From Candidatus Iainarchaeum sp. (lineage in GTDB: Archaea > Iainarchaeota > Iainarchaeia > Iainarchaeales > DTGL01), in contig JAPLVS010000079.1 in assembly GCA_026396995.1 (NCBI GenBank), forward strand, positions 1 through 53,817: a DNA stretch of 53,817 nt, read 5' to 3'. The notes under the pieces are model-generated. The model did not search any database. It had not been told where the DNA came from and saw nothing but the letters and a program-made list of their open reading frames with translations. The position numbers and the translations under genes are program-made. Within the stretch, counting starts at the first letter, position 1; each line of letters begins with the position of its first letter. Shown here one piece after another: positions 1 to 53,817 of this stretch.

Positions 1-22
1 ACTACCACTGTGCTATCGAGGC
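1..22 (-). tRNA. 5' fragment of a tRNA gene truncated by the window edge (identity undeterminable)
   Basis: Reverse complement of 1-22 reads GCCTCGA-TA-GCAC-AGTGGTA-GT. That is a 7-nt acceptor strand, U8/A9, then a D-arm with A14 and the GG pair. An A/T-rich TATA-like tract lies about 20-30 nt upstream (minus strand). The rest of the gene is outside the window. Confidence 0.35.
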
Positions 23-77
23 ACACTATTAATTCTTGTTGCCTAACTTTTTATTGGTTTTGCTGTGCCGGAAAGCC

Positions 78-896
78 TTATTTCCGGTTGATTATTTCGG
101 CAAGTTTCCTGAAAAAATAGTTTGGGTTGTCCTTGAACATGAAATGCCCGGCATCAGGGATTTCAACAAGTTCGGCTTTCCCTTCCGCCTGCTTCCGCCA
201 ATCGCCGCGACCGTCGCTGCCGTAAACGAACACTTTCCTGACTTTTTTTGCATCCCGCGAGAGAAAGCGGCCAGGCAGCCTGTTGGAGTCGTAATGGTCA
301 TACAGCGAATCAGTGTATCCCTCTATTGTCTTCCTGTCATGCCCTGTCCGAAACAAATCCATAGAGTATTGTATTTGTGAAGGGCGGATTCTTGTCGGCA
401 TGAACCAGCCTATTCCCTCCATGTTTATCAGCGTGTCCACAAGTTCAGGGTGTCTTTCAGCGAACAGTGTCCCGATTGCCCCACCCGTGCTGTGCCCGAC
501 AATAATCGCGTTCTTTAGTTTGAACCTGTCGAAGACCGCTTTTGTGAGGTCAGCAAGCGATTCAAGCGAAGGCCTGAAACCTTTCGGGACCAGCGCCCTG
601 AACTGCCCTGGATAATCAAAGCTTATTATTTCATGCCCGCGCAATTCAGGCATCCTGAAAACCCTTGCAAAATCTGCCTGCGAGCAAGCCAGGCCGGGAA
701 GAATTACAATCGGGGCTTTGTTTCCTGGGCGGTGCCTTAAGCGGACATTGACAGGTGTGCCTCCAAGCATGATTCTTGTAAGGCGGTATTTCCTTGCAGC
801 CTGCCTTGGAACCCTTCGTTTGGTGCCCCTGACTTTGGGCATGGGCTTGTGTGTCTCCCAAATAACCCTTACTGCCATTCTATCGCCTAATATCAT
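78..896 (-). CDS. alpha/beta-fold hydrolase
   Basis: Nucleophile elbow G-H-S-T-G in 'AIIVGHSTGGAIGTLFA'. An upstream 'IVILPGLACSQ' loop and a C-terminal 'DAGHFMF' His motif give the usual Ser..Asp..His order. The true start may be internal. Confidence 0.8.
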   Translation of the reverse strand: MILGDRMAVRVIWETHKPMPKVRGTKRRVPRQAARKYRLTRIMLGGTPVNVRLRHRPGNKAPIVILPGLACSQADFARVFRMPELRGHEIISFDYPGQFRALVPKGFRPSLESLADLTKAVFDRFKLKNAIIVGHSTGGAIGTLFAERHPELVDTLINMEGIGWFMPTRIRPSQIQYSMDLFRTGHDRKTIEGYTDSLYDHYDSNRLPGRFLSRDAKKVRKVFVYGSDGRGDWRKQAEGKAELVEIPDAGHFMFKDNPNYFFRKLAEIINRK

Positions 897-1021
897 ATTT
901 ATCTTTGTTCTTTAAACAGTTATTGCAGGCGCTGATTTTTGCCTTCGCCAAGCCCTTTGCCTGTTTGGTTCTTTAGGCGCGGCAGGGAAGTATTTTTTAA
1001 TTCGGGTTAGGTAAGTATATT

Positions 1022-1624
1022 ATGGAAATTGATTCCAGCGATGGGCAATTGGGGTTTATCGTTAGGCCGACTGTCTTTGTTTGCAATTACATCGCATTTT
1101 GTTTCCTTTCATGGACTGTTCTGCTCTGCTTCGCCTCCCTGATGTTTTTCTTGATCAATTTTTCGCCTAGCGCCGCCGGCTGGATTTCAATGCAGTTCTT
1201 TTCCTTTTTTTCCTTTTTGGACCCGAAATTCGCCCAGCCGGCCTTGAGCCTTGACGAGGGCGACATCATTCTCGTCTTTTCGGTTACCTCTTTGCTTTTT
1301 TCCCTGCCTTTCACAATCGCCAAGCTTGTTTTAAAGGAAAAATTCAAAAAGGAGCATAGGCCTTCTTTCAGGCAAAGGGCAAAGGCGCATATTATAGTGA
1401 TATCCTTTTTCTTTATCTTGGGAATTATTTCAATTTCGGCTCCCCTGTTGGGCGCTTCCGGGGAAAAGGGAGCAGGGAGCGCAGTGCTCTTCTATTTCAT
1501 TTTTGCTGGATTTTTTGCCGTGGCTGTAGTCGCCGACCTTTTATACATCTTTTTCAGCGGCATGGCCGACTCGATTGCAAGTAATCCGGAGCAAGCGATC
1601 CGCAACTTGGGATCCGGAATGTGA
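1022..1624 (+). CDS. hypothetical polytopic membrane protein
   Basis: 200-aa ORF with an ATG start and several long hydrophobic segments. No recognisable catalytic motif. Confidence 0.5.
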   Translation: MEIDSSDGQLGFIVRPTVFVCNYIAFCFLSWTVLLCFASLMFFLINFSPSAAGWISMQFFSFFSFLDPKFAQPALSLDEGDIILVFSVTSLLFSLPFTIAKLVLKEKFKKEHRPSFRQRAKAHIIVISFFFILGIISISAPLLGASGEKGAGSAVLFYFIFAGFFAVAVVADLLYIFFSGMADSIASNPEQAIRNLGSGM

Positions 1625-1680
1625 ATGCCTTTTTTTCCCAGCCCTTATTCATTTAACCTTTTCTTTCCATAGCCGTTCTT

Positions 1681-2331
1681 ATGGCCCTTATGGACGAATG
1701 CCCTGAAACCAGCGAGTGCTCGGAGAAATGCAAGGCGGAATGCTGCAAGCGCTACTGGATTACGCTTTTGCCTGGCGAGCTTGACAGGCTTGCGGATTTT
1801 GCGGAAATGCCGCGCCAGCGCTTTATCGAGGAATACTGCACGCTTTTCGCCGACATTTTTCCAATGAGCAAAAAAGCGGAAGGCATTGTTGTTTTCACAG
1901 GGCTTGTGCCTGACAGCATTGAAGCGAAAGCCAAAGAGGCTTTCGGGGAAATGCCTGATTTTTTCCTTATACTGCCATTTATTGCGCTCAAAAGGATTGA
2001 GGGAAAGTGTGTGTTTTTGAACAAGGAAAACCTTTGCTCGGTTTACAAGGCAAGGCCGAGGCAGTGCGCTCTTTTCCCTGAAATATCGCCGGATGAGGGC
2101 AGGAAGCCTGAAGAACTGTACGATTTTTGCAGGCTTGCCGTAAAGGAGGCAAAGGGCGGCCTTGACTTGGAGCACTTTAAAAAAATGAAGGATTATTTCA
2201 GCGAAGTCGAAGGCAGGGGCTTTTCAAAGGTATGGCGCAATCTTCCCGGAAATGCTGTGGTGAAGGCCTACAAGGAGTATTTCCCTGTTTCAAAAGAGGA
2301 TTTCCTGCGGTTGCTTGGCCCTTATGCATGA
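1681..2331 (+). CDS. YkgJ-family (CxxCxxCC-type) putative Zn/Fe-chelating cysteine-cluster protein
   Basis: N-terminal 'CPETSECSEKCKAECCKRYWITLLPGE' plus the second half-motif 'GKCVFLNKENLCSVYKARPRQCALFP'. This is the characteristic C..FL....C.IY..RP..C..FP signature of the family. Confidence 0.8.
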   Translation: MALMDECPETSECSEKCKAECCKRYWITLLPGELDRLADFAEMPRQRFIEEYCTLFADIFPMSKKAEGIVVFTGLVPDSIEAKAKEAFGEMPDFFLILPFIALKRIEGKCVFLNKENLCSVYKARPRQCALFPEISPDEGRKPEELYDFCRLAVKEAKGGLDLEHFKKMKDYFSEVEGRGFSKVWRNLPGNAVVKAYKEYFPVSKEDFLRLLGPYA

Positions 2332-2391
2332 TGCAGCAGCGCTTGAAGCATTCGGGGATGCAAATTGCTCTATTGGGCCTTATACCTGAAA

Positions 2392-3159
2392 TCAAATTCC
2401 GCCGCACAATTCGTACAATCCGATTACTTTGTTTGCTTCCACAAAGGCCTTCAGTTTGTCTTTTCCAGCCAGTGCCTTTTCAAAAGCGGTTTTCCTCAAT
2501 TCGATGTATTGGGCGATTATTTTGCCTGCTTCTGCTTCAATGCTTTCTTTTTTGATTCCTGCCTCCTGCAGGAGTTCTGCGCTGATTTCAGAGGAAATGA
2601 AGCCCTTCGGCTTTATCTGGGGCAGTTTCAGGGTTGCATCACTTATCTCTTCATCATAGTTGTCTTCAAAGTAGCCCCAGTATTCGTCCGCCACAGGGTA
2701 AGTGTTCAATATCAATATGCTTTGGAATGAAAAGTCAATGGCTGCTTCCCTTGCAAATGCAGCTTTTGCGGCTTCATCGGATTCTGCCAGCATTCCGGCA
2801 TTGTAGTTTTCGAGTTCCAGGGCCTTGAGAAACTGCACGTCTTCAAGCATTGACTGGTACAGGATGTAAGTGTAGTCGCCTTCAAGGGAGTTTTCGTCCA
2901 AGAGCGCCTGCCCTGGAAAATCTGCCTCAATCTGGCTGAAGGTGCCTGCCAGTTCCTCGTGCTTTGATTCCAGCAGCCTTTTTTCTGCAGAAAAAGGGGT
3001 TTTTGGGGCAATGCCGGATTGAGGGAGAAGAAGGGCGATATTTGCTGCCAGAAGGCAGATGATTGCAAGGATTATCAGCGCCAAGAGCGGGTTTGCCCTG
3101 ATTTTTGCAATGATGCCGGCTTTTCCAGGGATCTCAGGTTCTTTTTTTTTTGAGGGCAT
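2392..3159 (-). CDS. hypothetical N-terminally membrane-anchored protein
   Basis: The ORF is open to 3174 (TTG), but ATG at 3159 ('MPSKKKEPE') is more plausible. It has a single TM helix 'LLALIILAIICLLAANIALLL' followed by an acidic helical domain. Confidence 0.6.
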   Translation of the reverse strand: MPSKKKEPEIPGKAGIIAKIRANPLLALIILAIICLLAANIALLLPQSGIAPKTPFSAEKRLLESKHEELAGTFSQIEADFPGQALLDENSLEGDYTYILYQSMLEDVQFLKALELENYNAGMLAESDEAAKAAFAREAAIDFSFQSILILNTYPVADEYWGYFEDNYDEEISDATLKLPQIKPKGFISSEISAELLQEAGIKKESIEAEAGKIIAQYIELRKTAFEKALAGKDKLKAFVEANKVIGLYELCGGI

Positions 3160-3238
3160 GTCCACCACTAGCAATTCCTAGCAATAGAAAAAAAAAGGCA
3201 TCGGCCGCTTTAAGCGGCCGGGCTGCTATGTCAAAGGT

Positions 3239-3619
3239 TTATTTTGTGCTGCCTTTCGGCGTGCTGGCGATTTTCCAGAATTCCAACAGGCCGATTATCA
3301 GCGCTGCCGGAGCCACAAGGATAACGACGTGGTGGACTATCTGCTGCAGTATTGTTCCAACTGATGGCAGGACTTTGTTGATTTCCAGCAATCCTGTTCC
3401 AGCTGAGTAGGTGAGCATTAGTGCGATTGACGCTATCAGGAACGGGGTTATCTCTTTGTCGCCGATGTTCAGAAGTCCAACGATTATGCCTATGATGAAC
3501 AATATCAGCGGAACCCAGCCAACCCATGACTGTCCGATGTTCACTCCAACGGCTATCCCTGCAATCACTGCTATTATCACGCCCAGGATAAACGCGTATC
3601 CTCCGATTTTCTCGTCCAT
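3239..3619 (-). CDS. small integral membrane protein (hypothetical)
   Basis: 126 aa with an ATG preceded by a GGAGGG Shine-Dalgarno-like motif. Four hydrophobic helices. Confidence 0.6.
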   Translation of the reverse strand: MDEKIGGYAFILGVIIAVIAGIAVGVNIGQSWVGWVPLILFIIGIIVGLLNIGDKEITPFLIASIALMLTYSAGTGLLEINKVLPSVGTILQQIVHHVVILVAPAALIIGLLEFWKIASTPKGSTK

Positions 3620-3725
3620 AACAACCCTCCTTTAGAGTTAAAAACTATGTTATTAATGTTTTCGCAGTTTAAAAGCATTACTGTTGGCTGAAAAAGCGTG
3701 TTTTTGGCTTTTTTACGGTGAGAAA

Positions 3726-4184
3726 ATGAAAAAGGGAAGAAATTGCCTGATTCACAGGAATGCGGTCATTGAAGGCGACGCCGAGCTCGGCGACAACTGC
3801 TCTGTCTGGGCCTGCGCCGTAATCCGCGCCGACGAAGGCAAAATAAAGGTGGGAAAGAACTCGAACATCCAGGACTGCTGTGTTGTGCACGGCGAAGCGA
3901 CAATAGGGGAAAACGTCACAGTCGGCCATGGCGCAATCGTGCACGGCTGCAAGGTCGGCAACAACGTGATTGTGGGCATGAATTCCTCAATCCTTACAGG
4001 AGCTGAAATCGGGGACTATTGCATTATAGCAGCAGGGGCTGTTGTCAAGGAAGGCCAGAAAATACCCGGAAATTCGCTTGTTGCAGGGGTTCCTGCCGAA
4101 GTAAAAAGGCCTTTGAATGACGCCGACAGGGAAAGGATAGGCTGCGCCTGCAAGGCGTACGTTGAAAGGATAAAGAAGAAGTGA
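3726..4184 (+). CDS. gamma-class carbonic anhydrase family / left-handed beta-helix (hexapeptide repeat) protein
   Basis: 'VIRADEGKIKVGKNSNIQDCCVVHG...IGENVTVGHGAIVHGCKVGNNVIVGMNSSILTGAEIGDYCIIAAGAVV' matches the YrdA/PaaY/Cam-like pattern, including the conserved His residues. ATG at 3726; the ORF is open from a TTG at 3684. Confidence 0.85.
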   Translation: MKKGRNCLIHRNAVIEGDAELGDNCSVWACAVIRADEGKIKVGKNSNIQDCCVVHGEATIGENVTVGHGAIVHGCKVGNNVIVGMNSSILTGAEIGDYCIIAAGAVVKEGQKIPGNSLVAGVPAEVKRPLNDADRERIGCACKAYVERIKKK

Positions 4185-4194
4185 AAAGGCTTTT

Positions 4195-4848
4195 TTACAG
4201 GGTTGCAGCTATTTTCAGCAATCCGTTCGCCACGAATTGCACTCCGATTGACAGCAGCAGGAGGCCCATTACCCGGGACATTACCTTGATGCCGGTTTTC
4301 CCCATTGCCTTTTCAATCGCTTCAGACCTTGAAATGACCAGGTAGGCTGCAAAATAAGAAACAATTGCGCCTGCAACGAATTCCGCTGCCTGGCCCAAGG
4401 CCCCGATGCTGTTGAATTGTATTGAGCTGAAAAGCATCAATCCAAGGGTGATGGATGCCGGGCCTGTCATTAAGGGAACAGCAATCGGGGTTATTGAAAG
4501 GTTTTCCAGCTCTTCCTTTTTTTCCTTTGCTGTTTCCTTGAGTTCCGCAGCCGACATTTTTGCTTCATGGCTTTGGCCTGAAAGCATCCTCATTGCAATA
4601 TAGGAGAGCAGTATGCCTCCCGCGATGTAAAACGAATACATTTCTATGTGCATCAACTGGAAAATGTATTGGCCGAAAAAGCTGAAGAGAAGGAACACAG
4701 TGAAAGCAACCAAGGTGCTTTTCCTCACGAAAGCCCTTCTCTGCTTTTGGCTGTATTTTTCCAGCAAAGCCATCAGGATTGGAATCTTCCCGATGGAATT
4801 CACCGACAGGAAAGTGGAAATCAGGGTTGTCGTGAACAGTTCGAGCAT
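4195..4848 (-). CDS. MarC-family (UPF0056) integral membrane protein
   Basis: N-terminal 'VNSIGKIPILMALLEKYSQKQRR' is the NPxGxxPxF-type MarC signature, and there are about 6 TM segments. ATG at 4848 has a GGTGA motif 5 nt upstream (the track start 4857 is GTG). Confidence 0.8.
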   Translation of the reverse strand: MLELFTTTLISTFLSVNSIGKIPILMALLEKYSQKQRRAFVRKSTLVAFTVFLLFSFFGQYIFQLMHIEMYSFYIAGGILLSYIAMRMLSGQSHEAKMSAAELKETAKEKKEELENLSITPIAVPLMTGPASITLGLMLFSSIQFNSIGALGQAAEFVAGAIVSYFAAYLVISRSEAIEKAMGKTGIKVMSRVMGLLLLSIGVQFVANGLLKIAATL

Positions 4849-4853
4849 TCCTT

Positions 4854-5030
4854 TCACCAGAAATCATAATTTGTTTTCCTTGTTTCCTCAACGTAAATCG
4901 AAATCGCTTCCTTGATATTATTCATTGCTTCCGCCCTTGTGTCTCCTTCGGAAATGCAGCCCGGAAGGGCCGGCACGTAAGCAGTATATCCGCCCTCTTC
5001 CTGTTTTTCCAAAACAACATCAAAATCCAT
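4854..5030 (-). CDS. HicB-like (UPF0150) antitoxin-fold protein, no HicA partner seen
   Basis: 'MDFDVVLEKQEEGGYTAYVPALPGCISEGDTRAEAMNNIKEAISIYVEE' is the canonical HicB N-terminal domain pattern. ATG at 5030 is preceded by GGTGGAG; the track start 5057 is TTG. Confidence 0.8.
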   Translation of the reverse strand: MDFDVVLEKQEEGGYTAYVPALPGCISEGDTRAEAMNNIKEAISIYVEETRKTNYDFW

Positions 5031-5086
5031 ACACTCCACCGAAAAATAATGCTTCAAGGAAAATAAAAAATTATGCGTGGGTCTGA

Positions 5087-5159
5087 TGCCCCGGCCGGGA
5101 CTCGAACCCGGGTCAGAGCCTTGAGAGGGCCCTATGCTTGACCGCTACACCACCGGGGC
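5087..5159 (-). tRNA. tRNA-Glu (anticodon CUC)
   Basis: Minus strand: GCCCCGG-TG-GTGT-AGCGGTCAA-GCAT-A-GGGCC-CTCTCAA-GGCTC-TGAC-CCGGG-TTCGAGT-CCCGG-CCGGGGC-A. Full cloverleaf, anticodon loop CU-CUC-AA. Confidence 0.9.
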
Positions 5160-5236
5160 TGGCTTTGTAAGAATTAATTTAAGGACAACGTAATTAAATT
5201 CTACTGTTGGCCTATGAAGAACAGGCTGAGCACTGA

Positions 5237-5252
5237 CTTCCCTTAAGGGAAG
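5237..5252 (-). terminator. perfect 16-bp palindrome downstream of the 5297-5590 ORF (possible terminator or processing hairpin)
   Basis: CTTCCCTTAAGGGAAG, located between the ORF stop and the tRNA-Glu promoter region. Confidence 0.3.
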
Positions 5253-5296
5253 GATGAACGACAATATGAGTTCGGAGGCCGCTTTTCTGTTTCTCT

Positions 5297-5590
5297 TCAC
5301 TTGGTCGGAATTTTCTCTTTTCCTTTCAGGGCAACATACCCGAGCAGGATGCACGCGATTCCCGCAACCGTTTTCACAAGCGAATAGCCTGCGACCGCCA
5401 TGAAAATGTTCTGGAACAACTGGTATGTGCCTTCCATGCCAGCGGTTTCAGTCGTGGACGTGTAAACGCTGATTGCAGCCAGCTCGGTGTTTATTTCGCC
5501 CAACAATTGTGTGCTTACATAAGCCATCACAGTCCCTTCAATGCCTAAAATCAACCCAATGATTATCAGCGCATAACCGACAGCCTTCAT
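5297..5590 (-). CDS. small membrane protein (hypothetical)
   Basis: ATG at 5590 ('MKAVGYALIIIG'), with a GGTGG motif upstream. Three hydrophobic segments. Confidence 0.6.
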   Translation of the reverse strand: MKAVGYALIIIGLILGIEGTVMAYVSTQLLGEINTELAAISVYTSTTETAGMEGTYQLFQNIFMAVAGYSLVKTVAGIACILLGYVALKGKEKIPTK

Positions 5591-5664
5591 TTTTTCCAAG
5601 TGACCACCTTCAAAGAATATGTGCTCTTGCCATTATTATTTCTTTTCTTTGGGCAACTTCTTTT

Positions 5665-5728
5665 CGTTTTTCTTTCTTTTGGCCAGCCTAGGCTTTTCTT
5701 TCTCCGTAAAGAAAGAAAAGGCCGGAGT
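5665..5728 (-). repeat. polypyrimidine/polypurine hairpin plus GGCCAGCCTAGG element immediately 3' of tRNA-CAU (copy A)
   Basis: Plus strand: TTTCTTTCTTTTGGCCAGCCTAGG-C-TTTTCTTTCT-CCGT-AAAGAAAGAAAAG. It is nearly identical to 13234-13298. The hairpin stem CTTTTCTTTCT/AGAAAGAAAAG is 11 bp. Confidence 0.8.
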
Positions 5729-5802
5729 GCCAGAGGCGGGATTTGAGCCCGCGACCTTTCGATTATGAGTCGAACGCTCCAACCAGGCTGAGCTACTCTG
5801 GC
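5728..5802 (-). tRNA. tRNA with CAU anticodon (elongator Met or Ile2; not initiator-like)
   Basis: Minus strand: GCCAGAG-TA-GCTC-...-GAGC-G-TTCGA-CTCATAA-TCGAA-AGGTC-GCGGG-CTCAAAT-CCCGC-CTCTGGC-A. The T-loop starts with C rather than U. Confidence 0.85.
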
Positions 5803-5882
5803 ATTGCCTTTTGCTTTAATGGCACCTATTAATCCCTGATAAAAAGGTTTTAATGGTTTTATTTTTTTAGGCGGGGGCGCCT

Positions 5883-6062
5883 TCACTGGTTTCTTGCTTT
5901 TTTACTGTGTCTTCGTGCCTGGCGGAGGTACGTTGCTTCTTCTTCAAAGATTTCCCTTGCCTCAGGCTCACGCCTTTGTCTTCTGATTGCTGCTTCAGCC
6001 CGCTTGATTTGGGCATCAAAGTTGGGCCATACTCCGGGACTTCTTTGCGGTCTTCGAGCCAT
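5883..6062 (-). CDS. small basic helical protein (59 aa), below the ORF-track length cutoff
   Basis: Hand translation: MARRPQRSPGVWPNFDAQIKRAEAAIRRQRREPEAREIFEEEATYLRQARRHSKKARNQ*. The ATG lies 12 nt after the rpiA stop and is preceded by GGGGG. The competing plus-strand ORF 5907-6158 looks like junk and overlaps rpiA. Confidence 0.45.
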   Translation of the reverse strand: MARRPQRSPGVWPNFDAQIKRAEAAIRRQRREPEAREIFEEEATYLRQARRHSKKARNQ

Positions 6063-6073
6063 TTTTTTGCCCC

Positions 6074-6766
6074 CTATTCGTCTTTTGCCTTCAGTTCCGG
6101 CCCGATTCTGCTCATCAAATGGATTTTGCCGTTGTATAACAGCACGCGGTCAGCGTAATCTATGAACAGGCCTGATTCAATCACTCCCGGCACTTCCTTT
6201 GTTTCGTATTCAAGGTCCTCCAAATCATAGACCTTGTCTATGTCAACATCGACGACGTAATTGCCTGTTTCAGTCACATATTTTTCGCCGTTCTTGTTCA
6301 GCCTGAATGCCGCCTTGCCGAACTGGTCCAGTCTCACAAGCGAGTGCTCTGCGCCGAAGACATCCACTTCGTAGGGGATGCTGCCGTAAAGCCTTTTCAC
6401 GTAATTGGATTCTTTTGCCACCACAAGCATTTCAGCCGCGCTCTGGCCGACCATTTTGTCCCTCACAAGGGACGTGGTGAGCCTGCTGATAAAATTGAAG
6501 TTTTTGTCGATGATGTCCGCGAATTCTATTGACAAATCTATGTCCGTGTCGTTTATCGAGGAAATTTTCATTTTGAGCGAGGAAGCAACTTCCGCCAATT
6601 TCACCGATGTCGGCACAAGGCTTATTTTATAGTTTTTTTCTTGGGCTTTCAATGCCATCTGCCTGAGGAAAGTTATGTTCTGCGGGCCTGTGCCCACTGC
6701 CAAAATCATTCCGTCCTGGATATACCTTTCGGCAATCGCTTCGATTATCCGCTCGTCCAATGGCAT
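6074..6766 (-). CDS. rpiA: ribose-5-phosphate isomerase A (divergent)
   Basis: 'ILAVGTGPQNITFL', 'LVPTS', 'DIDLSIEFADIID', 'LVRDKMV..AAEMLVVAKESNYVKRL', 'PYEVDVFG', 'VTETGNYVVDVD' and 'VIESGLF' follow the RpiA order of conserved blocks. The usual GGGG/ALLREK block is degenerate ('TTSLVRDK'). Confidence 0.75.
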   Translation of the reverse strand: MPLDERIIEAIAERYIQDGMILAVGTGPQNITFLRQMALKAQEKNYKISLVPTSVKLAEVASSLKMKISSINDTDIDLSIEFADIIDKNFNFISRLTTSLVRDKMVGQSAAEMLVVAKESNYVKRLYGSIPYEVDVFGAEHSLVRLDQFGKAAFRLNKNGEKYVTETGNYVVDVDIDKVYDLEDLEYETKEVPGVIESGLFIDYADRVLLYNGKIHLMSRIGPELKAKDE

Positions 6767-6820
6767 CCTTTCACAGCTCCAGCAGCGAAATATTATGTTT
6801 TAAGAGTTTTTAACTGTTTC

Positions 6821-7384
6821 TCAGAGCGGAATTTGGTTTTTGAGTTCCCTGTAAGGGGCAAGCTTTTCATCAATGGCACTTATCATGTCATCCCATCCGC
6901 GAATGCCAAAAGCCCTCCGGAAGTCATCATAATAGGCTATTGCATTTCTTGCGATTCTTCCTACATCGTAGTTATTGCGAGTGGCCTCCGCCTTCTGTTG
7001 GGCTTTTTCCAATTCAGCCAGCCTTTTTCGGAAGTCGCCTTCCATCCATTCGCGAAATTCGGCCTTAGTTTGCGCAACTTCACCCTCGGCAAGTTGGCGG
7101 AACTTTACCAGGGTTGACAAGGCAAAATTTTCCTGGCCCTCCCGCAATAATTGCAAAAACGCCTTCCGCACATAATAACTTCTTGCATCGGGATTTTCTG
7201 CAAAGCGGTCTGCCGCCAGTGCATACTGCGGCCCCAAAAGCCCCCCGGTCTGCCGCCTATTGCTTCTCAAATATTGGGAAAGCGCCCTGCGTTCAATTGG
7301 GCTGATGCCTTGATGGAGTTGTAATCGCCCAGCCGGCTGTTTTTTAGAAAACAGTCTCTTTGCTAACCGTGAGAGGTTTGGCAT
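6821..7384 (-). CDS. hypothetical protein
   Basis: 187-aa ORF with an ATG start. Helical and basic; no recognised motif. Confidence 0.5.
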   Translation of the reverse strand: MPNLSRLAKRLFSKKQPAGRLQLHQGISPIERRALSQYLRSNRRQTGGLLGPQYALAADRFAENPDARSYYVRKAFLQLLREGQENFALSTLVKFRQLAEGEVAQTKAEFREWMEGDFRKRLAELEKAQQKAEATRNNYDVGRIARNAIAYYDDFRRAFGIRGWDDMISAIDEKLAPYRELKNQIPL

Positions 7385-7498
7385 GTAGGCATATAAATAG
7401 CTTCTTCTATTTATGCCTTTCTAGGCGTTTTAGGCTGCAGCCGAACAAAAAGAAAAACAATATAAAAGGAAAAAAGCATTAGATTGTAGGGGATTATA

Positions 7499-8251
7499 TT
7501 GTACTTTGGCGAAACCGAATCGAACGAGGTCAAATTCGACAGTTCTGAATTGAAAGTGCTTGCTTCGGGCACGCGCGTTGAAATCCTGAAAAACCTGAAG
7601 GAGCGCAATTACACTGTCAGTGAACTGGCCCAAAAATTAGGGCATTCAAAGTCAACATTGCACGAGCACCTTGAAAGGCTGATGGATGCGAACCTCATAG
7701 AGAAAGCCGACAATTATACCGACAAATGGGTTTATTATCGGTTATCGCGCAGGGGCAAAGAATTGTTCGCGGACAGCGGCAAGCGCTTTGTCGTGATAAT
7801 TTCCTCAGTGTTCCTTGCAATAGGCATAATGATGATTGCGCTTTCGTTTTTCTCGGCATCGCTTTTCGCGCCCCAATACCTGTCGGCTGCAAGGGCGCCC
7901 GCGCCTGCCGGAGGGCAGGCAAGCGATTCGGTGCTGAAAACCTATAATGTCGCTGTGCAGTCAGCGCCTGCCGCCGGGAAGGCCGCAGATGAAACCACCG
8001 AGGGCGGAACCGGAACTGAAGCTGCAACCATAACCGAAACATCCGATATCATGGCAATAGGGGGGCAGGAGGGAAGCCAAACACCGGAAAGCCAAAATCA
8101 GGAAGCCCAGGCACAGGAATTCCCTTACCTGCTTGCAGGCGGCATCCTGTTCATTGTGGTTGCCTTTATTGTGGGGCAGAAATACCGCACTTCGCCTGAA
8201 AAAATGTTCCTTGAGAAAAAGAAAGGGAAGAAATGGGCCAGCGAAAAGTGA
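7499..8251 (+). CDS. ArsR-type winged-helix regulator fused to TM segments and a low-complexity tail
   Basis: 'LKVLASGTRVEILKNLKERNYTVSELAQKLGHSKSTLHEHLERLMDANLIEK' is a typical ArsR/SmtB HTH. It is followed by TM helices ('FVVIISSVFLAIGIMMIALSFF', 'YLLAGGILFIVVAFIV'). TTG start. Confidence 0.75.
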   Translation: MYFGETESNEVKFDSSELKVLASGTRVEILKNLKERNYTVSELAQKLGHSKSTLHEHLERLMDANLIEKADNYTDKWVYYRLSRRGKELFADSGKRFVVIISSVFLAIGIMMIALSFFSASLFAPQYLSAARAPAPAGGQASDSVLKTYNVAVQSAPAAGKAADETTEGGTGTEAATITETSDIMAIGGQEGSQTPESQNQEAQAQEFPYLLAGGILFIVVAFIVGQKYRTSPEKMFLEKKKGKKWASEK

Positions 8252-8330
8252 AAAGCCCCTGGCTGGACTTTGTTTTCAGGGGAAGCGAGCCCTGATTATG
8301 CTTTTTTAATCCTTGAAGCACTTTTTTTGC

Positions 8331-9026
8331 ATGGCCGGAGAGAGGGTTGAATTTGATATTTGGAGTGTGCCTTTGTCTGGAGAATTGTGCGAATTTATCG
8401 GGGCATTTATCGGGGACGGTTTCACCAACGCTTACGGGAAGCATTATTTTTTTGAAATAACCGGCAATAGCGAACTGGACCGAGAGTATCTTTTTTATCT
8501 GGCCAATATGGCCTGCAGGTTGTTCGACGGCATAAAGCCGAATTTTTACAGGGTGAAAAACAAAAGAGCCATCAGGCTGAGATTTCACTCAAAATTTCTT
8601 TTCAGACTGTTTACTGAACGGTTTCAATTCCATAAGGGGGTTAAATCGCATACTGTTTGTGTTCCCGAAGAAATCCTTTGTTCTGGGGAAAAAAACGTTT
8701 TTGCGGTTGTGAGGGGAATTTTTGACACCGATGGCTGCGTGTTTTTTGACAAGAGGAAAATCTACAAAAAGCCGTATCCGAGGATAACGCTTCAGGTTGT
8801 CAGCAGGCCGTTATATTTGAATCTGAAAGAAATACTGGGCGCATACTTCAAAGTCCATTCGGCAGAGCTAAAGCGCGCCTATTGCATTGAAGTATACGGT
8901 CACAAGCAGCTTGAAGCGTGGATGTCGCTTATTGGTTTTTCAAACCAAAGGCACTTGAACCGAATAAAGGATGCGGTAAAGCCCATGGGGGGGATTGAAC
9001 CCCCGACCTCCACCTTACCAAGGTGA
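8331..9026 (+). CDS. free-standing double-motif LAGLIDADG homing-endonuclease-like protein
   Basis: Two LAGLIDADG-type motifs: 'LCEFIGAFIGDGF' and 'VFAVVRGIFDTDGCV'. It is not inside an intron or an intein. The last ~47 nt overlap tRNA-Thr on the opposite strand. Confidence 0.75.
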   Translation: MAGERVEFDIWSVPLSGELCEFIGAFIGDGFTNAYGKHYFFEITGNSELDREYLFYLANMACRLFDGIKPNFYRVKNKRAIRLRFHSKFLFRLFTERFQFHKGVKSHTVCVPEEILCSGEKNVFAVVRGIFDTDGCVFFDKRKIYKKPYPRITLQVVSRPLYLNLKEILGAYFKVHSAELKRAYCIEVYGHKQLEAWMSLIGFSNQRHLNRIKDAVKPMGGIEPPTSTLPR

Positions 9027-9051
9027 CGTTCTACCACTGAACTACATGGGC
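8980..9051 (-). tRNA. tRNA-Thr (anticodon GGU)
   Basis: Minus strand: GCCCATG-TA-GTTC-AGTGGTA-GAAC-G-TCACC-TTGGTAA-GGTGG-AGGTC-GGGGG-TTCAATC-CCCCC-CATGGGC-T. Confidence 0.9.
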
Positions 9052-9081
9052 GTTAGCAAATAATTGCCCCAGCAAGCCTTT

Positions 9082-10344
9082 TTAATCCTTAATCAGTTCC
9101 TTCAATTTGCCCAAATCCGCGAATGCAAGTTCTGTTTCTTTTCCTGTTTTCAGTTCCTTCAATTTGAATTTCCTTTCCTTTAATTCGCGCTCGCCTACCA
9201 CTATAGCGAAAGGGATGCCTTTCTTGTCCGCGTACTCTATGTTTTTGCCGATGCCTTTCTCCATCAAATCCATTTCCGTGCTGATGCCAAGCGTACGGAT
9301 TTTTTGCGCCAAATCCAGCGCTCCGGAATTGAATGCCTTGTTTACCGGCACAACCAAAACCCTTGTTTCCGGCACAATGGGAATTTTTTCTTCCAGCGAA
9401 TCCAGCAATCTTTCGATGCCGAAGGAAATTCCCGTCGCAGGCAAATCCTGCCCGCCGTAAAGGCGGATTAGGTCGTCATAGCGGCCTCCGCCGCCCACGC
9501 TCGGCCCTTTCTCCAGCTTCACTTCAAACACAAGGCCTGTGTAATATTCAAGGCCCCTGGCAAGGCTCAATTCCGCCTTAACCAGTTTGTCCAATTTTTG
9601 CTCTTTCAGCAATCCTAAAAGTTCTTTTACTTCGGAAAATCCTTTCAAGTCAAGGCTTTTTTCTTTCACTTTCTTTTCCGCTTTTTCCAAATTGTTTTCT
9701 TTGAGGAAACCAATTATGCTTATGTCAATCCCTGCTGCTTTCAGTTCCTTTTCGGATTCTTCCCAGCCCATCTTTTCAGCCTTGTCGATGGCGCGGAAGC
9801 ATTCTACAAGTTTCTCCTTTGGAACGCCGCAAGCGAGAGCGAGGTTTTCAAGCAGGGAACGGGAATTGATTATTATGTAGAACTTCAGGCCGAGGCGCTG
9901 CATTATTTCTATTGATACTGCAATGAGTTCGAATTCGCAGACCGTTGACCTTGAGCCGATGATGTCGATGTCTGCCTGCGTGAATTCCCTGTACCGTTTT
10001 GCCTGCGGGCGGTCGTACCTGTACACTGTGCCTATCTGGTAGCGCTTGAACGGCAGCCTTATGTTGCGGTTTGTTGCTGCAACCCTTGAAAGCGGCACTG
10101 TGAGGTCGAAGCGCAATCCGAGCTTTCTCCCGCCCTTGTCTTCAAAGCAATAAATCTCGTTTTCTATTGCCGCCCCGCCAGAGCCCTTGGCTGTGAGCAG
10201 TTCGAGGTCTTCGACTACCGGTGTCTCCAAAGGCGAAAAGCCGTATTTCTCGAATGCTTCCCTGCACACGCGCTCTATGTATTTTTTTTTGCGCGCGCGT
10301 TCAGGGAGAAAATCTTGCATTCCCCTTACTGTCTGGTATGCCAT
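9082..10344 (-). CDS. hisS: histidine--tRNA ligase
   Basis: Class II HisRS blocks are present: 'VRGMQDFLP', 'YRYDRPQAKRYREFTQ' and 'GGGGRYDDL'. A C-terminal anticodon-binding domain carries 'FAIVVGERE'. ATG start with GGTGA upstream. Confidence 0.95.
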   Translation of the reverse strand: MAYQTVRGMQDFLPERARKKKYIERVCREAFEKYGFSPLETPVVEDLELLTAKGSGGAAIENEIYCFEDKGGRKLGLRFDLTVPLSRVAATNRNIRLPFKRYQIGTVYRYDRPQAKRYREFTQADIDIIGSRSTVCEFELIAVSIEIMQRLGLKFYIIINSRSLLENLALACGVPKEKLVECFRAIDKAEKMGWEESEKELKAAGIDISIIGFLKENNLEKAEKKVKEKSLDLKGFSEVKELLGLLKEQKLDKLVKAELSLARGLEYYTGLVFEVKLEKGPSVGGGGRYDDLIRLYGGQDLPATGISFGIERLLDSLEEKIPIVPETRVLVVPVNKAFNSGALDLAQKIRTLGISTEMDLMEKGIGKNIEYADKKGIPFAIVVGERELKERKFKLKELKTGKETELAFADLGKLKELIKD

Positions 10345-10370
10345 TCAAATCACCGCTCCGAAAAGGAGAG

Positions 10371-10442
10371 GGCCGCGGCCGGGAGTCGGACCCGGGCTAA
10401 AGGCTCCACAGGCCTCTATGCTACCACTACACCACCGCAGCC
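10371..10442 (-). tRNA. tRNA-His (anticodon GUG) with genome-encoded G-1 opposite C73
   Basis: Minus strand: G(-1)-GCTGCGG-TG-GTGT-AGTGGTA-GCAT-A-GAGGC-CTGTGGA-GCCTT-TAGC-CCGGG-TCCGACT-CCCGG-CCGCGGC-C. The T-loop reads UCCGACU, with C where U55 is expected. Confidence 0.85.
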
Positions 10443-10511
10443 ATTTATTTTGAGCACTATACAAATCTTCAGAAACAGGGTAAATGAAGGCAATCGCCTT
10501 TTGCGCTCATA

Positions 10512-10799
10512 CTAATACTTCCTGTTCCCACGGCTTTTTAACTCTTCTTGTTTTTCCTTGAATGGGAGGGGAATTCCTTTCTGCTTTTCCTTGTTTTCCT
10601 GTACTGTGGAAATATAGCCGAGAATTGTTCCGCCAAGGCAGATTGCGAACGCAATAAAGGCCCTATCGCGGAAGCAGGCCAGATCCATTCCTTGTGCAAC
10701 AGAGCCGCATGCATTGATGCCGAAATAGGCAAAAGCCATGCCGAGGACAATCAAAATGCCGGCTTCCAGTTTCAGCGCGTCCATTTTCAGGGAAAACAT
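10512..10799 (-). CDS. small membrane protein (hypothetical)
   Basis: 95 aa, ATG start, two or three hydrophobic helices and a basic tail. Confidence 0.5.
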   Translation of the reverse strand: MFSLKMDALKLEAGILIVLGMAFAYFGINACGSVAQGMDLACFRDRAFIAFAICLGGTILGYISTVQENKEKQKGIPLPFKEKQEELKSRGNRKY

Positions 10800-10848
10800 G
10801 CAAGGAATACGCTTGTGAGGTTAAAAAAGGTTTGCCTGCAGTTCCAGG

Positions 10849-11724
10849 TCAATCCGCACAAATCTGCATTTCCGGGTCTTTTGGGTCAGGGTAATAGCAG
10901 CCGCACTGCTGGCCTGTGCAATGCCAGTTTGTTCCGTCCGACGAAATGCAGCGTTCGCCTTCGGGGCAGTCCTCGCTTGACTTGCATTCTTTCATTGACT
11001 GTGTGGCACAATAAGCCGAAGCCAGACAGCGCATTTTTGTCTGGCCTTCAGGGCAGGTGCAGCTTTGCATTTCCTCTTGGCTCATTGTGCCGCCTTCGTA
11101 GCCCCTGCATGTTCCTGCGGGAACGCATTTTCCCTGCAGGCAGTTGAAGTCTTTCGGGAGGTCTGCGCAGTCATACAGGCATTGTTCGCATTGTGCGTTG
11201 TATTCCTTCATTTTTTGCTCTATTGCCAAAGTGTCCTCGGCCTTGTTTATGGGCATCTGGCAGCCGAAAGGGCACCCTGGGTATTTTGCGGCGCAGTTCC
11301 CGGCTTTCTCGCAATGGTTCAATTTTTCCATTTCTTCGCGGATTTTCAGTTCAAGCATGCTGCACTCTTCCTGAGGGAATTTGGCAGTGCATTTCTTGTT
11401 TTCGCAGACTGCTTTGGCCTGCTCAAGCGATTGGCACATCTTGCATTCCTGGTTTCCGCAATTCGCTTTTATCAAAGGCCGGTAATAGTTGTAGTCCTTT
11501 CCGGCCTCGTATTTTGCCAGGTTCGGATTTGAAGAGAATTCAGACAAATGGAAGGCTTCAACGCAAGAGCAGCACTTATCGAGATTTAGGCCGAGCGCGC
11601 AGTCCGAGTCATTTTCGCATGCAACGATTTGCGGCTCATTGCAGCCCGAAACAAAAAGCAAAACAACAACCAGTGCAGCAAAAGCCATGGCGGAAAGCGC
11701 CCTCAAAAACACCACCTCAAACAA
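10849..11724 (-). CDS. secreted or lipid-anchored cysteine-rich protein (hypothetical)
   Basis: Signal-like N-terminus ending in the lipobox-like 'LLFVSGC'. About 33 Cys in 291 aa by manual count, with motifs such as 'CCSC', 'CGNQECKMC' and 'CPFGC'. The start codon is uncertain (TTG 11724, in-frame GTGs, ATG 11688). Confidence 0.65.
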   Translation of the reverse strand: MFEVVFLRALSAMAFAALVVVLLFVSGCNEPQIVACENDSDCALGLNLDKCCSCVEAFHLSEFSSNPNLAKYEAGKDYNYYRPLIKANCGNQECKMCQSLEQAKAVCENKKCTAKFPQEECSMLELKIREEMEKLNHCEKAGNCAAKYPGCPFGCQMPINKAEDTLAIEQKMKEYNAQCEQCLYDCADLPKDFNCLQGKCVPAGTCRGYEGGTMSQEEMQSCTCPEGQTKMRCLASAYCATQSMKECKSSEDCPEGERCISSDGTNWHCTGQQCGCYYPDPKDPEMQICAD

Positions 11725-11783
11725 CAGTTATTACTCGCTTGAAGTTATTATGGATTGCGGTTTTGTTCGGCGCTGGCCCGGAT

Positions 11784-12167
11784 TCACAACAGCCTTTTTT
11801 CTCCGCTGATTTTCTGTATTTCTGTTATGTCCTGCGTGGCTTCGAGCGTGCCTAGGTATTTGCCTTTCTTGTCCCTGACAGGGAAATAGCGGACAAGGAT
11901 TTTTTTGCCCTTCAAATCAATCCAGAATTCAGCCTTGTCCAAGATGCCTTTCCTGAAGCCGTCAAGGATTGCCTGCACCTTGCCAAGGCTTTTCTGCGGG
12001 TGGCAGTTCTGCACTTTCATGCCGATGACAGCCTTGTTGCGGGGAAAAATTCTCGCGCCTTCCTTGTTGAAGTATTGGACCGAGTCTTTTGCGTCTATAA
12101 AGCTCATTTCGACAGGGAGTGCGTCGAACAAAGGTTCAAGGCATTTTTTCTGGATATTTCCAGTCAT
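11784..12167 (-). CDS. stand-alone PAS domain protein of the type found at the C-terminus of DUF438 proteins
   Basis: 'FIDAKDSVQYFNKEGARIFPRNKAVIGMKVQNCHPQKSLGKVQAILDGFRKG..AEFWIDLKGKKILVRYFPVRDKKGKYLGTLEATQDITEIQKISGEKRLL' matches the highly conserved pattern of that family. Its ATG overlaps the upstream stop (ATGA). Confidence 0.8.
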   Translation of the reverse strand: MTGNIQKKCLEPLFDALPVEMSFIDAKDSVQYFNKEGARIFPRNKAVIGMKVQNCHPQKSLGKVQAILDGFRKGILDKAEFWIDLKGKKILVRYFPVRDKKGKYLGTLEATQDITEIQKISGEKRLL

Positions 12168-12667
12168 TTTCTCACCGTACCTTTCAAGAATTTAAACAAA
12201 TATAAAACAATGCCTGCAACCAAGAGCACTGCACACAATCCGTAAACCGCAGCATATGCCTCTGCAGTGCCGATGCGGAAAGGGTTTATTGCAAGAGGGT
12301 AAAACGGCATTATATCGGAATAAAGTATTGAATCAAGGAAGATATGAAGGTAAACGCCTGCGAATGCTGCAAGGAAAACGCTTTTTTTTGTGGTTTTCTG
12401 TTCCAGGCCGAATTTTGAAGCGATCGCCCTTACTGGTTTGTCGATTGCAAGCATAATCATGGCGAGCACAATTGCTGCCAAAGTTCCTGCAAGGAAGGAA
12501 TGGAATATGCCGTGGTGTATGCATTGCCATCCGCAGGATAAAATCACGTATAGCGGTTCGAGGTCGGGCAGCGCGCTTGCAATCAAAAAAGTGGGAAGGT
12601 GTATTGTGCCGAAAAACAGGAGGCCGAGCAAAAGCGCAGGGCCGAAGTGGAACGGGGTGGAAGGCAT
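12164..12667 (-). CDS. DUF457/YdjM-like membrane-bound putative metal-dependent hydrolase
   Basis: 'TPFHFGPALLLG', 'ALPDLEP' and 'HHGIFHSFL' are His-rich motifs set in a 4-5 TM protein. Confidence 0.6.
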   Translation of the reverse strand: MPSTPFHFGPALLLGLLFFGTIHLPTFLIASALPDLEPLYVILSCGWQCIHHGIFHSFLAGTLAAIVLAMIMLAIDKPVRAIASKFGLEQKTTKKSVFLAAFAGVYLHIFLDSILYSDIMPFYPLAINPFRIGTAEAYAAVYGLCAVLLVAGIVLYLFKFLKGTVRK

Positions 12668-12697
12668 GTTTTTCCCTTGTGATTGTAAAGGATTGCC

Positions 12698-13225
12698 TTA
12701 GTATAGCCAAGGCACAAACTTTTTGGTTTTTTTCTGGTAGTCGGCATATTTCTTGCCAAACTTGCCCGCCAATTGCTTTTCTTCGCTTTCGACAACTTTT
12801 CCGCAGACAAATATTAAGAATACCCCGGCTATTAAAATCCCGAACGATTTTAAATAAAACCCCAGGCCGAAAATAAAAAAATCCAGGAATGCGGCATAAA
12901 TCGGGTGCCTGAAGTATTTGAATGCTTTATCGGTTACTAATTCTGTGCCTCTCTTTTTTGGCGGCAATGATAAAATTCCCCAGGCTGCCAAACCGAGAGT
13001 CAATAGGATCGCAATAATGAAAATCAAAGTTGAAGCATAGTCGGAAATCGGCAATTTTGGGAATTGGGACAGTGCTTCGAGGTAATATGCCAGGGATAGC
13101 ACAATGGCAGCAACTGTGAAACAGGCCGGGCCCAAACCAAAGAGTTTTTTTAATTCCACCAATCTCAACCGTTTTTTCAATTTTCTTTCTTTTGGCCAAC
13201 AACAGTGTTTCTTTTCTTTGACCAA
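12698..13225 (-). CDS. isoprenylcysteine carboxyl methyltransferase (ICMT)/phospholipid methyltransferase-family membrane protein
   Basis: C-terminal 'FKYFRHPIYAAFLDFFIFGLGF......VESEEKQLAGKFGKKYADYQKKTKKFVPWLY' is the RHPxY...EE..L...FG..Y..Y signature. The first ~20 codons run through the tRNA-trailer repeat ('WPKERK'), so the real start is probably a TTG or GTG near 13160. Confidence 0.75.
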   Translation of the reverse strand: MVKEKKHCCWPKERKLKKRLRLVELKKLFGLGPACFTVAAIVLSLAYYLEALSQFPKLPISDYASTLIFIIAILLTLGLAAWGILSLPPKKRGTELVTDKAFKYFRHPIYAAFLDFFIFGLGFYLKSFGILIAGVFLIFVCGKVVESEEKQLAGKFGKKYADYQKKTKKFVPWLY

Positions 13226-13298
13226 CCTTATGTCGTGTTTCTTTCTTTTGGCCAGCCTAGGATTTTCTTTCTTTCGAAAAGAAAGAAAAGCCCGGAAG
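13182..13298 (-). repeat. tRNA-trailer repeat, copy B, plus two degenerate upstream iterations
   Basis: 13234-13298 is TTTCTTTCTTTTGGCCAGCCTAGG-A-TTTTCTTTCTTT-CG-AAAAGAAAGAAAA. Additional TTTCTTT(C)TTT(T)G(G/A)CCAAC units lie at 13182-13200 and 13208-13226. Confidence 0.8.
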
Positions 13299-13382
13299 TG
13301 CAGGAGGGAGGATTCGAACCCCCGAAAGCACTGAGCTACTAGGCCCTGAACCTAGCCCCTTTGACCGCTTGGGTACTCCTGC
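13299..13382 (-). tRNA. tRNA-Leu (anticodon CAG), class II with long variable arm
   Basis: Minus strand: GCAGGAG-TA-CCC-AAGCGGTCAAA-GGG-G-CTAGG-TTCAGGG-CCTAG-TAGCTCAGTGCTTTC-GGGGG-TTCGAAT-CCTCC-CTCCTGC-A. Confidence 0.9.
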
Positions 13383-13423
13383 TCACTAAAACATTTCCGT
13401 TAAAAGGATTAAAAATGTGGCGG

Positions 13424-14398
13424 TCAGCGAGAGTGTCTGACGAAAGTCCTTCTAATTCTGGGGGGTGTTGGTTGCACTGGCTGCCGTGGCATGGACTGCC
13501 TTTGCGCAATGATGTGGCTTGCGGCCATTTCGCCAAATGCTTCCATTCGCACTCTGTGAATTCTTAAATCAGGCCTTATTGTCCGTGTTATATGTGCCCT
13601 CGGTAGCGGTCCCGGCGGCCTATAGCCTCTTTTTGCAGCTATCAGCTCTTGCTCTGCTTCTTGTTCTCTTCTTTTTCTTATAGCCTCTCTTATTTCTTGG
13701 TGAATTTCCCTTCTGGTTCCATGGAACCCGGGGGTTTTCATGTTTGGCCAATACCCTATTTCCCGTCGGTCATAAATAGTCAGCCTCTCAAGCTTTTTTA
13801 TTTGGCCGCAGAAGTCCAGTTTTCCTATTCTCGTATTCTGAAATTCCATCCTTTCAGCGAAAATTGCAGCGGTTTTTATTTCCGGTTTTTTTCCGGAAGC
13901 CATTCTTTCCAGGACTTCTTTTGCGTCACCCAGCGTTCCGCCGCTGTCAACGAAGTCGTCAAGTATTACAACCGGCTTGTCAAGCTTTTGTGTCAGCTTG
14001 GGGTATTTTTCCCTTGGGCCGATTTTTGGCTTAGATGTGCCGTTATTGCCCGACGGAAGCGAGTCTTCCAAAATTCTCTGCGGAAAATGGAAAAGTCCGG
14101 GCATTGGTTCGTTAGGGTAAAGCCTGCGCCATGCTGCCCTGAAAGCATATCTAAGCGATTTGCCTGTTGTGCCGGTTGTTACAACAGTCGGAATCCGAGC
14201 ATTATGAATTTGCTGAACAACATGGCCGAATGCAATCATTTCTTCTTCTGAACCAATTCCGCCGCCAAAACTTTGGCTATGCTCAAATTCATAACCGTCT
14301 TTTTCTCTCCTGACGACTTTTGACCTCATGGTTCCGTCTTCCACTTCGATTATGTGGGTGTCTGTCCACTTTGGTTCCGGGAGCTTCCGTTCTTCCAT
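13424..14398 (-). CDS. phosphoribosyltransferase (type I PRT)-domain protein with Arg-rich C-terminal extension
   Basis: PRPP-binding loop 'KPVVILDDFVDSGGTLGDA' (hhhhDDhhxSGxT). ATG at 14398; an alternative ATG at 14329 would remove the overlap with the preceding small ORF. Confidence 0.7.
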   Translation of the reverse strand: MEERKLPEPKWTDTHIIEVEDGTMRSKVVRREKDGYEFEHSQSFGGGIGSEEEMIAFGHVVQQIHNARIPTVVTTGTTGKSLRYAFRAAWRRLYPNEPMPGLFHFPQRILEDSLPSGNNGTSKPKIGPREKYPKLTQKLDKPVVILDDFVDSGGTLGDAKEVLERMASGKKPEIKTAAIFAERMEFQNTRIGKLDFCGQIKKLERLTIYDRREIGYWPNMKTPGFHGTRREIHQEIREAIRKRREQEAEQELIAAKRGYRPPGPLPRAHITRTIRPDLRIHRVRMEAFGEMAASHIIAQRQSMPRQPVQPTPPRIRRTFVRHSR

Positions 14399-14640
14399 TC
14401 ATCAACACCGTCAAATATTGGCTCAGCTGTCACCGCGGTTTTCTTTTTCCGCGCGCCGCCTTTACTGCGTCCCCGAGCATCTTTTTCTTGAGTGCTGCCC
14501 TTGCCTGCCGGTGTGAGGCTTTGTAGCCTATTTCCACTTTTCCGTTGGGCAGCGGCGCATCCGATGGCGCGAGTGTTTTGATGCCCCTTTTCCGCAATTG
14601 CTCTTTTCTTGGCGGAAGACCGACCAGTTGCGCCCACCAT
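14350..14640 (-). CDS. possible small highly basic protein (hypothetical)
   Basis: The ATG at 14640 lies 1 nt after the TAA of the upstream ORF (TAAAATG). Lys/Arg-rich. It overlaps the longest version of the PRT ORF by 49 nt. It could equally be a non-coding frame. Confidence 0.35.
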   Translation of the reverse strand: MVGATGRSSAKKRAIAEKGHQNTRAIGCAAAQRKSGNRLQSLTPAGKGSTQEKDARGRSKGGARKKKTAVTAEPIFDGVDEWKNGSSRNQSGQTPT

Positions 14641-14641
14641 T

Positions 14642-15031
14642 TTAGGCCAGGCCACTTTTTTTCGCTTTCCCCATTACAAAGTCGTCAAATGCTTGGGCTA
14701 TGCCTTTGCCCCTAAATGCGTCATTGCGGTCTTCTTCCCTTGCCAGAGGGTTGTATTGCTTCCATGTTGCCGTGCGGGTTGCCGGGTCGTATTCTACTGT
14801 TATCCAGTCGACTATCTTTCCATAGCGCGGTTTTTCGAGCCCGAGGCTTGCGCGGTCTTCTTCAATCGCGGCACGAATTTGGGCATTTGTGATGAAATCC
14901 TTGGAAGGCCGGCTCTTGGAAGGCTGTCTGCGGCCTATCCTGAAAGACCAGCGCAAATACTGCTTTCCATCTTTTTCCATGGGCTCTTTTTCTGGGATAA
15001 GGTATACCCATACACCGTCGATTTCGCGCAT
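14642..15031 (-). CDS. hypothetical protein
   Basis: 129-aa ORF whose ATG lies 4 nt downstream of the 3' end of tRNA-Arg. No recognised motif. Confidence 0.55.
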   Translation of the reverse strand: MREIDGVWVYLIPEKEPMEKDGKQYLRWSFRIGRRQPSKSRPSKDFITNAQIRAAIEEDRASLGLEKPRYGKIVDWITVEYDPATRTATWKQYNPLAREEDRNDAFRGKGIAQAFDDFVMGKAKKSGLA

Positions 15032-15035
15032 AAAT

Positions 15036-15204
15036 TGACCCCGCTGGGGCTCGAACCCAGGTCAGCAGCTAATTGCGGCTTTGTAAGTTTTTTCCCAAGG
15101 CTTTTCTTTTTCAGGAGTTCTTTTCTCTTCCCAGGGCTTTCTTTTCTTTCAAAGAAAAGAAAGGCCTCCGCAAGCTACCATGCTATCCACTACACCACGG
15201 GGCC
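15036..15204 (-). tRNA. tRNA-Arg (anticodon GCG) interrupted by a 97-nt intron at 37/38
   Basis: Exon 1 (15204-15168): GGCCCCG-TG-GTGT-AGTGGATA-GCAT-G-GTAGC-TTGCGG. The intron is 15167-15071. Exon 2 (15070-15036): A-GCTGC-TGAC-CTGGG-TTCGAGC-CCCAG-CGGGGTC-A. The anticodon plus G37 (GCGG) can pair with CCGC near the intron 3' end, as in archaeal bulge-helix-bulge substrates. Confidence 0.85.
15119..15166 (-). repeat. tRNA-trailer-like polypyrimidine/polypurine hairpin, copy C, located inside the tRNA-Arg intron
   Basis: Plus strand: TTCTTTTCTCTTCCCAGGG-CTTTCTTTTCTTT-C-AAAGAAAAGAAAG-GCC. The 13-bp stem has the same architecture as copies A and B. Confidence 0.7.
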
Positions 15205-15260
15205 AATGCAATAATAGTGAATGGCAGTGTTTTAAATGTTTTTCAATGGCCGAATGCGGT

Positions 15261-16274
15261 TCACTGCGTGTCCTTGAAAATGCTGGCGAGAAGGAGTGCG
15301 AAAACTACGCCGAGCACGCGGAAGACAATGTTGCATATCGAGATTACCACTGTGAACAGCATGAAGGGATACAGAATGAAGAAATATTTGGAGAAAAGGC
15401 CGTAGCCTGGAACGCTGCTTTCGAGCAGGGAATGGGTGTCAAGTGCGCCCTGGCTTGCAGCAATATTGTTGTCTGCAATGATTTTGGCAGGGTTTTCCGA
15501 GGCGTCATAAACCGCGCCGATGGTTTTGATGAAATAATCCCTGAAATTGACCACTTTCGGGTCTTCGAGGTCGCCCAACGCCTGGTATTGCGGCGAGGAA
15601 TGAATGACCCATAAAAGGTTGTATTGGGATTTGAAATTCGCGCCAATAATTTTTTCCTGGAGGTCTCCGCCTGCAATTCCGGATGAAAGCGTGTTTTCGA
15701 TTTTGCCGATGTATTTTTGCTGGTCCGGCATTATTTCAAGCACTCCGACAATGAAAAACCCGATTGCAAGCACAAGCGTGAAAGTGCCTATGCCTGCGCT
15801 GAAGGAGCGCAGCCTTGTGAATTTTTTTATTTCAGTGAGCTTGATTGAAACAGTGAAGGCAAGCGCGCACAATGCCAAAACATGGAATGCAAGCATGAAT
15901 TTGTAGGCTGCGATAAGCGGAAAAGTCAGGAAGGCAAGCGCCATTGCAGGCACAGAGCCTGCAAGTATCACGAGCACAGCGTTTTTTGCAGGCATTTTGA
16001 ATGCGGCAAAGCAGGAGAACGCGAGAGACAGCGTGAAAAATGCAAGGAAGCAGTAAAAGTTTATGTTGATGATTTTTGCCTTGAGCGAGCCTATGCTTGG
16101 CTCCAGGAAATCCTGCCAGGACAAGCCTGAGGCGTTCAAAAAGAAAGCCCATGCGAGCGTGCAGAAGAAAAGGCCGAGCGCAGCTATAAGGATGTCTTTC
16201 CTAACCGCTGCCTTTAGAGATTCCAGCATCTTTTTTCCCCTTGACAATAACTGCAGGCAGTTTGCTCTGGCCAT
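15261..16274 (-). CDS. polytopic membrane protein (hypothetical)
   Basis: 337 aa. Its ATG directly abuts the map stop (16275). About 7 hydrophobic helices and one soluble loop. Confidence 0.6.
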   Translation of the reverse strand: MARANCLQLLSRGKKMLESLKAAVRKDILIAALGLFFCTLAWAFFLNASGLSWQDFLEPSIGSLKAKIININFYCFLAFFTLSLAFSCFAAFKMPAKNAVLVILAGSVPAMALAFLTFPLIAAYKFMLAFHVLALCALAFTVSIKLTEIKKFTRLRSFSAGIGTFTLVLAIGFFIVGVLEIMPDQQKYIGKIENTLSSGIAGGDLQEKIIGANFKSQYNLLWVIHSSPQYQALGDLEDPKVVNFRDYFIKTIGAVYDASENPAKIIADNNIAASQGALDTHSLLESSVPGYGLFSKYFFILYPFMLFTVVISICNIVFRVLGVVFALLLASIFKDTQ

Positions 16275-17213
16275 TTACCCGGTTTTTTTGCCTGTTCCAG
16301 TTTCTTTTTTCCCCGGTTTGATGATTGTAAGTATTTTGTTTTCGCTCTTTATAAAGCTATTCTCGGCTTGCGATACCATGGCGTCCTTCCTTTCCTTGAG
16401 GACAGGGAACGCCCTGATGCATTTTTCCCTGAGGAGGTGCTTCAGCCCGATTTTCAATTCGAATTCGCTTAATTTCATTTCCCTTGCAAGCCATCTTTCC
16501 GCGAAAGGCAGTGTCCTGTAGTTTTCAGCCGCGAACTCCAGGACTTTTCTTGCGTGCGCATTCCTTACCGCGCGCGGCTCTTCGATTTCAAAAATTCCTG
16601 AATCAGCGCCGTCCCTTACCATGCCTTCGCCGTTTGTGGCAAAAGGCTCGATTGCAAATGCCGTGTTTTCCTCGAGTTTATTTGAATCGTTCCTTTCGGT
16701 GTTTGGAATGCTTGGCGAAGCGTGCTGGACGTATTCTTCAAGGGTGTGCCCTGTAAGGTTCTGCACAGGCTTGAATCCCTTGCCCTCGATTGTTTTCTGG
16801 ATTTCTGCTCCGATTTCCCCAAGTGAAGGGTTTTTTTCAAGCAGCAGTGCAGCGTTTTTGAGGGCAAGGTCGCTTGCTTCAATCAGGGAAGCCCATTTCC
16901 CGTCATGGTTGATTGAAAAAGCGCAGTCCGCAATCCTGCCGTCGATGTGAACTCCGATGTCCACTTTGAGCAGGTCCCGGTCCCTTAACAAAATCTTGTC
17001 GTTCCAGCACGGAGTCTGGTGCGCTGCATTCTCGTTGAGGCTCAAATTCACAGGGAATGCCGGGAGCGCCTTTTTCTTGATGATGAATTCCTCGATTTTT
17101 TCCGCGGCCTCGAAAAGGCTGGAGTTCGGCTTGAGGAGCTTTCTTGCTTCCTGCTGCGCTTCCCAGGCTATTTCGCCTGCCTTCAAGTGCTTTTCTATTT
17201 CGGATTTTTCCAT
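16275..17213 (-). CDS. map: type 2 methionine aminopeptidase
   Basis: Pita-bread metal-ligand blocks 'LLKVDIGVHIDGRIADCAF', 'TGHTLEEY' and 'FAIEPFAT', plus the archaeal/eukaryotic-type helical insert. Confidence 0.9.
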   Translation of the reverse strand: MEKSEIEKHLKAGEIAWEAQQEARKLLKPNSSLFEAAEKIEEFIIKKKALPAFPVNLSLNENAAHQTPCWNDKILLRDRDLLKVDIGVHIDGRIADCAFSINHDGKWASLIEASDLALKNAALLLEKNPSLGEIGAEIQKTIEGKGFKPVQNLTGHTLEEYVQHASPSIPNTERNDSNKLEENTAFAIEPFATNGEGMVRDGADSGIFEIEEPRAVRNAHARKVLEFAAENYRTLPFAERWLAREMKLSEFELKIGLKHLLREKCIRAFPVLKERKDAMVSQAENSFIKSENKILTIIKPGKKETGTGKKTG

Positions 17214-17241
17214 ATAATCACTCCTTGAAATGTAAAATTTT

Positions 17242-19659
17242 TCACCCGAACGCCCCGAGGCTGGATTGTTTCCCGCCGTGGATGAGGTCTTCTTCGCTAT
17301 ATCCTAGTTCGCGAATTATTTTTATTACCGCTGGAATGACCTGGTTTTCAATGTAATAGTCGGCGTCGTAATTGCCTTCTGCCACGAATTCCTCGAGCTG
17401 GGCCCTGTCGCTGATGGATTTGCCTGCGCGCGTGATAATGTATCCTATCATTGAGCCCTCGTCCAGCGCCTTGCCTTGTGCGATGGCTTTTTTTGCTGCG
17501 GCAACATGCGGCCCGATCGATTCATACCTGCTGATGGCTTTTTTTATCTGGGAATAAATCACAAGCTCTGATTTTTTGGTTTTCCCTTCCTTCAGTTCCT
17601 TTATCGCCTTTTTCACGATTTCAATGGCTTTTTCAGGATTGCCTTCCTTGAGGATTGCCTCTATCACCGAGCGCTGGGTTTCCTTTGCGATTCCTGCCCA
17701 GTCCCTGCGCACATACTCAAAGCCGACAATCTTGAGGTTTCCGCTGTAATCAATCAGGGCGTATTTTTTCTTTGCCGCGCTTTCCCCGCTTTTTTTCGTG
17801 ACAAAAATCCCGCGCTTGTAGAATCCCTCTAGTTCGAGGTTCATTACCCCGGGCAGTTCGGAATTTATTTTTTTGAGGAATTCCTGAACATCCTCTTTTG
17901 TTTTGCCTTCGGGGATTTTGATGAAGGAAGAGTCTGTGTCGCCATAAATTGTCTTGAATCCGGCTTTGTCCGCTTCCTCGGCAACCCATTGCACGTATTC
18001 CCTGCTCCAGCCAGTCACAGCCATCGCGCTTTCCCTGGAATACCAGCGGAAGTGCGCGAATCCGAGCGTTCCGTAAAAGGAGTTCAGCAGGATTTTGAGC
18101 GCCTGCTGCCTTGCAAACAAGGCCGAGTATTCGTGCGATTCCTTTTTCTTGGATTTCATTTCTTTTTTCAATTCGAGCCTTTTGCTGAACAATTGCTCTA
18201 AGATTGAGGAAATGAAGCCTTTGCGTTTTGTGCAGAACCAGTACTTGTCTGGGCTCATATTTTTTTTGCACTCCGCATGCTCGCAGTTAACGGTGTCAGG
18301 CGAAATATTGTGGCTTATCATTATGGTCGGGTGCAGTGAAGTGAAGTCCAGCACCGCGAGATTTTCGTGCAGTCCTTTTTCCGGTTCCCTTACAAAACCG
18401 CCCTTGTAGGTCTGCATTATCCTCAGATGCGCTTCCTGGTCAGATGGCCTGTTCGGCACAAGGACATTCTGCCTGAAGGATTCCCTTATCAGGAGCGCTT
18501 CCACTAGCATTGAAGCGCCGCCCCTTGTCGCGTCAAAAAGCGTCTGGTGCACTAGTTTGCCCATTTCAATGTAAACAGGCAGGTATTCTTTCACCAGCCT
18601 GTGCGTTACCTCGGAATCCCTGCGATTGTATTCGGCAAGCCTTTCAATTTCTTTCCCTGTGCGCCACATTTCAACGATTTGTTCCGCAGTGATTTTTTCT
18701 TTTTCTTCCCCGAAAAGCGCTTTGTCCACAGATTCAAGGTCGAATTTGATTAGGTTGACTATGCCGAACCTTGAAAGCGTGCGCAGGACCTGGTATGCGT
18801 CCACGTGCTGGATTCCTTTCACCGCAAAGGCCTGGTCGAGGCCTTTTTTGATTGGCTTTGGTTCTGAACCATCTGCGCCGATGCCTGCCTTTATGCCGAG
18901 CCTTTTCGCCCTTTCGATAAGGTAAGGGAAATCGAAATTGTCGCCGTTGTAGGTGCAGATGATGTCGAGGTTTTTCGAGCGGATTTTTTCCACGAGTTTT
19001 TCGAGCAGTTCTTTTTCGTCCTTCACGAGCACGGCATACTTTTGCTTTATTTTTTTCTCTGAAAAAACCACCTGCTCTTCGTCGTCCACGTAACTGGCAA
19101 GCAGGACAGGGTCTTTTTTCGGGTCGGAAAAATTGCCCGCGGAATATGTTTCGAAATCGAATGCGCCGATGCGCAATGGCGGCGTGATATCGCTTTTCTT
19201 TTTTATCGATTTTAATTCCATTGTCTTTTCGTCGAATTCTATTTCGTATTCGCACAATGGCTCCAAATCCCTGTCAATCAGGTAGCGCTTTGCGAAGGGA
19301 ATATCGTATTCGCGCTTGTGGAGCACGAAAGGCAGCGCCCTTACCTGTTCCCTTGCCTCTTTCACGTCCTTTGTGGAATTGAAAATTATTTTGAGAACCT
19401 TTTCCGGCTGTCCCCCTGGGGTGGCTTTTTTATCGGTTATGTCTGCCCTTTTGGGCTTTATGCCGTTGAAGTCCATGGAAGCGATTTTTTCAGCGGCTTC
19501 TTCAGGGCTGCCTGAAACCATTGCATAAAAATAGGGCTCGAAGGAAGAGTCTTTCACCGCCAGCTTTCCCTTTTTTGTCGAGAAAAACAGGCGTATTACA
19601 GATTGCGCGCCTGCAAGGTAATCCGCGTCCAAAAGAATGCCTGTTGCCTTTTCAGCCAT
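17242..19659 (-). CDS. polB: family B DNA polymerase
   Basis: Exo I 'GAFDFETYS', motif A 'VLDFTSLHPTIM', motif B 'KILLNSFYG' and motif C 'IYGDTDSSF'. There is no intein. ATG at 19659 ('MAEKATGILLDADY') is preferred over the track start 19707. Confidence 0.95.
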   Translation of the reverse strand: MAEKATGILLDADYLAGAQSVIRLFFSTKKGKLAVKDSSFEPYFYAMVSGSPEEAAEKIASMDFNGIKPKRADITDKKATPGGQPEKVLKIIFNSTKDVKEAREQVRALPFVLHKREYDIPFAKRYLIDRDLEPLCEYEIEFDEKTMELKSIKKKSDITPPLRIGAFDFETYSAGNFSDPKKDPVLLASYVDDEEQVVFSEKKIKQKYAVLVKDEKELLEKLVEKIRSKNLDIICTYNGDNFDFPYLIERAKRLGIKAGIGADGSEPKPIKKGLDQAFAVKGIQHVDAYQVLRTLSRFGIVNLIKFDLESVDKALFGEEKEKITAEQIVEMWRTGKEIERLAEYNRRDSEVTHRLVKEYLPVYIEMGKLVHQTLFDATRGGASMLVEALLIRESFRQNVLVPNRPSDQEAHLRIMQTYKGGFVREPEKGLHENLAVLDFTSLHPTIMISHNISPDTVNCEHAECKKNMSPDKYWFCTKRKGFISSILEQLFSKRLELKKEMKSKKKESHEYSALFARQQALKILLNSFYGTLGFAHFRWYSRESAMAVTGWSREYVQWVAEEADKAGFKTIYGDTDSSFIKIPEGKTKEDVQEFLKKINSELPGVMNLELEGFYKRGIFVTKKSGESAAKKKYALIDYSGNLKIVGFEYVRRDWAGIAKETQRSVIEAILKEGNPEKAIEIVKKAIKELKEGKTKKSELVIYSQIKKAISRYESIGPHVAAAKKAIAQGKALDEGSMIGYIITRAGKSISDRAQLEEFVAEGNYDADYYIENQVIPAVIKIIRELGYSEEDLIHGGKQSSLGAFG

Positions 19660-19768
19660 TTCAACCCCTATTATTTGGGGGGCAAAATTATTAAACAAGA
19701 GACGCATAATAATAAGCGTAGTTACCGGGTAATTTGGGTTTTATTAATTTGGGTTTTATGGTGAATGG

Positions 19769-20269
19769 ATGCCTGAAATGAGGGAGCTTGGCGGGGACAG
19801 GATGAACCCGGTCCAGCGGGAAAGGCAGCACACTGTCAAGGCGTCGGTGCTGCTCATGCAGTTGCGCGAGGACGTCAAGGCAATGAACAGCGCTATTTCC
19901 ATCCTTTCGCAGAAAATGAGGCATCTGACCAGAAACGAAAAAATCCTCGGCCGCAATCTAATTGTCCTGAACAAGAAAATAAAGGAAATGGCAGAGCAGG
20001 GCGAAACAAGGGATGTGCCTGAAGCCGTCCTTAAAAAGTTCGAGGAAATCCAGAAGAAAGTGGACCAGATGGACAAGAAATTCGAGGAACTCAACATCGC
20101 GATCGCGAACACGAACAGGAAATTTGTGAGCGCCGAAGAGCTCAAGGAACTGCGCTATGTTGTCGATTCAATCAATCCCTTGAACCTTGCAACCCTGGAC
20201 CAGGTGAAGGAAATAGTCAAGAATGCGGTGGAAAAGCACCAAAAAGACCAGAAAATGGACCTGGGCTGA
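19769..20269 (+). CDS. coiled-coil protein (hypothetical)
   Basis: 166 aa, ATG start, heptad-rich K/E sequence. It is divergent from polB. The overlapping minus-strand ORF looks like the antisense shadow of a coiled coil. Confidence 0.55.
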   Translation: MPEMRELGGDRMNPVQRERQHTVKASVLLMQLREDVKAMNSAISILSQKMRHLTRNEKILGRNLIVLNKKIKEMAEQGETRDVPEAVLKKFEEIQKKVDQMDKKFEELNIAIANTNRKFVSAEELKELRYVVDSINPLNLATLDQVKEIVKNAVEKHQKDQKMDLG

Positions 20270-20335
20270 ACCTGTTTTTTGCAGCCAGATAAGCAAAAAC
20301 CAGCAGATGGACTTGGGCTGAAGATTTTTGATCGT

Positions 20336-21538
20336 CTAATCCGCCGGTTTGTCCGGATTTTTTTCTTTCAGGGTGCGGAACGACAGGCTGGCAAGAATTA
20401 TTTCCACAAATTGGGCGGTGCCGAGCGCCATGCCGATTGTAGCGATGTGCGGGAAAGGTTCAACAAAAAGCGAAAATACAAGAATTGCAGCCAATGAGTT
20501 ATATGGCTTTGCAGCCAATGCTGGTGTGCTTCCGGTTGATTCAAGCCAATAGAATGAGCCAACCAGCAGGGCAGAGCAAATCACAATTTCGAATATTCTT
20601 GTGTTCTGGCCCTTTACCAGCGTTTCAGTCGGCATTGCGCCTATAAAAAACATGACGAAAACCAACACTGATTTTATCAAGGCGTAAACGCTGATCACCA
20701 AAAACGGCAAAAACAGCAGGCTGTTTTCGGGATTGGATAGGATAGCCGTGCTAACGCTTGCCGAGAAAACGGTTGAAATTGCCACTCCAAACGCGATAGC
20801 AGTCCCTTTCACCAGCCAATTCGCATCAAAAAGCGATTTTTTTGAGAAAGCGTAGTAGATGCATATTATTAGCGCGATTGCTGTTAGAAGGAGAAGCAGG
20901 AAGAGCGGCAGGGGCCCTGCTCCCAAGGTGGTCTTTTGAGGAGAAAATAAGTCGGCCAGCTGGTTTTGATAATATGCCAGAAATATAAGCAATGCAAGGC
21001 TAATGTTAAACAGGGATAATTCGTCAAATTTGATGCCAAGGCGGCTGGAGAGCAGTCTAACTTCGTCAGTCAGTTCCCTGTCTCTTTCATAATCCCCCTT
21101 TGAGCAGTATAAGTAACTGCCCCCCCGTTTTTGCTTGGCGTGGCTTTTGTTATATTCCCAGAGAAATGTTGTAACCCGCGCAGAAACAAAGAAAGCCACC
21201 GCCACCATTGACAGGAGAAGGATCATTCCGAGGGTCAGCCCCAACAGATATATCCCGAAAAGTGTGCCCATTACCCATGACGGGATATACACCATTCCGA
21301 TTACCGCCAGAATCACGAGCACAAAAAAAAGGCGGGCGTAAACCTTGCCTGGCATGCGGGCCATGGTTCGGAGTATGGGCAATTGAGCCAGTGCAGGCGC
21401 TAGCTGAAATAGTTCTAAAATGAAAAGTAAAATTGCAAGGCTCCTTAAATCCTCCGGAACAAAGGCAATTGCGATTGCCGTCAGAACTAACACGGCAAGC
21501 CTGAGGGCAAAAGATTTACGTGAAATTTTGCGTGGCAC
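20336..21538 (-). CDS. large polytopic membrane protein (hypothetical), directly downstream of the HerA-like gene
   Basis: 400 aa, GTG start, about 10 hydrophobic helices. One cytoplasmic-looking loop reads 'KQKRGGSYLYCSKGDYERDRELTDE'. Confidence 0.6.
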   Translation of the reverse strand: MPRKISRKSFALRLAVLVLTAIAIAFVPEDLRSLAILLFILELFQLAPALAQLPILRTMARMPGKVYARLFFVLVILAVIGMVYIPSWVMGTLFGIYLLGLTLGMILLLSMVAVAFFVSARVTTFLWEYNKSHAKQKRGGSYLYCSKGDYERDRELTDEVRLLSSRLGIKFDELSLFNISLALLIFLAYYQNQLADLFSPQKTTLGAGPLPLFLLLLLTAIALIICIYYAFSKKSLFDANWLVKGTAIAFGVAISTVFSASVSTAILSNPENSLLFLPFLVISVYALIKSVLVFVMFFIGAMPTETLVKGQNTRIFEIVICSALLVGSFYWLESTGSTPALAAKPYNSLAAILVFSLFVEPFPHIATIGMALGTAQFVEIILASLSFRTLKEKNPDKPAD

Positions 21539-21654
21539 GTTTGGTATATATGCTTCCCTAATTATTAAGTTTTTCCTCGGCTTTCCTAATCAGAGTTTTG
21601 CCCGTGCCAGCGCCTTCGCTTCTTCTGGCTTTCGCTTTGCTGGAATCAGGGCAT

Positions 21655-23202
21655 TTACAGTTTTACCTGCGTCAGCGCCCTTGCTTCTTCGGGCTTTTTT
21701 TCGAGGCACTTGCTTAAGCCCGGCCTCAAGAGCACGCGGTAGTTTTTCCTGTTTTCCACTATCACGCCGACGTCGTTTTTTTCGATTATTGTGAGGGTGG
21801 CCTGCACTTTTTGCTTTATGTCTTTTGCCATGTTCGCCTTGTCCTTGAAGTCGAGCGCATATCCAACGCCGTATTCCCTCATCTGCGAGATGTCCGATGC
21901 AATCCTTTCGTTTGCCGCGTTTGCCTTGAAGAGCGGGACAACGTTTTCGCCGTCTGTCACAAAAAGCAGTGCCTTGAGCCTTTCGCTTTTGCCTGCCGAC
22001 CTGAAATTGTCGAGGACGCCTGAAACCACGGACTGCAATACAAGCAGATTTTTCCTCCAGTCGCTTTTTTCCATCACCAGTATGTTCGCCCTTCCTATGC
22101 CTTTCACCCAGCCCTCGGATATTTCCTTTATGGGATTCGAGCCTGTGAAGAGCTTCGGGTAAATTCCCTCAATCAGCATGAGTATCCTAGCAGCCTCCCT
22201 TTTCTTGAAAGGGGTCACGTGCTCGCCTTCAGGCAAAGCATTCACCCTGTCGATAAGCTGGAAGATGTCGGCGCTCCTGCCGAGCGCAAAGGCCTGTTCT
22301 ATTATTACGCCCTGGGTCTTGTCTAGCAGGCCGAATGCCGAAAGGAATGCTTTGGGGTCTACAAACGCAAGGTCTGCCGTCAATTCCTCGCCTGCCCTGA
22401 AAAACTTTATCGGGAAGCCTAACGGGTCCATGGTGGTGGTGTATTTTTTGAGTTCTTCTGTTTCGTCGTTGGGGAAATGAAGGCCGGCGAACACATTGTC
22501 CCAGTCCACAATTATTGTCGGGATATTCGAGAGCAGGGCGCTTTCGATGAGCACATGGAATGCATGCATGCGGTCTCCTTTGTTGCCGCCTGTCACTATG
22601 GTGCGGTCGAAGAAATCAAAAGGCTCTTTCACCATTGTGCCCTGCTTTGTGATTCCGAACATTATTTCCCCGTGCCCTAATTCTATCCTCAGTGTTTCCT
22701 CCTTTTTTCTCACCGCAGGCGAAATCAGCAATCCTATCAGCGGCAGGGTGAAAAAAGCGAGTTTTTCCTGGTCAGCGCAGTTTTTCAGTTCTATGAGGTC
22801 GAGGTCGTATGCTGTGCTCACTTCCTGCACGAGCGAGGAAAACGACTGTATTTTTGCCATCAGCGCGTCAGTTTCCTTTACAAACGAATCCTCGTCGTTT
22901 GCCGCATAAACAGAACCGGAATCCAAAAGCAAAAACTTGAATGTTTCCTTTGCGGTGTGCTTGGTAATCGAGAGCGCCCTGCGCGGCAGCGTTTCAATGA
23001 AGGTTTCGACGCCTCCCTTGCAATGGAAGACCTTATAGCATTCGAGCAGCGCGCCTTTGCGGAGGTTTCCCTCGGATTCGAAAACCATTGCCAGCACAAG
23101 GCTTTCAGGGTTGGCGTAAAGTTCTATTTCATGGCCCTGCATCGACCCGGTGAATAATGACGTCCAAGGCCCGTTGCTAAGCTTGAAGTCCAATTTGTGC
23201 AC
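21655..23202 (-). CDS. HerA/DUF87-like P-loop NTPase fold protein with apparently degenerate Walker A and B motifs
   Basis: The block order resembles HerA-type ATPases. 'RTIVTGGNKGDRMHAFHVLIESALLSNIPTIIVDWDNVF' sits where GxTGSGKS...hhhhD is expected. 'LKALLFVTDGENVVP' sits where hhhhEEAH is expected. 'MREYGVGYALDFKDKANMAKDI' sits where REGRKYGVGLxLxSQRPS is expected. This is pattern recognition only. Confidence 0.45.
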   Translation of the reverse strand: MHKLDFKLSNGPWTSLFTGSMQGHEIELYANPESLVLAMVFESEGNLRKGALLECYKVFHCKGGVETFIETLPRRALSITKHTAKETFKFLLLDSGSVYAANDEDSFVKETDALMAKIQSFSSLVQEVSTAYDLDLIELKNCADQEKLAFFTLPLIGLLISPAVRKKEETLRIELGHGEIMFGITKQGTMVKEPFDFFDRTIVTGGNKGDRMHAFHVLIESALLSNIPTIIVDWDNVFAGLHFPNDETEELKKYTTTMDPLGFPIKFFRAGEELTADLAFVDPKAFLSAFGLLDKTQGVIIEQAFALGRSADIFQLIDRVNALPEGEHVTPFKKREAARILMLIEGIYPKLFTGSNPIKEISEGWVKGIGRANILVMEKSDWRKNLLVLQSVVSGVLDNFRSAGKSERLKALLFVTDGENVVPLFKANAANERIASDISQMREYGVGYALDFKDKANMAKDIKQKVQATLTIIEKNDVGVIVENRKNYRVLLRPGLSKCLEKKPEEARALTQVKL

Positions 23203-23218
23203 CCGACCGTTTCCCTAT

Positions 23219-23306
23219 TATCAAAAGACCTTAATTCAGGGCTTTTTATGGTCTTTTGATAGCTATCAAAGGACAATCGTGTTTCATCCTTCCTGTCCTT
23301 TGATAT
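23219..23306 (+). promoter_or_regulatory. four-half-site palindromic element (two adjacent 11-12-bp-stem hairpins), copy 1
   Basis: TATCAAAAGACC-N19-GGTCTTTTGATA-GC-TATCAAAGGAC-N20-GTCCTTTGATA. It lies 17 nt upstream of the 21655-23202 start and 126 nt upstream of the 23432 ATG. Confidence 0.75.
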
Positions 23307-23431
23307 AAGTAAGACACTGCCGATTAATTTAAACCTTTCTTTCGCGGGGTTTCCTGTTTTGCCTTGCTGGAATAGCTTTTTAAATAACAATAGAGTAATG
23401 ATATAGTTTTCTAGGGAAACGTGAAAAGGGA

Positions 23432-24322
23432 ATGGTTGACGAAGAAGTTGTCATGGAGACAATCCGGAAAATGAAGGAATCAGGCCTGGAAGACTCCATT
23501 ATAATAAGCACTTTGCAGGACATCGGCCTGAACGAAACGCAGGCCCAGGATTTCATTGACAGGGCTTCCGGCCCGGCTCAGCCCAAAGCAGAACAGGCTG
23601 CCGCACCGGCGGCAAGAAAGCCTGCGGCAGCACAGCCGGCCCAAAGGCCGCAGGCAAGGCCACAACCGAGGCTGCAGCCTAAACCTGTGCCGCAGCCTGA
23701 AGAGACTTTCGAAGAACCGGCTGAAGCGCCTGCCGAAGAACCTGAAGAGATTGTTCCGGAAGAAGATTTGGGGGATTTCAGCGCCGACGAGGAAGCCGCA
23801 TTGAGCGCAGCATTCGAGGAAGAGGAGGAAAAACCCGCAAGGCCACAGGCAAGGGATGTTCCTGCAAGGGCTGTCGGGGGGGCGCTTTCCGAAGAAGACA
23901 GGACTGTCGAGGCAATCAGGAAAATCAGGGAAATTCCGCAAAGGCCTGCGCCTTATGGCACCCAAAGAACTGCAATGCAGGAAGGTGTTCCGCAATATCG
24001 GCAGCCTGTTAACCGCGCTTTGCCCTCGGAAGAAAATTTCGCAGACCAGTTCGAGGAAACCGCAATGAAGCAGGCTGCAACAGAAATCGCGCTTGAAGAG
24101 CAAGAGCAGACAATGAATGAAATGCAGCAGTCGATAAAGAAAATCGAAAGCAGGCCGATCGAATTGCCGCCAGGCGCAACCCAGGACACAAAGGCACTGA
24201 TGCTTGAACTGGAAAATTTAAGGCAGCAGCTCGAGGAAACAAGGGCAATGGCTTCAGCCACGCGCTCGCTCATGGAAAAAGTGCTGGAAGTCAACAGGAA
24301 AATACTGAGCAGGCTTCCGTGA
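23432..24322 (+). CDS. acidic Pro/Ala/Gln/Glu-rich low-complexity protein with small N-terminal helical domain and C-terminal coiled coil
   Basis: 296 aa, ATG preceded by a purine-rich tract. 'PAQPKAEQAAAPAARKPAAAQPAQRPQARPQPRLQPKPVPQPEE' is followed by acidic stretches. The C-terminus 'LMLELENLRQQLEETRAMASATRSLMEKVLE' is coiled-coil-like. Confidence 0.65.
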   Translation: MVDEEVVMETIRKMKESGLEDSIIISTLQDIGLNETQAQDFIDRASGPAQPKAEQAAAPAARKPAAAQPAQRPQARPQPRLQPKPVPQPEETFEEPAEAPAEEPEEIVPEEDLGDFSADEEAALSAAFEEEEEKPARPQARDVPARAVGGALSEEDRTVEAIRKIREIPQRPAPYGTQRTAMQEGVPQYRQPVNRALPSEENFADQFEETAMKQAATEIALEEQEQTMNEMQQSIKKIESRPIELPPGATQDTKALMLELENLRQQLEETRAMASATRSLMEKVLEVNRKILSRLP

Positions 24323-24347
24323 TTCTGCAGAATAACTTTTCTGTTTT

Positions 24348-24728
24348 TTATTTGAATATTCCCATGAATTTTGCGATGAATGTTTTTGCCGCGCTTCCCA
24401 CTCTTTCCCTTATCCCTGTTTTTTTGGTTTCCATTGCCCAGACTTTTTTCTGCTCCCAGAGGTCGTCACCGGCCTTTTTGCCCAAGACATTCAATCCCTC
24501 GCCTATGACCGCTTTAGAGGGATAGGTCGGGTTGGCTTTATCCATGTCGGAGTAAACCTTTGAGGCGGATTTCTTGATTTTTTCCCCGGAATACTTTCCG
24601 GCCCTGTAAATAAAGGTGCCGGCCAGGATGAAAGCGCCGCCCAAAAAAAACAGGAGCGAAAAGAAAAGTTCCCCGAGGGCAAAGCAAACGATTGCGAAAA
24701 AGAAAAGCCCCAATGCCATTGCAAGCAT
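24348..24728 (-). CDS. small membrane protein with amphipathic soluble tail (hypothetical)
   Basis: 126 aa, ATG start, two N-terminal TM helices and a Lys-rich C-terminal half. Confidence 0.6.
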   Translation of the reverse strand: MLAMALGLFFFAIVCFALGELFFSLLFFLGGAFILAGTFIYRAGKYSGEKIKKSASKVYSDMDKANPTYPSKAVIGEGLNVLGKKAGDDLWEQKKVWAMETKKTGIRERVGSAAKTFIAKFMGIFK

Positions 24729-24736
24729 TGCCTCAC

Positions 24737-25090
24737 CTACATTGGCCCGCCCATGCCGCCGCCACCCATTCCGCCCATCATGCCGCCCATGTCCCCGCCC
24801 ATTCCCCCGCCGAGGTCAGGCGCATAATATTCGGGCTGCTGGGGCTTCTGCCTGAATTCCATGATAAGCGATAAGATGACAAGCCCGAAAATCAGCAGAG
24901 GCCAGTAGGCTTTAGCGTAATCCTGCGTGAAATAAATGACGCCGAGAGCCAGAATCATGAGGAATGCCGTGGAAAGCGAGCGCGTGGAAAGAATGACAAG
25001 GATTACAGTGCCGAAAATCAGCCAGGCCTGGTCGAACTGCAGGAACATCATCATCAGAATTATTGAAATCATGAGGGTGAGCGTGTCCAT
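24737..25090 (-). CDS. small 4-TM membrane protein with Gly/Met-rich C-terminal tail
   Basis: ATG at 25090 ('MDTLTLMISIILMMMF'). The C-terminus is 'DLGGGMGGDMGGMMGGMGGGGMGGPM'. Confidence 0.65.
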   Translation of the reverse strand: MDTLTLMISIILMMMFLQFDQAWLIFGTVILVILSTRSLSTAFLMILALGVIYFTQDYAKAYWPLLIFGLVILSLIMEFRQKPQQPEYYAPDLGGGMGGDMGGMMGGMGGGGMGGPM

Positions 25091-25098
25091 GTTTACCA

Positions 25099-25362
25099 CT
25101 AATACTTGTAGAAGTCTTTCTGCGTTTCGCCCTTGCCGACCTTTTCAAACATGCCGGCAAAAAAGAAGGCAAGGAAAAAGAAAGCGAGAGGCGCCCATAT
25201 AAGTTCAGGGAACTGGAAAAATGTGAGGTAAACAATGATTACAGCGACAAGCACCGCGAGAACCACGTTCCCAAGCTGCCTTTTTGCCCAGGCATAAATC
25301 CAGATAAGATATACGAGCCCGAGCACTAACTGGATGTTCTGGAAAAAGTCACCGTAAACCAT
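25099..25362 (-). CDS. small 3-TM membrane protein (hypothetical)
   Basis: 87 aa, ATG start. Its stop codon abuts the next gene. Confidence 0.55.
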   Translation of the reverse strand: MVYGDFFQNIQLVLGLVYLIWIYAWAKRQLGNVVLAVLVAVIIVYLTFFQFPELIWAPLAFFFLAFFFAGMFEKVGKGETQKDFYKY

Positions 25363-25507
25363 TTTGCTCCCACAGAATAATGCATTAACAGCAATAAATT
25401 CTTTTCTATACGGCCCAAAGCCGTTTTATGGCAACCATTGCAGTTCCGGGCAATCAATTCTTTTCTATGCGGCTTAAGGCCGTTTAATGCCGTTATTGCC
25501 TTTTTGC

Positions 25508-25840
25508 CTACTTTCTCCTGTTCATCACAGTGTTTGTTCCCCACACTATGACTGCAAGGAAGTTGAATGCCATAAGGACATAGAAAAACACGTAAAGCGA
25601 GGCTGTCATATAGCCCCATTTTATGACAAGCAGGTAAACCAGGACACCGCTGATTACAAGCGTCAGGTTGCCTGCCCCGAGATAGCCGCGGACAGTGGTG
25701 AAAATAGTGAAGGTGAGCAATACCCGCATCAGAAGGTTCGCTATCGGGAAGAAAAACATTATCACAGGCGGCAAAAGGCACAACACCAGGAAACCGAGGA
25801 GAATCCACAAAATAAGCATTTTACCATGCCTCCGCTGCAT
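25508..25840 (-). CDS. small 4-TM membrane protein (hypothetical)
   Basis: 110 aa, with ATG at 25840 or 25819. Confidence 0.55.
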   Translation of the reverse strand: MQRRHGKMLILWILLGFLVLCLLPPVIMFFFPIANLLMRVLLTFTIFTTVRGYLGAGNLTLVISGVLVYLLVIKWGYMTASLYVFFYVLMAFNFLAVIVWGTNTVMNRRK

Positions 25841-25863
25841 TCAAGAAAACCATTTTTCCCATA

Positions 25864-26373
25864 TCATCGCCCCATGGGCCTCTGCGGCTGTGCAGGCATC
25901 GGCCTTGCACCGCCAGGCCCCCCGCCTGGAGCGCCACCTGGGCCTCCGCCCTGGTGCATCATTGCGCCAGGCTGCACCGGCATGCCCTGGCCTCCGCCCA
26001 TCTTGTGCATCTCATTTGCTGCCTGCAGTTCATGGGCTCTCCTGGCATATTCGGTGGCATCCATTTCCGGATGCTCCGACTTCCCTCCGCCCCCCATATT
26101 GCTGACAAAGAAGAAGTCAACCAAAACTCCTGAAATGCCGAGAGTGAGAAGTGTGTAAAGGATGAAAATTCCGCCGAAAAACTTCCAGTAATCGAACAAT
26201 ACAAACCAGCAGATGCCGCCTATAAGCGCATATGAAAGTGGGCTCTTGCCCAGGTGCGTGAACACAAAGGAAACCACTGTCAGGAGCGCGAAAATCTTCA
26301 ATGCCAGGTTGAGGTCGTTGAACATCTCGCCTATGAACAGCACTGCTGTCATTGCGCCGACAAATGACTGCAT
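25864..26373 (-). CDS. 4-TM membrane protein with Gly/Met/Pro-rich C-terminal tail
   Basis: 169 aa, ATG start. The tail is 'SNMGGGGKSEHPEM...HKMGGGQGMPVQPGAMMHQGGGPGGAPGGGPGGARPMPAQPQRPMGR'. Confidence 0.65.
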   Translation of the reverse strand: MQSFVGAMTAVLFIGEMFNDLNLALKIFALLTVVSFVFTHLGKSPLSYALIGGICWFVLFDYWKFFGGIFILYTLLTLGISGVLVDFFFVSNMGGGGKSEHPEMDATEYARRAHELQAANEMHKMGGGQGMPVQPGAMMHQGGGPGGAPGGGPGGARPMPAQPQRPMGR

Positions 26374-26492
26374 GAAATAAGAGTAATTAAAACTTATATA
26401 AATTGATTTGCTTTGGTGTTTTTCCTGCTTATGCTTTTTTCCAGGAAGCCTTTAACAAAATTGATTTGCTTTCCTGGCCTTGGGCGCAAAAC

Positions 26493-29400
26493 TTATTCTT
26501 CCGGCCCTATACAGGTTTTTCCTGGCAAAAGCGATAACTCGAAATCCGTCACGCCAAGCTTTGCGCCCTTGAAGTCCTTCAATGCCTTGGGGTTCCACCA
26601 GAAAGAGCTCTTCGAGCCAGAATTTGTCACGCAGACGCTTCCCTCTCCGACCATGTCAAGGATCCTTTCGACAGATGCAATCGGGTCGCTGTTGCCTTTC
26701 GAATTGTTCGCCATCCCCGTGATGCCCTTGGCTTCGACTGTTTTTATTTCCCCGGAATCAGGGGACATGAAAGTGCATCCGGAATCCGCGGTTACCGAAT
26801 AGGCTTTTTCAAGCGGGGTGTAGAAAATCGAGTAAAGGTACAGGGTGCCGCTGTAGGCAACCGCATCCCAGGAAAGCTTGTAGGACTTGTCGCCGGCGCG
26901 CGAATCCGCGTATGAATCGAACACTTCCCTTATCGGAACTCCTGAAAAGTCCGCGCATTTCCCAAGCCCTGTCCAGAACGAAAGGTTGTTGCCTGCAATG
27001 GCAGGCTGCCCGCCCTCAACGAAAGTGAACTGCGCGTTAAGTGCCTTCCCTTTCTCGCCTGTCGCCTTCAATATTACCGGCGTCGCATAGCTTGGCGAGA
27101 ACACAAGCAAAGGCTCCGAACCCTGCACTTCAACCGCAAGGACATTGCCTCTTGTCGCAGCCGAGCTGTTCAACTGCTTTAAGTCCTGCTGTTTCTTTGT
27201 GCTCATTGTCGCCAGCGCCTTTGAAGCGCTTGAGGTCGTGGTGCGCACATCATAGGGCGCGCTGCAAACCGGAATATCCTCGTTTTCGTTCACATAGTTC
27301 AGGCCGTAATCCTGCCTGCCGTTCTCTGTGTTCAAGCCGACCAAGCCGTCGAACGGCAGGTAATAGAATGCGGAATTCACAACCGGCTCGTTCACCTTAT
27401 AGAATTCAACTGTTATTTTTCCCTTGGGCTTGCCGTCAGCATAAAGGCTCCAGTTGCCTGAATTGAAATCGATTGTTATGTATACCTCGTACACTCCCGG
27501 TCCCGGCAGGATTGCATCATTGGCATATTTCTGCTTGAATTTCATTCTTTCGGCATCCCTGAAATAATCCGATAACTGGTTGTTTGAGCCCGAATAGAAC
27601 CATGAGGGCACGTCGAAGAAGGTTGTGCCTGAATAATATGCGGCGAAATCGCTCTGGAAGTCAGCACCATAGCCGTCCTTTACCAGCGTGGCCTTGAACT
27701 CAAACAAAGAGCGCAGGTAAGCGATTTTTTCAGCCTCTGTCGACCCCTGCCATCCTGAAGGCCAATTAATGTTATTATTTTTTATCAATTCTCCGACGCC
27801 CGGTATTGTCTTATCAATGAAATAGAGCAGTGAGGCCCTGCCCTCTATTTGTTTGGTTGAAAGCGGCAGCCAGCAGTCGGTTGTGGCGGCGGTATTGAGG
27901 AATCCGACTGCCAATTGAGTGTCATCCTTATCACCAGGGGCGGCCTCTTCAATTGTTGCAACCGCGAAATAAGGTTCGATATTGCTTTCAGCCAGGTTTT
28001 CGAAGGAGCAGGACATCTGTTCACTTGCATTTGCCCCTGCTGTTTTCGTTTCCTCACAGCTCTCATTGTACGAATCGCCTCTTGCAAGCGTGATTTTTAT
28101 TTTTACGCTTTGGCTTTGCGTTGTTTTGTTTTCGGCACTCACAATTATCGTGGCCTTGTCCGCTTCGCTGCTAAGCGTTTGGGATATGGCGCTCAAACCG
28201 ACTGTATTGCTGCTGACTGCATGGGTGCTCTTTTCCTTGTTGGTTTTTACCAGGTAATCCGAGAGCAGGAATGTGTTCGGGTTCGGCGGGCACTGCAGCG
28301 AATAACCGTTTGCGCTGAGGAATTCATCGATTTTTTTGATTCTTTTGCTCAATGCAATGCTGAACTGTGTGGCGTCGCAGTAAACCCCGTTTTTGTTTGT
28401 TGCATCACAGTCGCTTGCCGCAATCCCTTTGCCTTCTGCCCAGCCCCAGTTGAATTTCACTCTTGGCCTTGCGTCTTTTCCAGTAATTCCAATCTTAGAG
28501 CCATCAACGCAGGAATAAAAGTCCTCGAGCGGAGGAAGCTCAAAATCCACGCTTTCTTTCGTTTCAAATTTCAAATGGAATGCTTGGGAGTATGTGCCTG
28601 TTGAATCTGGAATGTTGAACGGCCCGAAGTTCGGCTCGGTGGTTGAAAATTCCGGCTTTTTGTGGGTTACGTCTCCGTGGATGTGCTCAGTTGCGCTTAC
28701 CTTTAATACGCCGTAGCTTTCAATGGCAGACGCTGATTTCGAATCGTTTTCCAAATCTATTGCAATGGTCTCTTCTTTGTCAGAAATAACCAGGCTGGTG
28801 TTTGAAGTGTTTTGGATTGCCTTGAACGGAACGTCGAACAGCTCAAGGGTTTTCAGGTCGCCGCCAGCGAGGTTAACGACATAGTCATCGAAGATAGGGG
28901 AAACAGACACAATGTCGCATTGTGCCCCCTGGGTTGAAAGCCAATAGAACAAAGCTATCACCGCGGCTGCGGCTGCTACTCCCCAGCATGGCGGCCCACA
29001 GGTTAGGCCCAACAAAGTCAGGCTTATGTCCGAGGCTGCAACTGCACTGTATGCCGAAATTGCCGGGGCTATGCCTGCAACCAGCAGCGCCGGGTCATCG
29101 ATTTTGCTTTTTTGCCCGACAGTTGTCTGCATTACTTTATTTAAAACGCATTCTTTTGGAAGTTTCTTTGTGTCCTTACAGCTTTTGCACTCGGTGGTAT
29201 GGACTGTCACTGCTTCCATAAGCATGCTGTTCTTCAGTTCAACCGTGTCCTTCCAGTTCGTGTCTGCGCTGAGGAGCGCTTCGTACCTGTTCAGTGCGAA
29301 CCATTCGCCTGTTTCCGGTTCCACCAATAAATCGATTGTGCGCACGTTGCGGAAGGAAGTGTTTGAAAGCCTTGCCTTTACCGGTATTCCGTATAAGCCA

Positions 29401-32400
29401 GGGATGTCTTCCCTGTAGACTGTCACTGTCTGCTTCGGGCTTGACGCCTTGAGCGTGAATTCCATTGGCGTGAGCCTTATGCCGCCTTCCTGCGTGCCGC
29501 CCTTGCAGTACGGGTCGCCTGTGCAGAGCTGGACTGAAACATCTGCCTTGCATGCTGTGGCGTCAAGTTCAAAGGTCACTTCTTCCTTGTCTGCTGCAAG
29601 CTCGACTTTTTCGCCTGCGCCAGGCATCGAAATGCAGTCGTCAAGGTTCAGTGCAAGGATGCTTGCGCTGATTTTCACTTTCCCGTTGTTGATTTTCTGC
29701 ATGCCCTTGTCTGTCGCGGTTTCGGCGTCGAAAAGAATATTGAATTTCGAGGTTTCATTGATGTAGCCTGTTTTCGGCGTGAATGTCAGGATTGCATGGA
29801 ATGACCCGAATGTGTCCTTTCCCATTTCAGGCCAGAATGTAATCCATTCGCCTGCCTTCAGTACTTCTGTCACAGAAGCGCCGTCTGCATTGAAAATCGT
29901 GAGCTCGATTATGCCTGCTTTTTTGGAATCACCCGCCCATTCGAGCATTGCCTGCAGGTTTTTCACATCTGTTTTCTGCCCGCTTTTAGTGCACACATTG
30001 TAAATGTCGAATTCTGTCGAAGCGCGGTTGTTTGCGGTGGTCGCATCCCACTCAGGAACGTCAACGCCTTCGATGTTCACGCAAGGCGCGTTATCCGGAA
30101 GCCCACCCATTGAAACTGTTATGGTGACAGGAATCGATACCGCGTATTCCGCGAAAAACTTCTGGCTCCAGATTGACACTTCAAGTTCTCCTTTCAGGGT
30201 TTCATTGCCCTTCATGTAATCTTCGGCATTGATGGAAAGCACTGTTTTCAGCAATGCCATTTCCTGCGAGGAATTCGCCCCGATTTTTGCGTTTTTCCAG
30301 GAGTCAAGATAGGAGGCAACCGCCTCTTCGTTCAGGATGCCCTTGAAGTTTCCTTTCAGTGCCGCGCTTTTTATTGTGAATTCAGTGCCGCTGTTGTTTG
30401 TAAATGTCACGCTCAGTGTTTCCTCTGTTTTGCCTGTTGTCTGGAGCGCCGAGGAAAGCGTTTTCGGCGCAAATCCTATTGTGTCTTTTCCGACCGTGAT
30501 TTCGATTTTCTTTGGAACAAAACCTGTTTTTTCGCCCTCGATTTTGATTTTTGTAAGCGGAACCGAAGCCGGAATCTTGAACGTTGCCTCGCCTGTGCTG
30601 CCTGTGAGTTTTGAGAAAACCTGGTATAATCCATCGGGTGCCCCGCGCGTGATTTTCACAAGCGCGCCGGCTATTGCTGCGCCGCCGTCCTTTGCCTTCG
30701 CCTTGACCTTGAGGCTTGCCTCGGCGAAAGGCGCGATTTCAGCCGGTGTTGCCTCGAGCACCATTTCGTTTTTTGATGTAATCCTGAAATCTGTTTTTTC
30801 CTCGAACACGACCTGCTTGTCGCCTATGACCTGCACCAAAAACTGCGTGTCCGCGATGTTTCTCGGTGAAACAGCGATATTGAAGTTTATGTCCTTGGAG
30901 TACGTGAAATTGCCTAGATTTGCAAGCGAAAAGGTGAAATCCTCGATAGTTTGTGCAGAATAAGCCTTATTGGCATCATAAAAAATGAATGATTTTACCT
31001 TGAGGTCCTGTTTTTCTTCATCTCCATTGACGTTTTTTAGCACGAATCTTAGTTCATTGTAACTTTCCTTGGAGTTGTTCACAAGCGTGAAAATATAGTT
31101 ATAATCGCCTAAAACCAGCATGGAATAGGGCTTTTCCCTGAAAATGTCCTCCTGTTTGTCGTAGAGCCATTCGCCCATTATACAGAATTTCTTGCCGCAG
31201 AACGGCTTGGAGCCTTCAAAGAAAATCTGCGAGAATGCCTCGGCGTAAAGACCGTCTTTTGCAGCAACGCTTGAATTCCCGCCAAGCGCCGCATCATATG
31301 GCGTCCTCATTATGTTGCTGTCTTTCACGCTCCATGCGCGGTAATAGAATGCGAGTTTCGAGTTAGGGTATGTTGCCTCTTTCACCCATACCTCGATTGA
31401 AACATTATAGGTTCCACTCGAAGGCGCCAGCCATTCCGCATTCGCCCATTTTGCAATGTCTGTTGCAGGCTCTTCCGCAGCCTCGCCTTTCGGCGGAGTG
31501 TAAGTGCGCCCCAAAACAACAGAGCTGCTGTTCGGCGCATTCACTTTTGTGATGTATATCTGCTCCTCATCCAGCGACTGTTTTTCGCCTGCCCTGAAAT
31601 GGAATCCCGCGCTGGAAAGCTCGCTGTTGTTAGGGAAAGTGAGCGTGAATTTCAATTCATATGTTTTGCCTGCGCGCAGGCTTTCCGCTTTCACCCCGTT
31701 CTCGAATGCGCCCTTGAATTCGGCCAAGGGCTGCAGTATTTCGCCCTGCCTGCGCATGATTGCGGTTATCGGGAAAGTTTCTTCAGGCCACAGCTGGAAT
31801 GATTCTGTCTGGTAATCGAGATAGCCGGTTTTTGAGAAAACAAGGTATATTTTTTTGTCCGCTTTTATTGAATAAGTGAGTTCGCCGCTTGTGATAGGCA
31901 CTTTTCCCCCGGTCACTGAAACATTGTCCTGGTCGAATGCCTCGAAATATGTTTCAGGCAAAATTGCGCCGCTTGAATCCATTGTCTTGATGGCAAGGCT
32001 GCTGTTCCCGATAACAATCTGCACATCGAATTCGTTCAATGCCAGCGGGTCGATTTTTTTCGCGCCGGCCGCGCTTCCGCCCTGCGCCGGATACTTCAAT
32101 GCATAGGCGAATATTTCCTTTTCTATTGGGCCGAGATAGAATTCCGCGTTGCCGTCCGCATCAGTCAGCACATAATCTGTTTCCCCTGACAAAGGCACTA
32201 TCGCCCCTGTGGCCTTGTAGCGGAACATCACTTTTGCGTCCCTTACCGGAATGCCGTCCTCGTCCTTAACCCTCACGACTGCCCTGCCGAGCAAATCAGC
32301 AGTTATCTTTTGCAGGCTGAGCGTGATTTCAACATTCAGGTCGTTGACATCTGCAGAAGCAGGGAAATAGCCTTCGTTTACATTGCCGTCCTTTTTTGCT

Positions 32401-33602
32401 GTGACAGCATAGGCGCCGGCGTCATACAGCCTGAATACCGCCAGCCCGGCATTCTCCCCAGTATTCTTTTCGTCTATGGTTTTTCCGGCCTGGTCTGAAA
32501 GGATTACTGTTGCGTTCGCAATTGCCTGCCCGCTGCCTTTGTCCTGCACTTTCACTGTTATCGTGCCCTTGACTGTTTTCGAAACAACCAGGGTTTTTTC
32601 AAGTGTGACGCCTTTTTCAATGACAATGTTTTTGAATTCTGCGATGTCCACAAGGACATATTCCCCGTTGCTGTCTATGAAGGCCGCATTATATGTGCCA
32701 GTGGGCAGTTCAGGGAAGCTTATTATGCTGTAGCCCTGGCTTGATGCAGGAATTTTGTCGCCGTCCTTTTCAAGGACAATTGTGAAGTCTTTGCCTGTCA
32801 GGGCTTTGCCGTCAGTGCCGGTTATTTTGAACCTTGCGGCGCCTTTCGGCTTCTCTATTTTCTTCAGCACTATTACCTGGGTGCCGTCGCCGCTGAAGCT
32901 TCCTGTGCTTTCAGCTTCGTAGCCAGGCACATCCGCCGTGACTTTTATATCACTGCAGTTCTCGGGCAGTTCCACCTCTATCAGCCCGCTCCTGTTATCG
33001 TCTGATACAGAAAATTTGCGGCCGTCCTTGCACTCGATTGTTGCGGTGATGAGCAGGCCTTTTATCAGCCCGCCCTGCGCGTCCTCGAACCTGATGAGCC
33101 TTTTTTCAGGCGGCAGTTTCAGCAATTTGAGCGTGATGATTTCCTTGATGGCTGTTGCCCCGACCGAATAGGTTTTCTGGAATGCCTGGTAATCAGGGTC
33201 TTTCACTGAAACCTTTATGCTTGAATTCTGCGGCACCAAAAATGAAATTTTCCCCTCAGGGGAGGTGTTTATGTCTTTTGGGCTTTTGCCGGCATCGATT
33301 GAAACCGTAAGGTTTGCAATCTGCCTGTCGAGGTCGTCCCTGAAAATGAACACAGCGTTAACGTCTTTCTGCAAAGAAGTGCAGTCCTGAGGGCATGATG
33401 CCGCGGATTCGCCTGCCTGGCAGCTGCCGTCCCCGCAGGACACTGCGGGCTGTGTGAAAAAGAAGAATGCGGCAATCGCAACAATTGCAAGCGCGATTAT
33501 TATTATCGGGGGAAAGCCTATTTTTTCCTTGAGGTTCGCATAGGATTCGCCTATCGTGAAACTGAGGTCCTCAAGGTTTTCTTTCACTGGCATTTTTTCC
33601 AC
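26493..33602 (-). CDS. giant membrane-anchored surface protein, paralog 1 (2369 aa)
   Basis: Uninterrupted 7.1-kb ORF (GTG 33602 or ATG 33593, GGAG upstream). N-terminal TM helix 'PPIIIIALAIVAIAAFFFF'. It has repeated carboxypeptidase-regulatory-like beta-sandwich units, e.g. 'GTITVKVQDKGSGQAIANATVILSDQAGKTIDEKNTGENAGLAVFRLYDAGAYAVTAKKDG'. It shares the motifs YCDATQFSIAL (28350-28382) and FYYLPFDG (27346-27372) with the other two giants. Confidence 0.9.
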   Translation of the reverse strand: MEKMPVKENLEDLSFTIGESYANLKEKIGFPPIIIIALAIVAIAAFFFFTQPAVSCGDGSCQAGESAASCPQDCTSLQKDVNAVFIFRDDLDRQIANLTVSIDAGKSPKDINTSPEGKISFLVPQNSSIKVSVKDPDYQAFQKTYSVGATAIKEIITLKLLKLPPEKRLIRFEDAQGGLIKGLLITATIECKDGRKFSVSDDNRSGLIEVELPENCSDIKVTADVPGYEAESTGSFSGDGTQVIVLKKIEKPKGAARFKITGTDGKALTGKDFTIVLEKDGDKIPASSQGYSIISFPELPTGTYNAAFIDSNGEYVLVDIAEFKNIVIEKGVTLEKTLVVSKTVKGTITVKVQDKGSGQAIANATVILSDQAGKTIDEKNTGENAGLAVFRLYDAGAYAVTAKKDGNVNEGYFPASADVNDLNVEITLSLQKITADLLGRAVVRVKDEDGIPVRDAKVMFRYKATGAIVPLSGETDYVLTDADGNAEFYLGPIEKEIFAYALKYPAQGGSAAGAKKIDPLALNEFDVQIVIGNSSLAIKTMDSSGAILPETYFEAFDQDNVSVTGGKVPITSGELTYSIKADKKIYLVFSKTGYLDYQTESFQLWPEETFPITAIMRRQGEILQPLAEFKGAFENGVKAESLRAGKTYELKFTLTFPNNSELSSAGFHFRAGEKQSLDEEQIYITKVNAPNSSSVVLGRTYTPPKGEAAEEPATDIAKWANAEWLAPSSGTYNVSIEVWVKEATYPNSKLAFYYRAWSVKDSNIMRTPYDAALGGNSSVAAKDGLYAEAFSQIFFEGSKPFCGKKFCIMGEWLYDKQEDIFREKPYSMLVLGDYNYIFTLVNNSKESYNELRFVLKNVNGDEEKQDLKVKSFIFYDANKAYSAQTIEDFTFSLANLGNFTYSKDINFNIAVSPRNIADTQFLVQVIGDKQVVFEEKTDFRITSKNEMVLEATPAEIAPFAEASLKVKAKAKDGGAAIAGALVKITRGAPDGLYQVFSKLTGSTGEATFKIPASVPLTKIKIEGEKTGFVPKKIEITVGKDTIGFAPKTLSSALQTTGKTEETLSVTFTNNSGTEFTIKSAALKGNFKGILNEEAVASYLDSWKNAKIGANSSQEMALLKTVLSINAEDYMKGNETLKGELEVSIWSQKFFAEYAVSIPVTITVSMGGLPDNAPCVNIEGVDVPEWDATTANNRASTEFDIYNVCTKSGQKTDVKNLQAMLEWAGDSKKAGIIELTIFNADGASVTEVLKAGEWITFWPEMGKDTFGSFHAILTFTPKTGYINETSKFNILFDAETATDKGMQKINNGKVKISASILALNLDDCISMPGAGEKVELAADKEEVTFELDATACKADVSVQLCTGDPYCKGGTQEGGIRLTPMEFTLKASSPKQTVTVYREDIPGLYGIPVKARLSNTSFRNVRTIDLLVEPETGEWFALNRYEALLSADTNWKDTVELKNSMLMEAVTVHTTECKSCKDTKKLPKECVLNKVMQTTVGQKSKIDDPALLVAGIAPAISAYSAVAASDISLTLLGLTCGPPCWGVAAAAAVIALFYWLSTQGAQCDIVSVSPIFDDYVVNLAGGDLKTLELFDVPFKAIQNTSNTSLVISDKEETIAIDLENDSKSASAIESYGVLKVSATEHIHGDVTHKKPEFSTTEPNFGPFNIPDSTGTYSQAFHLKFETKESVDFELPPLEDFYSCVDGSKIGITGKDARPRVKFNWGWAEGKGIAASDCDATNKNGVYCDATQFSIALSKRIKKIDEFLSANGYSLQCPPNPNTFLLSDYLVKTNKEKSTHAVSSNTVGLSAISQTLSSEADKATIIVSAENKTTQSQSVKIKITLARGDSYNESCEETKTAGANASEQMSCSFENLAESNIEPYFAVATIEEAAPGDKDDTQLAVGFLNTAATTDCWLPLSTKQIEGRASLLYFIDKTIPGVGELIKNNNINWPSGWQGSTEAEKIAYLRSLFEFKATLVKDGYGADFQSDFAAYYSGTTFFDVPSWFYSGSNNQLSDYFRDAERMKFKQKYANDAILPGPGVYEVYITIDFNSGNWSLYADGKPKGKITVEFYKVNEPVVNSAFYYLPFDGLVGLNTENGRQDYGLNYVNENEDIPVCSAPYDVRTTTSSASKALATMSTKKQQDLKQLNSSAATRGNVLAVEVQGSEPLLVFSPSYATPVILKATGEKGKALNAQFTFVEGGQPAIAGNNLSFWTGLGKCADFSGVPIREVFDSYADSRAGDKSYKLSWDAVAYSGTLYLYSIFYTPLEKAYSVTADSGCTFMSPDSGEIKTVEAKGITGMANNSKGNSDPIASVERILDMVGEGSVCVTNSGSKSSFWWNPKALKDFKGAKLGVTDFELSLLPGKTCIGPEE

Positions 33603-33680
33603 TCGCTCCTGCTGCGGCAGGCAAAGCCATGCCCTGCCATAATTTTCTCGCCCAAAGTTAATAATCCTTTCTGAATGCGG

Positions 33681-36600
33681 TTATTTCGATTTCGGCTGGA
33701 TGCACTCGCCTGTCGCATTGTCGATGTATTTCTGGAGCGATTTTTCTATTATCACTTTCGGGTTCCAGAAAAAGACAGTCTTTGCGGAATTGCCGGTGCC
33801 TGCAACGCAGATGTCCTCGGCCTTGACGAGTTCGAACACTTTTTCGACTGAATCGATGCTGCCGTCATATACTCCATTGAGCATCACAGTCGTGCCGCCT
33901 GCCGTGGTCGGCGCAATGAACGAGGCGCTGTCCTGGCTGTCTGTAAGCTCGATTGTGGATTCCGAGCCCTGCGGCGTGAACAGCACTGTCTTCAGGAAAA
34001 CGCTGCCCTGCCTTGTGACCTCGCACCATTCAAGGCCGTAATCGCTTTTCCTCTGTGTCGGCGAGCAGGACTGCTCGCTTGAAATGCCGCCGTGCATGTC
34101 CTTCCTGTTCATGTAAGTTTCAACTATTTCATTATCGGTGAAATCCTTGCAGCCCCTGACTATTCCAGTCCAAGTCGTGAGATACGAGCCTGTTATCTGG
34201 GGTTCGCCGTCAACTGTCATCGAATAATACGCCCAGGCCCTGTCGGATTTCCCGCCTGAAACCTTGAGCAGGAGCGGGGTCGCATTGCTCGGGCTCAATA
34301 TTATCGTCGAATCCGAGGCGGTGTGCTCGACATCAAGGACAACGCCGCGCTTGTCGTTGTTAAGGGTGCGGAAATTGTTGTTCTCTGCTGTGTACACCCA
34401 TCCGCCCGGGAGCGGCGAACTCGGCGCAATCGTGCTTGTCCTCAGCAATTGCTTTGAATCCTCGTTTATCTGTATTGTGGCAAGCGATTCCTGCCTGTAA
34501 TTTACGCCGTAACCCTGCCTGCCGTTGCCGCTGTCCGCTCCGACCAGGCCGTCGAATGGCATGTAATAGAACGGCGAGTCCGGGTCCGGATGGCTTAACA
34601 GGTTGAGTTTCACTGTAATGACCGCATTCGGCTCTGTTTCCTTGAACAAAGACCATGAAGAATCCTTGTATTCTATTTCAATCCTGACCTGATATTTTCC
34701 GCTCCTCAGATAGCCTGATTCAGGCCTCAGGAACGAAGAATCGAATTTCAGCAATTCAGGGTTCTTGAAATATTTCCACAGCCCTGTGTCGCCCTTATAA
34801 TAGCTCGGGGTGCCGAAGAAATCCTTTGACTGCGCGAACTCGTCGAAGTCGTTCCTGAAATCGTTTGTGTAACCGTCCATTATCAGGTTTGCCTTGAAGT
34901 TCGTGAGCTCGAGGGCCTTGCTGAGATTGGAATTGTTCGGGTTTGCAATCGAGTATTCGGCAAGCCTTGCGGTCGAATACGGTTCGCATTTTTCAGGCAC
35001 TCCTGAACCCACTACAACAGTTACATCGGCTGTGTTGTTGCCTGCATCTGTGTCCTTGCAACTGCCTGACTTGCAGGTTGAAACCTGCGGGCTTATCTGC
35101 ATGCTTGCAGTGTAAACGCCGTCAGTGAGGTTGCTGAAAGTGCAGTCTATTTCCTCCCTGCTTGTCAACTGCACTGCCTTTTCGCCGTTGGCGGCTTCAG
35201 GGCACGCTATCGGCGTTGCAGTGCCTTTTTTCGTGAGCGATATGACCGCCTTGACCGTCATTTCTGTCTGGTTGTTGCTTTCAATCGTGCCGATAACTTT
35301 TGCATTCTTTCCGTCCTTTACAACCCTTATCCTTGTAATGCCTACATCAAGGTCGTCGGTGCTCAGGTCCTGCGACTTGTCGCTTACCGCGCCCTCTATT
35401 GCCGGGCAGGCGAAAGTCTGGCCTCTCAGGAGCGTGTCAACCGCCTGGATTTTCTTTAACAGTTCTATCGAGAACTGGGTTGCATCGCAGTAAGTGCCGT
35501 CGCCTGCCTCATCGCAGGTATTGTCCTTGACATTGCTCCAGTCCCACCTGAACAAAACCTTGGGCAGGGCATTGGGCCCTGTCGTGCCTGTCATGTCGCC
35601 TATCATGCACGAAGTTTCCTGCACGACAGCCGGCTCGATTTCTTTCGCGCAATATGCGTTGAACTGCAGATGGAATTTCTGCGTGGCTCCATCCCCCCCG
35701 GTTACTGTGAGGAATTCGCCTGTCTTCAATGCCTCCGCGTCCTCTTTCTTTTTGACCTCGAACTGGGTGTTGTAATCGTATTGGTTGGTGTCGACTTTCA
35801 AAGTCCTGAAAACCGGCTTGTAGGGTTCGGCCTGCGTTAAGCCGTTGTTCTTGAAAACTATTTCTGTTTCCTCCCTTCCAAGCGGGTAATCCTTGTCGGC
35901 CTTTTTGGTTGTATCGCCTGTTTGCACAATGATCTGGCTTTCAGCCTGCTCTTCAAGGCCCATCGGAATGACAAGGTTCACTGACAAAATGTTCATGTCG
36001 GTTGCAGTGGTCACATAAGGCAGCGTCCCTTCCTGCTGCACGAAATTATAATTGTAGAGAGTGCCTGCAATCGCGCCGACTACCGCTCCCATCCACGGGT
36101 TATCGATGCCGATAAGCGAATTAATCGAACTGTTCAGGGTTCCAAGCAATGACCCGCCCAAATCCAGGAGGCTGCCGCCGGTTGAAGCCATTGCGACAGG
36201 CATGCCATTTTCCGGAACGCCCTGAGCAGAAGCGCTTCCAAGGCACTCGTGCTTTACATATGCCTCTTCCCCAATATCGTCAACATACATGTTTCCGGGC
36301 GCAGGGCAGCAGTAAATTGTTTCGCCGTTGTATGTGACTGTCTGCGGCAGAACCTCCACATTTTGCATGTGGCATGTTCCGTCAGATAAAGTGCATGTCG
36401 AGCAAGTTCCGTCGCTCGGGCATGCGGAGATAACCTCGTCACATTCTGCGCCCCCCTTGCAGAGCACTGCAGAGCATTTGTCCCGGTCTGTCAATGTTAC
36501 TGTGGTCGGTGTCCCGCTGGTGTTTGCAGTGCCTGATTCTGTGTATGGCGTAAAAATGGCCCTCCCCTCACTATCCTTAGGGAAGTGCCTGTCGCTGCCC

Positions 36601-39600
36601 ATGAGATAGCACGACATTTGCACGTTGCCTCCGCCAGACGTGTCCATTTGGCAGCAGGTTGTGTTAATTGAGCCTATTATATATGCCTGCGGGTCGACTC
36701 CCTGGCATTGCAGGCAACGGCCCCAGCATCCGTATCCTTTGCCTGTGGGGCAATAATTGCCATGGCCGCCGTCCGTGCAAACCTTGTTCTTTTCAGTCAG
36801 GCTTCCGGTTGACGTTGAAGTGCCTCCTGTTGTTGTGCCTCCGCCTGTTCCAGTGCCGGTTCCCGGGGTGTCCTTGCATTCGGCTCCGTTTGCCCCTTCC
36901 TCGCATGTCTGGTTGGGTTCGCATTTCTTGTAAGATGTTGTTGTGGTAAGGCAGCCTGCTTCCGCAGAGCAGCCTGTGTTTTCGAGGCAGCCGCCTTGGT
37001 AAGTGTCTATTACTATTTCTCCGGGTGTGCCTGAGCATCTCGGCTTTGCGCCTGCCGCAGGTTCGCCGCTCTTGCAGTTGAAGTAATAATTGCCTGAGCC
37101 TTGTTTCTCCATATCCCTGGGAGTGCATGCGGCCTTGCAGCAGGGCAATCCCTTGTTGTCTGCTGCCTGCAGCAATACCTGGTTTTCGGGATCGCAGTCT
37201 TCGTCAATGTAAGTGCAGTAAGTCCAGCCTTCGCTCTTGCATGCGGCCTGGTATTCGTCGACTTTTGCAGCGTTGTCCACGCACTTGTGCAAGCAGCAAT
37301 CTGTTCCGCCTATAACCGTGGGTGATTTTTGGAAGCATGCTTCTCCTGCCTCGCAGTGGTCATAGTTTGGGTCGCCGTCAAGCGCTGTGTTCTTGCAAAT
37401 GCTGTCAGCTTCTGTCGCCTGGCCTGTGCCGCCTCCGGCCTTGGGCTTTGCAGTGCCGTCCTCTTCATTGAACATTGATTCGCATTCCGCAGTGCAGCAA
37501 GGCAGGTCGTCATCGCCTATCTTCTGTATTTTTGCAGTGCATTCTGATGTCACGCCGTCGCAGAAGTGGTATGACGAGTCAAATGCGCTGCATGTCTTTT
37601 CGTAATAGTCAGAGTCTTCCGGGTTTGTGCAGATATGCTGGCAGCATTCAATTCCCTCGACTTCTTCTGTTTCGCCGCCAAGGCATTCCTCATTTTCCTG
37701 GCAGAAATCATATTTGGCTCCTTTGGTCATGCATGTCGTGTCTTCGGCTTCAGTTTCCTTTTCAGGCTCTGAGTATGTTGCATCCTCTGACTTTATGCAG
37801 TCCGCAGAACAGCACTTTATTCCCTTTTCCTCGTAGATTAATTCTTTTTTGTCAGGGCAGGCCCAGCCGTTCTTTTCGTTGCAGAACTTTGCGCTTTTTT
37901 CAGCGCAGGCCATCATCTGCGGTGTGTTTTCAGGCGTTTCGCACTTGCCTGTGCAGCATTTCACTCCCTCAAACCATTCGAAGTCTTCGGAGCATTCCTC
38001 GCCTTCATTGCAGTATGCGCCGCTGTTGTCCTTGCATATTTTCATGAATGCCTCTGTTTCGAATTCAGCCTGGCATTTGCCCTGGCAGCAATAAATTCCG
38101 CTTACCGGCTTTTGCTCGCCGACGCATTTCCCTGTGCCGCAGTAAGTGTAGCCTTTCTTTGTGCACAGGTCTCCCCTTACGCTTGCGCCTTTCTCGCCGT
38201 CAACGCATTCCGAAGCGCAGCATATGACATTTTTGACCTGTTTTATGTTGTCGTTCTTGCACATCATTTTGCCTGAACAGTATTCGAGGCCTGCGTTCGA
38301 GCATGTTGTTTCAGGCTTGTCTGTGCCCCAGAAGGTCTTGCCTTCAGCCATCGCATTGATGCCGCCGTAAATGAATCCGCCCAGCGCCCAGGGCCAGGAC
38401 CCAAGGAAGGCATCCCACAGGTTCTTTTCGTTGAATTTTACTTCTGCATTTATTGTCTTGGAATGGCACACGTTGATTATTTTGCCTGTGTCGAAGCCGT
38501 CGTACAGGTTGTCAGAGCAGTCCTGTATGTCGTATTCGTATTTGCTGAGCCTTATGCAGCCGTCTGTGTCGATTATTACGCTCACAAGTTTTGCGAAACT
38601 GTATTCTTTCAGGCCTGCGCCTTTCATGAAAACGTATATCGGGTATGCGCCCGGGTAATTTTCTTCGGAAAGCACTGTTATCTCTTTTGTTTCGCCCTGC
38701 TTCATCGAGAATTCTTTCTGTGGTATAGTGAGGTCGGTGTCAAGCTTTAATCCCACAGTACCGCCGCAGTTTTCTGTTGCCTCTATTGTGAACGAGCCTT
38801 CCTCGCCTTCCATGATTTTTACGAGGTCCTTGCTGAATTTCAGGCATCCAGCCATGTTCACTATTTTGATGGAAACGCCCATTGAATCGCTCAAAACCTG
38901 CGTGCCGCCTGAAGTGGCGTGCTCTGCAGTGACTGTTATTGTCGCTTCGGCTGTGCCGACAACCCCTGCGTCAGGCAGGAATGAAAGCATTCCGGTTATG
39001 TCGCTTTCCTTGTCGAGGGAACCGCGCAATAATTTCGGGTAATTGCCCCTCAATTCCACCGCAATGTCCTGTATTTTCACCCAGACATCGCCCAATTTGT
39101 TGCTTTTCCATTCTATTTTTGCAGAAATGTTTTTGAGTTCGACAGGCTGCCCTTTTACAGTGCACGAATTCGACACTTTTATGTCTGTGGCTGCCTCCTG
39201 CGATTGGATTGTTGCCTGCCATGAAGCCTTGTCCAAAGTGAAGCAGTTCGGGTCGTCCACTTCACCGCCCAATGCTATTGTTACGGTGGTGTCATTTGAG
39301 AACACCCAGGAATGGCCCATTGAGGAAACAGTGAATGTTATTTTTCCGTTGAGTGACTGGCCTGTCTCCGTAAGTTTGCCGAGGTCGCTCAGTTCGACCT
39401 TCGAGGATATCTCGAGTGTTTCCTTTGAGGCTATTTTTTTGCCAACGTATTCCGAGTACAGCCATTCGTTGGCTTTTTCCTCGTCGACAAGGCCGTCGAA
39501 TTCGCCTGTGAATTGTATGTCTGAAATAGTGAGCTCCATCTGTGTGAGGTTTGTGAGCGTGATTGTTTTAGTGTCTGGCAGTTGCTCAATGACATCGAGG

Positions 39601-42600
39601 TTGAACGCTGTTTTTTCAGGTTCTATCCCGAGCACCGAGGTGTCGACAGTTATTTCTTTTTTGAGGGCTTGGTAGTCAGGCTTTTCTGCAACAATGAACA
39701 GTTTTTCGCCTGGCACAAGGATTGGAATGGTTATGGCTGCAATGCCCAGCCCTGTTGTTGTGGTCTGTGAGAGCGTGTCCCCGAACTTGTTCTGGAGCTT
39801 GACTGTCGCGCCCGCAACCTCCAGGCCGTCGCGCAGCCTCTGCACTTTCACCTTTAATTCGTTTTCTATGCCGCTCGGCAGCGTTGGCGGCGAATCCTGG
39901 TATTCGCCATCCTTTTCGAACAATATCTTGAATTGCTCGGCTGCAAGAATGTCTATTGTGATGGATTTTTCGAAGATGTTTTCGTGCCTGTTAGGGTCGT
40001 GCAGCCTGAACATTATGGCTGAGGAAATGCTTGCCTGCGGGGTGAAGAGCAGCGTTCCTTTCACTTCCCTGCTCGGCGGCAGGTTGCCTATCGATACTTC
40101 CGGCGTTTCACTGCCCTGCGCGTTCCCGTCGACTGAAAGTTCGCCTGTGAAATTGTATGTGCCGATGGTTATCGATTCCTCGGGATTCCAGGCTTTCGCT
40201 GTCACGCCCTGGAAAGTATCGGTTTCGCTTTTGCTGTTGTTCAGGACGCTGAATGAAAGCCTGTAGGGCTTGCCGACCTTGGCCGAATATGTTTCGTCGA
40301 CAGACTGTGCCAGGTCTTCCTCTATGTCGAGTATTTTCACCGAATAGCACCATTTGTCTGAGCAAAGCGTTTCGGTGCCGACCTGGAATGTTTTCTTGTA
40401 TGCTTCGGCGTAAAGGCCTGCGGTGCTTTCGGATGTTCCCAGCGTGATGTCTGCCGGGTCCCTCAGGACAGTGGTGCCGTCTTCGGCCCATGCGCGCCAG
40501 AAAATCGGCAGTTCTGTATCGGCCTTTGCTGTGTCTTTCACTTTTATTATGAGTTCTACGTAGATTTTGCCTTTGGTGTAATTCGACCATTCGAAGTTCA
40601 TCCATTTCGAGCCGTCCGCGCTCAGGAACTGCGAGTCCGCGTTTATTCCCTGGCTTTTGTCGAAAGAAGTGCCTTTCAGGATGTCAGGGTTCCCGGGAAC
40701 CATTTCTTCCTTTATGTAAATGTGGTCGAGTTCCATTTTGCTTTCATAGCCTGTCCTTACATGCAGGCCAACCCTGTCGTATTCTGAATTGTCAGGCATT
40801 GAAAGCCTGAATTTTGCAACGTATTCCTCGCCTGCCCCGGCGATTGAAACGATTTTGCCGTTCTTGTAAAGGCCGAGGAATTCGCCTTCTATTCCCCCGC
40901 TTATGCGCATTATTTCAAGCACGAAATTGAGGTCTTTTGTGGCTGCCGGTTCGACTGTCACAGGCTGCGATACAAGCGTTGCATAGCCGTCTTTTTGCAC
41001 CACAAAAAATACGGCTTCGCCTGCAATGACTTCAAAGGAAATCGTGCCGTCCTCGTTTTCCACGATTTTCGGGCCCTCTATTTTTTTGTCGTTCTGCGCT
41101 TTTTTGACAGTGACAAAGGAATACTGCAGCGGCCTGCCATCCTCATCCACCACCCTCACATTGATTGTGCCGTTCTGGACAGTCATTGTGACAGTCAGGT
41201 CTTCCTGGGCGCCTTCCCTGACGCTGTATTCGGTTGTTTCGCTCCAGCCCTTGCTGTAGCCCCTGAAAGCGAACGCCTTGTAGGTGCCGTTCCCTATGCC
41301 TGTGAATTTGGCATAGCCGTTTATGTCTGTCACCCTTTTTGTGCCGACATAGTAGCCGTCATTGTCGAACAGCATTACAACTGCGCCCTGGATGCTATTG
41401 CCTGCCTCGTCCTGCACTTTCACATTCAGGGAACCGCCGCACTGGCTTGCAAGGCCTGTGTATTTTGTGAGGCTTATCTGCTTGACGTCATCGCCTTTTG
41501 TGAGGTCGGACAGTTTTTTCAGGCAATAGCCTTCCTTGTCTATCACAAGGTTGTATTTTGTGTCATCCCTCAGGTTGAAGGAATATTCGCCTGTGGTTGC
41601 CGTAAGGGCGCTTTCGATTTCGGCCTGGTCTTTTTTGAGTGTGAGCCTTGCGTCCTTTACTGCCGCCTTCGAGGTTGCGTCTATCACTTTCACTTTTATC
41701 TGGCCGACAATCCTGTCCTTCAAGTATAATGAGGCTGTTTTCTTGTCCCCTGCGTTCACGCTGATTGCGGCTGACTCCTCGCCTGTAAGGGTTGATGTTG
41801 CGGTGCTTTTGACCTTGTATTTTCCAGGCTCAAGTTCCTTGAACTGCACCTGCCCGCTTGAAGTGCTGTCGTTGTCTATTGGAATTGCGTCTTGTGCCAA
41901 GTCTTCGACCCTGTAAAGGCTCACTGTTATTTCTTCAGCCACGCGCTTGGCCCTTTCCTTTTCATAGAAGAGGTTGACTGTGAAGTCGCCTGTCACAGGC
42001 TCAGGGGGAATTGTCACATCGGCCTGCAGTTCTATTATGCCGTCAGACCCGACTGTGGCGTTCTTGCGCTTGTAGCCCGACATTACGACGTCGGCGGTCA
42101 GAATGCAGTTTTTTGGGATTACCGCGGTGTAAAATCCGTTTTCTATTGTCACAGAGCCTGGCGATTCAAGGTCCGGGTCTGTGCATTTGAGGACCGCATT
42201 TGCTGCCTTGCCGCTCAAAAGCCCCTTTGATTCGGAATCAACAAGCCTTATTGCCACTTCCTTGGTGGTGATTATTTCCTCAAGGGTGAAAGAAAGCGAT
42301 TTCTTTTCGGTTTTGATTTCTATATCCGAATAATATCCTTCCGAAGGCGTCTTGAACTTGTAGCCTTCCTTTTCAACGCTTACCTTTGTGATTTTGTCGC
42401 CCATGAAAACATTGAAGTCGGCGATTGTGCCGTCTTCACTTGTCTTGTAATCGTATGTCTTGCCCCCATACGTGATTAGGACTGCCGCGCCCTCAAGCGG
42501 GTTTTTGTCTGTGTCCTTTACAGTGAGCGATATGGTGCCAGGCTTCGGGGCGATGACCGGAAGGAAGAATATGACTGTAAGGTATACGAGGAGCGCGACT

Positions 42601-42656
42601 ATTATGAAAAGCAAAAGCGCAAAGCTCGGTATGACCTTGTCTATTGCATCGGTCAA
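33681..42656 (-). CDS. giant membrane-anchored surface protein, paralog 2 (2991 aa) with cysteine-rich insert
   Basis: Uninterrupted 9.0-kb ORF with a TTG start (no in-frame ATG upstream; a stop lies 18 codons upstream). N-terminal TM helix 'FALLLFIIVALLVYLTVIFFL'. Repeated units include 'GSLNVKVQDEAGNSIQGAVVMLFDNDGYYVGTKRVTDINGYAKFTGIGNGTYKAFAF'. YCDATQFSIEL is at 35460-35492 and FYYMPFDG at 34548-34574. A ~750-aa Cys-rich block spans 36105-38345. Confidence 0.9.
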   Translation of the reverse strand: MTDAIDKVIPSFALLLFIIVALLVYLTVIFFLPVIAPKPGTISLTVKDTDKNPLEGAAVLITYGGKTYDYKTSEDGTIADFNVFMGDKITKVSVEKEGYKFKTPSEGYYSDIEIKTEKKSLSFTLEEIITTKEVAIRLVDSESKGLLSGKAANAVLKCTDPDLESPGSVTIENGFYTAVIPKNCILTADVVMSGYKRKNATVGSDGIIELQADVTIPPEPVTGDFTVNLFYEKERAKRVAEEITVSLYRVEDLAQDAIPIDNDSTSSGQVQFKELEPGKYKVKSTATSTLTGEESAAISVNAGDKKTASLYLKDRIVGQIKVKVIDATSKAAVKDARLTLKKDQAEIESALTATTGEYSFNLRDDTKYNLVIDKEGYCLKKLSDLTKGDDVKQISLTKYTGLASQCGGSLNVKVQDEAGNSIQGAVVMLFDNDGYYVGTKRVTDINGYAKFTGIGNGTYKAFAFRGYSKGWSETTEYSVREGAQEDLTVTMTVQNGTINVRVVDEDGRPLQYSFVTVKKAQNDKKIEGPKIVENEDGTISFEVIAGEAVFFVVQKDGYATLVSQPVTVEPAATKDLNFVLEIMRISGGIEGEFLGLYKNGKIVSIAGAGEEYVAKFRLSMPDNSEYDRVGLHVRTGYESKMELDHIYIKEEMVPGNPDILKGTSFDKSQGINADSQFLSADGSKWMNFEWSNYTKGKIYVELIIKVKDTAKADTELPIFWRAWAEDGTTVLRDPADITLGTSESTAGLYAEAYKKTFQVGTETLCSDKWCYSVKILDIEEDLAQSVDETYSAKVGKPYRLSFSVLNNSKSETDTFQGVTAKAWNPEESITIGTYNFTGELSVDGNAQGSETPEVSIGNLPPSREVKGTLLFTPQASISSAIMFRLHDPNRHENIFEKSITIDILAAEQFKILFEKDGEYQDSPPTLPSGIENELKVKVQRLRDGLEVAGATVKLQNKFGDTLSQTTTTGLGIAAITIPILVPGEKLFIVAEKPDYQALKKEITVDTSVLGIEPEKTAFNLDVIEQLPDTKTITLTNLTQMELTISDIQFTGEFDGLVDEEKANEWLYSEYVGKKIASKETLEISSKVELSDLGKLTETGQSLNGKITFTVSSMGHSWVFSNDTTVTIALGGEVDDPNCFTLDKASWQATIQSQEAATDIKVSNSCTVKGQPVELKNISAKIEWKSNKLGDVWVKIQDIAVELRGNYPKLLRGSLDKESDITGMLSFLPDAGVVGTAEATITVTAEHATSGGTQVLSDSMGVSIKIVNMAGCLKFSKDLVKIMEGEEGSFTIEATENCGGTVGLKLDTDLTIPQKEFSMKQGETKEITVLSEENYPGAYPIYVFMKGAGLKEYSFAKLVSVIIDTDGCIRLSKYEYDIQDCSDNLYDGFDTGKIINVCHSKTINAEVKFNEKNLWDAFLGSWPWALGGFIYGGINAMAEGKTFWGTDKPETTCSNAGLEYCSGKMMCKNDNIKQVKNVICCASECVDGEKGASVRGDLCTKKGYTYCGTGKCVGEQKPVSGIYCCQGKCQAEFETEAFMKICKDNSGAYCNEGEECSEDFEWFEGVKCCTGKCETPENTPQMMACAEKSAKFCNEKNGWACPDKKELIYEEKGIKCCSADCIKSEDATYSEPEKETEAEDTTCMTKGAKYDFCQENEECLGGETEEVEGIECCQHICTNPEDSDYYEKTCSAFDSSYHFCDGVTSECTAKIQKIGDDDLPCCTAECESMFNEEDGTAKPKAGGGTGQATEADSICKNTALDGDPNYDHCEAGEACFQKSPTVIGGTDCCLHKCVDNAAKVDEYQAACKSEGWTYCTYIDEDCDPENQVLLQAADNKGLPCCKAACTPRDMEKQGSGNYYFNCKSGEPAAGAKPRCSGTPGEIVIDTYQGGCLENTGCSAEAGCLTTTTSYKKCEPNQTCEEGANGAECKDTPGTGTGTGGGTTTGGTSTSTGSLTEKNKVCTDGGHGNYCPTGKGYGCWGRCLQCQGVDPQAYIIGSINTTCCQMDTSGGGNVQMSCYLMGSDRHFPKDSEGRAIFTPYTESGTANTSGTPTTVTLTDRDKCSAVLCKGGAECDEVISACPSDGTCSTCTLSDGTCHMQNVEVLPQTVTYNGETIYCCPAPGNMYVDDIGEEAYVKHECLGSASAQGVPENGMPVAMASTGGSLLDLGGSLLGTLNSSINSLIGIDNPWMGAVVGAIAGTLYNYNFVQQEGTLPYVTTATDMNILSVNLVIPMGLEEQAESQIIVQTGDTTKKADKDYPLGREETEIVFKNNGLTQAEPYKPVFRTLKVDTNQYDYNTQFEVKKKEDAEALKTGEFLTVTGGDGATQKFHLQFNAYCAKEIEPAVVQETSCMIGDMTGTTGPNALPKVLFRWDWSNVKDNTCDEAGDGTYCDATQFSIELLKKIQAVDTLLRGQTFACPAIEGAVSDKSQDLSTDDLDVGITRIRVVKDGKNAKVIGTIESNNQTEMTVKAVISLTKKGTATPIACPEAANGEKAVQLTSREEIDCTFSNLTDGVYTASMQISPQVSTCKSGSCKDTDAGNNTADVTVVVGSGVPEKCEPYSTARLAEYSIANPNNSNLSKALELTNFKANLIMDGYTNDFRNDFDEFAQSKDFFGTPSYYKGDTGLWKYFKNPELLKFDSSFLRPESGYLRSGKYQVRIEIEYKDSSWSLFKETEPNAVITVKLNLLSHPDPDSPFYYMPFDGLVGADSGNGRQGYGVNYRQESLATIQINEDSKQLLRTSTIAPSSPLPGGWVYTAENNNFRTLNNDKRGVVLDVEHTASDSTIILSPSNATPLLLKVSGGKSDRAWAYYSMTVDGEPQITGSYLTTWTGIVRGCKDFTDNEIVETYMNRKDMHGGISSEQSCSPTQRKSDYGLEWCEVTRQGSVFLKTVLFTPQGSESTIELTDSQDSASFIAPTTAGGTTVMLNGVYDGSIDSVEKVFELVKAEDICVAGTGNSAKTVFFWNPKVIIEKSLQKYIDNATGECIQPKSK

Positions 42657-42780
42657 CTTGTTGACAGGCAGTTTTGTGCTGATTTTGTCTATTATTTCAT
42701 AATACCTGTCTTAAAGATGATAATACAGGTCTTTCAGAGAGCTTCCAAGTCCCATACATTCACCAAACCTTTATTCACTA

Positions 42781-42869
42781 ATATCAAAGGACAAAAATAA
42801 TCGCATAAATTTGTCCTTTGATAGCTATCAAAAGACATTTGGAAAATACCATTTAATGTCTTTTGATAT
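42781..42869 (-). promoter_or_regulatory. four-half-site palindromic element, copy 2 (reverse complement arrangement of copy 1)
   Basis: Plus strand: TATCAAAGGAC-N20-GTCCTTTGATA-GC-TATCAAAAGAC-N21-GTCTTTTGATA. Read on the minus strand it has the same half-site order as copy 1. It ends 125 nt upstream of the paralog-2 start codon and lies 86 nt downstream of the paralog-3 stop. Confidence 0.75.
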
Positions 42870-42954
42870 AATATTAATTAATCGCTTTATGTTTTTATTC
42901 CTTTTTCTTTTTTCCAATGCGGTTTTTTCCCTGTGTTGCTTCTTTAATCCTGCC

Positions 42955-45900
42955 TTACTCTTTTTCTTCGGCTGCAGGCGAAATGAATGTGTTGGTAAGA
43001 TCCGGAATGAAAACATTCCAGCCCAGGTCCATCACCGCAAGCGTTCCGCTCGAATCCTTTTTGCCCTTGTTGACGCACACTTCGCTGCTTTCTATCCTGT
43101 CAATATAATCCTGTATTGCGGCAACCCTTCCTTTCGGGTCAGTGAGCGAAACAGCGCCGCCGCTTGACGTTGTTGTCTTCGAGGTTGACGATGCCTCGCC
43201 TTCAAATGGCTTTGCGGTTATTATTGTGGGCTGTTTTGCGCACAATAATTCCAGCCTGAAATTGCTTGAATTGGCAGGCAGGAACACAACCGAGTTCCAG
43301 GGCGAAACATTGCTGAACATTACCTTGCCTGCGCGCACCTTTTCAGCCCAGCCCTCACAGAAAGAATCGCCTTCGAATTCCTGGAAGGAATCTGACCTGC
43401 CTTCTATCCCGAGCTGCCACCATACCAGCAGTTCCTGCATTTTCCCGATGTCAGAATAATCGCTCGGGGACATCCTATAGTATATTGTGTTGTTCTTGCC
43501 TTCATCCCATTCCGCGGAGACCGCAGCCGGATACGAGGGCGTGTAATTGAATGTGCCTTTCTTGAGGTTTATGGAAAGGACTGCGCCTGACCTTGTCTTG
43601 TCATATTTGTCGGAGTAAGACGGAGTAAGGGTTACTGTTCCAGGCATCCTGTTGACCGCGGCGAACCATTTGCCCTGCGATTCGTTCGATAAGAATATCT
43701 TGTCTGTAATGTCGGCATTGAAGCCCACGCCGTAATCGGCTGAAGTGCTTTCCTGCCCGACCTCGCCGTCGAATGGCAGGTAGAAGAACGGGTTGAAATC
43801 GTAATACGCCTTTTCTGTTTCGCTGAGCTGCTTCAGCGAGGCATTCAGCGCCATTTTTGCCACTATCTGTTCGAGCACAATCGAATAGTTGTCAGAGGAA
43901 AAGTCGATTGAAACAACCGGTTCCGCCCTGTAATAGTATTCGCCTGTGTCAGGGAGGGCAGGCATCATTTCGTTAACGCCCTCAAAGCCTTTCTCCTCGC
44001 TGTACGAATCGTACAATTCGAACTTTATCTGGTCTGCGCTGAAAGCCGTGTCCTTGTAGAATGCAGTGAAGTCGTTAACGAAAGTTTCAGAATAATTGTC
44101 CTTGATGAGCCTTGCTGCCGAAATCTCCGTGCCGGCCAGTTTTTCAAGGTCCTCGTCTATGGCATTCGCCGCATTCTCCCTTATGAAGTTTTCCCTGCTT
44201 TCGCTCAATCCTTTTTTGTTCCTTATGCCGATGCTGAATTCGACAGAATCATTAATTTTCTTGAGGAATTCAACCCATGCCGCCTGTGGCGCAGGAATCG
44301 TGGCCTCCCCTATCTGCACCTGGAGGGTTGGGTTTGCTTCCCCTGTTCCCTGGGCTGCGCGCCATGCGCTGATAAGGTCTGTGTGCATCTTGTTGTATTC
44401 CTCGAAAGACACGATATAGGAATCGCTGCCGAGATACGAATCGCCTGAGGATTCCTCGAGTTCGAAGATGCTTCCCCTGAGCTGGTTCCAGATTTCGTTC
44501 GCTCCGGCGCCCGAGCTTTCCATGGCGCTGTCAATGCTTTTCGGCAGTATCGCAATGACCCCTGCCGAATCTATGTCTTTCCCGTAGCAGCTGCCGAGCG
44601 CAACAGAGAACATTGAGGGCGTATTTGAAATGGACCCGCTCCGATCATATTCGTTTGTGGTGGAAAGGTCGCTTATCCATTTTGTGAGTTCGCTGATAAG
44701 CGATTTCTTGGTGCATTTCACCGCGCTTGCCATCAGTTCCGGTTCGAGCACGTATGTGCCGCCCTCGTTTTCAGTGAGGAACAGCAGGTAATCCTTGCCT
44801 GAAACATTGTCGTGCACTTTCAATTGTTTCTTGTACAGCCTGTAGAGTTTTCCCGGAGTGCTGTTTATTTCATTCACAAGGCCGTCATCCTGCCCTATTG
44901 TTGCCGCAATCTCCCTTAACTGCGGGTCATCCTGCAATTGTATTGAGAGCTTGTCTGCCATTTCCCTTATTTCGTTGAATTTCCTGCTCAGTGCGAGCGA
45001 GAACTGCGTGGCATCGCAGAAAATGTAATCCGTGTTTGCGGTGGTTGTGCCTTCAAGCAGCGGGTCGCATGCGTCCGCCGCAAGTTCCCCTGCGCGCCAG
45101 TTGAATTTCAGCCTGTCAAAGCCGAGTTCCTTGAATGTGGCGGCGCCTGTCTCCTGGCTTGTGCAAGCGGTATTTGAAGCCCAGTCAGGCACAGGCCTTT
45201 TTTCCTGCAGTTCGTTTTCGCAGCCGTCAGCGTATGCCTGCATTCCGCGGTTCAATACAGTGAGCTGGACAGGCATTGTGACCTCTGTTGCCTCGGTATT
45301 ATAGAACGCCCTTTTCACTGTAAGCGTAATGGATGTGTCGATTACCGCGCATTTTGTGGCCATTTCGCCCCTGTCCACTGTCATTACGACATGGTGGCCG
45401 CCGTTCGTGATATTGAATGAAAGTTTCACCCCGCTTTCGCCGTCCTCGAACAAAGCCGGCTTTACTGCCTGTATTTTGTCAGTTGAGCCGCAGTACTGGT
45501 TTTCTGCAGCCTCGTCGTTGGAAAGCGCGTAAGGCATGACCATTTCCCTTTTAGGGACTTTTTCTTTCCATGCAAACCTGTTTTCAGTGAAATGCTGGTC
45601 CTTGATTTCCTTCCATTCGTCGCCCCAGCTCGGGAGCACGAAATAATTCTTGTTGAAAATGCATTCGTCCGGCATTTTGTCTGCGTCACCGCTGTTCATG
45701 AGCATGCCAGCAACGCCGACCCATGCGAACGGGTCCTCGAATGTGACTTCCCTCGGAATGTATTTCTGCTGGCCGTTAGGGTCAGTCATCGGAATGCTTA
45801 TTATTCCCGGCGAAATAACAGAATTCACGAGTTTCGAAAACACCACCCTTATCTGGCCGAGTCTCTGTTCAAGCGGCCCCTCGAGCGGAATCGACATTTG

Positions 45901-48900
45901 CTCTGTTATGTCCGGGTTATATTTCAGGCCGAATTCCAGCACTTCGATGTTTTCGTTTTCGTTTAATTTCTGCACGACCGGAGTGCCGCTCCAGACGCCG
46001 GCTATAAGAGGGCATGTTCCTTTGTTGTCTGTGCCTCCGCTTTCCGGAGTGTAGCAGTGGAACCTGTCGGCTGTAAGCGAACTCAGCCTGTAGCCCAAGT
46101 CAACGCACTTGTTTATTATCCTGCCTGCGCTCTTCTGCCAGCCGATGAATGTGGCCGTGAAATAAATCGGCTCGACTGTCGGCTTGCATTTCTCGTCTAT
46201 TTCCTCGTACCTTAAAACCTTGACCTTGACTGTGCCGATTTCCTTGTAGAAAGAGGACTCGCTTTCCAGTTTCGCCCTTACCTTTACATCGAACCTGCCT
46301 ATTTTCGAGGTCGCGGTAACAACAGCTTCGGCTGATTCCCCTGGCTCTATCTCCAGGGACGGTTCCTCTATGTCAAGGCCTGCCCTCACTGATAAATCAA
46401 CCTGCACTGTTTCCTTGCAGGAATTTTCAAGCTTGAACGTGCCCTGTTCGGCTTCACTGTCCTCTGACTGCCAGGAATAGGTCTGTGAGCTCCAGGGCGA
46501 ATAGCCGTAAGTGCTTCCCCAAAATGACTGGTAGTTAGTGCTCGGGTAAGTGTACTGGCTCTGGCTTGTGCTGGTGGTTTCAGCATACGGGTCTGTGCCG
46601 AAATAATCCTGGACTGTGCCCCAGCCCTGGTTGTAAGGCTGCGTCCTCAGCTCTATTTCCTCGCCTTCAGTCACAATCGTCAGGCATTCGGCAAGCCTGT
46701 TCACCAGAAGCGAAACAGCCATCTTCGCCTTTATTTTTTCTGTCCCTTTCTCTGAAACATGCTTTGCCCTGAACGTGATTTCAGGCGCGGATTCTGCGCT
46801 CTTTGTTTCGGATGATGGCGTGAACGTAAGCGTTATCGTGCCCTCAAAGCCGGCCGGAATTGTGTCAGTGATTTTTGTGAAAGCCTCTCCGAGCACAATG
46901 TCGGTTTTTTCCTCTTCGCTGAAAGAATCGCTTGAAAGCCTGAATTCGCCTGCCGGGCTTTCGTCCGCCCAGGAAACCGATGCCTCAAGGTCTTTCAATG
47001 CAACATCCTTGCTGTTTGCAGTGCAGTCGTTCTTTATGTCAATGGAAATCTTTTTGGCAGTTCCATAAGTGCTGAACGTCCATTCGCTTGGGTCTATTGA
47101 AAGGCAGTCCTTGGCGTCTGTTTCCCCGCCAAGCAATATCCTGAACGCAATGCCGAGGTCCGAGACCCATTTCCTTGCGAATTCCGTGTTTTCCACTTCT
47201 ATTGAGAGCTGGCTGTCAAGGCTCACCTGCTTTTCGGTGTTGATGCCCTGCTGGGTCAATTCCACTTCAAGTGTAACCGCATGCGCTTCCGCGCCTGCCG
47301 CCAGTTCCATCCCGACAATCTCTTCAGGCGATTTAATTCTTATGTACTTGGCTAATTCTGCCGAAAGCGAAATCGAAGAAACCTTCAATGGGATGGCGGT
47401 GCTGTTTACAATCGCAAACTTTAGTGTCCCGCTCTGCCCCGAATCAGCCATCATGTCAAGCGTGACTTTCGACGGGAGGAGCGAAAGGATTTTGTCGTCG
47501 ATCAATATTTCCCTGTCCGCGGGCTTGTAGCCAGGCTTTCTCACTGAAACCTTGAGCTTGGAGCCTGCCTTCGGCGCCTCTATTTCCAGGGCGAACGCGC
47601 CCTCGGAATCCGTGATTCCGGAACCGATTTGGACGCCGTCGAGAAGCACTGAAATTGTTGCGTCCGGTAGCCCTATCAATTCTGTCTTGGTTCCAGTCCC
47701 CCCCTCTTCTTCCTCGGAGGCTTCAGTTGTCGTTTCCTCGTAAACCCAGAACACCACCTGGTTGTCGAGCATCGGGACGATTTCATTGGGAGCCATTCCG
47801 ATACTCATTTTCTTCCCGGGCGTGACTTCCACCGCGATTGCCTGCTGCATTTCAGCGGCCTTGTCTGATTCGATTGAAATCGCAAGGTTGCTTACCCCGC
47901 TTTTCACTGTATCGAATTCAACCCAGCCTGAAACAGTCTTGTATTGGTCGAAGGTGCCGATGTCAGCAGAGAATTCAAAATCGTTCGCCTTTCCTTCCTT
48001 TGTGCCGCCCAATGCGTCCTTGATGCTGTAATCCCTGAACTTTAGGCCTTTTTCCTTGTTTGAAATCTTTATTTTCGCGTTTTTGGTCGAGCCTGCGGCC
48101 TGCCTGTTTATTGTAAAGTATAATTTATACGAAGAGGACATGTTTGCGCTTGCCTTGTCGAAAACCGAAACCTTTGAATTGTCCGAAAGGTCCTCTATTG
48201 AAACAATCCTGCAATAGCCTTCGATGCAAAGGTTGACTTCGCCGACAGAATAAACCACGTCGTAGGTTGCCGCATACAGGCCCTGTTTTCCTGCAGCGCT
48301 CGCAGAGCTTCCAAGGACGCTGTCAAGCGGGTCCCTGTCAAAAGAGCCTTTTGCGCCCCAGCCCCTGTAAGAAATTTTGGCCATGTCGCCTTCTGTTGCC
48401 ATCGCGTCGATTGCAACTTCGGCTGTGGCGTTGAAAACCCCGAATGCAGGCATTCCTTTCTGCCCAAGCGTCCACTCGATGTTCGCCCATTTCGCTGGCT
48501 CGCCGGCGCCTGCCGCATGCGCAATGTCGGTGCCTGAACCGCTTGGAGGCGAATAACTCAGGGCCCTCACAGTGCTTCCTGCCGCGCTTTCAATTGTTCC
48601 AATTGCAACAATGTCGTCGCCTACATTATTCTCCTGCCCTTCGTCGTCCTTGCCTGCCCTTACATGGATGCCTGCGGTTGCATATCCCTTGTTCGGCACA
48701 ATAACCCGCAATTTTGCAGTGTAAACCTGCCCGCTTTCAGCGGAATCCTGCACTGCCGCATCTTCTTTGAATAAGCCGTCGAATTTCACTTCAAGTTTCT
48801 GTGTTTCCTCAAGCATTACCGCTTCAATGTTTGTTGTCACGCCGTTAACCGGACTGAAGAGCCCTGTTACAAAAGGCATGTATCCAGGCAATTCAACCAC

Positions 48901-50616
48901 AAAGAAAGGCCTTTGGATTGTCATAATGCTCATTTTTGCAGTGCCGTCGCTGTCTGAAGTTGCAGTGCCTATCGTTGTGCTGTCCACAATGTTCACCGCC
49001 CTGATTGTTGCGCCAGGCATAGGCTGCCCTGAGGCGTTCATTACAGTGAAAGCGAAACTGCCTTTCGCGATTTTAAGCAGTATTTCCTTTTTTTCAGGCG
49101 CAGCCTGGCCTTCCAGGATCTTGAAGCTCGTGCTGTTCCCTGAAATCCTTTCTGCAAGGCTTGCCTTTACATAGTATTCGCCGGCAGGCACTGAAGGAAA
49201 GTCTTTCTCACCGTTGGCGCCTGTGAAGCCCTCGATGTTTGCTGTCTGGTCGATAAATTCGCCTGTCGCATAAAACAATTCGATTTTCACGCCTTCAAGC
49301 GGCGCCTTGGAGGTCGAATCTTCCCTCACTGTGACAATCAATGCGCTCGGGGCCTGCTCTTCAGCCGGGTCGTAATAGAATTCATAGGCTGTTTCCTTCG
49401 GCTGCACTGTCTGCGGCGAGCTCCCTGAAAGGCTTACAGCATCCAGGCCTTTTTTTGCGTAAAGGTTGTATGACTTGTTTTCAGGCACTTTTATCTGGCA
49501 TGCGCCGTCCTTGCCTGTAGTGCACGGCGACCCCGCGCTCTTGTTCGGCGAAGCCTTTTCCTTCAGTTCAAGGGTGATGCCTTCCAGTTTTTTGCTTTTG
49601 TTGTCTTTTTCGAAAACAACGAATTTGATTGTGAAAGATAATGTGTCCTCGACCTGCAGTGTGAAGGTCACCTTCTTTGATGCCGCGACAGTTTTTTCCT
49701 CTTCGGAGGCAATTTCCTTGTAATTGCTGTGGCAGTTAACGCTTGCAGTGTAAGTTCCTGGCACGACATTTTCGAATTTTGCAGACCCGCTTGATTCGAC
49801 CTGTATCGGGCCGATGTCTTCCCCGCCCTCGGCCGCTTCAAGCGAAGCATCGCATCTTTTCGAAGAATCGATGGCTGTGCCGTCAGCCTTTTCAACAAAC
49901 ACGGTTGCGGTGCCGTACTCGATTTTTTCAGTTACTTTTATCTCGATGTTCCCTGACTCGCTGCTTACAACTTCGCTGAAAGAGTCGACCTCGAAATCGC
50001 TGACATCCTCTACATCCGCAACAGTGACATCGAATTTGCCGCAGTTGCTTGGGATTTCGTCAAGAGGGTATTCCCCGCTTGTTGTCTGGAGGCTGGACTT
50101 GCTGTATCCAGTATTGCCCTCACAGGAAGCGCTGAAAGTCACTTTTTTTGTGAGCAGGCTGTTGTCGCTGCCCACAAACCTCACTGTTTTCGAGAAAGAT
50201 GTTATTGCAGGCTCGATTGCAAGCGAAATCGACCTTGAGGTTGTTTCGGCAATCACTGCTGTTGTATCCTTGCTGACCTCGCCATAAGTGGCGGTTATTT
50301 TCACGGATTTCCCGATGGTTATTGTGAATTCGGCTTCGCCCTTGGCATTCGTGGTTTTTTCTTCGATTTTCTGGCCGTTCTCTGTGACCAGCACTGTCGC
50401 CCCGTTAATCGGCTTTTTGTCACTATCTGTGACGGTCACTGTAAGGGTGCCGTCGCCTGCCGGAATAATAAAGCCGAACAGGCCCGGGGCAATCAAGTAA
50501 ATTGCGCCCACAATCAGGAGAATTACCAGGAGGAAAAACAAAGGCAACGGAATGCCTTTTTCCTCAAGCCAGTCAGAAAAAGCAACCCATTTTTCTTTCA
50601 GCGCATCCAAGGCCAT
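42955..50616 (-). CDS. giant membrane-anchored surface protein, paralog 3 (2553 aa)
   Basis: Uninterrupted 7.7-kb ORF, ATG start with GGAGTGGTG upstream. TM helix 'LPLFFLLVILLIVGAIYLIAPGLFGFII'. Repeated units include 'DGTLTVTVTDSDKKPINGATVLVTENGQKIEEKTTNAKGEAEFTI'. FCDATQFSLAL is at 44988-45024 and FFYLPFDG at 43765-43791. Confidence 0.9.
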   Translation of the reverse strand: MALDALKEKWVAFSDWLEEKGIPLPLFFLLVILLIVGAIYLIAPGLFGFIIPAGDGTLTVTVTDSDKKPINGATVLVTENGQKIEEKTTNAKGEAEFTITIGKSVKITATYGEVSKDTTAVIAETTSRSISLAIEPAITSFSKTVRFVGSDNSLLTKKVTFSASCEGNTGYSKSSLQTTSGEYPLDEIPSNCGKFDVTVADVEDVSDFEVDSFSEVVSSESGNIEIKVTEKIEYGTATVFVEKADGTAIDSSKRCDASLEAAEGGEDIGPIQVESSGSAKFENVVPGTYTASVNCHSNYKEIASEEEKTVAASKKVTFTLQVEDTLSFTIKFVVFEKDNKSKKLEGITLELKEKASPNKSAGSPCTTGKDGACQIKVPENKSYNLYAKKGLDAVSLSGSSPQTVQPKETAYEFYYDPAEEQAPSALIVTVREDSTSKAPLEGVKIELFYATGEFIDQTANIEGFTGANGEKDFPSVPAGEYYVKASLAERISGNSTSFKILEGQAAPEKKEILLKIAKGSFAFTVMNASGQPMPGATIRAVNIVDSTTIGTATSDSDGTAKMSIMTIQRPFFVVELPGYMPFVTGLFSPVNGVTTNIEAVMLEETQKLEVKFDGLFKEDAAVQDSAESGQVYTAKLRVIVPNKGYATAGIHVRAGKDDEGQENNVGDDIVAIGTIESAAGSTVRALSYSPPSGSGTDIAHAAGAGEPAKWANIEWTLGQKGMPAFGVFNATAEVAIDAMATEGDMAKISYRGWGAKGSFDRDPLDSVLGSSASAAGKQGLYAATYDVVYSVGEVNLCIEGYCRIVSIEDLSDNSKVSVFDKASANMSSSYKLYFTINRQAAGSTKNAKIKISNKEKGLKFRDYSIKDALGGTKEGKANDFEFSADIGTFDQYKTVSGWVEFDTVKSGVSNLAISIESDKAAEMQQAIAVEVTPGKKMSIGMAPNEIVPMLDNQVVFWVYEETTTEASEEEEGGTGTKTELIGLPDATISVLLDGVQIGSGITDSEGAFALEIEAPKAGSKLKVSVRKPGYKPADREILIDDKILSLLPSKVTLDMMADSGQSGTLKFAIVNSTAIPLKVSSISLSAELAKYIRIKSPEEIVGMELAAGAEAHAVTLEVELTQQGINTEKQVSLDSQLSIEVENTEFARKWVSDLGIAFRILLGGETDAKDCLSIDPSEWTFSTYGTAKKISIDIKNDCTANSKDVALKDLEASVSWADESPAGEFRLSSDSFSEEEKTDIVLGEAFTKITDTIPAGFEGTITLTFTPSSETKSAESAPEITFRAKHVSEKGTEKIKAKMAVSLLVNRLAECLTIVTEGEEIELRTQPYNQGWGTVQDYFGTDPYAETTSTSQSQYTYPSTNYQSFWGSTYGYSPWSSQTYSWQSEDSEAEQGTFKLENSCKETVQVDLSVRAGLDIEEPSLEIEPGESAEAVVTATSKIGRFDVKVRAKLESESSFYKEIGTVKVKVLRYEEIDEKCKPTVEPIYFTATFIGWQKSAGRIINKCVDLGYRLSSLTADRFHCYTPESGGTDNKGTCPLIAGVWSGTPVVQKLNENENIEVLEFGLKYNPDITEQMSIPLEGPLEQRLGQIRVVFSKLVNSVISPGIISIPMTDPNGQQKYIPREVTFEDPFAWVGVAGMLMNSGDADKMPDECIFNKNYFVLPSWGDEWKEIKDQHFTENRFAWKEKVPKREMVMPYALSNDEAAENQYCGSTDKIQAVKPALFEDGESGVKLSFNITNGGHHVVMTVDRGEMATKCAVIDTSITLTVKRAFYNTEATEVTMPVQLTVLNRGMQAYADGCENELQEKRPVPDWASNTACTSQETGAATFKELGFDRLKFNWRAGELAADACDPLLEGTTTANTDYIFCDATQFSLALSRKFNEIREMADKLSIQLQDDPQLREIAATIGQDDGLVNEINSTPGKLYRLYKKQLKVHDNVSGKDYLLFLTENEGGTYVLEPELMASAVKCTKKSLISELTKWISDLSTTNEYDRSGSISNTPSMFSVALGSCYGKDIDSAGVIAILPKSIDSAMESSGAGANEIWNQLRGSIFELEESSGDSYLGSDSYIVSFEEYNKMHTDLISAWRAAQGTGEANPTLQVQIGEATIPAPQAAWVEFLKKINDSVEFSIGIRNKKGLSESRENFIRENAANAIDEDLEKLAGTEISAARLIKDNYSETFVNDFTAFYKDTAFSADQIKFELYDSYSEEKGFEGVNEMMPALPDTGEYYYRAEPVVSIDFSSDNYSIVLEQIVAKMALNASLKQLSETEKAYYDFNPFFYLPFDGEVGQESTSADYGVGFNADITDKIFLSNESQGKWFAAVNRMPGTVTLTPSYSDKYDKTRSGAVLSINLKKGTFNYTPSYPAAVSAEWDEGKNNTIYYRMSPSDYSDIGKMQELLVWWQLGIEGRSDSFQEFEGDSFCEGWAEKVRAGKVMFSNVSPWNSVVFLPANSSNFRLELLCAKQPTIITAKPFEGEASSTSKTTTSSGGAVSLTDPKGRVAAIQDYIDRIESSEVCVNKGKKDSSGTLAVMDLGWNVFIPDLTNTFISPAAEEKE

Positions 50617-50884
50617 CGCACCACTCCATTAACTTTATTCATTAACCCAAATTAATTTATCCTATTTTCATTATTTATTCCTTTTGTTTGCCTTCCAGGC
50701 GGTGTTTTCCGCCTTTTGGCATTTCAGGCTTTTTTTTGTTTTTTTATTCCTTTTGCCTGCCTTGAAAAAGGCAGTTGGCGGGAACGCTTTTATTATTGTT
50801 CTCTTATTATAAGGAATTCCTATTTATAATATTTTCCCATGCCTTCCAGGCAGGCAGGCGCCTGCTTTCAGTGCCGGATTCCTG

Positions 50885-52552
50885 TCAGGCCAGCTTTGAA
50901 GGATAACAGCCGTCCACTGTGTTAGGCACATAGCACACCCAGCCTTTCTCGTTGCATGCTTTTTCATCGAATTCCGGAAAGCTGAATGCGCAGTCTGAAC
51001 CAGTGTCGCCAAGGCTTATTTTTGCATTGAAGGGAGTGTAATTGTAGTCGGCTGTGCTTATTTTTATCCAGACATCCCTGTCCTTCATGACCTTGTAGTT
51101 CATGTCTTTTTCCATATAAGTCACCATCAGTTTCACTACAGTGACCTGCGTGCATTTGGCCTTGTCAGGCGCTGAAGCGGCAAAGCACGATGCAGGCCCG
51201 AAATCATTTATTTTTATTTCACCGCCTTCGCGGAACATTCCTGTGCGCTGGTTTTCCTGCAGTTCATACTGGTAAGGGCAGAGCGCTCCGGGCCCATCAG
51301 GATTGTTCGGCTCCTCTTCTGAAAATGTGCCTCTGAGGCCTGAAGCGTCGATATCCGCATTGCCTGCCTCTATCCCTTTTGATTCATGGGATTTCGCTTC
51401 AATGCCCCCTTTTTCGTCCACTGTGACATAGCACGGCTTGCCCTGGAATGTTTCTGTTGCTATCGCGAAATCGTTTTTGTATTGCGGCCCCTCGTATTTG
51501 CCGAGCAGTTCGGTTGAAAGCTCGCAGAGCCTTTGCTTCAGGAGCGCTTTTATTTCGTCTTCGGTGCCTTTGTCGTTTCCTGCCTCGTATGAGAAATTTG
51601 TGCCCCTGAAAGTGCCGTCCACTGAAAGATAGTCGCTGCTTGAAGTGATAAAGCCAGGGCAGGACTGCGAGTCAATGTATGTCCTGTCAGGCGGGAAATA
51701 CGGGTTCTGCCTAGGATAGCAATAACCGTAATCGCAGAAGCCCAGCGCCATAGAATCTATTTCGTTTTGTATCCTCGGCGAATAATAGCCGAAATCGCTC
51801 GCGGTGTTTATCCCTGAGCCGAGCTCTGAATGCATGAAGCTCCTTGCGAGCGTGAGCGCCTTGAAAATCCTTGTGGGAATGTATACCTTCAGGTCGTTTT
51901 TAGGAATTATGGGATCGCTGCCTGTGGAGTTGCCGCGCGTGTCTTTCACTGTTATCAACGGCATCTGCTCGTACAGGCTTTGGTCAAGCTTGGAAAATTT
52001 AAGGTTGAGATAAAAGCTGCCGTTAGGGCAGGTTTCAGGCGTGCCTTTGCAGTCTATTATCTGGAAAAAATCATTGTCCTCATAGCTTTTGGCCAGCACT
52101 TCCTTGAGTATTGCCTTGAATTTTACCTGGTCGAATTGGACATCAAGTTCATAGCCGGCATAACCTTCTGGTTTGGATTGGGCAATCATGCTCGGAAGGT
52201 TGCGCGCAAGATAGTCTGCGAAAACCTCTGCGTTCTTGAACTTGGCGTCTGCGAACTCGTCGACCACGCTCTGCCAGTCAGCCCACTTGTGGTAATCTGC
52301 GATTTCGAAAACATTTCCGGGCTCGCTTAGCCATAATTCCATCTGCTCCCTTGTCGCATAATTGAAGGTCTGGAACGCATCCGCCCTTATGAGCCTTGAC
52401 ATCGATTCAAGCCTGCTCTGGCTCAAAACTTTTGCAATGATTGTTTTTGCGTTGCTTTCGCTTTGCACCATGCTGGATACAAGGATGGATGTCAGCACAA
52501 TCAGTATGAGCGCAAGCAGTGCAGTGAACAGGTTGAAAGCGCGCTCATTCAA
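50885..52552 (-). CDS. secreted or surface protein with type-IV-pilin-like (class III signal) N-terminus (hypothetical)
   Basis: TTG start with GGTG 7 nt upstream. The N-terminus is 'MNERA/FNLFTALLALILIVLTSILVSS': a short charged segment ending in R-A, then an uninterrupted hydrophobic helix. The remainder is a soluble domain with many Cys. Confidence 0.6.
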   Translation of the reverse strand: MNERAFNLFTALLALILIVLTSILVSSMVQSESNAKTIIAKVLSQSRLESMSRLIRADAFQTFNYATREQMELWLSEPGNVFEIADYHKWADWQSVVDEFADAKFKNAEVFADYLARNLPSMIAQSKPEGYAGYELDVQFDQVKFKAILKEVLAKSYEDNDFFQIIDCKGTPETCPNGSFYLNLKFSKLDQSLYEQMPLITVKDTRGNSTGSDPIIPKNDLKVYIPTRIFKALTLARSFMHSELGSGINTASDFGYYSPRIQNEIDSMALGFCDYGYCYPRQNPYFPPDRTYIDSQSCPGFITSSSDYLSVDGTFRGTNFSYEAGNDKGTEDEIKALLKQRLCELSTELLGKYEGPQYKNDFAIATETFQGKPCYVTVDEKGGIEAKSHESKGIEAGNADIDASGLRGTFSEEEPNNPDGPGALCPYQYELQENQRTGMFREGGEIKINDFGPASCFAASAPDKAKCTQVTVVKLMVTYMEKDMNYKVMKDRDVWIKISTADYNYTPFNAKISLGDTGSDCAFSFPEFDEKACNEKGWVCYVPNTVDGCYPSKLA

Positions 52553-52618
52553 AATTCACACCGCCTTGCCTTCATTTACAAACCGCTTCCTGTTCCTTCA
52601 ATTGCGTTTTTTTTCCTG

Positions 52619-53817
52619 TTAAGTGCCGCCTTTTCTGCCTGCATCCTGGCCGCTTTTATCCGGCGCCTCAGGCGGCTTTGTCCCTGAATCGCTTTTCCCG
52701 GTTTCGGCTGTTGTGCCGGTGTCATCGCAGAAATTGAATTTCTGCCAGACCTTGTATGTTGCAACGACTTCCGCAGCATACTGGTTTAGGGCGTCCTTAT
52801 CGTCCACGAACTTTTCTTTCGCCAGCTGTTTCACTGTTTCCCCGGCGCTTTCGGCAGGCATCGCTTCCCCTGGTTCGGCGCTTCCCGAAAGCATGGCTTT
52901 CCTGAGTTTGCTTGCAGCGCATTCTATGGCCTGCTCCTGTTCTTCAGGGGTGAACTTTTGGCTGTACCAGTCTTTCTGGATGCACTGGTCCCCGTCGCAG
53001 CATCCGTCAATGTTTTCCGGGCTTGTGAAAAGAACCGACATCAGGAGCGCTTCATCCAACTTGTTTGCCTGGTCGCTGATGCATTCGGCTGCAATTTTTG
53101 GATTGTGGTCGTAGTATGCGAGCACCTGTGCCTGTGTGACGCCCTTGACTTCAGGGTCAGGCATCAGGCAGCCTATAAGCTCGTCTATGCCCTGCTCCAA
53201 TTGCTTCTTGCAGTCCTCTGCCTTCCAGTATTCTGCGGTTTTCTTTACAATTGCTTCGCCCATTTTTGCAATGTCTTCCTCCTTGACTTCTTCGATTGAA
53301 ACATGCGTTATGCCCTTGTCATCCATTGTAATTGTTATATGGTACGGCTTGAATTTCCTGAACACTTCCACCCCTTCATAATTCGACAAAGGCCCTGCGA
53401 AATTAAAGCTCTGGCCTGCCTGGGCCTCTGCCCTGAGGTCGCCGAGCTGCATGTTCAATACCCACTGCTGTGCCTGCAGTCCCGCAAGGTTTGCGAGGAC
53501 GCCGCAGCCGACGCTTTTGAGAATTCTCGACCAAAAACCAGGCTTCGCCAGGCTCTTCAGGAAATTCTTTATTCTTTCGCCAGGCTTCACTCCTCCCTTT
53601 AGGCCGGTCGCGCCTGGGCTGGTTTCTGCAAAGGCCTGTTTTGTGATGTCTTCGACATTGCCGCCGACTGCAGTGGCAAGGTCATCCGCATACTGGCTTG
53701 ATTTCAGGGAGCCTACTGCTTCAGACACCGCATTCTTTGCGCTTGTTTTTGACACCGCAGTCCCGTTTCTAAGGTTCGAGCGGATCTTGTTGCTGAGGAA
53801 TTCTTTTATTTTGTCCG
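52619..53817 (-). CDS. hypothetical protein, 5'-truncated by the window edge
   Basis: The track start (53755) is a GTG, but hand translation shows the frame stays open to position 53817 ('...DKIKEFLSNKIRSNLRNGTAVSKTSAKNAV...'). Contains 'DGCCDGDQC'. No recognised domain. Confidence 0.6.
   Translation of the reverse strand, partial: DKIKEFLSNKIRSNLRNGTAVSKTSAKNAVSEAVGSLKSSQYADDLATAVGGNVEDITKQAFAETSPGATGLKGGVKPGERIKNFLKSLAKPGFWSRILKSVGCGVLANLAGLQAQQWVLNMQLGDLRAEAQAGQSFNFAGPLSNYEGVEVFRKFKPYHITITMDDKGITHVSIEEVKEEDIAKMGEAIVKKTAEYWKAEDCKKQLEQGIDELIGCLMPDPEVKGVTQAQVLAYYDHNPKIAAECISDQANKLDEALLMSVLFTSPENIDGCCDGDQCIQKDWYSQKFTPEEQEQAIECAASKLRKAMLSGSAEPGEAMPAESAGETVKQLAKEKFVDDKDALNQYAAEVVATYKVWQKFNFCDDTGTTAETGKSDSGTKPPEAPDKSGQDAGRKGGT

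Follow-up and report, generated by a model that had tools for sequence, protein, structure and literature searches.

Whether the genes that fill the right 30 kb of this DNA make up a single surface-assembly system is the question raised by the locus. The window, by which we mean the whole stretch analyzed, comprises 53,817 nt of Candidatus Iainarchaeum sp. (GCA_026396995.1 JAPLVS010000079.1:1-53817). The genome is a DPANN (Iainarchaeota/Diapherotrites) archaeal chromosome. A sequence-only reading had proposed that giant paralogous proteins, small membrane proteins, a HerA-like NTPase, and their neighbors form one co-regulated unit that builds or deploys very large surface structures. All of the ORFs that it named were present at the sizes it gave (Table 1), while its interpretation was supported in part.

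We favor, with a probability of about 0.6, an explanation of the whole region as two adjacent, separable conserved units plus two genome-specific insertions. Unit A, on the minus strand from about 24.3 kb to past the end of the window, would be a lineage-specific cell-envelope or surface gene array encoding four giant paralogs, a 555-aa pilin-like protein, and five small polytopic membrane proteins (s1 to s5). Unit B (19.7 to 24.3 kb) would encode a cytoplasmic triad of cc296, a catalytically dead HerA-fold protein, and p166. The insertions would be a palindromic, MITE-like element and, as a separate event, a 400-aa membrane protein gene. On this reading, the right 30 kb holds a conserved, uncharacterized gene cluster for membrane-anchored giants, probably of the cell surface, and for small membrane proteins, but the inactive HerA-like protein falls in a separate gene unit and the palindrome in a mobile insertion.

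Table 1. Features of the region, with positions counted from the first nucleotide of the window
Feature	Position	Strand	Remarks
p166 (p150 family), basic coiled-coil protein	19769..20269	+	Conserved partner of the pseudo-HerA gene, beside PolB
400-aa polytopic membrane protein	20336..21538	-	~11 hydrophobic segments; genome-specific insertion
HerA-fold pseudo-ATPase, 515 aa	21655..23202	-	Probable true start TTG 23193
Double-hairpin element, copy A	23219..23305	+	In divergent promoter region of HerA-like gene and cc296; z -6.4
cc296, 296 aa, pI 4.5	23432..24322	+	~45-residue conserved N-terminal domain, acidic Pro-rich linker, C-terminal coiled coil
s5, 126 aa	24348..24728	-	N-terminal TM hairpin and soluble basic C-terminal domain
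s4, 120 aa, membrane protein	24737..25099	-	Conserved PQQPEYYAPDLGG, then Gly/Met-rich tail
s3, 87 aa, membrane protein	25099..25362	-	Weak relation to s1 (hhalign 67%)
s2, 110 aa, membrane protein	25508..25840	-	Three predicted TM segments
s1, 169 aa, polytopic	25864..26373	-	Strongly conserved TM core; Gly/Met-rich, basic-ended tail
Giant 3, 2369 aa	26493..33602	-	N-terminal anchor, Ig-like repeats, internal hydrophobic hairpin
Giant 2, 2991 aa from TTG 42656	33681..42755 (including ancestral ATG)	-	CarboxypepD_reg 5.7e-33
Double-hairpin element, copy B	42782..42868 (42868-42782)	-	~90-nt insertion including 6-nt ATATTA duplication; z -9.3
Giant 1, 2553 aa	42955..50616	-	N-terminal cytoplasmic motif, TM anchor, Ig-like repeats
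555-aa Cys-rich protein	50885..52552	-	Pilin-like N-terminus MNERA/FNLFTALLALILIVL...; single N-terminal hydrophobic helix
Giant 4, C-terminal 398 codons	52619..53817	-	Gene runs past window end; 58% identical to C-terminus of L005 protein

Conservation of the gene order

The order giants, s1 to s5, coiled-coil gene, HerA-like gene, ~150-aa coiled-coil gene, PolB, and M24 peptidase was conserved in about a dozen Iainarchaeota-type loci, that is, wherever a related locus extends far enough for the order to be read, with NTPase identity down to 38%. The pilin-like protein belonged to the same neighborhood where the locus extends that far (L005), and s1 was found in 17 metagenome loci. The single block foreseen by the sequence-only reading was therefore seen for the giants together with s1 to s5; the NTPase gene, however, also occurred without giants in view (in Micrarchaeota-type loci), and the 400-aa gene was absent from relatives.

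In relatives of 38 to 91% identity, the block kept its chromosomal position by PolB, M24, HisRS, and TrkH. This constancy bears on the idea that the region might not be core chromosome but a mobile element that has integrated, or cargo of a virus or plasmid. In favor of this idea, a mobile double-hairpin element occurs twice in the region, which also contains one inserted membrane protein gene, and ATPases of the FtsK-HerA superfamily are known from viruses and conjugative elements (Iyer et al. 2004, as cited in PMC4858521). Nevertheless, integrase and capsid genes were not found, the NTPase was unmatched in phage or plasmid collections and in PADLOC, and the double-hairpin element was unmatched in IMG/VR. 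We largely rejected this origin, which is highly improbable.

Giant proteins and the five small membrane proteins

Giants 1 to 3 are paralogs, as had been proposed, with 23 to 29% identity over ~1,300 N-terminal residues plus C-terminal stretches (BLASTP E values of 1e-54 to 1e-76). The ORF described earlier as entering from outside the window is present, and its identity can now be added: it is the C terminus of a fourth giant, a distant paralog of the others (24 to 27% identity), whose L005 counterpart (2,723 aa; L005:1753-9924) has an N-terminal anchor and CarboxypepD_reg repeats. Each giant has one N-terminal transmembrane (TM) helix, a run of transthyretin/Ig-like repeats, a large domain for which no counterpart is known, an acidic pI, and cysteines (102 in Giant 2), and all share a short, conserved N-terminal motif, predicted to be cytoplasmic, that ends in K-G/I-x-P. 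In Giant 1 this motif (...WLEEKGIP) directly precedes the TM helix at residues 24 to 42. CarboxypepD_reg was matched in the giants at 48 to 113 bits against a cutoff of 32.3, and SpaA, SdrD_B, and MG4 were also found in Pfam searches; the Giant 1 matches were CarboxypepD_reg (5.8e-23), SpaA, and bMG3. The giants thus combine a secretion or anchor signal with tandem Ig-like/transthyretin-like domains, as large Ig-like-repeat surface proteins do, and from these features we infer that they are surface proteins. The only homolog outside contigs labeled Diapherotrites or unclassified archaea was on one labeled Thaumarchaeota.

Two of the giants have individual peculiarities. In Giant 2, an in-frame TAA (42713-42711, codon 15) follows the ancestral ATG at 42755 and breaks the N-terminal motif; L005 reads GAG at this site. 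Giant 3 has a conserved internal hydrophobic hairpin (residues ~1505 to 1557) followed by an 810-aa C-terminal region (1560 to 2369; AF2 pLDDT, 69.8) for which Foldseek returned matches to single Ig-like sandwiches only. No structural counterpart of this region was found by Foldseek, with a moderate-confidence model for which a fold match could be missed.

The s1 to s5 genes are highly conserved and directly follow the last giant. The s1 and s2 proteins are paralogs (hhalign probability, 96.8%), and two of the five, the 169-aa and 120-aa proteins, have the Gly/Met-rich tails reported previously. Searches of Pfam, NCBIfam, PADLOC, and PDB sequences and with Foldseek linked none of the giants, the 555-aa protein, or s1 to s5 to a characterized system for secretion or adhesion, in agreement with the sequence-only reading. 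We propose that the giants would be exported and held in the membrane by the N-terminal helix, which may act as a signal anchor or as a class III prepilin-type signal, and that they would cover the cell as an outer coat or an adhesive layer. The s1 to s5 proteins may together make a heteromeric platform in the membrane on which the anchors of the giants are received or held.

The pilin-like protein and genes upstream of the array

The 555-aa gene lies between the fourth giant and Giant 1. Its product begins MNERA/FNLFTALLAL, where the slash marks the putative cleavage site, and is 67% identical to its L005 ortholog overall but 100% identical over the first 34 residues; no match was found in Pfam, NCBIfam, or PDB. 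In L005, an archaeosortase-family gene (TIGR04178, 42.9 bits against a cutoff of 23) lies directly upstream of the fourth giant, and small pilin-like ORFs (e.g., KG/QAFSTFKLL...) also lie upstream of it. In this relative, an archaeosortase-family gene and small pilin-like genes stand at the head of the array. L005 is the only relative in which the archaeosortase gene was seen, and the matching position falls beyond the right end of the window.

A rival reading is a type IV pilus (T4P)-like or archaeosortase-dependent surface fiber. Both the giants and the 555-aa protein would carry class III (prepilin) signals, with cleavage following K-G or R-A; their N-terminal helices would build a pilus-like stalk carrying the huge ectodomains, and the upstream archaeosortase-family enzyme would process a component. 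The perfectly conserved pilin-like N terminus, the small L005 ORFs, the adjoining archaeosortase-family gene, and the KG/IP and IG/FP junctions immediately before the hydrophobic helix of the giants are all consistent with such a fiber. The leader ahead of the putative cleavage site, however, is unusually long (20 to 45 residues), and Pro at +2 is atypical among known class III signals under the FlaFind rules. No Pfam pilin model gave a match. Neither a PilB/FlaI-family assembly ATPase nor a TadC/PilC platform protein was found in the window, in 21.7 kb of L005, or in the other fetched loci, and a prepilin peptidase was likewise absent from the window and fetched loci. In a comparison with exosortase/archaeosortase sorting systems, the L005 gene, immediately upstream of the fourth giant, passes the NCBIfam signature cutoff, but the giants and the 555-aa protein lack the C-terminal tripartite sorting signal (motif, TM helix, and basic cluster), and no C-terminal hydrophobic segment was present in any of them. 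Archaeal T4P loci with large adhesin- or S-layer-like proteins and several minor pilins are on record (Makarova, Koonin and Albers 2016; PMC4858521). The cluster resembles these loci in having pilin-like N termini on several proteins together with very large Cys-rich secreted proteins, but s1 to s5 match no T4P component. We consider a fiber of this kind quite improbable.

The HerA-fold protein and its coiled-coil partners

The description of the 515-aa protein as HerA-like was supported by structure prediction, and its degenerate Walker motifs were confirmed. The AF2 model (pLDDT, 83) had HerA structures as all of its top Foldseek PDB matches (4d2i, E = 5.8e-12, probability 1.0; HerA structures overall, probability 1.0, E = 6e-12 to 1e-8), and it shares with the hexameric HerA DNA translocase (4d2i, 9x1l, 7wrx) a beta-barrel at the N terminus plus a RecA-like core that carries a helical insertion. 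Initiation at TTG 23193 gives MDFKL..., as in the orthologs. In contrast with HerA, sequence-level similarity is lacking and the catalytic motifs are lost. The P-loop reads G205-G-N-K-G-D-R211-M instead of GxxxxGK[ST], with the Walker A Lys replaced by Arg and the Ser/Thr lost, and the Walker B strand reads TIIVD233-W instead of hhhhDE. GK[ST] is absent from all 143 aligned family members; among them the Walker B Asp is partly conserved, whereas mixed residues occupy the position of the catalytic Glu. Since the ATPase motifs are missing, the 515-aa protein cannot power export. Its partners also differ from those of Sir2-HerA, DUF4297-HerA, and HerA-NurA systems: they are two coiled-coil proteins, and no Sir2, DUF4297, or NurA partner was found in any neighborhood examined, nor was there a PADLOC match. 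A PDB search with cc296 returned coiled-coil noise only.

The pseudo-HerA family comprises 348 clusters at 50% identity and reaches contigs labeled Micrarchaeota, where it neighbors the coiled-coil partners with PolB and M24, or aCPSF1 and TFE-alpha. In L011 the NTPase gene is accompanied by p150 (E = 4e-22), PolB, and M24, and in L030 by the cc gene (E = 8e-12), p150 (E = 7e-29), PolB, and M24. Neither giants nor small membrane proteins were found in the Micrarchaeota-type NTPase loci within 10 kb per side (less at contig ends); at the s5 position of L030, just before the contig end, there is a small membrane protein, and Unit B may have a small-membrane-protein partner in Micrarchaeota. The placement of the NTPase and the Pro-rich protein in one unit with the giants is not supported by these loci. 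Because the triad is kept beside PolB and M24 where no giants are in view, Unit B is probably not an export accessory of Unit A.

These observations also bear on a single integrated machine, in which a dead HerA ring and its coiled-coil partners would dock under s1 to s5 and insert, hold, or deploy the giants, with all of the genes co-regulated. All of the parts adjoin in each Iainarchaeota-type locus seen, cc296 is convergent with s5 and divergent from the NTPase gene, the shared cytoplasmic motif of the giants could be a docking signal, and the L030 membrane protein occupies the s5 position. However, the collinear block also takes in PolB and M24, clearly of unrelated function, so the adjacency of NTPase and giants in Iainarchaeota is indistinguishable from collinearity. 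The Micrarchaeota-type loci and the missing ATPase motifs likewise speak against the machine, and the palindrome, the only feature put forward as tying it together physically or through regulation, is an insertion specific to this genome (see below). We regard it as unlikely. Since Units A and B were always together in the Iainarchaeota loci seen, never apart, a lineage-specific functional coupling may nevertheless exist. The s1 to s5 genes could go with Unit B and not with the giants; s1 of L019 is cut off from whatever lies upstream by a restriction-modification/toxin island of 5 kb.

Elements of these explanations can be joined. Iainarchaeota would then build their outer surface with an apparatus not described before: a membrane complex of five small paralogous subunits would take over the N-terminally anchored giants, which carry a family-specific cytoplasmic leader, with pilin-like and archaeosortase-family helpers, while the HerA-fold ring and its coiled-coil partners would serve in this lineage as a nucleotide-independent cytoplasmic docking scaffold. 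This combination is decidedly improbable; if true, it would add a novel type of machine for assembling the archaeal envelope and show the HerA fold in a new structural role.

Two genome-specific insertions

Within the favored two-unit reading, the palindrome and the 400-aa gene are insertions. The window contains exactly two copies of the palindrome, each folding as two perfect neighboring hairpins, with eight exact TATCAAARGAC half-sites in total; with one mismatch allowed, 9 matches were counted where 1.6 were expected, a number that none of 100 shuffles reached. The sequence-only reading had noted identical orientation and spacing of the element ahead of the 2,991-aa gene and the Pro-rich protein gene and, because it also abuts the NTPase gene, had taken it as a physical link between the two halves of the region. 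The orientation relative to the downstream gene is indeed the same for both. The spacing (126 nt versus 125 nt) holds only with the Giant 2 start at TTG 42656, a secondary start call because of the in-frame TAA after the ATG; the ancestral ATG is 26 nt from the element. A conserved regulatory link was not supported: the element was absent from the copy B site in L005, despite near-identity of the flanking sequence there, from the same spacer as copy A in L001, and from 28 related loci.

ATATTA flanks copy B on both sides; at copy A the duplication could be read as either TA or TAT. Short, noncoding, and bounded by terminal inverted repeats, with empty orthologous sites and a target-site duplication, the palindrome is like a MITE in these respects. 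Comparison of these sites indicates a MITE-like element of two hairpins, inserted into two promoter regions that are AT-rich. Its size of ~90 nt, its TATCAAARGAC...GTCYTTTGATA ends, its AT-rich sites, and the 6-nt duplication at copy B are as in MITEs. Unlike in MITEs, the four 11-nt half-sites are 100% identical between copies whereas the ~20-nt loops have fully diverged, there is no known partner transposase, and two copies were seen (in 54 kb of genome). The identity of the half-sites beside completely diverged loops points to selection acting on the stems, which may serve as protein-binding sites or as hairpins.

The 400-aa gene, situated between the NTPase and p150 genes, was absent in all related loci examined, and its product had no family match in Pfam, NCBIfam, or PADLOC. 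Its inclusion in the unit was therefore abandoned.

Comparison with known systems

A Ced/Ted or type IV secretion-like DNA transfer system was considered and rejected. Such a system would have an active VirB4/CedB-type ATPase, a polytopic CedA-like protein, and small VirB2-like membrane proteins; here the ATPase motifs are absent, the small and 400-aa membrane proteins are unmatched, and the 400-aa protein is not conserved.

The closest parallels to the giants are giant Ig-like-repeat surface proteins, among which are the bacterial adhesins of the Bap/SiiE/Embp type. The Giant1-5 array of Apilactobacillus kunkeei also encodes such proteins (PMC12863079), and large surface proteins of nanohaloarchaea have been discussed (PMC10266531). 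Like these adhesins, the giants are acidic proteins encoded by multi-kilobase genes in tandem paralogous arrays, with long runs of Ig-like/transthyretin-like domains (CarboxypepD_reg, Big_1, and SpaA) and a special extended N-terminal region ahead of the hydrophobic segment. They differ in that about half of each giant is without a recognizable domain, the 2,369-aa type has an internal hydrophobic hairpin, and the anchor is an N-terminal helix rather than an LPXTG, T1SS, or C-terminal anchor. A further difference is that the array always precedes five dedicated small membrane proteins.

Gene content and setting of the window

The window is chromosomal DNA of an Iainarchaeota (Diapherotrites)-type DPANN archaeon; its closest protein matches were in records under the names Candidatus Diapherotrites and Candidatus Iainarchaeum, and a scan of the genome collection matched one locus. 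Housekeeping genes fill the left half (family B DNA polymerase [PolB], M24 peptidase, HisRS, and five tRNAs). Each ORF named in the sequence-only reading was found, with the size given there. The surface cluster, with its giants, 555-aa pilin-like protein, and five small membrane proteins (s1 to s5), extends over ~32 kb, which would be a few per cent of a genome of the typical DPANN size of ~1 Mb. Pfam, NCBIfam, and PADLOC scans of the small and medium proteins of the window returned nothing above threshold, and sequence searches of the PDB with the giants, the 555-aa protein, and the NTPase profile gave no real matches. Rfam found only the five tRNAs in the whole window, so the double-hairpin palindrome belongs to no known RNA family. 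Literature searches turned up no description of the cluster. Coordinates are collected in the table.

Positions of features in the window and in loci of relatives (locus name before the colon)
Feature	Position	Strand	Sequence or remark
Membrane protein after M24	15261-16274		
Triad cc296, NTPase, p166	19769-24322		
p166 (coiled coil, p150 family)	19769-20269	+	
400-aa gene insertion	20270-21654		1.35 kb
HerA-like NTPase	21655-23202	-	515 aa
Listed GTG start of NTPase	23191-23202	-	
Probable TTG start of NTPase	23193	-	
Double-hairpin element	23219-23305	+	TATCAAAAGAC-N20-GTCTTTTGATA-GC-TATCAAAGGACA-N18-TGTCCTTTGATA
Double-hairpin element	42868-42782	-	same arrangement
Double-hairpin element, query sequence			GTCTTTTGATAGCTATCAAAGGAC
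cc296 (coiled coil)	23432-24322	+	
s1 to s5	24348-26373	-	
s2-s3 spacer repeat	25391-25489		
2369-aa-type giant	26493-33602		
2991-aa gene, TTG as possible start	42656		
2991-aa gene, in-frame TAA	42711-42713	-	
2991-aa gene, ancestral ATG	42755	-	
Small paralogous ORF	L005:9-377		5′ end cut by locus boundary
Small paralogous ORF	L005:445-1026		
Archaeosortase-family gene	L005:1042-1701		219 aa
Island upstream of s1	L019:240-5071		5 kb
Membrane protein after M24	L030:7117-8172		
PolB	L011:8381-12103		1240 aa
Membrane protein after M24	L011:14009-15184		

Gene order is conserved in Iainarchaeota-type relatives

The neighbourhood was compared in about a dozen Iainarchaeota-type loci, whose NTPase identities run from 91% down to 38%. 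Every locus that was long enough had the same order: giant(s), s1 to s5, the coiled-coil (cc) gene, the NTPase, the p150 gene (a coiled-coil protein of ~150 aa, p166 in the window), PolB, M24 peptidase, and a membrane protein of ~316 aa. The cc and p150 genes each lie on the opposite strand in this order. The neighbourhood singled out in the sequence-only reading is thus kept in about a dozen loci, and gene order varies outside the block that ends at the ~316-aa membrane protein. Since the block runs directly into replication and housekeeping genes, adjacency by itself is no proof of common function. A mobile-element or viral origin was rejected; the NTPase had no match in plasmid and phage collections, and the palindrome had none in IMG/VR.

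The giants resemble large anchored surface proteins

The three complete giants (2553, 2991, and 2369 aa) had been called paralogous, and they share 23 to 29% identity over ~1300 N-terminal residues and C-terminal segments (BLASTP E values of 1e-54 to 1e-76). The ORF that enters from outside the window was also present as described, and it can now be named as the C terminus of a fourth giant. The ortholog of this giant in L005, a locus of a relative, is 2723 aa long and 58% identical across the shared part; as a paralog it stands further from the other three (24 to 27% across the repeat region). Every giant has a single strong N-terminal hydrophobic helix behind a cytoplasmic leader of 20 to 45 residues. 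The common leader motif, roughly L-[KE]-[DE]-[LFW]-[YW]...[DE]-x-[YW]-x-x-L-x-[DE]-K-[IG]-x-[IF]-P, is preserved across paralogs and orthologs. The only Pfam domains were CarboxypepD_reg, Big_1, SpaA, SdrD_B, and macroglobulin-type Ig-like domains, all within the N-terminal ~1000 residues, beyond which the giants had no sequence match in the PDB. All are acidic (pI 4.6 to 5.0), contain 28 to 102 cysteines, and lack the C-terminal sorting signal of a sortase substrate. These sequence features fit large membrane-anchored proteins with a presumed surface location.

The 2369-aa giant of the window has an internal hydrophobic hairpin at residues ~1505 to 1557. All orthologs of this type (L002, L006, L007, L008, and L013) have a hairpin at the same position (around residues 1480 to 1550) without conservation of its sequence; this mid-protein hairpin could serve as another membrane anchor or form a membrane-active loop. 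A homolog search with the giant C terminus found 7 proteins only, and homologs of this region lie nearly all on contigs labelled Diapherotrites or unclassified archaea. From the resulting shallow alignment, the C-terminal 810 residues of the 2369-aa giant were modelled with AF2 at moderate confidence (pLDDT 69.8). Foldseek searches of the PDB and BFVD with this model matched only single Ig-like beta sandwiches at a TM score of ~0.1, so no fold can be assigned to the C-terminal region.

Comparison with L005 gave the ancestral start of the 2991-aa gene, an ATG located 26 nt from the palindrome. Codon 15 of the ancestral frame is an in-frame TAA in the window and GAG in the L005 ortholog. Because the other 9 kb of the ORF is intact, the gene is either freshly disrupted by a very recent nonsense mutation, restarted downstream, or represented here by an assembly or population variant.

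Pilin-like and small membrane proteins accompany the giants

A pilin-like start, MNERA followed by FNLFTALLALILIVL, marks the 555-aa protein. Its residues 1 to 34 are identical to those of the L005 ortholog, and the whole protein is 67% identical. The membrane cores of all five small proteins are strongly conserved, and none of the five had a match in Pfam, NCBIfam, or PADLOC. The s1 and s2 proteins are paralogs (hhalign probability, 96.8%; E value, 3e-10), and s3 may be related. The Gly/Met-rich tails claimed for two of the small proteins are real on s1 and s4 and vary among orthologs.

The spacer between s2 and s3 contains a 40-nt unit twice, 59 nt apart and 85% identical, and in each unit an AT-rich, TATA-like stretch comes after a short GC hairpin. 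This spacer is 145 nt long in the window versus 44 to 98 nt in relatives, so a possible internal promoter region may have been partly duplicated. In L019, a 5-kb island lies directly upstream of s1, where other loci have the last giant. Judged from translations, it encodes two DNA methyltransferase-like proteins, a restriction-enzyme-like protein, and a RelE/ParE-like toxin; insertions can evidently part s1 to s5 from the giants.

Just past the position that matches the end of the window, L005 has an archaeosortase-family gene and two small ORFs. The former lies immediately before the fourth giant, and its 219-aa product scores 42.9 bits against TIGR04178, the exosortase/archaeosortase signature of NCBIfam (cutoff, 23 bits). 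The small ORFs are paralogous and lie further upstream; one starts in classically pilin-like fashion, KG followed by QAFSTFKLLIAAIV. No pilus ATPase or platform gene was present in the DNA in view.

The NTPase belongs to a family of HerA-fold pseudo-ATPases

A sequence profile of the NTPase found no HerA in the PDB, and profiles of cc296 and p166, the coiled-coil proteins on either side, returned coiled-coil noise only from the same database. An AF2 model of the NTPase was built from a 20-sequence alignment (pLDDT 83), and its top Foldseek matches were all HerA (4d2i at an E value of 5.8e-12, followed by 9x1l, 7wrx, and Sir2-HerA and DUF4297-HerA complexes). The protein had been described as HerA-like with degenerate Walker motifs, and both motifs are indeed noncanonical: the P-loop position reads G205-G-N-K-G-D-R211-M versus GxxxxGK[ST], with TIIVD233-W in place of hhhhDE on the Walker B strand. 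Among 1.84 billion representatives, a profile search picked out 348 family clusters (defined at 50% identity), 172 of them below 1e-30 and nearly all 480 to 520 aa in length. GK[ST] occurs in 0 of 143 full-length members aligned, and the Walker B position is degenerate. This is an old, family-wide pseudo-ATPase and not a decayed copy.

The listed GTG start of the NTPase is probably three codons too far upstream; the true start is placed at a TTG because orthologs begin with MDFKL or MEFKL. The annotated start of P0002 (GCA_038736825.1) is probably likewise too long, by ~19 codons. Two assignments were rejected: a defence-system HerA, in view of the lack of an effector partner and of a PADLOC match, and a Ced/T4SS-like role in DNA transfer, in view of the dead ATPase and a 400-aa membrane protein that is not conserved.

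Distant family members lie on contigs labelled Micrarchaeota. In L009 and L010, genes for aCPSF1 and TFE-alpha stand on either side of the NTPase. In L011, the NTPase is followed by a p150 homolog (E value, 4e-22), PolB, and M24, and in L030 a short cc homolog (8e-12) and a p150 homolog (7e-29) flank the NTPase, followed by PolB and M24. The triad of cc296, pseudo-HerA, and p166 beside PolB and M24 is therefore whole in L030 and represented by the NTPase and p150 homolog in L011. Neither giants nor s1 to s5 were detected by HMM and BLAST scans in the DNA in view of L009 to L011, and among the called genes in view in L030 an HMM scan detected no s1 to s5 (10 kb per side in L009 and L010, shortened by contig ends in L011 and L030). 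These loci indicate that the pseudo-HerA has its stable partners in the two coiled-coil proteins and in the neighbouring PolB and M24 genes rather than in the surface cluster. As a caveat to this separation, a 97-aa membrane protein occupies the s5 position in L030, right before the contig end.

The window, L030, and L011 each have a membrane protein of ~320 to 390 aa after M24, directly or one gene on. These proteins are alike in build (TM helices at the N terminus, a soluble central part, and one TM helix at the C terminus) and have no BLAST similarity; the gene may belong to the conserved PolB-side block. The L011 PolB is longer than the ~800 aa found elsewhere and matches by BLAST in two pieces, a pattern consistent with an intein or other insertion.

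The 400-aa gene and the palindrome are genome-specific insertions

The 400-aa membrane protein had been counted as a member of the module, a view that does not survive comparison: its gene, which has no family match, is inserted between NTPase and p166, two convergent genes, in this window only and is absent from every relative examined. The NTPase-p150 gap is 0 to 150 nt in all relatives.

The palindrome had been read as a link between two halves of one unit. Nine half-sites with at most one mismatch occur in the window versus 1.6 expected, a number that no shuffle reaches, and each copy folds into two adjacent perfect hairpins. In the spacer upstream of the 2991-aa gene, the flanks are nearly identical to those in L005, and the window has exactly 90 additional bases with ATATTA on both sides; the NTPase-cc spacer is likewise ~92 bases longer than in L001. 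The half-site was found in none of 28 related loci, and the palindrome core had no match in IMG/VR. These empty sites and the absence elsewhere mark the palindrome as an insertion, genome-specific and MITE-like, at TATA-like sites rich in AT, and not as a link between the halves; a conserved operator was rejected on the same absence from relatives. The "identical spacing" of the two copies holds (126 versus 125 nt) if TTG 42656 starts the 2991-aa gene but not from the ancestral ATG. The two copies have identical half-sites (all four) and wholly diverged loops, which suggests that the stems are under selection. The element shows that mobile DNA can mimic a shared regulatory site.

A putative surface cluster and a separate dead-HerA triad

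Of the single co-regulated surface unit that had been proposed, the conserved surface cluster stands, but other parts fall away. The pseudo-HerA and its coiled-coil partners are a separate unit, conserved in a second phylum without giants in view. The 400-aa membrane protein and the palindrome drop out as well, both being genome-specific insertions. The HerA-fold family defined here is stripped of every ATPase motif, and we found no literature description of such a dead HerA family in DPANN archaea. In Iainarchaeota and at least one Micrarchaeota-type locus it travels with two coiled-coil partners beside the PolB gene, and the triad is a separate lead, worth following and similar in interest to the surface cluster.

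We assign the surface cluster to the large surface proteins with Ig-like repeats that come with accessory membrane proteins of their own. The giants would be held by the N-terminal helix as an anchor, and s1 to s5 would serve as a membrane platform. To our knowledge, experiments have so far established little about cell envelopes in Iainarchaeota and their DPANN relatives, and the cluster is the obvious candidate for what Iainarchaeota cells present to their surroundings or to partner cells. Four giants with a common leader motif and five strongly conserved small membrane proteins offer concrete targets for proteomics and cryo-ET. Set beside known systems, the cluster matches no characterised secretion or adhesion system in the databases searched, as the sequence-only reading had held. 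The giants, the five small membrane proteins, and the protein with the pilin-like start make up an uncharacterised, lineage-specific set.

What the first reader, a model, noticed from the sequence alone, without database searches (positions are those of the whole stretch)
26493..50616. Three tandem paralogous giant ORFs (about 7,900 codons, ~44% of the window)
The three consecutive minus-strand ORFs share one architecture:
- a cytoplasmic N-terminal stub and a single TM helix;
- a long array of ~80-100-aa units fitting the carboxypeptidase-regulatory-like beta-sandwich pattern (G-x-[IL]-x-[VL]-x-V-x-D...G-x-P-[IL]-x-G-A-x-V...D-x-x-G-x-[AF]-x-F...G-x-Y);
- a conserved C-terminal half.

Conserved blocks I aligned by eye:
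- [YF]CDATQFS[IL][AE]L at nt 28350-28382, 35460-35492 and 44988-45024.
- F[YF]Y[LM]PFDG[LE]VG at 27346-27372, 34548-34574 and 43765-43791. Here even the DNA is similar (CCGTCGAAYGGCAKGTARWAGAA).
- KW[AM]N[AIF]EW.
- GLYA[EA][AT][FY].
- a C-terminal [SD][VI]CV...FWWNP-like block.

Overall identity is otherwise low, so the triplication is old rather than an assembly artefact. No catalytic motif was recognised. The CDATQFS and FYYxPFDG blocks are not signatures of any family I know.
Basis: partly seen in the sequence, partly recalled or inferred. Interest (0 to 1): 0.9.

Follow-up and report, generated by a model that had tools for sequence, protein, structure and literature searches.

The report
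Giant surface-protein trio of Iainarchaeota
Three neighbouring genes for huge membrane-anchored surface proteins are ancient sister copies kept in the same order across a whole phylum of tiny archaea (Iainarchaeota), and they end in a large, confidently modelled domain that matches no known family or solved structure, so their function is open.

Summary
Three minus-strand ORFs (C 42955-50616, B 33681-42656/42755, A 26493-33593) are collinear paralogs: 23-26% identity over ~1300 N-terminal residues, up to 29% over the C-terminal ~700. The array is not an assembly artefact. Tandem sets occur in dozens of independent assemblies, including the complete genome of archaeon GW2011_AR10 and the Ca. 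Iainarchaeum andersonii single-cell genome. A tree of 113 C-terminal domains splits by gene position, so A, B and C are old orthogroups in a fixed order. The conserved order is pilin-like gene, C, B, A, then four small membrane proteins. An exhaustive profile search finds 804 clusters, mostly 2300-2600 aa, named at best 'carboxypeptidase regulatory-like domain-containing protein'. The C-terminal ~700 aa has no Pfam, NCBIfam or PDB sequence match. Its AlphaFold model (pLDDT 91.6) matches PDB only through an inserted Ig-like sandwich. New features: a conserved cytoplasmic N-terminal motif, a glycine-zipper or hydrophobic-hairpin segment ~200 aa before CDATQFS in A and B but never in C, and co-varying distant cysteines. 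Best reading: a heteromeric, N-terminally anchored surface spike. Its exact role (cell contact or membrane insertion versus envelope scaffold) is inferred, not shown.

The parts
42955..50616 (-). Giant gene C (2553 aa), first of the trio. It is the C-type orthogroup: one N-terminal TM helix, no internal hydrophobic segment, divergent C-terminal head.
   Evidence: C-type orthologs lie upstream of B-type genes in L058, L062/L069 (AR10), L054, L070, L077, L080 and L087. No mid hydrophobic segment in any C-type.
33681..42755 (-). Giant gene B (B-type orthogroup). The ORF listing starts it at TTG 42656 (2991 aa). The conserved N-terminal motif and an ATG at 42755 lie upstream, interrupted by an in-frame TAA at 42711-42713.
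   Evidence: L058 has GAG (Glu) at the TAA position. B-clade placement.
26493..33593 (-). Giant gene A (2366 aa from ATG 33593), A-type orthogroup. In all loci this type sits directly upstream of the small membrane proteins.
   Evidence: all 44 genes adjacent to S1 fall in the A clade. Start inferred from orthologs L063 and L002.
33456..33512 (-). A: N-terminal transmembrane anchor (aa 31-49, Kyte-Doolittle 2.8), preceded by a ~30-aa cytoplasmic stub.
42552..42623 (-). B: N-terminal transmembrane anchor. It begins with the family motif (I/V)PSF and follows the conserved cytoplasmic motif ...YYxxxDKIxxxLPVNKLTDAIDK.
   Evidence: In the fetched loci the motif occurs only at the N-termini of giants.
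50464..50547 (-). C: N-terminal transmembrane anchor.
29283..33440 (-). A: extracellular stalk (aa ~55-1440). It is a collinear chain of beta-sandwich domains, 5 of them recognisable as CarboxypepD_reg/prealbumin-like. It holds KWANAEW (31431-31451) and GLYAEAF (31233-31253).
28938..29090 (-). A: internal hydrophobic hairpin (aa 1505-1555, ALLVAGIAPAISAYSAVAA...LTCGPPCWGVAAAAAVIALFYWL). The second helix is flanked by Cys1539 and Cys1562.
   Evidence: An equivalent segment lies ~200 aa upstream of CDATQFS in 25 of 34 full-length homologs.
26496..28535 (-). A: C-terminal head domain (aa ~1690-2369) with CDATQFS (28350-28382), FYYLPFDG (27336-27368), SVCV (26628-26639) and FWWNP (26589-26603). 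No Pfam, NCBIfam or PDB sequence match, and no global PDB fold match.
   Evidence: (pLDDT 91.6, pTM 0.83).
27900..28205 (-). A: Ig-like beta-sandwich inserted in the head (aa ~1800-1901). This is the only part with PDB structural neighbours. It is absent from P0004 and P0005, and C-types carry unrelated sequence at this position.
37125..38303 (-). B: eight tandem six-cysteine modules (C-x7-13-C-x4-6-C-x11-18-CC-x3-C, aa 1452-1844). The Cys-rich region continues to aa 2138 (nt 36243). This insertion accounts for most of B's extra length.
36048..36170 (-). B: Gly-rich amphipathic segment (LLDLGGSLLGTLNSSINSLIGIDNPWMGAVVGAIAGTLYNY) at the position of A's hydrophobic hairpin.
33684..35669 (-). B: C-terminal head domain (aa ~2330-2991) with CDATQFS 35460-35492 and FYYMPFDG 34539-34571.
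42958..45189 (-). C: divergent C-terminal head domain (aa ~1810-2553) with FCDATQFS 44989-45021 and FFYLPFDG 43756-43788.
50885..52552 (-). Upstream 555-aa Cys-rich protein with a type-IV-pilin-like N-terminus (NERA|FNLFTALLALILIV). It is conserved directly upstream of the C-type gene in AR10 and L070.
   Evidence: No Pfam hit.
52619..53817 (-). Further upstream gene X, which runs off the window end. A homolog lies upstream of the pilin-like gene in L070.
24737..26373 (-). Four small polytopic membrane proteins: S1 25864-26373, S2 25508-25840, S3 25102-25362, S4 24737-25099. They lie immediately downstream of A and keep this order in 45-49 of 68 loci, including AR10 and Ca. I. andersonii.
   Evidence: No Pfam family.

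Best explanation
The three genes encode distinct, anciently diverged subunits (C-type, B-type, A-type) of a lineage-specific cell-surface apparatus of Iainarchaeota (formerly Diapherotrites, DPANN archaea).

Architecture, shown directly by the sequence:
- a short conserved cytoplasmic N-terminal motif;
- one signal-anchor transmembrane helix;
- a collinear, non-repetitive stalk of about 1400 residues made of beta-sandwich domains with paired cysteines;
- a variable insertion zone;
- in A and B only, a glycine-zipper or hydrophobic-hairpin segment;
- a ~700-residue C-terminal head of a fold with no known relative.

Inferred:
- The whole chain after the first helix is outside the cell.
- A, B and usually C work together as a hetero-oligomeric spike rooted in the membrane. 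The four small membrane proteins encoded just downstream are likely membrane partners, and the pilin-like protein encoded upstream may be one too.
- The stalk holds the conserved heads tens of nanometres from the cell.

Most speculative step, which I nevertheless commit to: the hydrophobic Gly/Ala-rich segments of A and B are membrane-active elements. They give the spike a second membrane attachment, most likely in the membrane of a partner cell, so that the complex mediates cell-cell contact rather than being a passive coat.
For: Shown:
- Paralogy and collinearity of A, B and C.
- An N-terminal TM helix in nearly all homologs, and a conserved N-terminal motif found only on giants.
- CarboxypepD_reg, SpaA and Ig-like domains in the stalk, whose only PDB relatives are surface adhesin, pilin and NOMO-type sandwiches.
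- Family size: 804 clusters, typically 2300-2600 aa, with the domain at the very C-terminus.
- Presence in about 60 GTDB species assemblies, almost all labelled Iainarchaeum or unclassified archaeon. These include AR10 and Ca. I. andersonii.
- Tandem sets in nearly every locus that is long enough.
- Position-specific orthology: 44 of 44 genes next to S1 are A-clade, and the order B then A holds in 23 loci.
- C-type genes lie upstream of B-type genes in seven or more loci.
- S1-S4 are conserved in order in 45-49 loci.
- The pilin-like gene is conserved upstream in three divergent lineages.

Evidence that the head is extracytoplasmic:
- C-types have the homologous head but no second hydrophobic segment.
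- Distant cysteines co-vary. C2216 and C2364 are both present in 100 sequences, both absent in 8 and discordant in 5. A four-Cys cluster is gained or lost as a unit.
- Cys content is 1.6% in the head against 0.75% in cytoplasmic neighbours.

Evidence for a membrane-active segment:
- It is present ~200 aa before CDATQFS in 25 of 34 full-length homologs, with Kyte-Doolittle scores up to 3.5.
- Its typical form is GILGTYAALGAIAGGLLGGIFG(D/E)DPC, and it is often Cys-flanked.
- Single family members hit Pfam Gly-zipper_Omp and C19orf12.

Context from the literature: giant, mostly extracytoplasmic proteins of another DPANN phylum (SPEARE) are proposed to mediate host contact (PMC6642349, read).
Against: - No experiment or expression data bear on function.
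- Conservation along A-type orthologs is fairly even (0.3-0.6 identity) and lengths are tightly clustered. This fits a structural machine or coat better than an adhesin in an arms race. No hypervariable receptor-binding region is seen.
- Iainarchaeota have been argued to be possibly free-living (statements in PMC6642349 and PMC10936187), which weakens a host-contact role.
- A single ~22-residue hydrophobic segment flanked by two external domains is topologically awkward. In some orthologs (for example L008, KD 3.5) it looks like a genuine transmembrane helix, which would put the head in the cytoplasm.
- The sequon test for surface exposure was inconclusive (observed/expected 1.22 stalk, 0.98 head, 1.15 cytoplasmic controls).
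- Hetero-oligomerisation is inferred only from co-occurrence and fixed gene order.
- Foldseek output shows only the best 50 matches, dominated by the Ig-like insert, so sub-domain similarities could be hidden.
Confidence: 0.45

Rival explanations
1. Envelope scaffold. The giants are the structural surface layer or canopy of Iainarchaeota: membrane-rooted stalks with lattice-forming heads. This would be functionally like tetrabrachion or SlaA/SlaB (comparison from my own knowledge), with A, B and C as distinct lattice components.
For: - Phylum-wide presence and fixed gene order next to housekeeping genes.
- Even conservation and a narrow length range.
- Disulfide-type Cys covariation.
- Stalk of Ig-like domains.
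Against: - No S-layer family hit in Pfam or NCBIfam.
- The anchor is N-terminal. No C-terminal TM helix or sorting signal is present.
- The head is among the better-conserved parts, whereas outer S-layer faces usually vary (my own knowledge).
- The internal glycine-zipper segment has no role in this model.
- Three ~260-330 kDa subunits would be a costly coat for a ~1.2 Mb genome cell.
Confidence: 0.25
2. Two-pass membrane protein with a cytoplasmic head. The internal hydrophobic segment of A and B is a true second transmembrane helix, so the conserved C-terminal domain is intracellular. The proteins would then couple a huge external loop to an internal function, as proposed for SPEARE proteins.
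For: - Strongly hydrophobic single segments in some A-types (KD up to 3.5).
- In SPEARE proteins the most conserved part is the cytoplasmic C-terminal region behind a TM helix (PMC6642349).
Against: - C-types carry the homologous head with no second hydrophobic segment.
- B-types have only amphipathic Gly-rich segments.
- Distant cysteines in the head co-vary, and the head contains an Ig-like sandwich.
- No nuclease, ATPase or other cytoplasmic-type domain is detected.
Confidence: 0.1
3. Giant exo-enzyme or binding protein. The head is a new hydrolase or lectin held away from the cell for polymer degradation or nutrient capture.
For: - The only Foldseek neighbours are Ig-like accessory domains of GH2 glycosidases and transglutaminases.
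- Several invariant Asp, Arg and aromatic residues are present.
- The head is beta-rich.
Against: - The matches cover only the ~110-residue inserted sandwich (query TM-score 0.15 or lower).
- There is no catalytic-domain match by sequence or fold.
- No conserved His, Ser, Glu or Cys catalytic pattern is evident.
- Three obligatorily co-occurring paralogs are unusual for an enzyme.
Confidence: 0.08
4. Artefact or mobile DNA. The three copies are a mis-assembly of one gene, or cargo of a virus or mobile element.
For: None beyond the a-priori suspicion raised by tandem large genes.
Against: - Only 23-29% protein identity and no long DNA repeats.
- The same tandem order occurs in dozens of independent assemblies, including a complete genome and a single-cell genome.
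- GC content is uniform.
- Flanking genes are housekeeping genes: PolB, HisRS, tRNAs.
- No PHROG hits.
Confidence: 0.01

Closest known systems
SPEARE proteins of Nanohaloarchaeota (Hamm et al. 2019, PMC6642349)
   Same: Both are giant (thousands of aa), membrane-anchored, mostly extracytoplasmic proteins of DPANN archaea. Both are built largely of adhesion-type beta domains, take up several per cent of a small genome, and have a conserved terminal region beyond a hydrophobic segment.
   Different: No serine protease, laminin-G, toxin-like or restriction-endonuclease domain is detected here. The anchor is N-terminal. The conserved head appears to be external. Three ancient paralogs occur in a fixed order with dedicated small membrane proteins. 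The family was found almost only in assemblies labelled Iainarchaeum or unclassified archaeon, plus a few labelled Micrarchaeota, and none labelled Nanohaloarchaeota. No direct sequence comparison with a SPEARE protein was run.
Archaeal stalked S-layer systems (tetrabrachion of Staphylothermus; SlaA/SlaB of Sulfolobales); comparison from my own knowledge
   Same: Large glycoprotein-type surface proteins, a membrane-rooted stalk carrying a distal canopy, and two or more different subunits encoded side by side.
   Different: Those systems anchor through a C-terminal helix and have no internal glycine-zipper segment. There is no sequence or family match. Lattice formation is untested here.
Prealbumin-like / CarboxypepD_reg / SpaA-type stalk domains of bacterial surface adhesins and pilins, and the NOMO rod of the BOS complex (PDB 3phs, 2ww8, 9c7v)
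   Same: The stalk units are of this fold family. PF13620 scores above its gathering threshold, and the stalk profile hits these PDB chains at E 2e-5 to 4e-4. The likely role is a rigid spacer.
   Different: The similarity covers only part of the N-terminal ~1050 aa. These families say nothing about the head, the hydrophobic segment or the N-terminal motif.
Internal, cysteine-flanked fusion loops of viral class I glycoproteins (Ebola GP2, ASLV Env) and glycine-zipper membrane peptides; analogy from my own knowledge
   Same: A 20-25-residue Gly/Ala-rich hydrophobic stretch sits inside an extracellular chain. In A it is bracketed by cysteines. In many orthologs it is preceded by an Ala/Thr/Gln-rich stretch that looks helical.
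   Different: No fold or sequence similarity to any fusogen was found. Foldseek gave only a generic Ig-like match to HAP2 domain 3 at E 1e-3. No heptad-repeat hairpin has been demonstrated. C-types lack the segment.

Membership tests
CarboxypepD_reg (PF13620) domain-containing proteins | Pfam PF13620 match above the gathering score | tested here: met
   A 48.3, B 113.5 and C 81.5 bits against a cutoff of 32.3. An in-house HMM finds 4-5 units per protein. This names only the stalk units, not the protein's function.
SPEARE proteins (Nanohaloarchaeota) | Serine protease, laminin-G/adhesion and type III restriction-endonuclease domains | tested here: not met
   Pfam scans of A, B and C and of 42 C-terminal regions show none of these domains.
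SPEARE proteins (Nanohaloarchaeota) | TM helix near the C-terminus with the conserved region in the cytoplasm | tested here: inconclusive
   A has an internal hydrophobic region. However, C-types lack one, and Cys covariation suggests an external head.
Archaeal S-layer proteins | Match to a known S-layer family, or a C-terminal anchor or sorting signal | tested here: not met
   No such Pfam or NCBIfam hit. The C-termini end in ...TCIGPEE...CIQPKSK and ...SPAAEEKE with no hydrophobic segment.
Archaeal S-layer proteins | Forms a regular lattice and is among the most abundant proteins | not testable with these tools
   Needs proteomics or cryo-ET.
Type IV pilin-like proteins (applies to the upstream gene 50885-52552 only) | Class III signal: basic residue, then G/A, then cleavage before a hydrophobic helix | tested here: met
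   RA|FNLFTALLALILIV in the window, KG|FTLFTALVAFILIV in AR10 and RG|FNLFTALVSFLLIM in L070. This was a regex and by-eye test only.
Type IV pilin-like proteins (applies to the upstream gene 50885-52552 only) | Match to a pilin N-terminal family model | tested here: not met
   No Pfam hit at E up to 1.
Membrane fusogens (viral class I-III, HAP2/fusexin) | Fold similarity to a fusogen ectodomain | tested here: not met
   Foldseek against PDB gave only a ~110-residue Ig-like match to HAP2 domain 3 (E 1.2e-3). Nothing appeared with the high-confidence model or in BFVD.
Membrane fusogens (viral class I-III, HAP2/fusexin) | Internal hydrophobic fusion loop or peptide | tested here: inconclusive
   A segment of suitable composition is present in A and B types. 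Membrane activity is untested.
Glycine-zipper membrane segments (PF13488) | Pfam match | tested here: inconclusive
   One of 42 members at E 0.005, and one to C19orf12 at E 0.001. The GxxxG-type pattern is visible in many orthologs.

The most novel reading that the evidence does not exclude
The C, B and A giants, with the pilin-like protein and the four small membrane proteins, form an archaeal cell-to-cell contact and membrane-insertion machine. It would be a three-subunit spike whose internal glycine-zipper loops enter a partner cell's membrane. This would imply that Iainarchaeota, often regarded as possibly free-living, depend on physical coupling to other cells through a mechanism unrelated to any known fusogen or secretion system.
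Probability: 0.15. Interest if true: 0.9.

Novelty: new variant of a known kind. Interest (0 to 1): 0.65.

Why it matters
How DPANN archaea build their surface and touch other cells is largely unknown, and no molecular component has been assigned for Iainarchaeota. This work defines a candidate:
- a gene cluster found in about 60 species-level assemblies, almost all labelled Iainarchaeum or unclassified archaeon, taking roughly 2% of a ~1.2 Mb genome;
- three ancient, non-redundant giant subunits;
- a ~700-residue domain that is confidently modelled yet has no relative in Pfam, NCBIfam or the PDB;
- a conserved membrane-active segment.

It gives concrete targets for cryo-ET, metaproteomics and structure determination, namely the head, the glycine zipper, the N-terminal motif and S1-S4. 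It also defines a new domain family of at least 800 sequence clusters, currently mislabelled by a minor stalk domain.

Tried and rejected
- Word-indexed homolog search with A's C-terminus found only 6 fragments. The exhaustive profile search showed this was a sensitivity limit, not rarity.
- The first AlphaFold model, built from 9 sequences, was mediocre (pLDDT 62.8). It was replaced by a 42-sequence model (pLDDT 91.6).
- Foldseek against PDB twice and BFVD once gave only Ig-like sandwich matches.
- PDB sequence and profile searches of the head were empty. For the stalk they gave only generic adhesin domains.
- Pfam, NCBIfam and PHROGs gave nothing for the head, the pilin-like protein, S1-S4, and the 515-, 400-, 296- and 166-aa neighbours.
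- The 515-aa neighbour looked HerA-like by eye. It has no conserved Walker A across 37 orthologs and no PDB or Pfam hit, so the idea was dropped.
- The N-glycosylation sequon enrichment test for topology was inconclusive.
- A class III (prepilin) signal on the giants themselves was rejected: there is no G/A at position -1, and the conserved motif is ...IDPIDK|xVPSF.
- Looking up the window's own contig by exact protein failed for B and C.
- Literature searches found no description of this family. Youssef et al. 2015 is not held.
- The first GTDB scan, with an alignment that included C, failed for lack of a conserved stretch. It was redone without C.
Full report
**1. The observation**

The window carries three consecutive minus-strand ORFs: 26493-33602 (A, 2369 aa), 33681-42656 (B, 2991 aa) and 42955-50616 (C, 2553 aa). 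Together they make 7913 codons, 44.8% of the window.

Pairwise BLASTP shows collinear homology over the N-terminal ~1300 residues:
- A/B 26%, E 9e-76.
- A/C 23%, E 6e-51.
- B/C 23%, E 3e-57.

A second block covers the C-terminus (A/B 29% over 716 aa, E 2e-69). It is weaker for C.

The 23-nt DNA pattern occurs exactly three times against none expected. No long DNA repeats link the genes.

Pfam recognises only stalk-type beta-sandwich families, all in the N-terminal ~1050 residues: CarboxypepD_reg above threshold in all three, plus SpaA, Big_1, MG3/4 and SdrD_B. An iterated in-house HMM finds 4-5 such units per protein. The 'long array' is therefore really a collinear, non-repetitive chain of diverged sandwiches.

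KWxNxEW and GLYA lie in this N-terminal part (aa ~700-790). The strongly conserved C-terminal block is ~700 aa, not half the protein.

**2. Organism and family**

A word-indexed search with A's C-terminus returned only six fragments, from Diapherotrites, Micrarchaeota and unclassified archaeal MAGs.

An exhaustive HMMER search with a nine-sequence profile then found 804 clusters (at 50% identity) with E <= 1e-3, and 536 with E <= 1e-30. Most are 2300-2600 aa with the domain at the extreme C-terminus.

A motif-seeded scan of GTDB species representatives gave 175 confirmed matches. The best 80 fall in about 60 assemblies, almost all labelled Candidatus Iainarchaeum or uncultured archaeon. They include Ca. 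Iainarchaeum andersonii SCGC AAA011-E11 and the complete genome of archaeon GW2011_AR10.

The closest relatives share 65% (A, L063), 74% (B, L058) and 81% (C, L058) identity, with full synteny. The window therefore comes from an Iainarchaeota genome.

Its surroundings are ordinary chromosome: PolB, an M24 peptidase, HisRS, ribose-5-phosphate isomerase and five tRNAs, with even GC content. There are no PHROG hits.

The only source name found for a full-length member was 'carboxypeptidase regulatory-like domain-containing protein'; two partial members (P0002, P0005) are named 'hypothetical protein'. Full-text searches found no paper describing the family.

**3. The triplication is ancient and positional**

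In the fetched loci, nearly every contig long enough carries two or three giants in tandem on one strand.

I built a neighbour-joining tree of 113 C-terminal domains and analysed it by gene position:
- All 44 genes that sit directly upstream of the small membrane protein S1 fall in one clade (A-type).
- 24 penultimate genes fall in a second clade (B-type).
- The order B then A holds in 23 loci.
- A few lineages carry an extra A-type duplicate, for example I. andersonii with B, A', A.

The window's C belongs to a third, much more divergent orthogroup. It has full-length C-terminal alignments to genes lying upstream of the B-type gene in L058, AR10 (L062/L069), L054, L070, L077, L080 and L087.

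A, B and C are distinct orthologous subunits whose order C, B, A predates the radiation of the sampled lineages. Mis-assembly is excluded.

**4. A larger conserved cluster**

*Downstream of A.* Four small polytopic membrane proteins lie immediately downstream on the same strand: S1 25864-26373, S2 25508-25840, S3 25102-25362 and S4 24737-25099. Homologs of them occur in 45-49 of 68 loci. In the two loci checked for order, AR10 and I. andersonii, they follow the A-type gene in the same order. They are not detectably related to one another or to any Pfam family.

*Further downstream.* Synteny also holds for a 296-aa Pro-rich coiled-coil protein, a 515-aa protein, a 166-aa coiled-coil protein and PolB. 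This may reflect general collinearity. The 515-aa protein has no conserved Walker A and no database match.

*Upstream of C.* A 555-aa Cys-rich protein has an N-terminus that reads like a type IV pilin class III signal:
- window: RA|FNLFTALLALILIV
- AR10: KG|FTLFTALVAFILIV
- L070: RG|FNLFTALVSFLLIM

It is conserved at ~30% identity directly upstream of the C-type gene in those loci. No pilin family model matches it.

**5. Anatomy of the giants**

- **N-terminal motif.** A 30-45-residue cytoplasmic stub carries a family-specific motif, typically YYxLEDKYYxLLDKIxxxIPIYKIIDPIDK followed by xVPSF at the start of the helix. In the fetched loci it occurs only on giants.
- **Anchor.** One strongly hydrophobic helix (KD ~3) follows.
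- **Stalk.** About 1400 residues with conserved Cys pairs. A stalk profile hits only prealbumin/Ig-like domains of Gram-positive surface proteins and NOMO.
- **Variable zone.** In B this holds eight six-cysteine modules (aa 1452-1844) and further Cys-rich sequence. In many A-types it is an Ala/Thr/Ser/Gln-rich stretch that looks helical by eye.
- **Hydrophobic segment.** It lies about 200 residues before CDATQFS and is present in 25 of 34 full-length homologs at KD > 1.5. It takes three forms:
  - In the window's A clade it is a two-helix hairpin with a CGPPC turn, and the second helix is bracketed by cysteines.
  - In other A-types it is a single glycine zipper, GILGTYAALGAIAGGLLGGIFG(D/E)DPC.
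  - In B-types it is Gly-rich and amphipathic.

  C-types never have it.
- **Head.** About 700 residues.

**6. The head is a new domain**

- Sequence searches against PDB were empty, both by single sequence and by a 42-member profile.
- Pfam on all 42 members showed no shared family.
- NCBIfam gave nothing.
- With a 42-sequence alignment, AlphaFold2 gives a confident model of A residues 1661-2369 (pLDDT 91.6, pTM 0.83).
- Foldseek against PDB aligns only the ~110-residue Ig-like sandwich inserted at A ~1800-1901. Its neighbours are accessory domains of GH2 enzymes and transglutaminases, with query TM-score <= 0.15.

Two limits apply. Only the top 50 matches are shown, and no AlphaFold DB library was available.

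**7. Topology**

C-types have the homologous head but only the N-terminal helix. Their head must therefore lie on the same side as the Cys-paired stalk.

In the head, distant cysteines co-vary across 113 sequences:
- C2216 and C2364 are both present in 100 sequences, both absent in 8 and discordant in 5.
- A four-Cys cluster is gained or lost as a unit.

Cys content is twice that of the cytoplasmic neighbours. This points to a disulfide-bonded, extracytoplasmic head in all three types.

The internal segment of A and B is then either a hairpin or a membrane-active element, not a single pass. The sequon test was inconclusive. A two-pass topology, as proposed for SPEARE proteins (PMC6642349), is not excluded for A-types that have a very hydrophobic single segment.

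**8. Interpretation**

*Shown:* ancient paralogous, N-terminally anchored giant surface proteins in a conserved cluster.

*Inferred:*
- A, B and C act together. They co-occur obligatorily in a fixed order and have not been homogenised.
- The S1-S4 proteins are their membrane partners.
- The stalk acts as a spacer.
- The glycine-zipper segments provide a second membrane attachment.

I favour a contact or membrane-insertion spike (confidence 0.45) over an S-layer-like scaffold (0.25). The reasons are the conserved internal hydrophobic element, the conserved head and the N-terminal anchoring.

Some evidence pulls the other way. Conservation along orthologs is even, lengths are narrow, and these archaea are reported to be possibly free-living.

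Enzyme (0.08) and cytoplasmic-head (0.1) models are less supported. An artefact is excluded.

**9. Novelty**

Giant surface proteins in DPANN archaea are a known kind (SPEARE). This family shares none of SPEARE's defining domains. It has a head with no match in Pfam, NCBIfam or PDB, a three-orthogroup architecture and dedicated neighbours. It appears undescribed in the libraries and literature available here.

I rate it a new variant of a known kind, interest 0.65.

Noticed in passing
window 42711-42713 (minus strand), within 42656-42755: Giant B has an in-frame TAA at codon 15 of its real reading frame (ATG at 42755). The closest relative L058 has GAG (Glu) there. The first usable start downstream is TTG 42656, which would remove half of the conserved cytoplasmic N-terminal motif. 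This could be a real nonsense mutation, population heterogeneity or a sequence error. TAA is used as a normal stop by most genes in the window.
   Followed up: partly
window 42782-42868 and 23219-23305: A double-palindrome element of about 87 nt (TATCAAAGGACA-N18-TGTCCTTTGATA-GC-TATCAAAAGACA-N19-TGTCTTTTGATA) occurs twice. One copy is inserted between the TATA-like box and the start of B, and is absent from the same gap in L058. The other lies between the divergent 515-aa and 296-aa genes. The arms are conserved and the loops are not. There are 8 half-sites against 0.6 expected. It is absent from all 88 fetched loci and from viral contigs. It could be a small mobile palindromic element or a shared operator.
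   Followed up: partly
window 37125-38303 (extending to 36243): B carries eight tandem six-cysteine modules (C-x7-13-C-x4-6-C-x11-18-CC-x3-C, ~45-55 aa each) followed by more Cys-rich sequence. No Pfam match. Similar Cys-rich sequence is visible in the B-type genes of L058 and L048.
   Followed up: partly
window 50885-52552: A 555-aa Cys-rich protein with a bacterial-style type IV pilin N-terminus (RA|FNLFTALL...). It is conserved upstream of the C-type giant in AR10 and in a 533-kb metagenome contig. No pilus assembly ATPase or prepilin peptidase is recognisable in the window.
   Followed up: partly
window 25864-26373 and 24737-25099: The small membrane proteins S1 and S4 end in Gly/Met/Pro-rich low-complexity tails (for example GGGMGGDMGGMMGGMGGGGMGGPM). 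Their composition resembles the Gly-rich segments of some B-type giants (for example L054, FMGGGGGMGGMLGG).
   Followed up: no
loci L019, L032, L041, L025, L029, L034, L066 and others (orthologs of A): In many A-type orthologs the glycine zipper is followed by an invariant (D/E)DPC motif and then L.DYVINL. Asp-Pro bonds are self-cleaving in some secreted proteins (my own knowledge). The window's A lacks the DP, so this was not pursued.
   Followed up: no
window 21655-23202, 23432-24322, 19769-20269: A 515-aa protein, a 296-aa Pro-rich coiled-coil protein on the opposite strand and a 166-aa coiled-coil protein are syntenic with the giants in 36-38 loci. None matches Pfam or PDB. The 515-aa protein resembles a P-loop ATPase by eye but has no conserved Walker A.
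   Followed up: partly
C-terminal head, alignment of 113 homologs (window A residues ~1888-1891 and ~2237-2246): Four cysteine columns, two close pairs about 350 residues apart, are gained or lost together in ~37-40 of 113 sequences. The window's A lacks them. They are either two extra disulfides or a four-Cys metal site in a sub-lineage.
   Followed up: no
window 8313-9026: An ORF next to tRNA-Thr has a weak LAGLIDADG-like match (E 6e-4, below the Pfam cutoff).
   Followed up: no

Follow-up and report, generated by a model that had tools for sequence, protein, structure and literature searches.

The 53,817-nt stretch of DNA analysed here (the window) carries three neighbouring genes for giant cell-surface proteins of Candidatus Iainarchaeum, a DPANN archaeon (Diapherotrites), and raises the question of what the cysteine-rich block inserted into the 2991-aa member might be. 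The protein has 102 Cys residues, 74 of them within a 747-aa stretch, while the two other paralogs have 32 and 28. An earlier sequence-only reading had confined this block to the 2991-aa paralog, and this was borne out when the six-frame translation of the whole window was searched with a regular expression and a module HMM: that ORF alone matched, with no module in either other paralog. The same three-gene cluster is present at loci L001 and L005, and the proteins P0002-P0005 are orthologs of the 2991-aa protein with 53-74% identity. CarboxypepD_reg, SdrD_B and SpaA-type Ig-like domains occupy aa 260-990; Pfam matches to the full protein are to Ig-like families only, all outside the insert. 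On the Kyte-Doolittle scale a clear membrane helix is scored only at aa 14-32.

The insert of ~720-750 residues is composed of eight six-Cys modules, three irregular Cys domains and a Thr/Gly linker (Table 1). The protein has exactly eight CC-x3-C motifs (at aa 1479, 1523, 1567, 1615, 1671, 1720, 1787 and 1839), each ending one module of about 35-50 aa. The eight consecutive modules seen in the sequence-only reading at nt 38306-37135 were confirmed at nt 38303-37125 (aa 1452-1844). Their repeat pattern also stands, since an MAFFT alignment of 39 modules from five proteins has six invariant Cys columns, although the spacing ranges first quoted were slightly off: in the 2991-aa protein the spacing is C-x(7,9,13)-C-x(4-7)-C-x(11-17)-CC-x3-C. 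Residue shuffles of the insert (n=20000) gave at most two full modules, compared with the eight observed, and there is no tandem repeat at the DNA level. The modules are strongly acidic (net charge -39 over 395 aa), contain 12% Cys and 1.4% His, the latter not conserved, and have no N-glycosylation sequon where about two are expected. The less regular Cys-rich stretch described after the modules resolves into three domains with 8, 8 and 10 Cys, the first of which is not recognised by the module HMM. The Thr/Gly linker, expected at nt ~36801-36870, falls at 36801-36869, and orthologs have variable G/T/P-rich linkers at its position.

Table 1. Features of the 2991-aa protein gene, with coordinates in the window.
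Feature	Protein position (aa)	Window position (nt)	Strand	Basis
Host gene, 2991-aa giant surface protein, middle of three tandem paralogs		33681..42656	-	ORF translation
N-terminal membrane anchor	12-36	42549..42623	-	Kyte-Doolittle 19-residue mean 3.21; sole strongly hydrophobic segment
Segment A, Gly/Trp-rich, mildly hydrophobic, AFLGSWPWALGGFIYGGINAMA		38346..38411	-	Directly upstream of insert; Kyte-Doolittle mean <1.2
Module 1, CSNAGLEYCSGKMMCKNDNIKQVKNVICCASEC	1452-1484	38205..38303	-	HMM domain score 38.9 bits
Module 2	1498-1528	38073..38165	-	HMM 31.4 bits
Module 3, modelled with AlphaFold2	1541-1572	37941..38036	-	HMM 37.3 bits; AF2 pLDDT 91.1
Module 4	1584-1620	37797..37907	-	HMM 28.5 bits
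Module 5	1642-1676	37629..37733	-	HMM 37.5 bits
Module 6	1689-1725	37482..37592	-	HMM 26.0 bits
Module 7	1754-1792	37281..37397	-	HMM 34.7 bits
Module 8	1806-1844	37125..37241	-	HMM 31.5 bits
Irregular Cys domain 1, 8 Cys	1861-1927	36876..37076	-	Cys spacing
Thr/Gly linker, TPGTGTGTGGGTTTGGTSTSTGS	1930-1952	36801..36869	-	Sequence
Irregular Cys domain 2, 8 Cys including CC doublet	1960-2016	36609..36779	-	Cys spacing, ortholog comparison
Irregular Cys domain 3, 10 Cys including CC doublet	2061-2138	36243..36476	-	Cys spacing, ortholog comparison
Segment B, Gly-rich amphipathic/hydrophobic, GGSLLDLGGSLLGTL...PWMGAVVGAIAGTLYNYNF		36042..36179	-	Directly downstream of insert
Conserved C-terminal region, unannotated DPANN domain family	2231-2991	33684..35966	-	Homologs P0013-P0026

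AlphaFold2 (AF2), run on a 39-row module alignment, confidently predicts a short helix (residues 2-6) followed by a beta-hairpin (22-25/28-31), with a pLDDT of 91.1. Foldseek found no match to this model in PDB or BFVD, and neither the PDB sequences nor NCBIfam returned a match. In Pfam-A, hmmscan at E<=10 with the whole insert, the eight-module block or the tail retrieved no Cys-rich family. The large-scale search that the sequence-only reading had called for, made with a module HMM on 1.84 billion representative proteins, finds only this protein, and a literature search on cysteine-rich DPANN proteins turned up no report of such an array. The novelty claimed for the module has survived every one of these comparisons; the modules form a real and new family, seen in one genus only.

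The modules nevertheless share a general design with several eukaryotic repeats. Like EGF-like, TNFR Cys-rich, furin-like/GF-receptor and LDLR class A repeats, they are units of 35-50 residues with six invariant Cys, a conserved scaffold and a variable surface, arranged head to tail within the ectodomain of a large protein anchored in the membrane. Unlike those repeats, they have an adjacent CC pair as Cys 4-5 and a C-x3-C end, their predicted fold is without a PDB neighbour, and their host is a DPANN archaeon; membership of the EGF-like, TNFR_c6, Furin-like or LDLR-A families was rejected, with no Pfam match at E<=10 and nothing in NCBIfam. The trefoil (P) domain has the same six-Cys order, C-C-C-CC-C, with the spacing C-x9-10-C-x9-C-x4-CC-x10-C. 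It was set aside because its spacing differs (the CC pair is preceded by about 4 residues and followed by about 10, where the modules have 11-17 and 3), the hhalign probability is 0.2% and Pfam gives no match.

We then turn to conservation. The array is retained in five orthologs, which come without exception from uncultured archaea or Candidatus Iainarchaeum (Diapherotrites) MAGs; the statistics rest on six sequences of one genus and are hence shallow, with 45 of the 48 module Cys conserved in all four fully aligned orthologs (P0002-P0005) and the other three missing only from module 7 of one ortholog. The fifth ortholog, read from locus L004, has the same module spacing. The non-Cys positions of the insert evolve 2-3 times faster than the flanks (non-Cys identity 37-65% in the modules vs 58-83% in the flanks), and the dN/dS values calculated against P0002 are higher in the modules (0.30) and the tail (0.51) than in the flanks (0.19 and 0.14). 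They show that the region is coding and fast-evolving, with constraint mainly on the scaffold. Identity is 20-64% between positional orthologous modules and just 6-31% between modules of one protein; since positional orthologs are still recognisable while modules within a protein have diverged, the array is old and stable. Conservation declines along the array, from 64% at module 1 to 20% at module 6, and the tail is the fastest-evolving part. Cys residues appear to be gained and lost in pairs. Insert totals are 74, 76, 72, 78 and 86, even in all five complete sequences (the window protein included), and 28 Cys lie outside the insert in each. The orthologs also carry, between modules 4 and 5, a four-Cys mini-module (C-x5-C-x7-14-C-x3-C) that is absent from the window protein. 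Two Cys short of a full module, it looks like a module from which C1 and one Cys of the CC doublet were lost together, as expected if those two were disulfide partners.

The site of the insert is itself variable. In a BLASTP comparison with the 2369-aa paralog, aa 59-1374 and 2325-2969 align, leaving a middle of about 950 aa in the 2991-aa protein vs about 230 aa in the paralog; the distant homologs P0006 and P0007 have unrelated inserts at the same site, and at least one related genome has two separate genes instead, divided at the junction, with P0015 as the downstream half. In P0015, P0020 and P0022 this half opens with a signal peptide of its own and continues with segment B. The sequence-only reading had pictured a domain array grafted into a loop between two hydrophobic segments. 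An inserted array it is, but its site is no loop within a fold: two conserved halves of a protein family meet there at a variable junction. The flanking segments do exist, and their equivalents, adjacent in paralog 1, reach Kyte-Doolittle values of 1.82 and 1.66; in the 2991-aa paralog, however, they are Gly-rich and only mildly hydrophobic, with 19-residue means below 1.2 both there and in P0006. AF2 gives segment B one helix at pLDDT <50.

We infer that the insert is extracellular. The protein has one strong N-terminal anchor and Ig-like flanking domains, the insert contains Thr/Gly/Pro linkers, which are typical of exported archaeal proteins, and the split-off downstream halves of relatives carry signal peptides. 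The alternative that segments A and B are membrane helices enclosing a cytoplasmic loop, in which the Cys would be reduced or metal-bound, draws on the hydrophobicity of their paralog 1 counterparts, which is high enough for membrane helices and leaves a membrane hairpin some small probability, and on a GxxxG-rich hairpin-like stretch in P0021. Were segment B a membrane helix, the C-terminal region would lie on opposite sides in the fused and split forms, extracellular here and cytoplasmic where a signal peptide directly precedes segment B. Taken with the low scores in the 2991-aa protein and P0006, the exported-type linkers and the conserved Cys pairs that the flanking domains have as the insert does, this makes a cytoplasmic location very improbable, the least likely of the readings weighed here. 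The balance favours disulfide bonding of the modules over metal binding, because of the inferred extracellular location, the even Cys counts in five of five sequences, the lack of CxxC or CxC spacing in the modules and the lack of conserved His. An array holding Zn, Cu or Fe on the six Cys of each module, as structural sites or a metallothionein-like sponge, would account for the high Cys density, and the mini-module can also be read as a Cys4 site; AF2 confidence is no discriminator, as AF2 folds zinc domains well too. Zinc-ribbon, zinc-knuckle and Fe-S modules, however, use paired CxxC, CxxH or CxC knuckles and four ligands, whereas the module gaps are 7-13, 4-7, 11-17, 0 and 3, none being 1 or 2, and no standard Zn or Fe-S site is known to use six ligands that include an adjacent CC pair. 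Metallothionein-like proteins are about 30% Cys, clustered as CxC, CC and CxxC, and have little secondary structure, against 12% and a confidently predicted helix and hairpin here. With no Pfam zinc or metallothionein match at E<=10, metal binding is improbable. Slightly more doubtful still are divergent WAP-like (four-disulfide-core) domains serving as cell-surface protease inhibitors or antimicrobial units. As in elafin and SLPI, the modules have a local C-x5-C-...-CC-x3-C pattern, a central beta-hairpin and a '..KCCxGxC' look, and hhalign against three WAP sequences placed C2-C3-C4C5-C6 on WAP C3-C4-C5C6-C7, a weak, mostly Cys-driven and non-significant match (probability 27%, 21 columns, pairwise E 6.6e-4). 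The WAP pattern has eight Cys, C-xn-C-xn-C-x5-C-x5-CC-x3-5-C-x3-4-C, and four disulfides; the modules have six, without counterparts of WAP C1 and C8, so that the WAP disulfide map cannot be kept. Their hairpin is also about 7 residues longer, Pfam gives no WAP match at E<=10, and the PDB sequence and Foldseek searches returned no WAP chain.

We therefore consider it probable, though well short of certain, that the insert is a string of small disulfide-stabilised domains, extracellular and lineage-specific, with a spacer or display role, metal binding, WAP-like inhibition and a cytoplasmic location being less likely; the lack of N-glycosylation sequons in the modules counts against it. The array sits where an N-terminal Ig-like stalk of about 1400 aa meets the conserved C-terminal region, which has about 800 aa. 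In the predicted fold C1 would lie on the short helix, C2 and C3 on two loops and the CC doublet on the second hairpin strand, with C6 four residues past the doublet. We propose that the six invariant Cys of each module form three intramodule disulfides, C1 probably pairing with one Cys of the doublet. As an acidic extension braced by covalent bonds and resistant to proteases and shear, the array would lengthen the 2991-aa paralog and hold its two halves apart, and through the fast-evolving surfaces on display this paralog may have a reach or partner specificity of its own. That the modules mainly bind a ligand (host-cell surface, glycan, mineral or cation), as EGF-like, LDLR-A and TNFR repeats do, overlaps with the disulfide-stapled extension rather than excluding it, and sequence alone cannot separate 'spacer' from 'binding array'. 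The rapid non-Cys change on a fixed scaffold, the acidity, the paralog-specificity of the Cys block and the falling conservation towards the fastest-evolving tail, which would fit a variable distal tip, all point that way; yet no non-Cys, non-scaffold residue is common to the modules as the mark of a shared binding site and every dN/dS is below 1, so specific recognition as the main role seems unlikely, if worth keeping in mind. A bolder version is rather more speculative: the modules would represent a disulfide-rich fold not seen before and, among tandem Cys-stapled repeat families, the first that is native to DPANN archaea, and the rigid array would be set between two Gly-zipper, fusion-peptide-like segments so as to gate or position membrane-active elements for host-membrane engagement or fusion.

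In prokaryotes, tandem arrays of disulfide-rich mini-domains are rare, whereas among the extracellular proteins of eukaryotes they are a hallmark. The array would be an independent example in a small-genome DPANN archaeon. Its module fold is predicted with confidence and is without relatives in sequence or structure, and it adds a small-domain family not described before and possibly a stable scaffold of a new kind; the reach of this is limited to six sequences of one genus, with a putative function. It also marks which of three conserved giant surface paralogs became specialised in Iainarchaeum. Like bacterial giant adhesins and the giant multi-domain surface proteins known from DPANN/CPR symbionts, the 2991-aa protein has an N-terminal anchor and long Ig-like arrays (CarboxypepD_reg, SpaA, CARDB-like), and several tandem paralogs take up a large share of a small genome; unlike other giant surface proteins, it has a Cys-module array that no Pfam family covers. 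The locus also highlights an unannotated giant DPANN surface protein family, with a variable junction and Gly-rich hydrophobic flanks, which may be central to cell contact with surroundings or hosts. The conserved C-terminal region of this family, for which Pfam holds no family, is predicted by AF2 to be mostly beta (pLDDT 82.6), and its PDB matches are limited to CARDB/Ig-like sub-domains.

The 2991-aa protein, encoded on the minus strand (33681-42656) head to tail with two other giant ORFs, one of 2369 aa (26493-33602) and one of 2553 aa (42955-50616), contains 102 cysteines, 74 of which lie within the insert at residues 1438-2184; its two paralogs have 32 and 28. Exactly eight CC-x3-C motifs are present, each closing a six-Cys unit, and shuffling the residues of the insert gave more than two modules in 0 of 20,000 trials, which confirms the eight tandem modules proposed by the sequence-only reading of this DNA. 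The spacing pattern given there also held, with the exact ranges corrected slightly to C-x(7,9,13)-C-x(4-7)-C-x(11-17)-CC-x3-C. With the six Cys numbered C1 to C6 in order, C4 and C5 being the doublet, the consensus is [I/A/T/L]-C1 ... [Y/F/H]-C2 ... C3 ... G-[V/I/L]-x-C4-C5-x3-C6. No DNA-level repeat was found in the array, and counts of N-glycosylation sequons were uninformative. A module HMM run against the six-frame translation of the window matched only the 2991-aa ORF, in eight domains of 26-39 bits, in line with the claim that the block is confined to this paralog. The less regular stretch and Thr/Gly linker noted behind the modules were recovered as well: the stretch consists of three larger Cys domains whose patterns differ from that of the module. 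By eye these tail domains resemble derived copies of it; the six-frame HMM search does not pick them up.

Coordinates of the Cys-rich insert, its borders and the gene cluster
Feature	Residues (aa)	Position (nt, window unless a locus is named)	Remarks
Segment A		38346-38411	AFLGSWPWALGGFIYGGINAMA; Gly-rich border of the insert
Module array	1452-1844	38303-37125	eight modules
First tail domain	1861-1927		8 Cys; follows module 8
Thr/Gly linker		36801-36869	between first and second tail domains
Second tail domain	1960-2016		8 Cys
Third tail domain	2061-2138		10 Cys
Segment B		36042-36179	GGSLLDLGGSLLGTL...PWMGAVVGAIAGTLYNYNF; Gly-rich border of the insert
Three-paralog cluster		26493-50616; L001 2247-25956; L005 1-18157	L001 and L005, loci of relatives

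A search with the full protein retrieved four full-length orthologs (P0002-P0005, 74-53% identity); a fifth comes from a contig of a GTDB genome (L004), where the gene call is interrupted only by a run of N in a G/T-rich linker. Eight canonical modules are found in four of the five, and seven plus a divergent stretch in P0003. Between modules 4 and 5, all five also carry a unit absent from the window protein, a mini-module with four Cys (C-x5-C-x7-14-C-x3-C); in register, it resembles a module minus C1 and minus one Cys of the doublet. Nearly all Cys of the window protein are conserved in the alignment with P0002-P0005. Each of the five complete sequences, the window protein among them, has an even number of Cys within the insert (74, 76, 72, 78 and 86) and 28 outside it. 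Non-Cys identity between orthologs is 37-65% in the modules, 58-83% in the flanks and 25-45% in the tail, the most variable part; Nei-Gojobori dN/dS values against P0002 are 0.19 for the N-terminal part, 0.30 for the modules, 0.51 for the tail and 0.14 for the C-terminal part. By these sequence comparisons, the module and tail region is coding and constrained, the constraint apparently falling mostly on the Cys scaffold.

Between modules of one protein, 6-31% of the non-Cys residues are shared, versus 20-64% between positional orthologs, indicating that the array is old and its modules individually distinct, with no concerted evolution. Recent tandem duplication or concerted evolution was rejected on the clear positional orthology and the lack of a DNA repeat. 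Although modules 1-4 can be matched to modules 5-8 in every alignment column, duplication of a four-module block was rejected: modules i and i+4 are no more alike in their non-Cys residues (6-20% identity) than other pairs of modules. Shifted-register pseudo-homolog rows, tried as a means of deepening the multi-module alignment, were dropped when MAFFT restored the true register.

The novelty claimed for the module was upheld: at E<=10, Pfam-A has no Cys-rich family matching the whole insert, its eight modules or its tail, NCBIfam gave no match, and neither did PDB sequences, whether searched with the insert or with the module profile. When a HMMER profile of 39 modules was compared with 1.84 billion representative proteins, the host protein was the only true match (E 3e-48, eight stretches). 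Two spurious partial matches, P0011 (E 4e-7) and P0012 (E 5e-5), were rejected as unrelated short repeats covering only part of the profile. Comparable arrays thus occur nowhere else among these proteins, in a search that is blind to proteins with one or two copies, which fall below significance because the profile has only 37 positions. A word-indexed protein search with the insert alone also gave no match, although the same database holds orthologs 45-70% identical over the module block; since a blank from this search is untrustworthy for Cys-rich or low-complexity queries, we treat it as a false negative of no evidential weight. A metagenome contig scan with modules 1-4 confirmed no locus, and a literature search on surface proteins of DPANN archaea or Diapherotrites that are giant or rich in cysteine returned nothing on the host protein family.

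AlphaFold2, given a 39-row alignment, produced a confident model of one module (pLDDT 91.1), in which C1 lies in a short helix, C3 and C6 are bridge residues, and the second strand of a beta-hairpin carries the CC doublet. Foldseek with this 36-residue model found no PDB neighbour, returning only alpha-defensins (best E 5.3) and, in BFVD, noise; this is thin evidence because Foldseek is weak on such small queries. Trefoil domains have the same Cys order as the module; profile-profile comparison with a few trefoil sequences gave a probability of 0.2%. As the profile, sequence and structure searches and the comparisons with trefoil and WAP domains yielded no significant match, the module is assigned to no known family. 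Tandem Cys-stapled mini-domains in surface proteins are a well-known kind; the present family is new, its host, a DPANN archaeon, is unusual, and its distribution as found is narrow, with six sequences from one genus and no sequence or structural relative.

In BLASTP between the paralogs, the alignments cover the first ~1370 aa and the last ~650-700 aa, with no match in the middle. Segments comparable to those bordering the insert are indeed adjacent in paralog 1 (the 2369-aa protein) and more hydrophobic there; in the 2991-aa protein they are Gly-rich and only mildly hydrophobic, which corrects the earlier description of them as hydrophobic. These GxxxG-type segments, side by side in paralog 1 with CGPPC between them (aa 1505-1557, about nt 28932-29090), are reminiscent of glycine zippers or of the fusion peptides of viruses, and their AF2 pLDDT is below 50, as is that of segment B within the C-terminal model. 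In distant homologs the same site holds a Ser/Thr/Gly-rich (P0006) or Lys/Glu-rich (P0007) region. Relatives found with the C-terminal region belong to Diapherotrites and Micrarchaeota; in the homologs P0015, P0020 and P0022 the downstream half starts with a signal peptide of its own, and segment B comes next. P0015 lies in the same three-gene cluster, with the middle gene (L005 2462-10952) split at the insertion site into a 1840-aa N-terminal half and the 983-aa P0015, 17 nt apart. The split gene and the unrelated material at this site identify the insertion point as a unit boundary; the array does sit between the two segments, as had been proposed, but what it separates are two units that can be exported on their own and not the two sides of a loop. 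P0015 also has a short four-Cys stretch between its signal peptide and segment B.

If segment B crossed the membrane, the C-terminal region would lie on one side in the fused version and on the other in the split one; most simply, everything past the N-terminal anchor, including the Cys array, would be outside the cell. The signal peptides preceding segment B in the three homologs likewise make a cytoplasmic loop very improbable. Six invariant Cys per module, even totals, pairwise loss, this presumed extracellular position, and the lack of CxxC, CxC and conserved His favour three disulfides per module, with C1 probably bonded to one Cys of the doublet; the same missing motifs leave little room for a metal-binding array. 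WAP domains share the local pattern C-x5-C ... CC-x3-C, and a few WAP sequences gave a profile-profile probability of 27% over 21 columns; however, this score is Cys-driven and not significant, and WAP needs eight Cys whereas the module has fewer, so a WAP-like inhibitor is hardly to be expected.

We consider it fairly likely that the array is a structural extension of the surface protein. The eight beads, each a few nanometres long by rough estimate, and the three larger Cys domains would link an Ig-like stalk to the C-terminal region as an acidic, covalently braced extension, in the 2991-aa paralog only. A specific binding role on the same Cys scaffold seems unlikely, and a joint role of the array and the fusion-peptide-like Gly-rich segments on its flanks in contact with a host is less likely still.

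P0002-P0005 retain every one of the 28 Cys outside the insert, many of them as close pairs (158/184, 378/406, 765/770, 1138/1165 and 1271/1297), which suggests that the Ig-like domains of the host protein may also contain disulfides; these Cys are odd in number on either side of the insert (13 before, 15 after). The C-terminal ~750 aa (window 33684-35966) form an unannotated domain family across Diapherotrites and Micrarchaeota, with the motifs YCDATQFS, DGYxxDFxxDF, PFYYMPFDGxVG, GRQGYGVNY and FFWNPK. The AF2 model of this region is mostly beta (pLDDT 82.6), and its structural matches in PDB are CARDB/Ig-like sandwich sub-domains only, with no enzyme or class II fusogen as a functional lead.

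The window also encodes a family B DNA polymerase, HisRS, a methionine-aminopeptidase-like protein, ribose-5-phosphate isomerase and five tRNAs, and is therefore part of a cellular chromosome. The giant protein has its closest relatives in MAGs labelled Candidatus Diapherotrites or Candidatus Iainarchaeum archaeon, and the source organism is a DPANN archaeon. The cluster of three tandem giant paralogs (about 2550, 2950 and 2350 aa), kept in Iainarchaeum and a more distant DPANN genome, occupies ~24 kb of what is a small genome. The conserved N-terminus, MGLGSSLKDLYYHL*DRYYEIIDKISTKLPVNK, is broken upstream of the ORF start at 42656 by an in-frame TAA (42711-42713, minus strand) at a codon where every ortholog has Glu (GAA); this is either an error of sequencing or the mark of an N-terminally shortened gene restarting at TTG, and all 2991 codons downstream are intact. 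Ahead of the membrane anchor is a short conserved cytoplasmic motif, ..SLKDLYYxLEDRYYEVIDKI..KIP.., present in the window (about 42656-42755) and at the N-termini of P0002-P0009, which may serve as a signal for sorting or anchoring. In paralog 1, a small motif with four Cys, CGDGSCQAGESAASCPQDC, stands right behind the anchor (aa 55-75, window about 33380-33440). Elsewhere, a plus-strand ORF (8313-9026), whose LAGLIDADG-like match is weak (E 6e-4, below the Pfam cut-off), overlaps a minus-strand tRNA-Thr (8980-9051).
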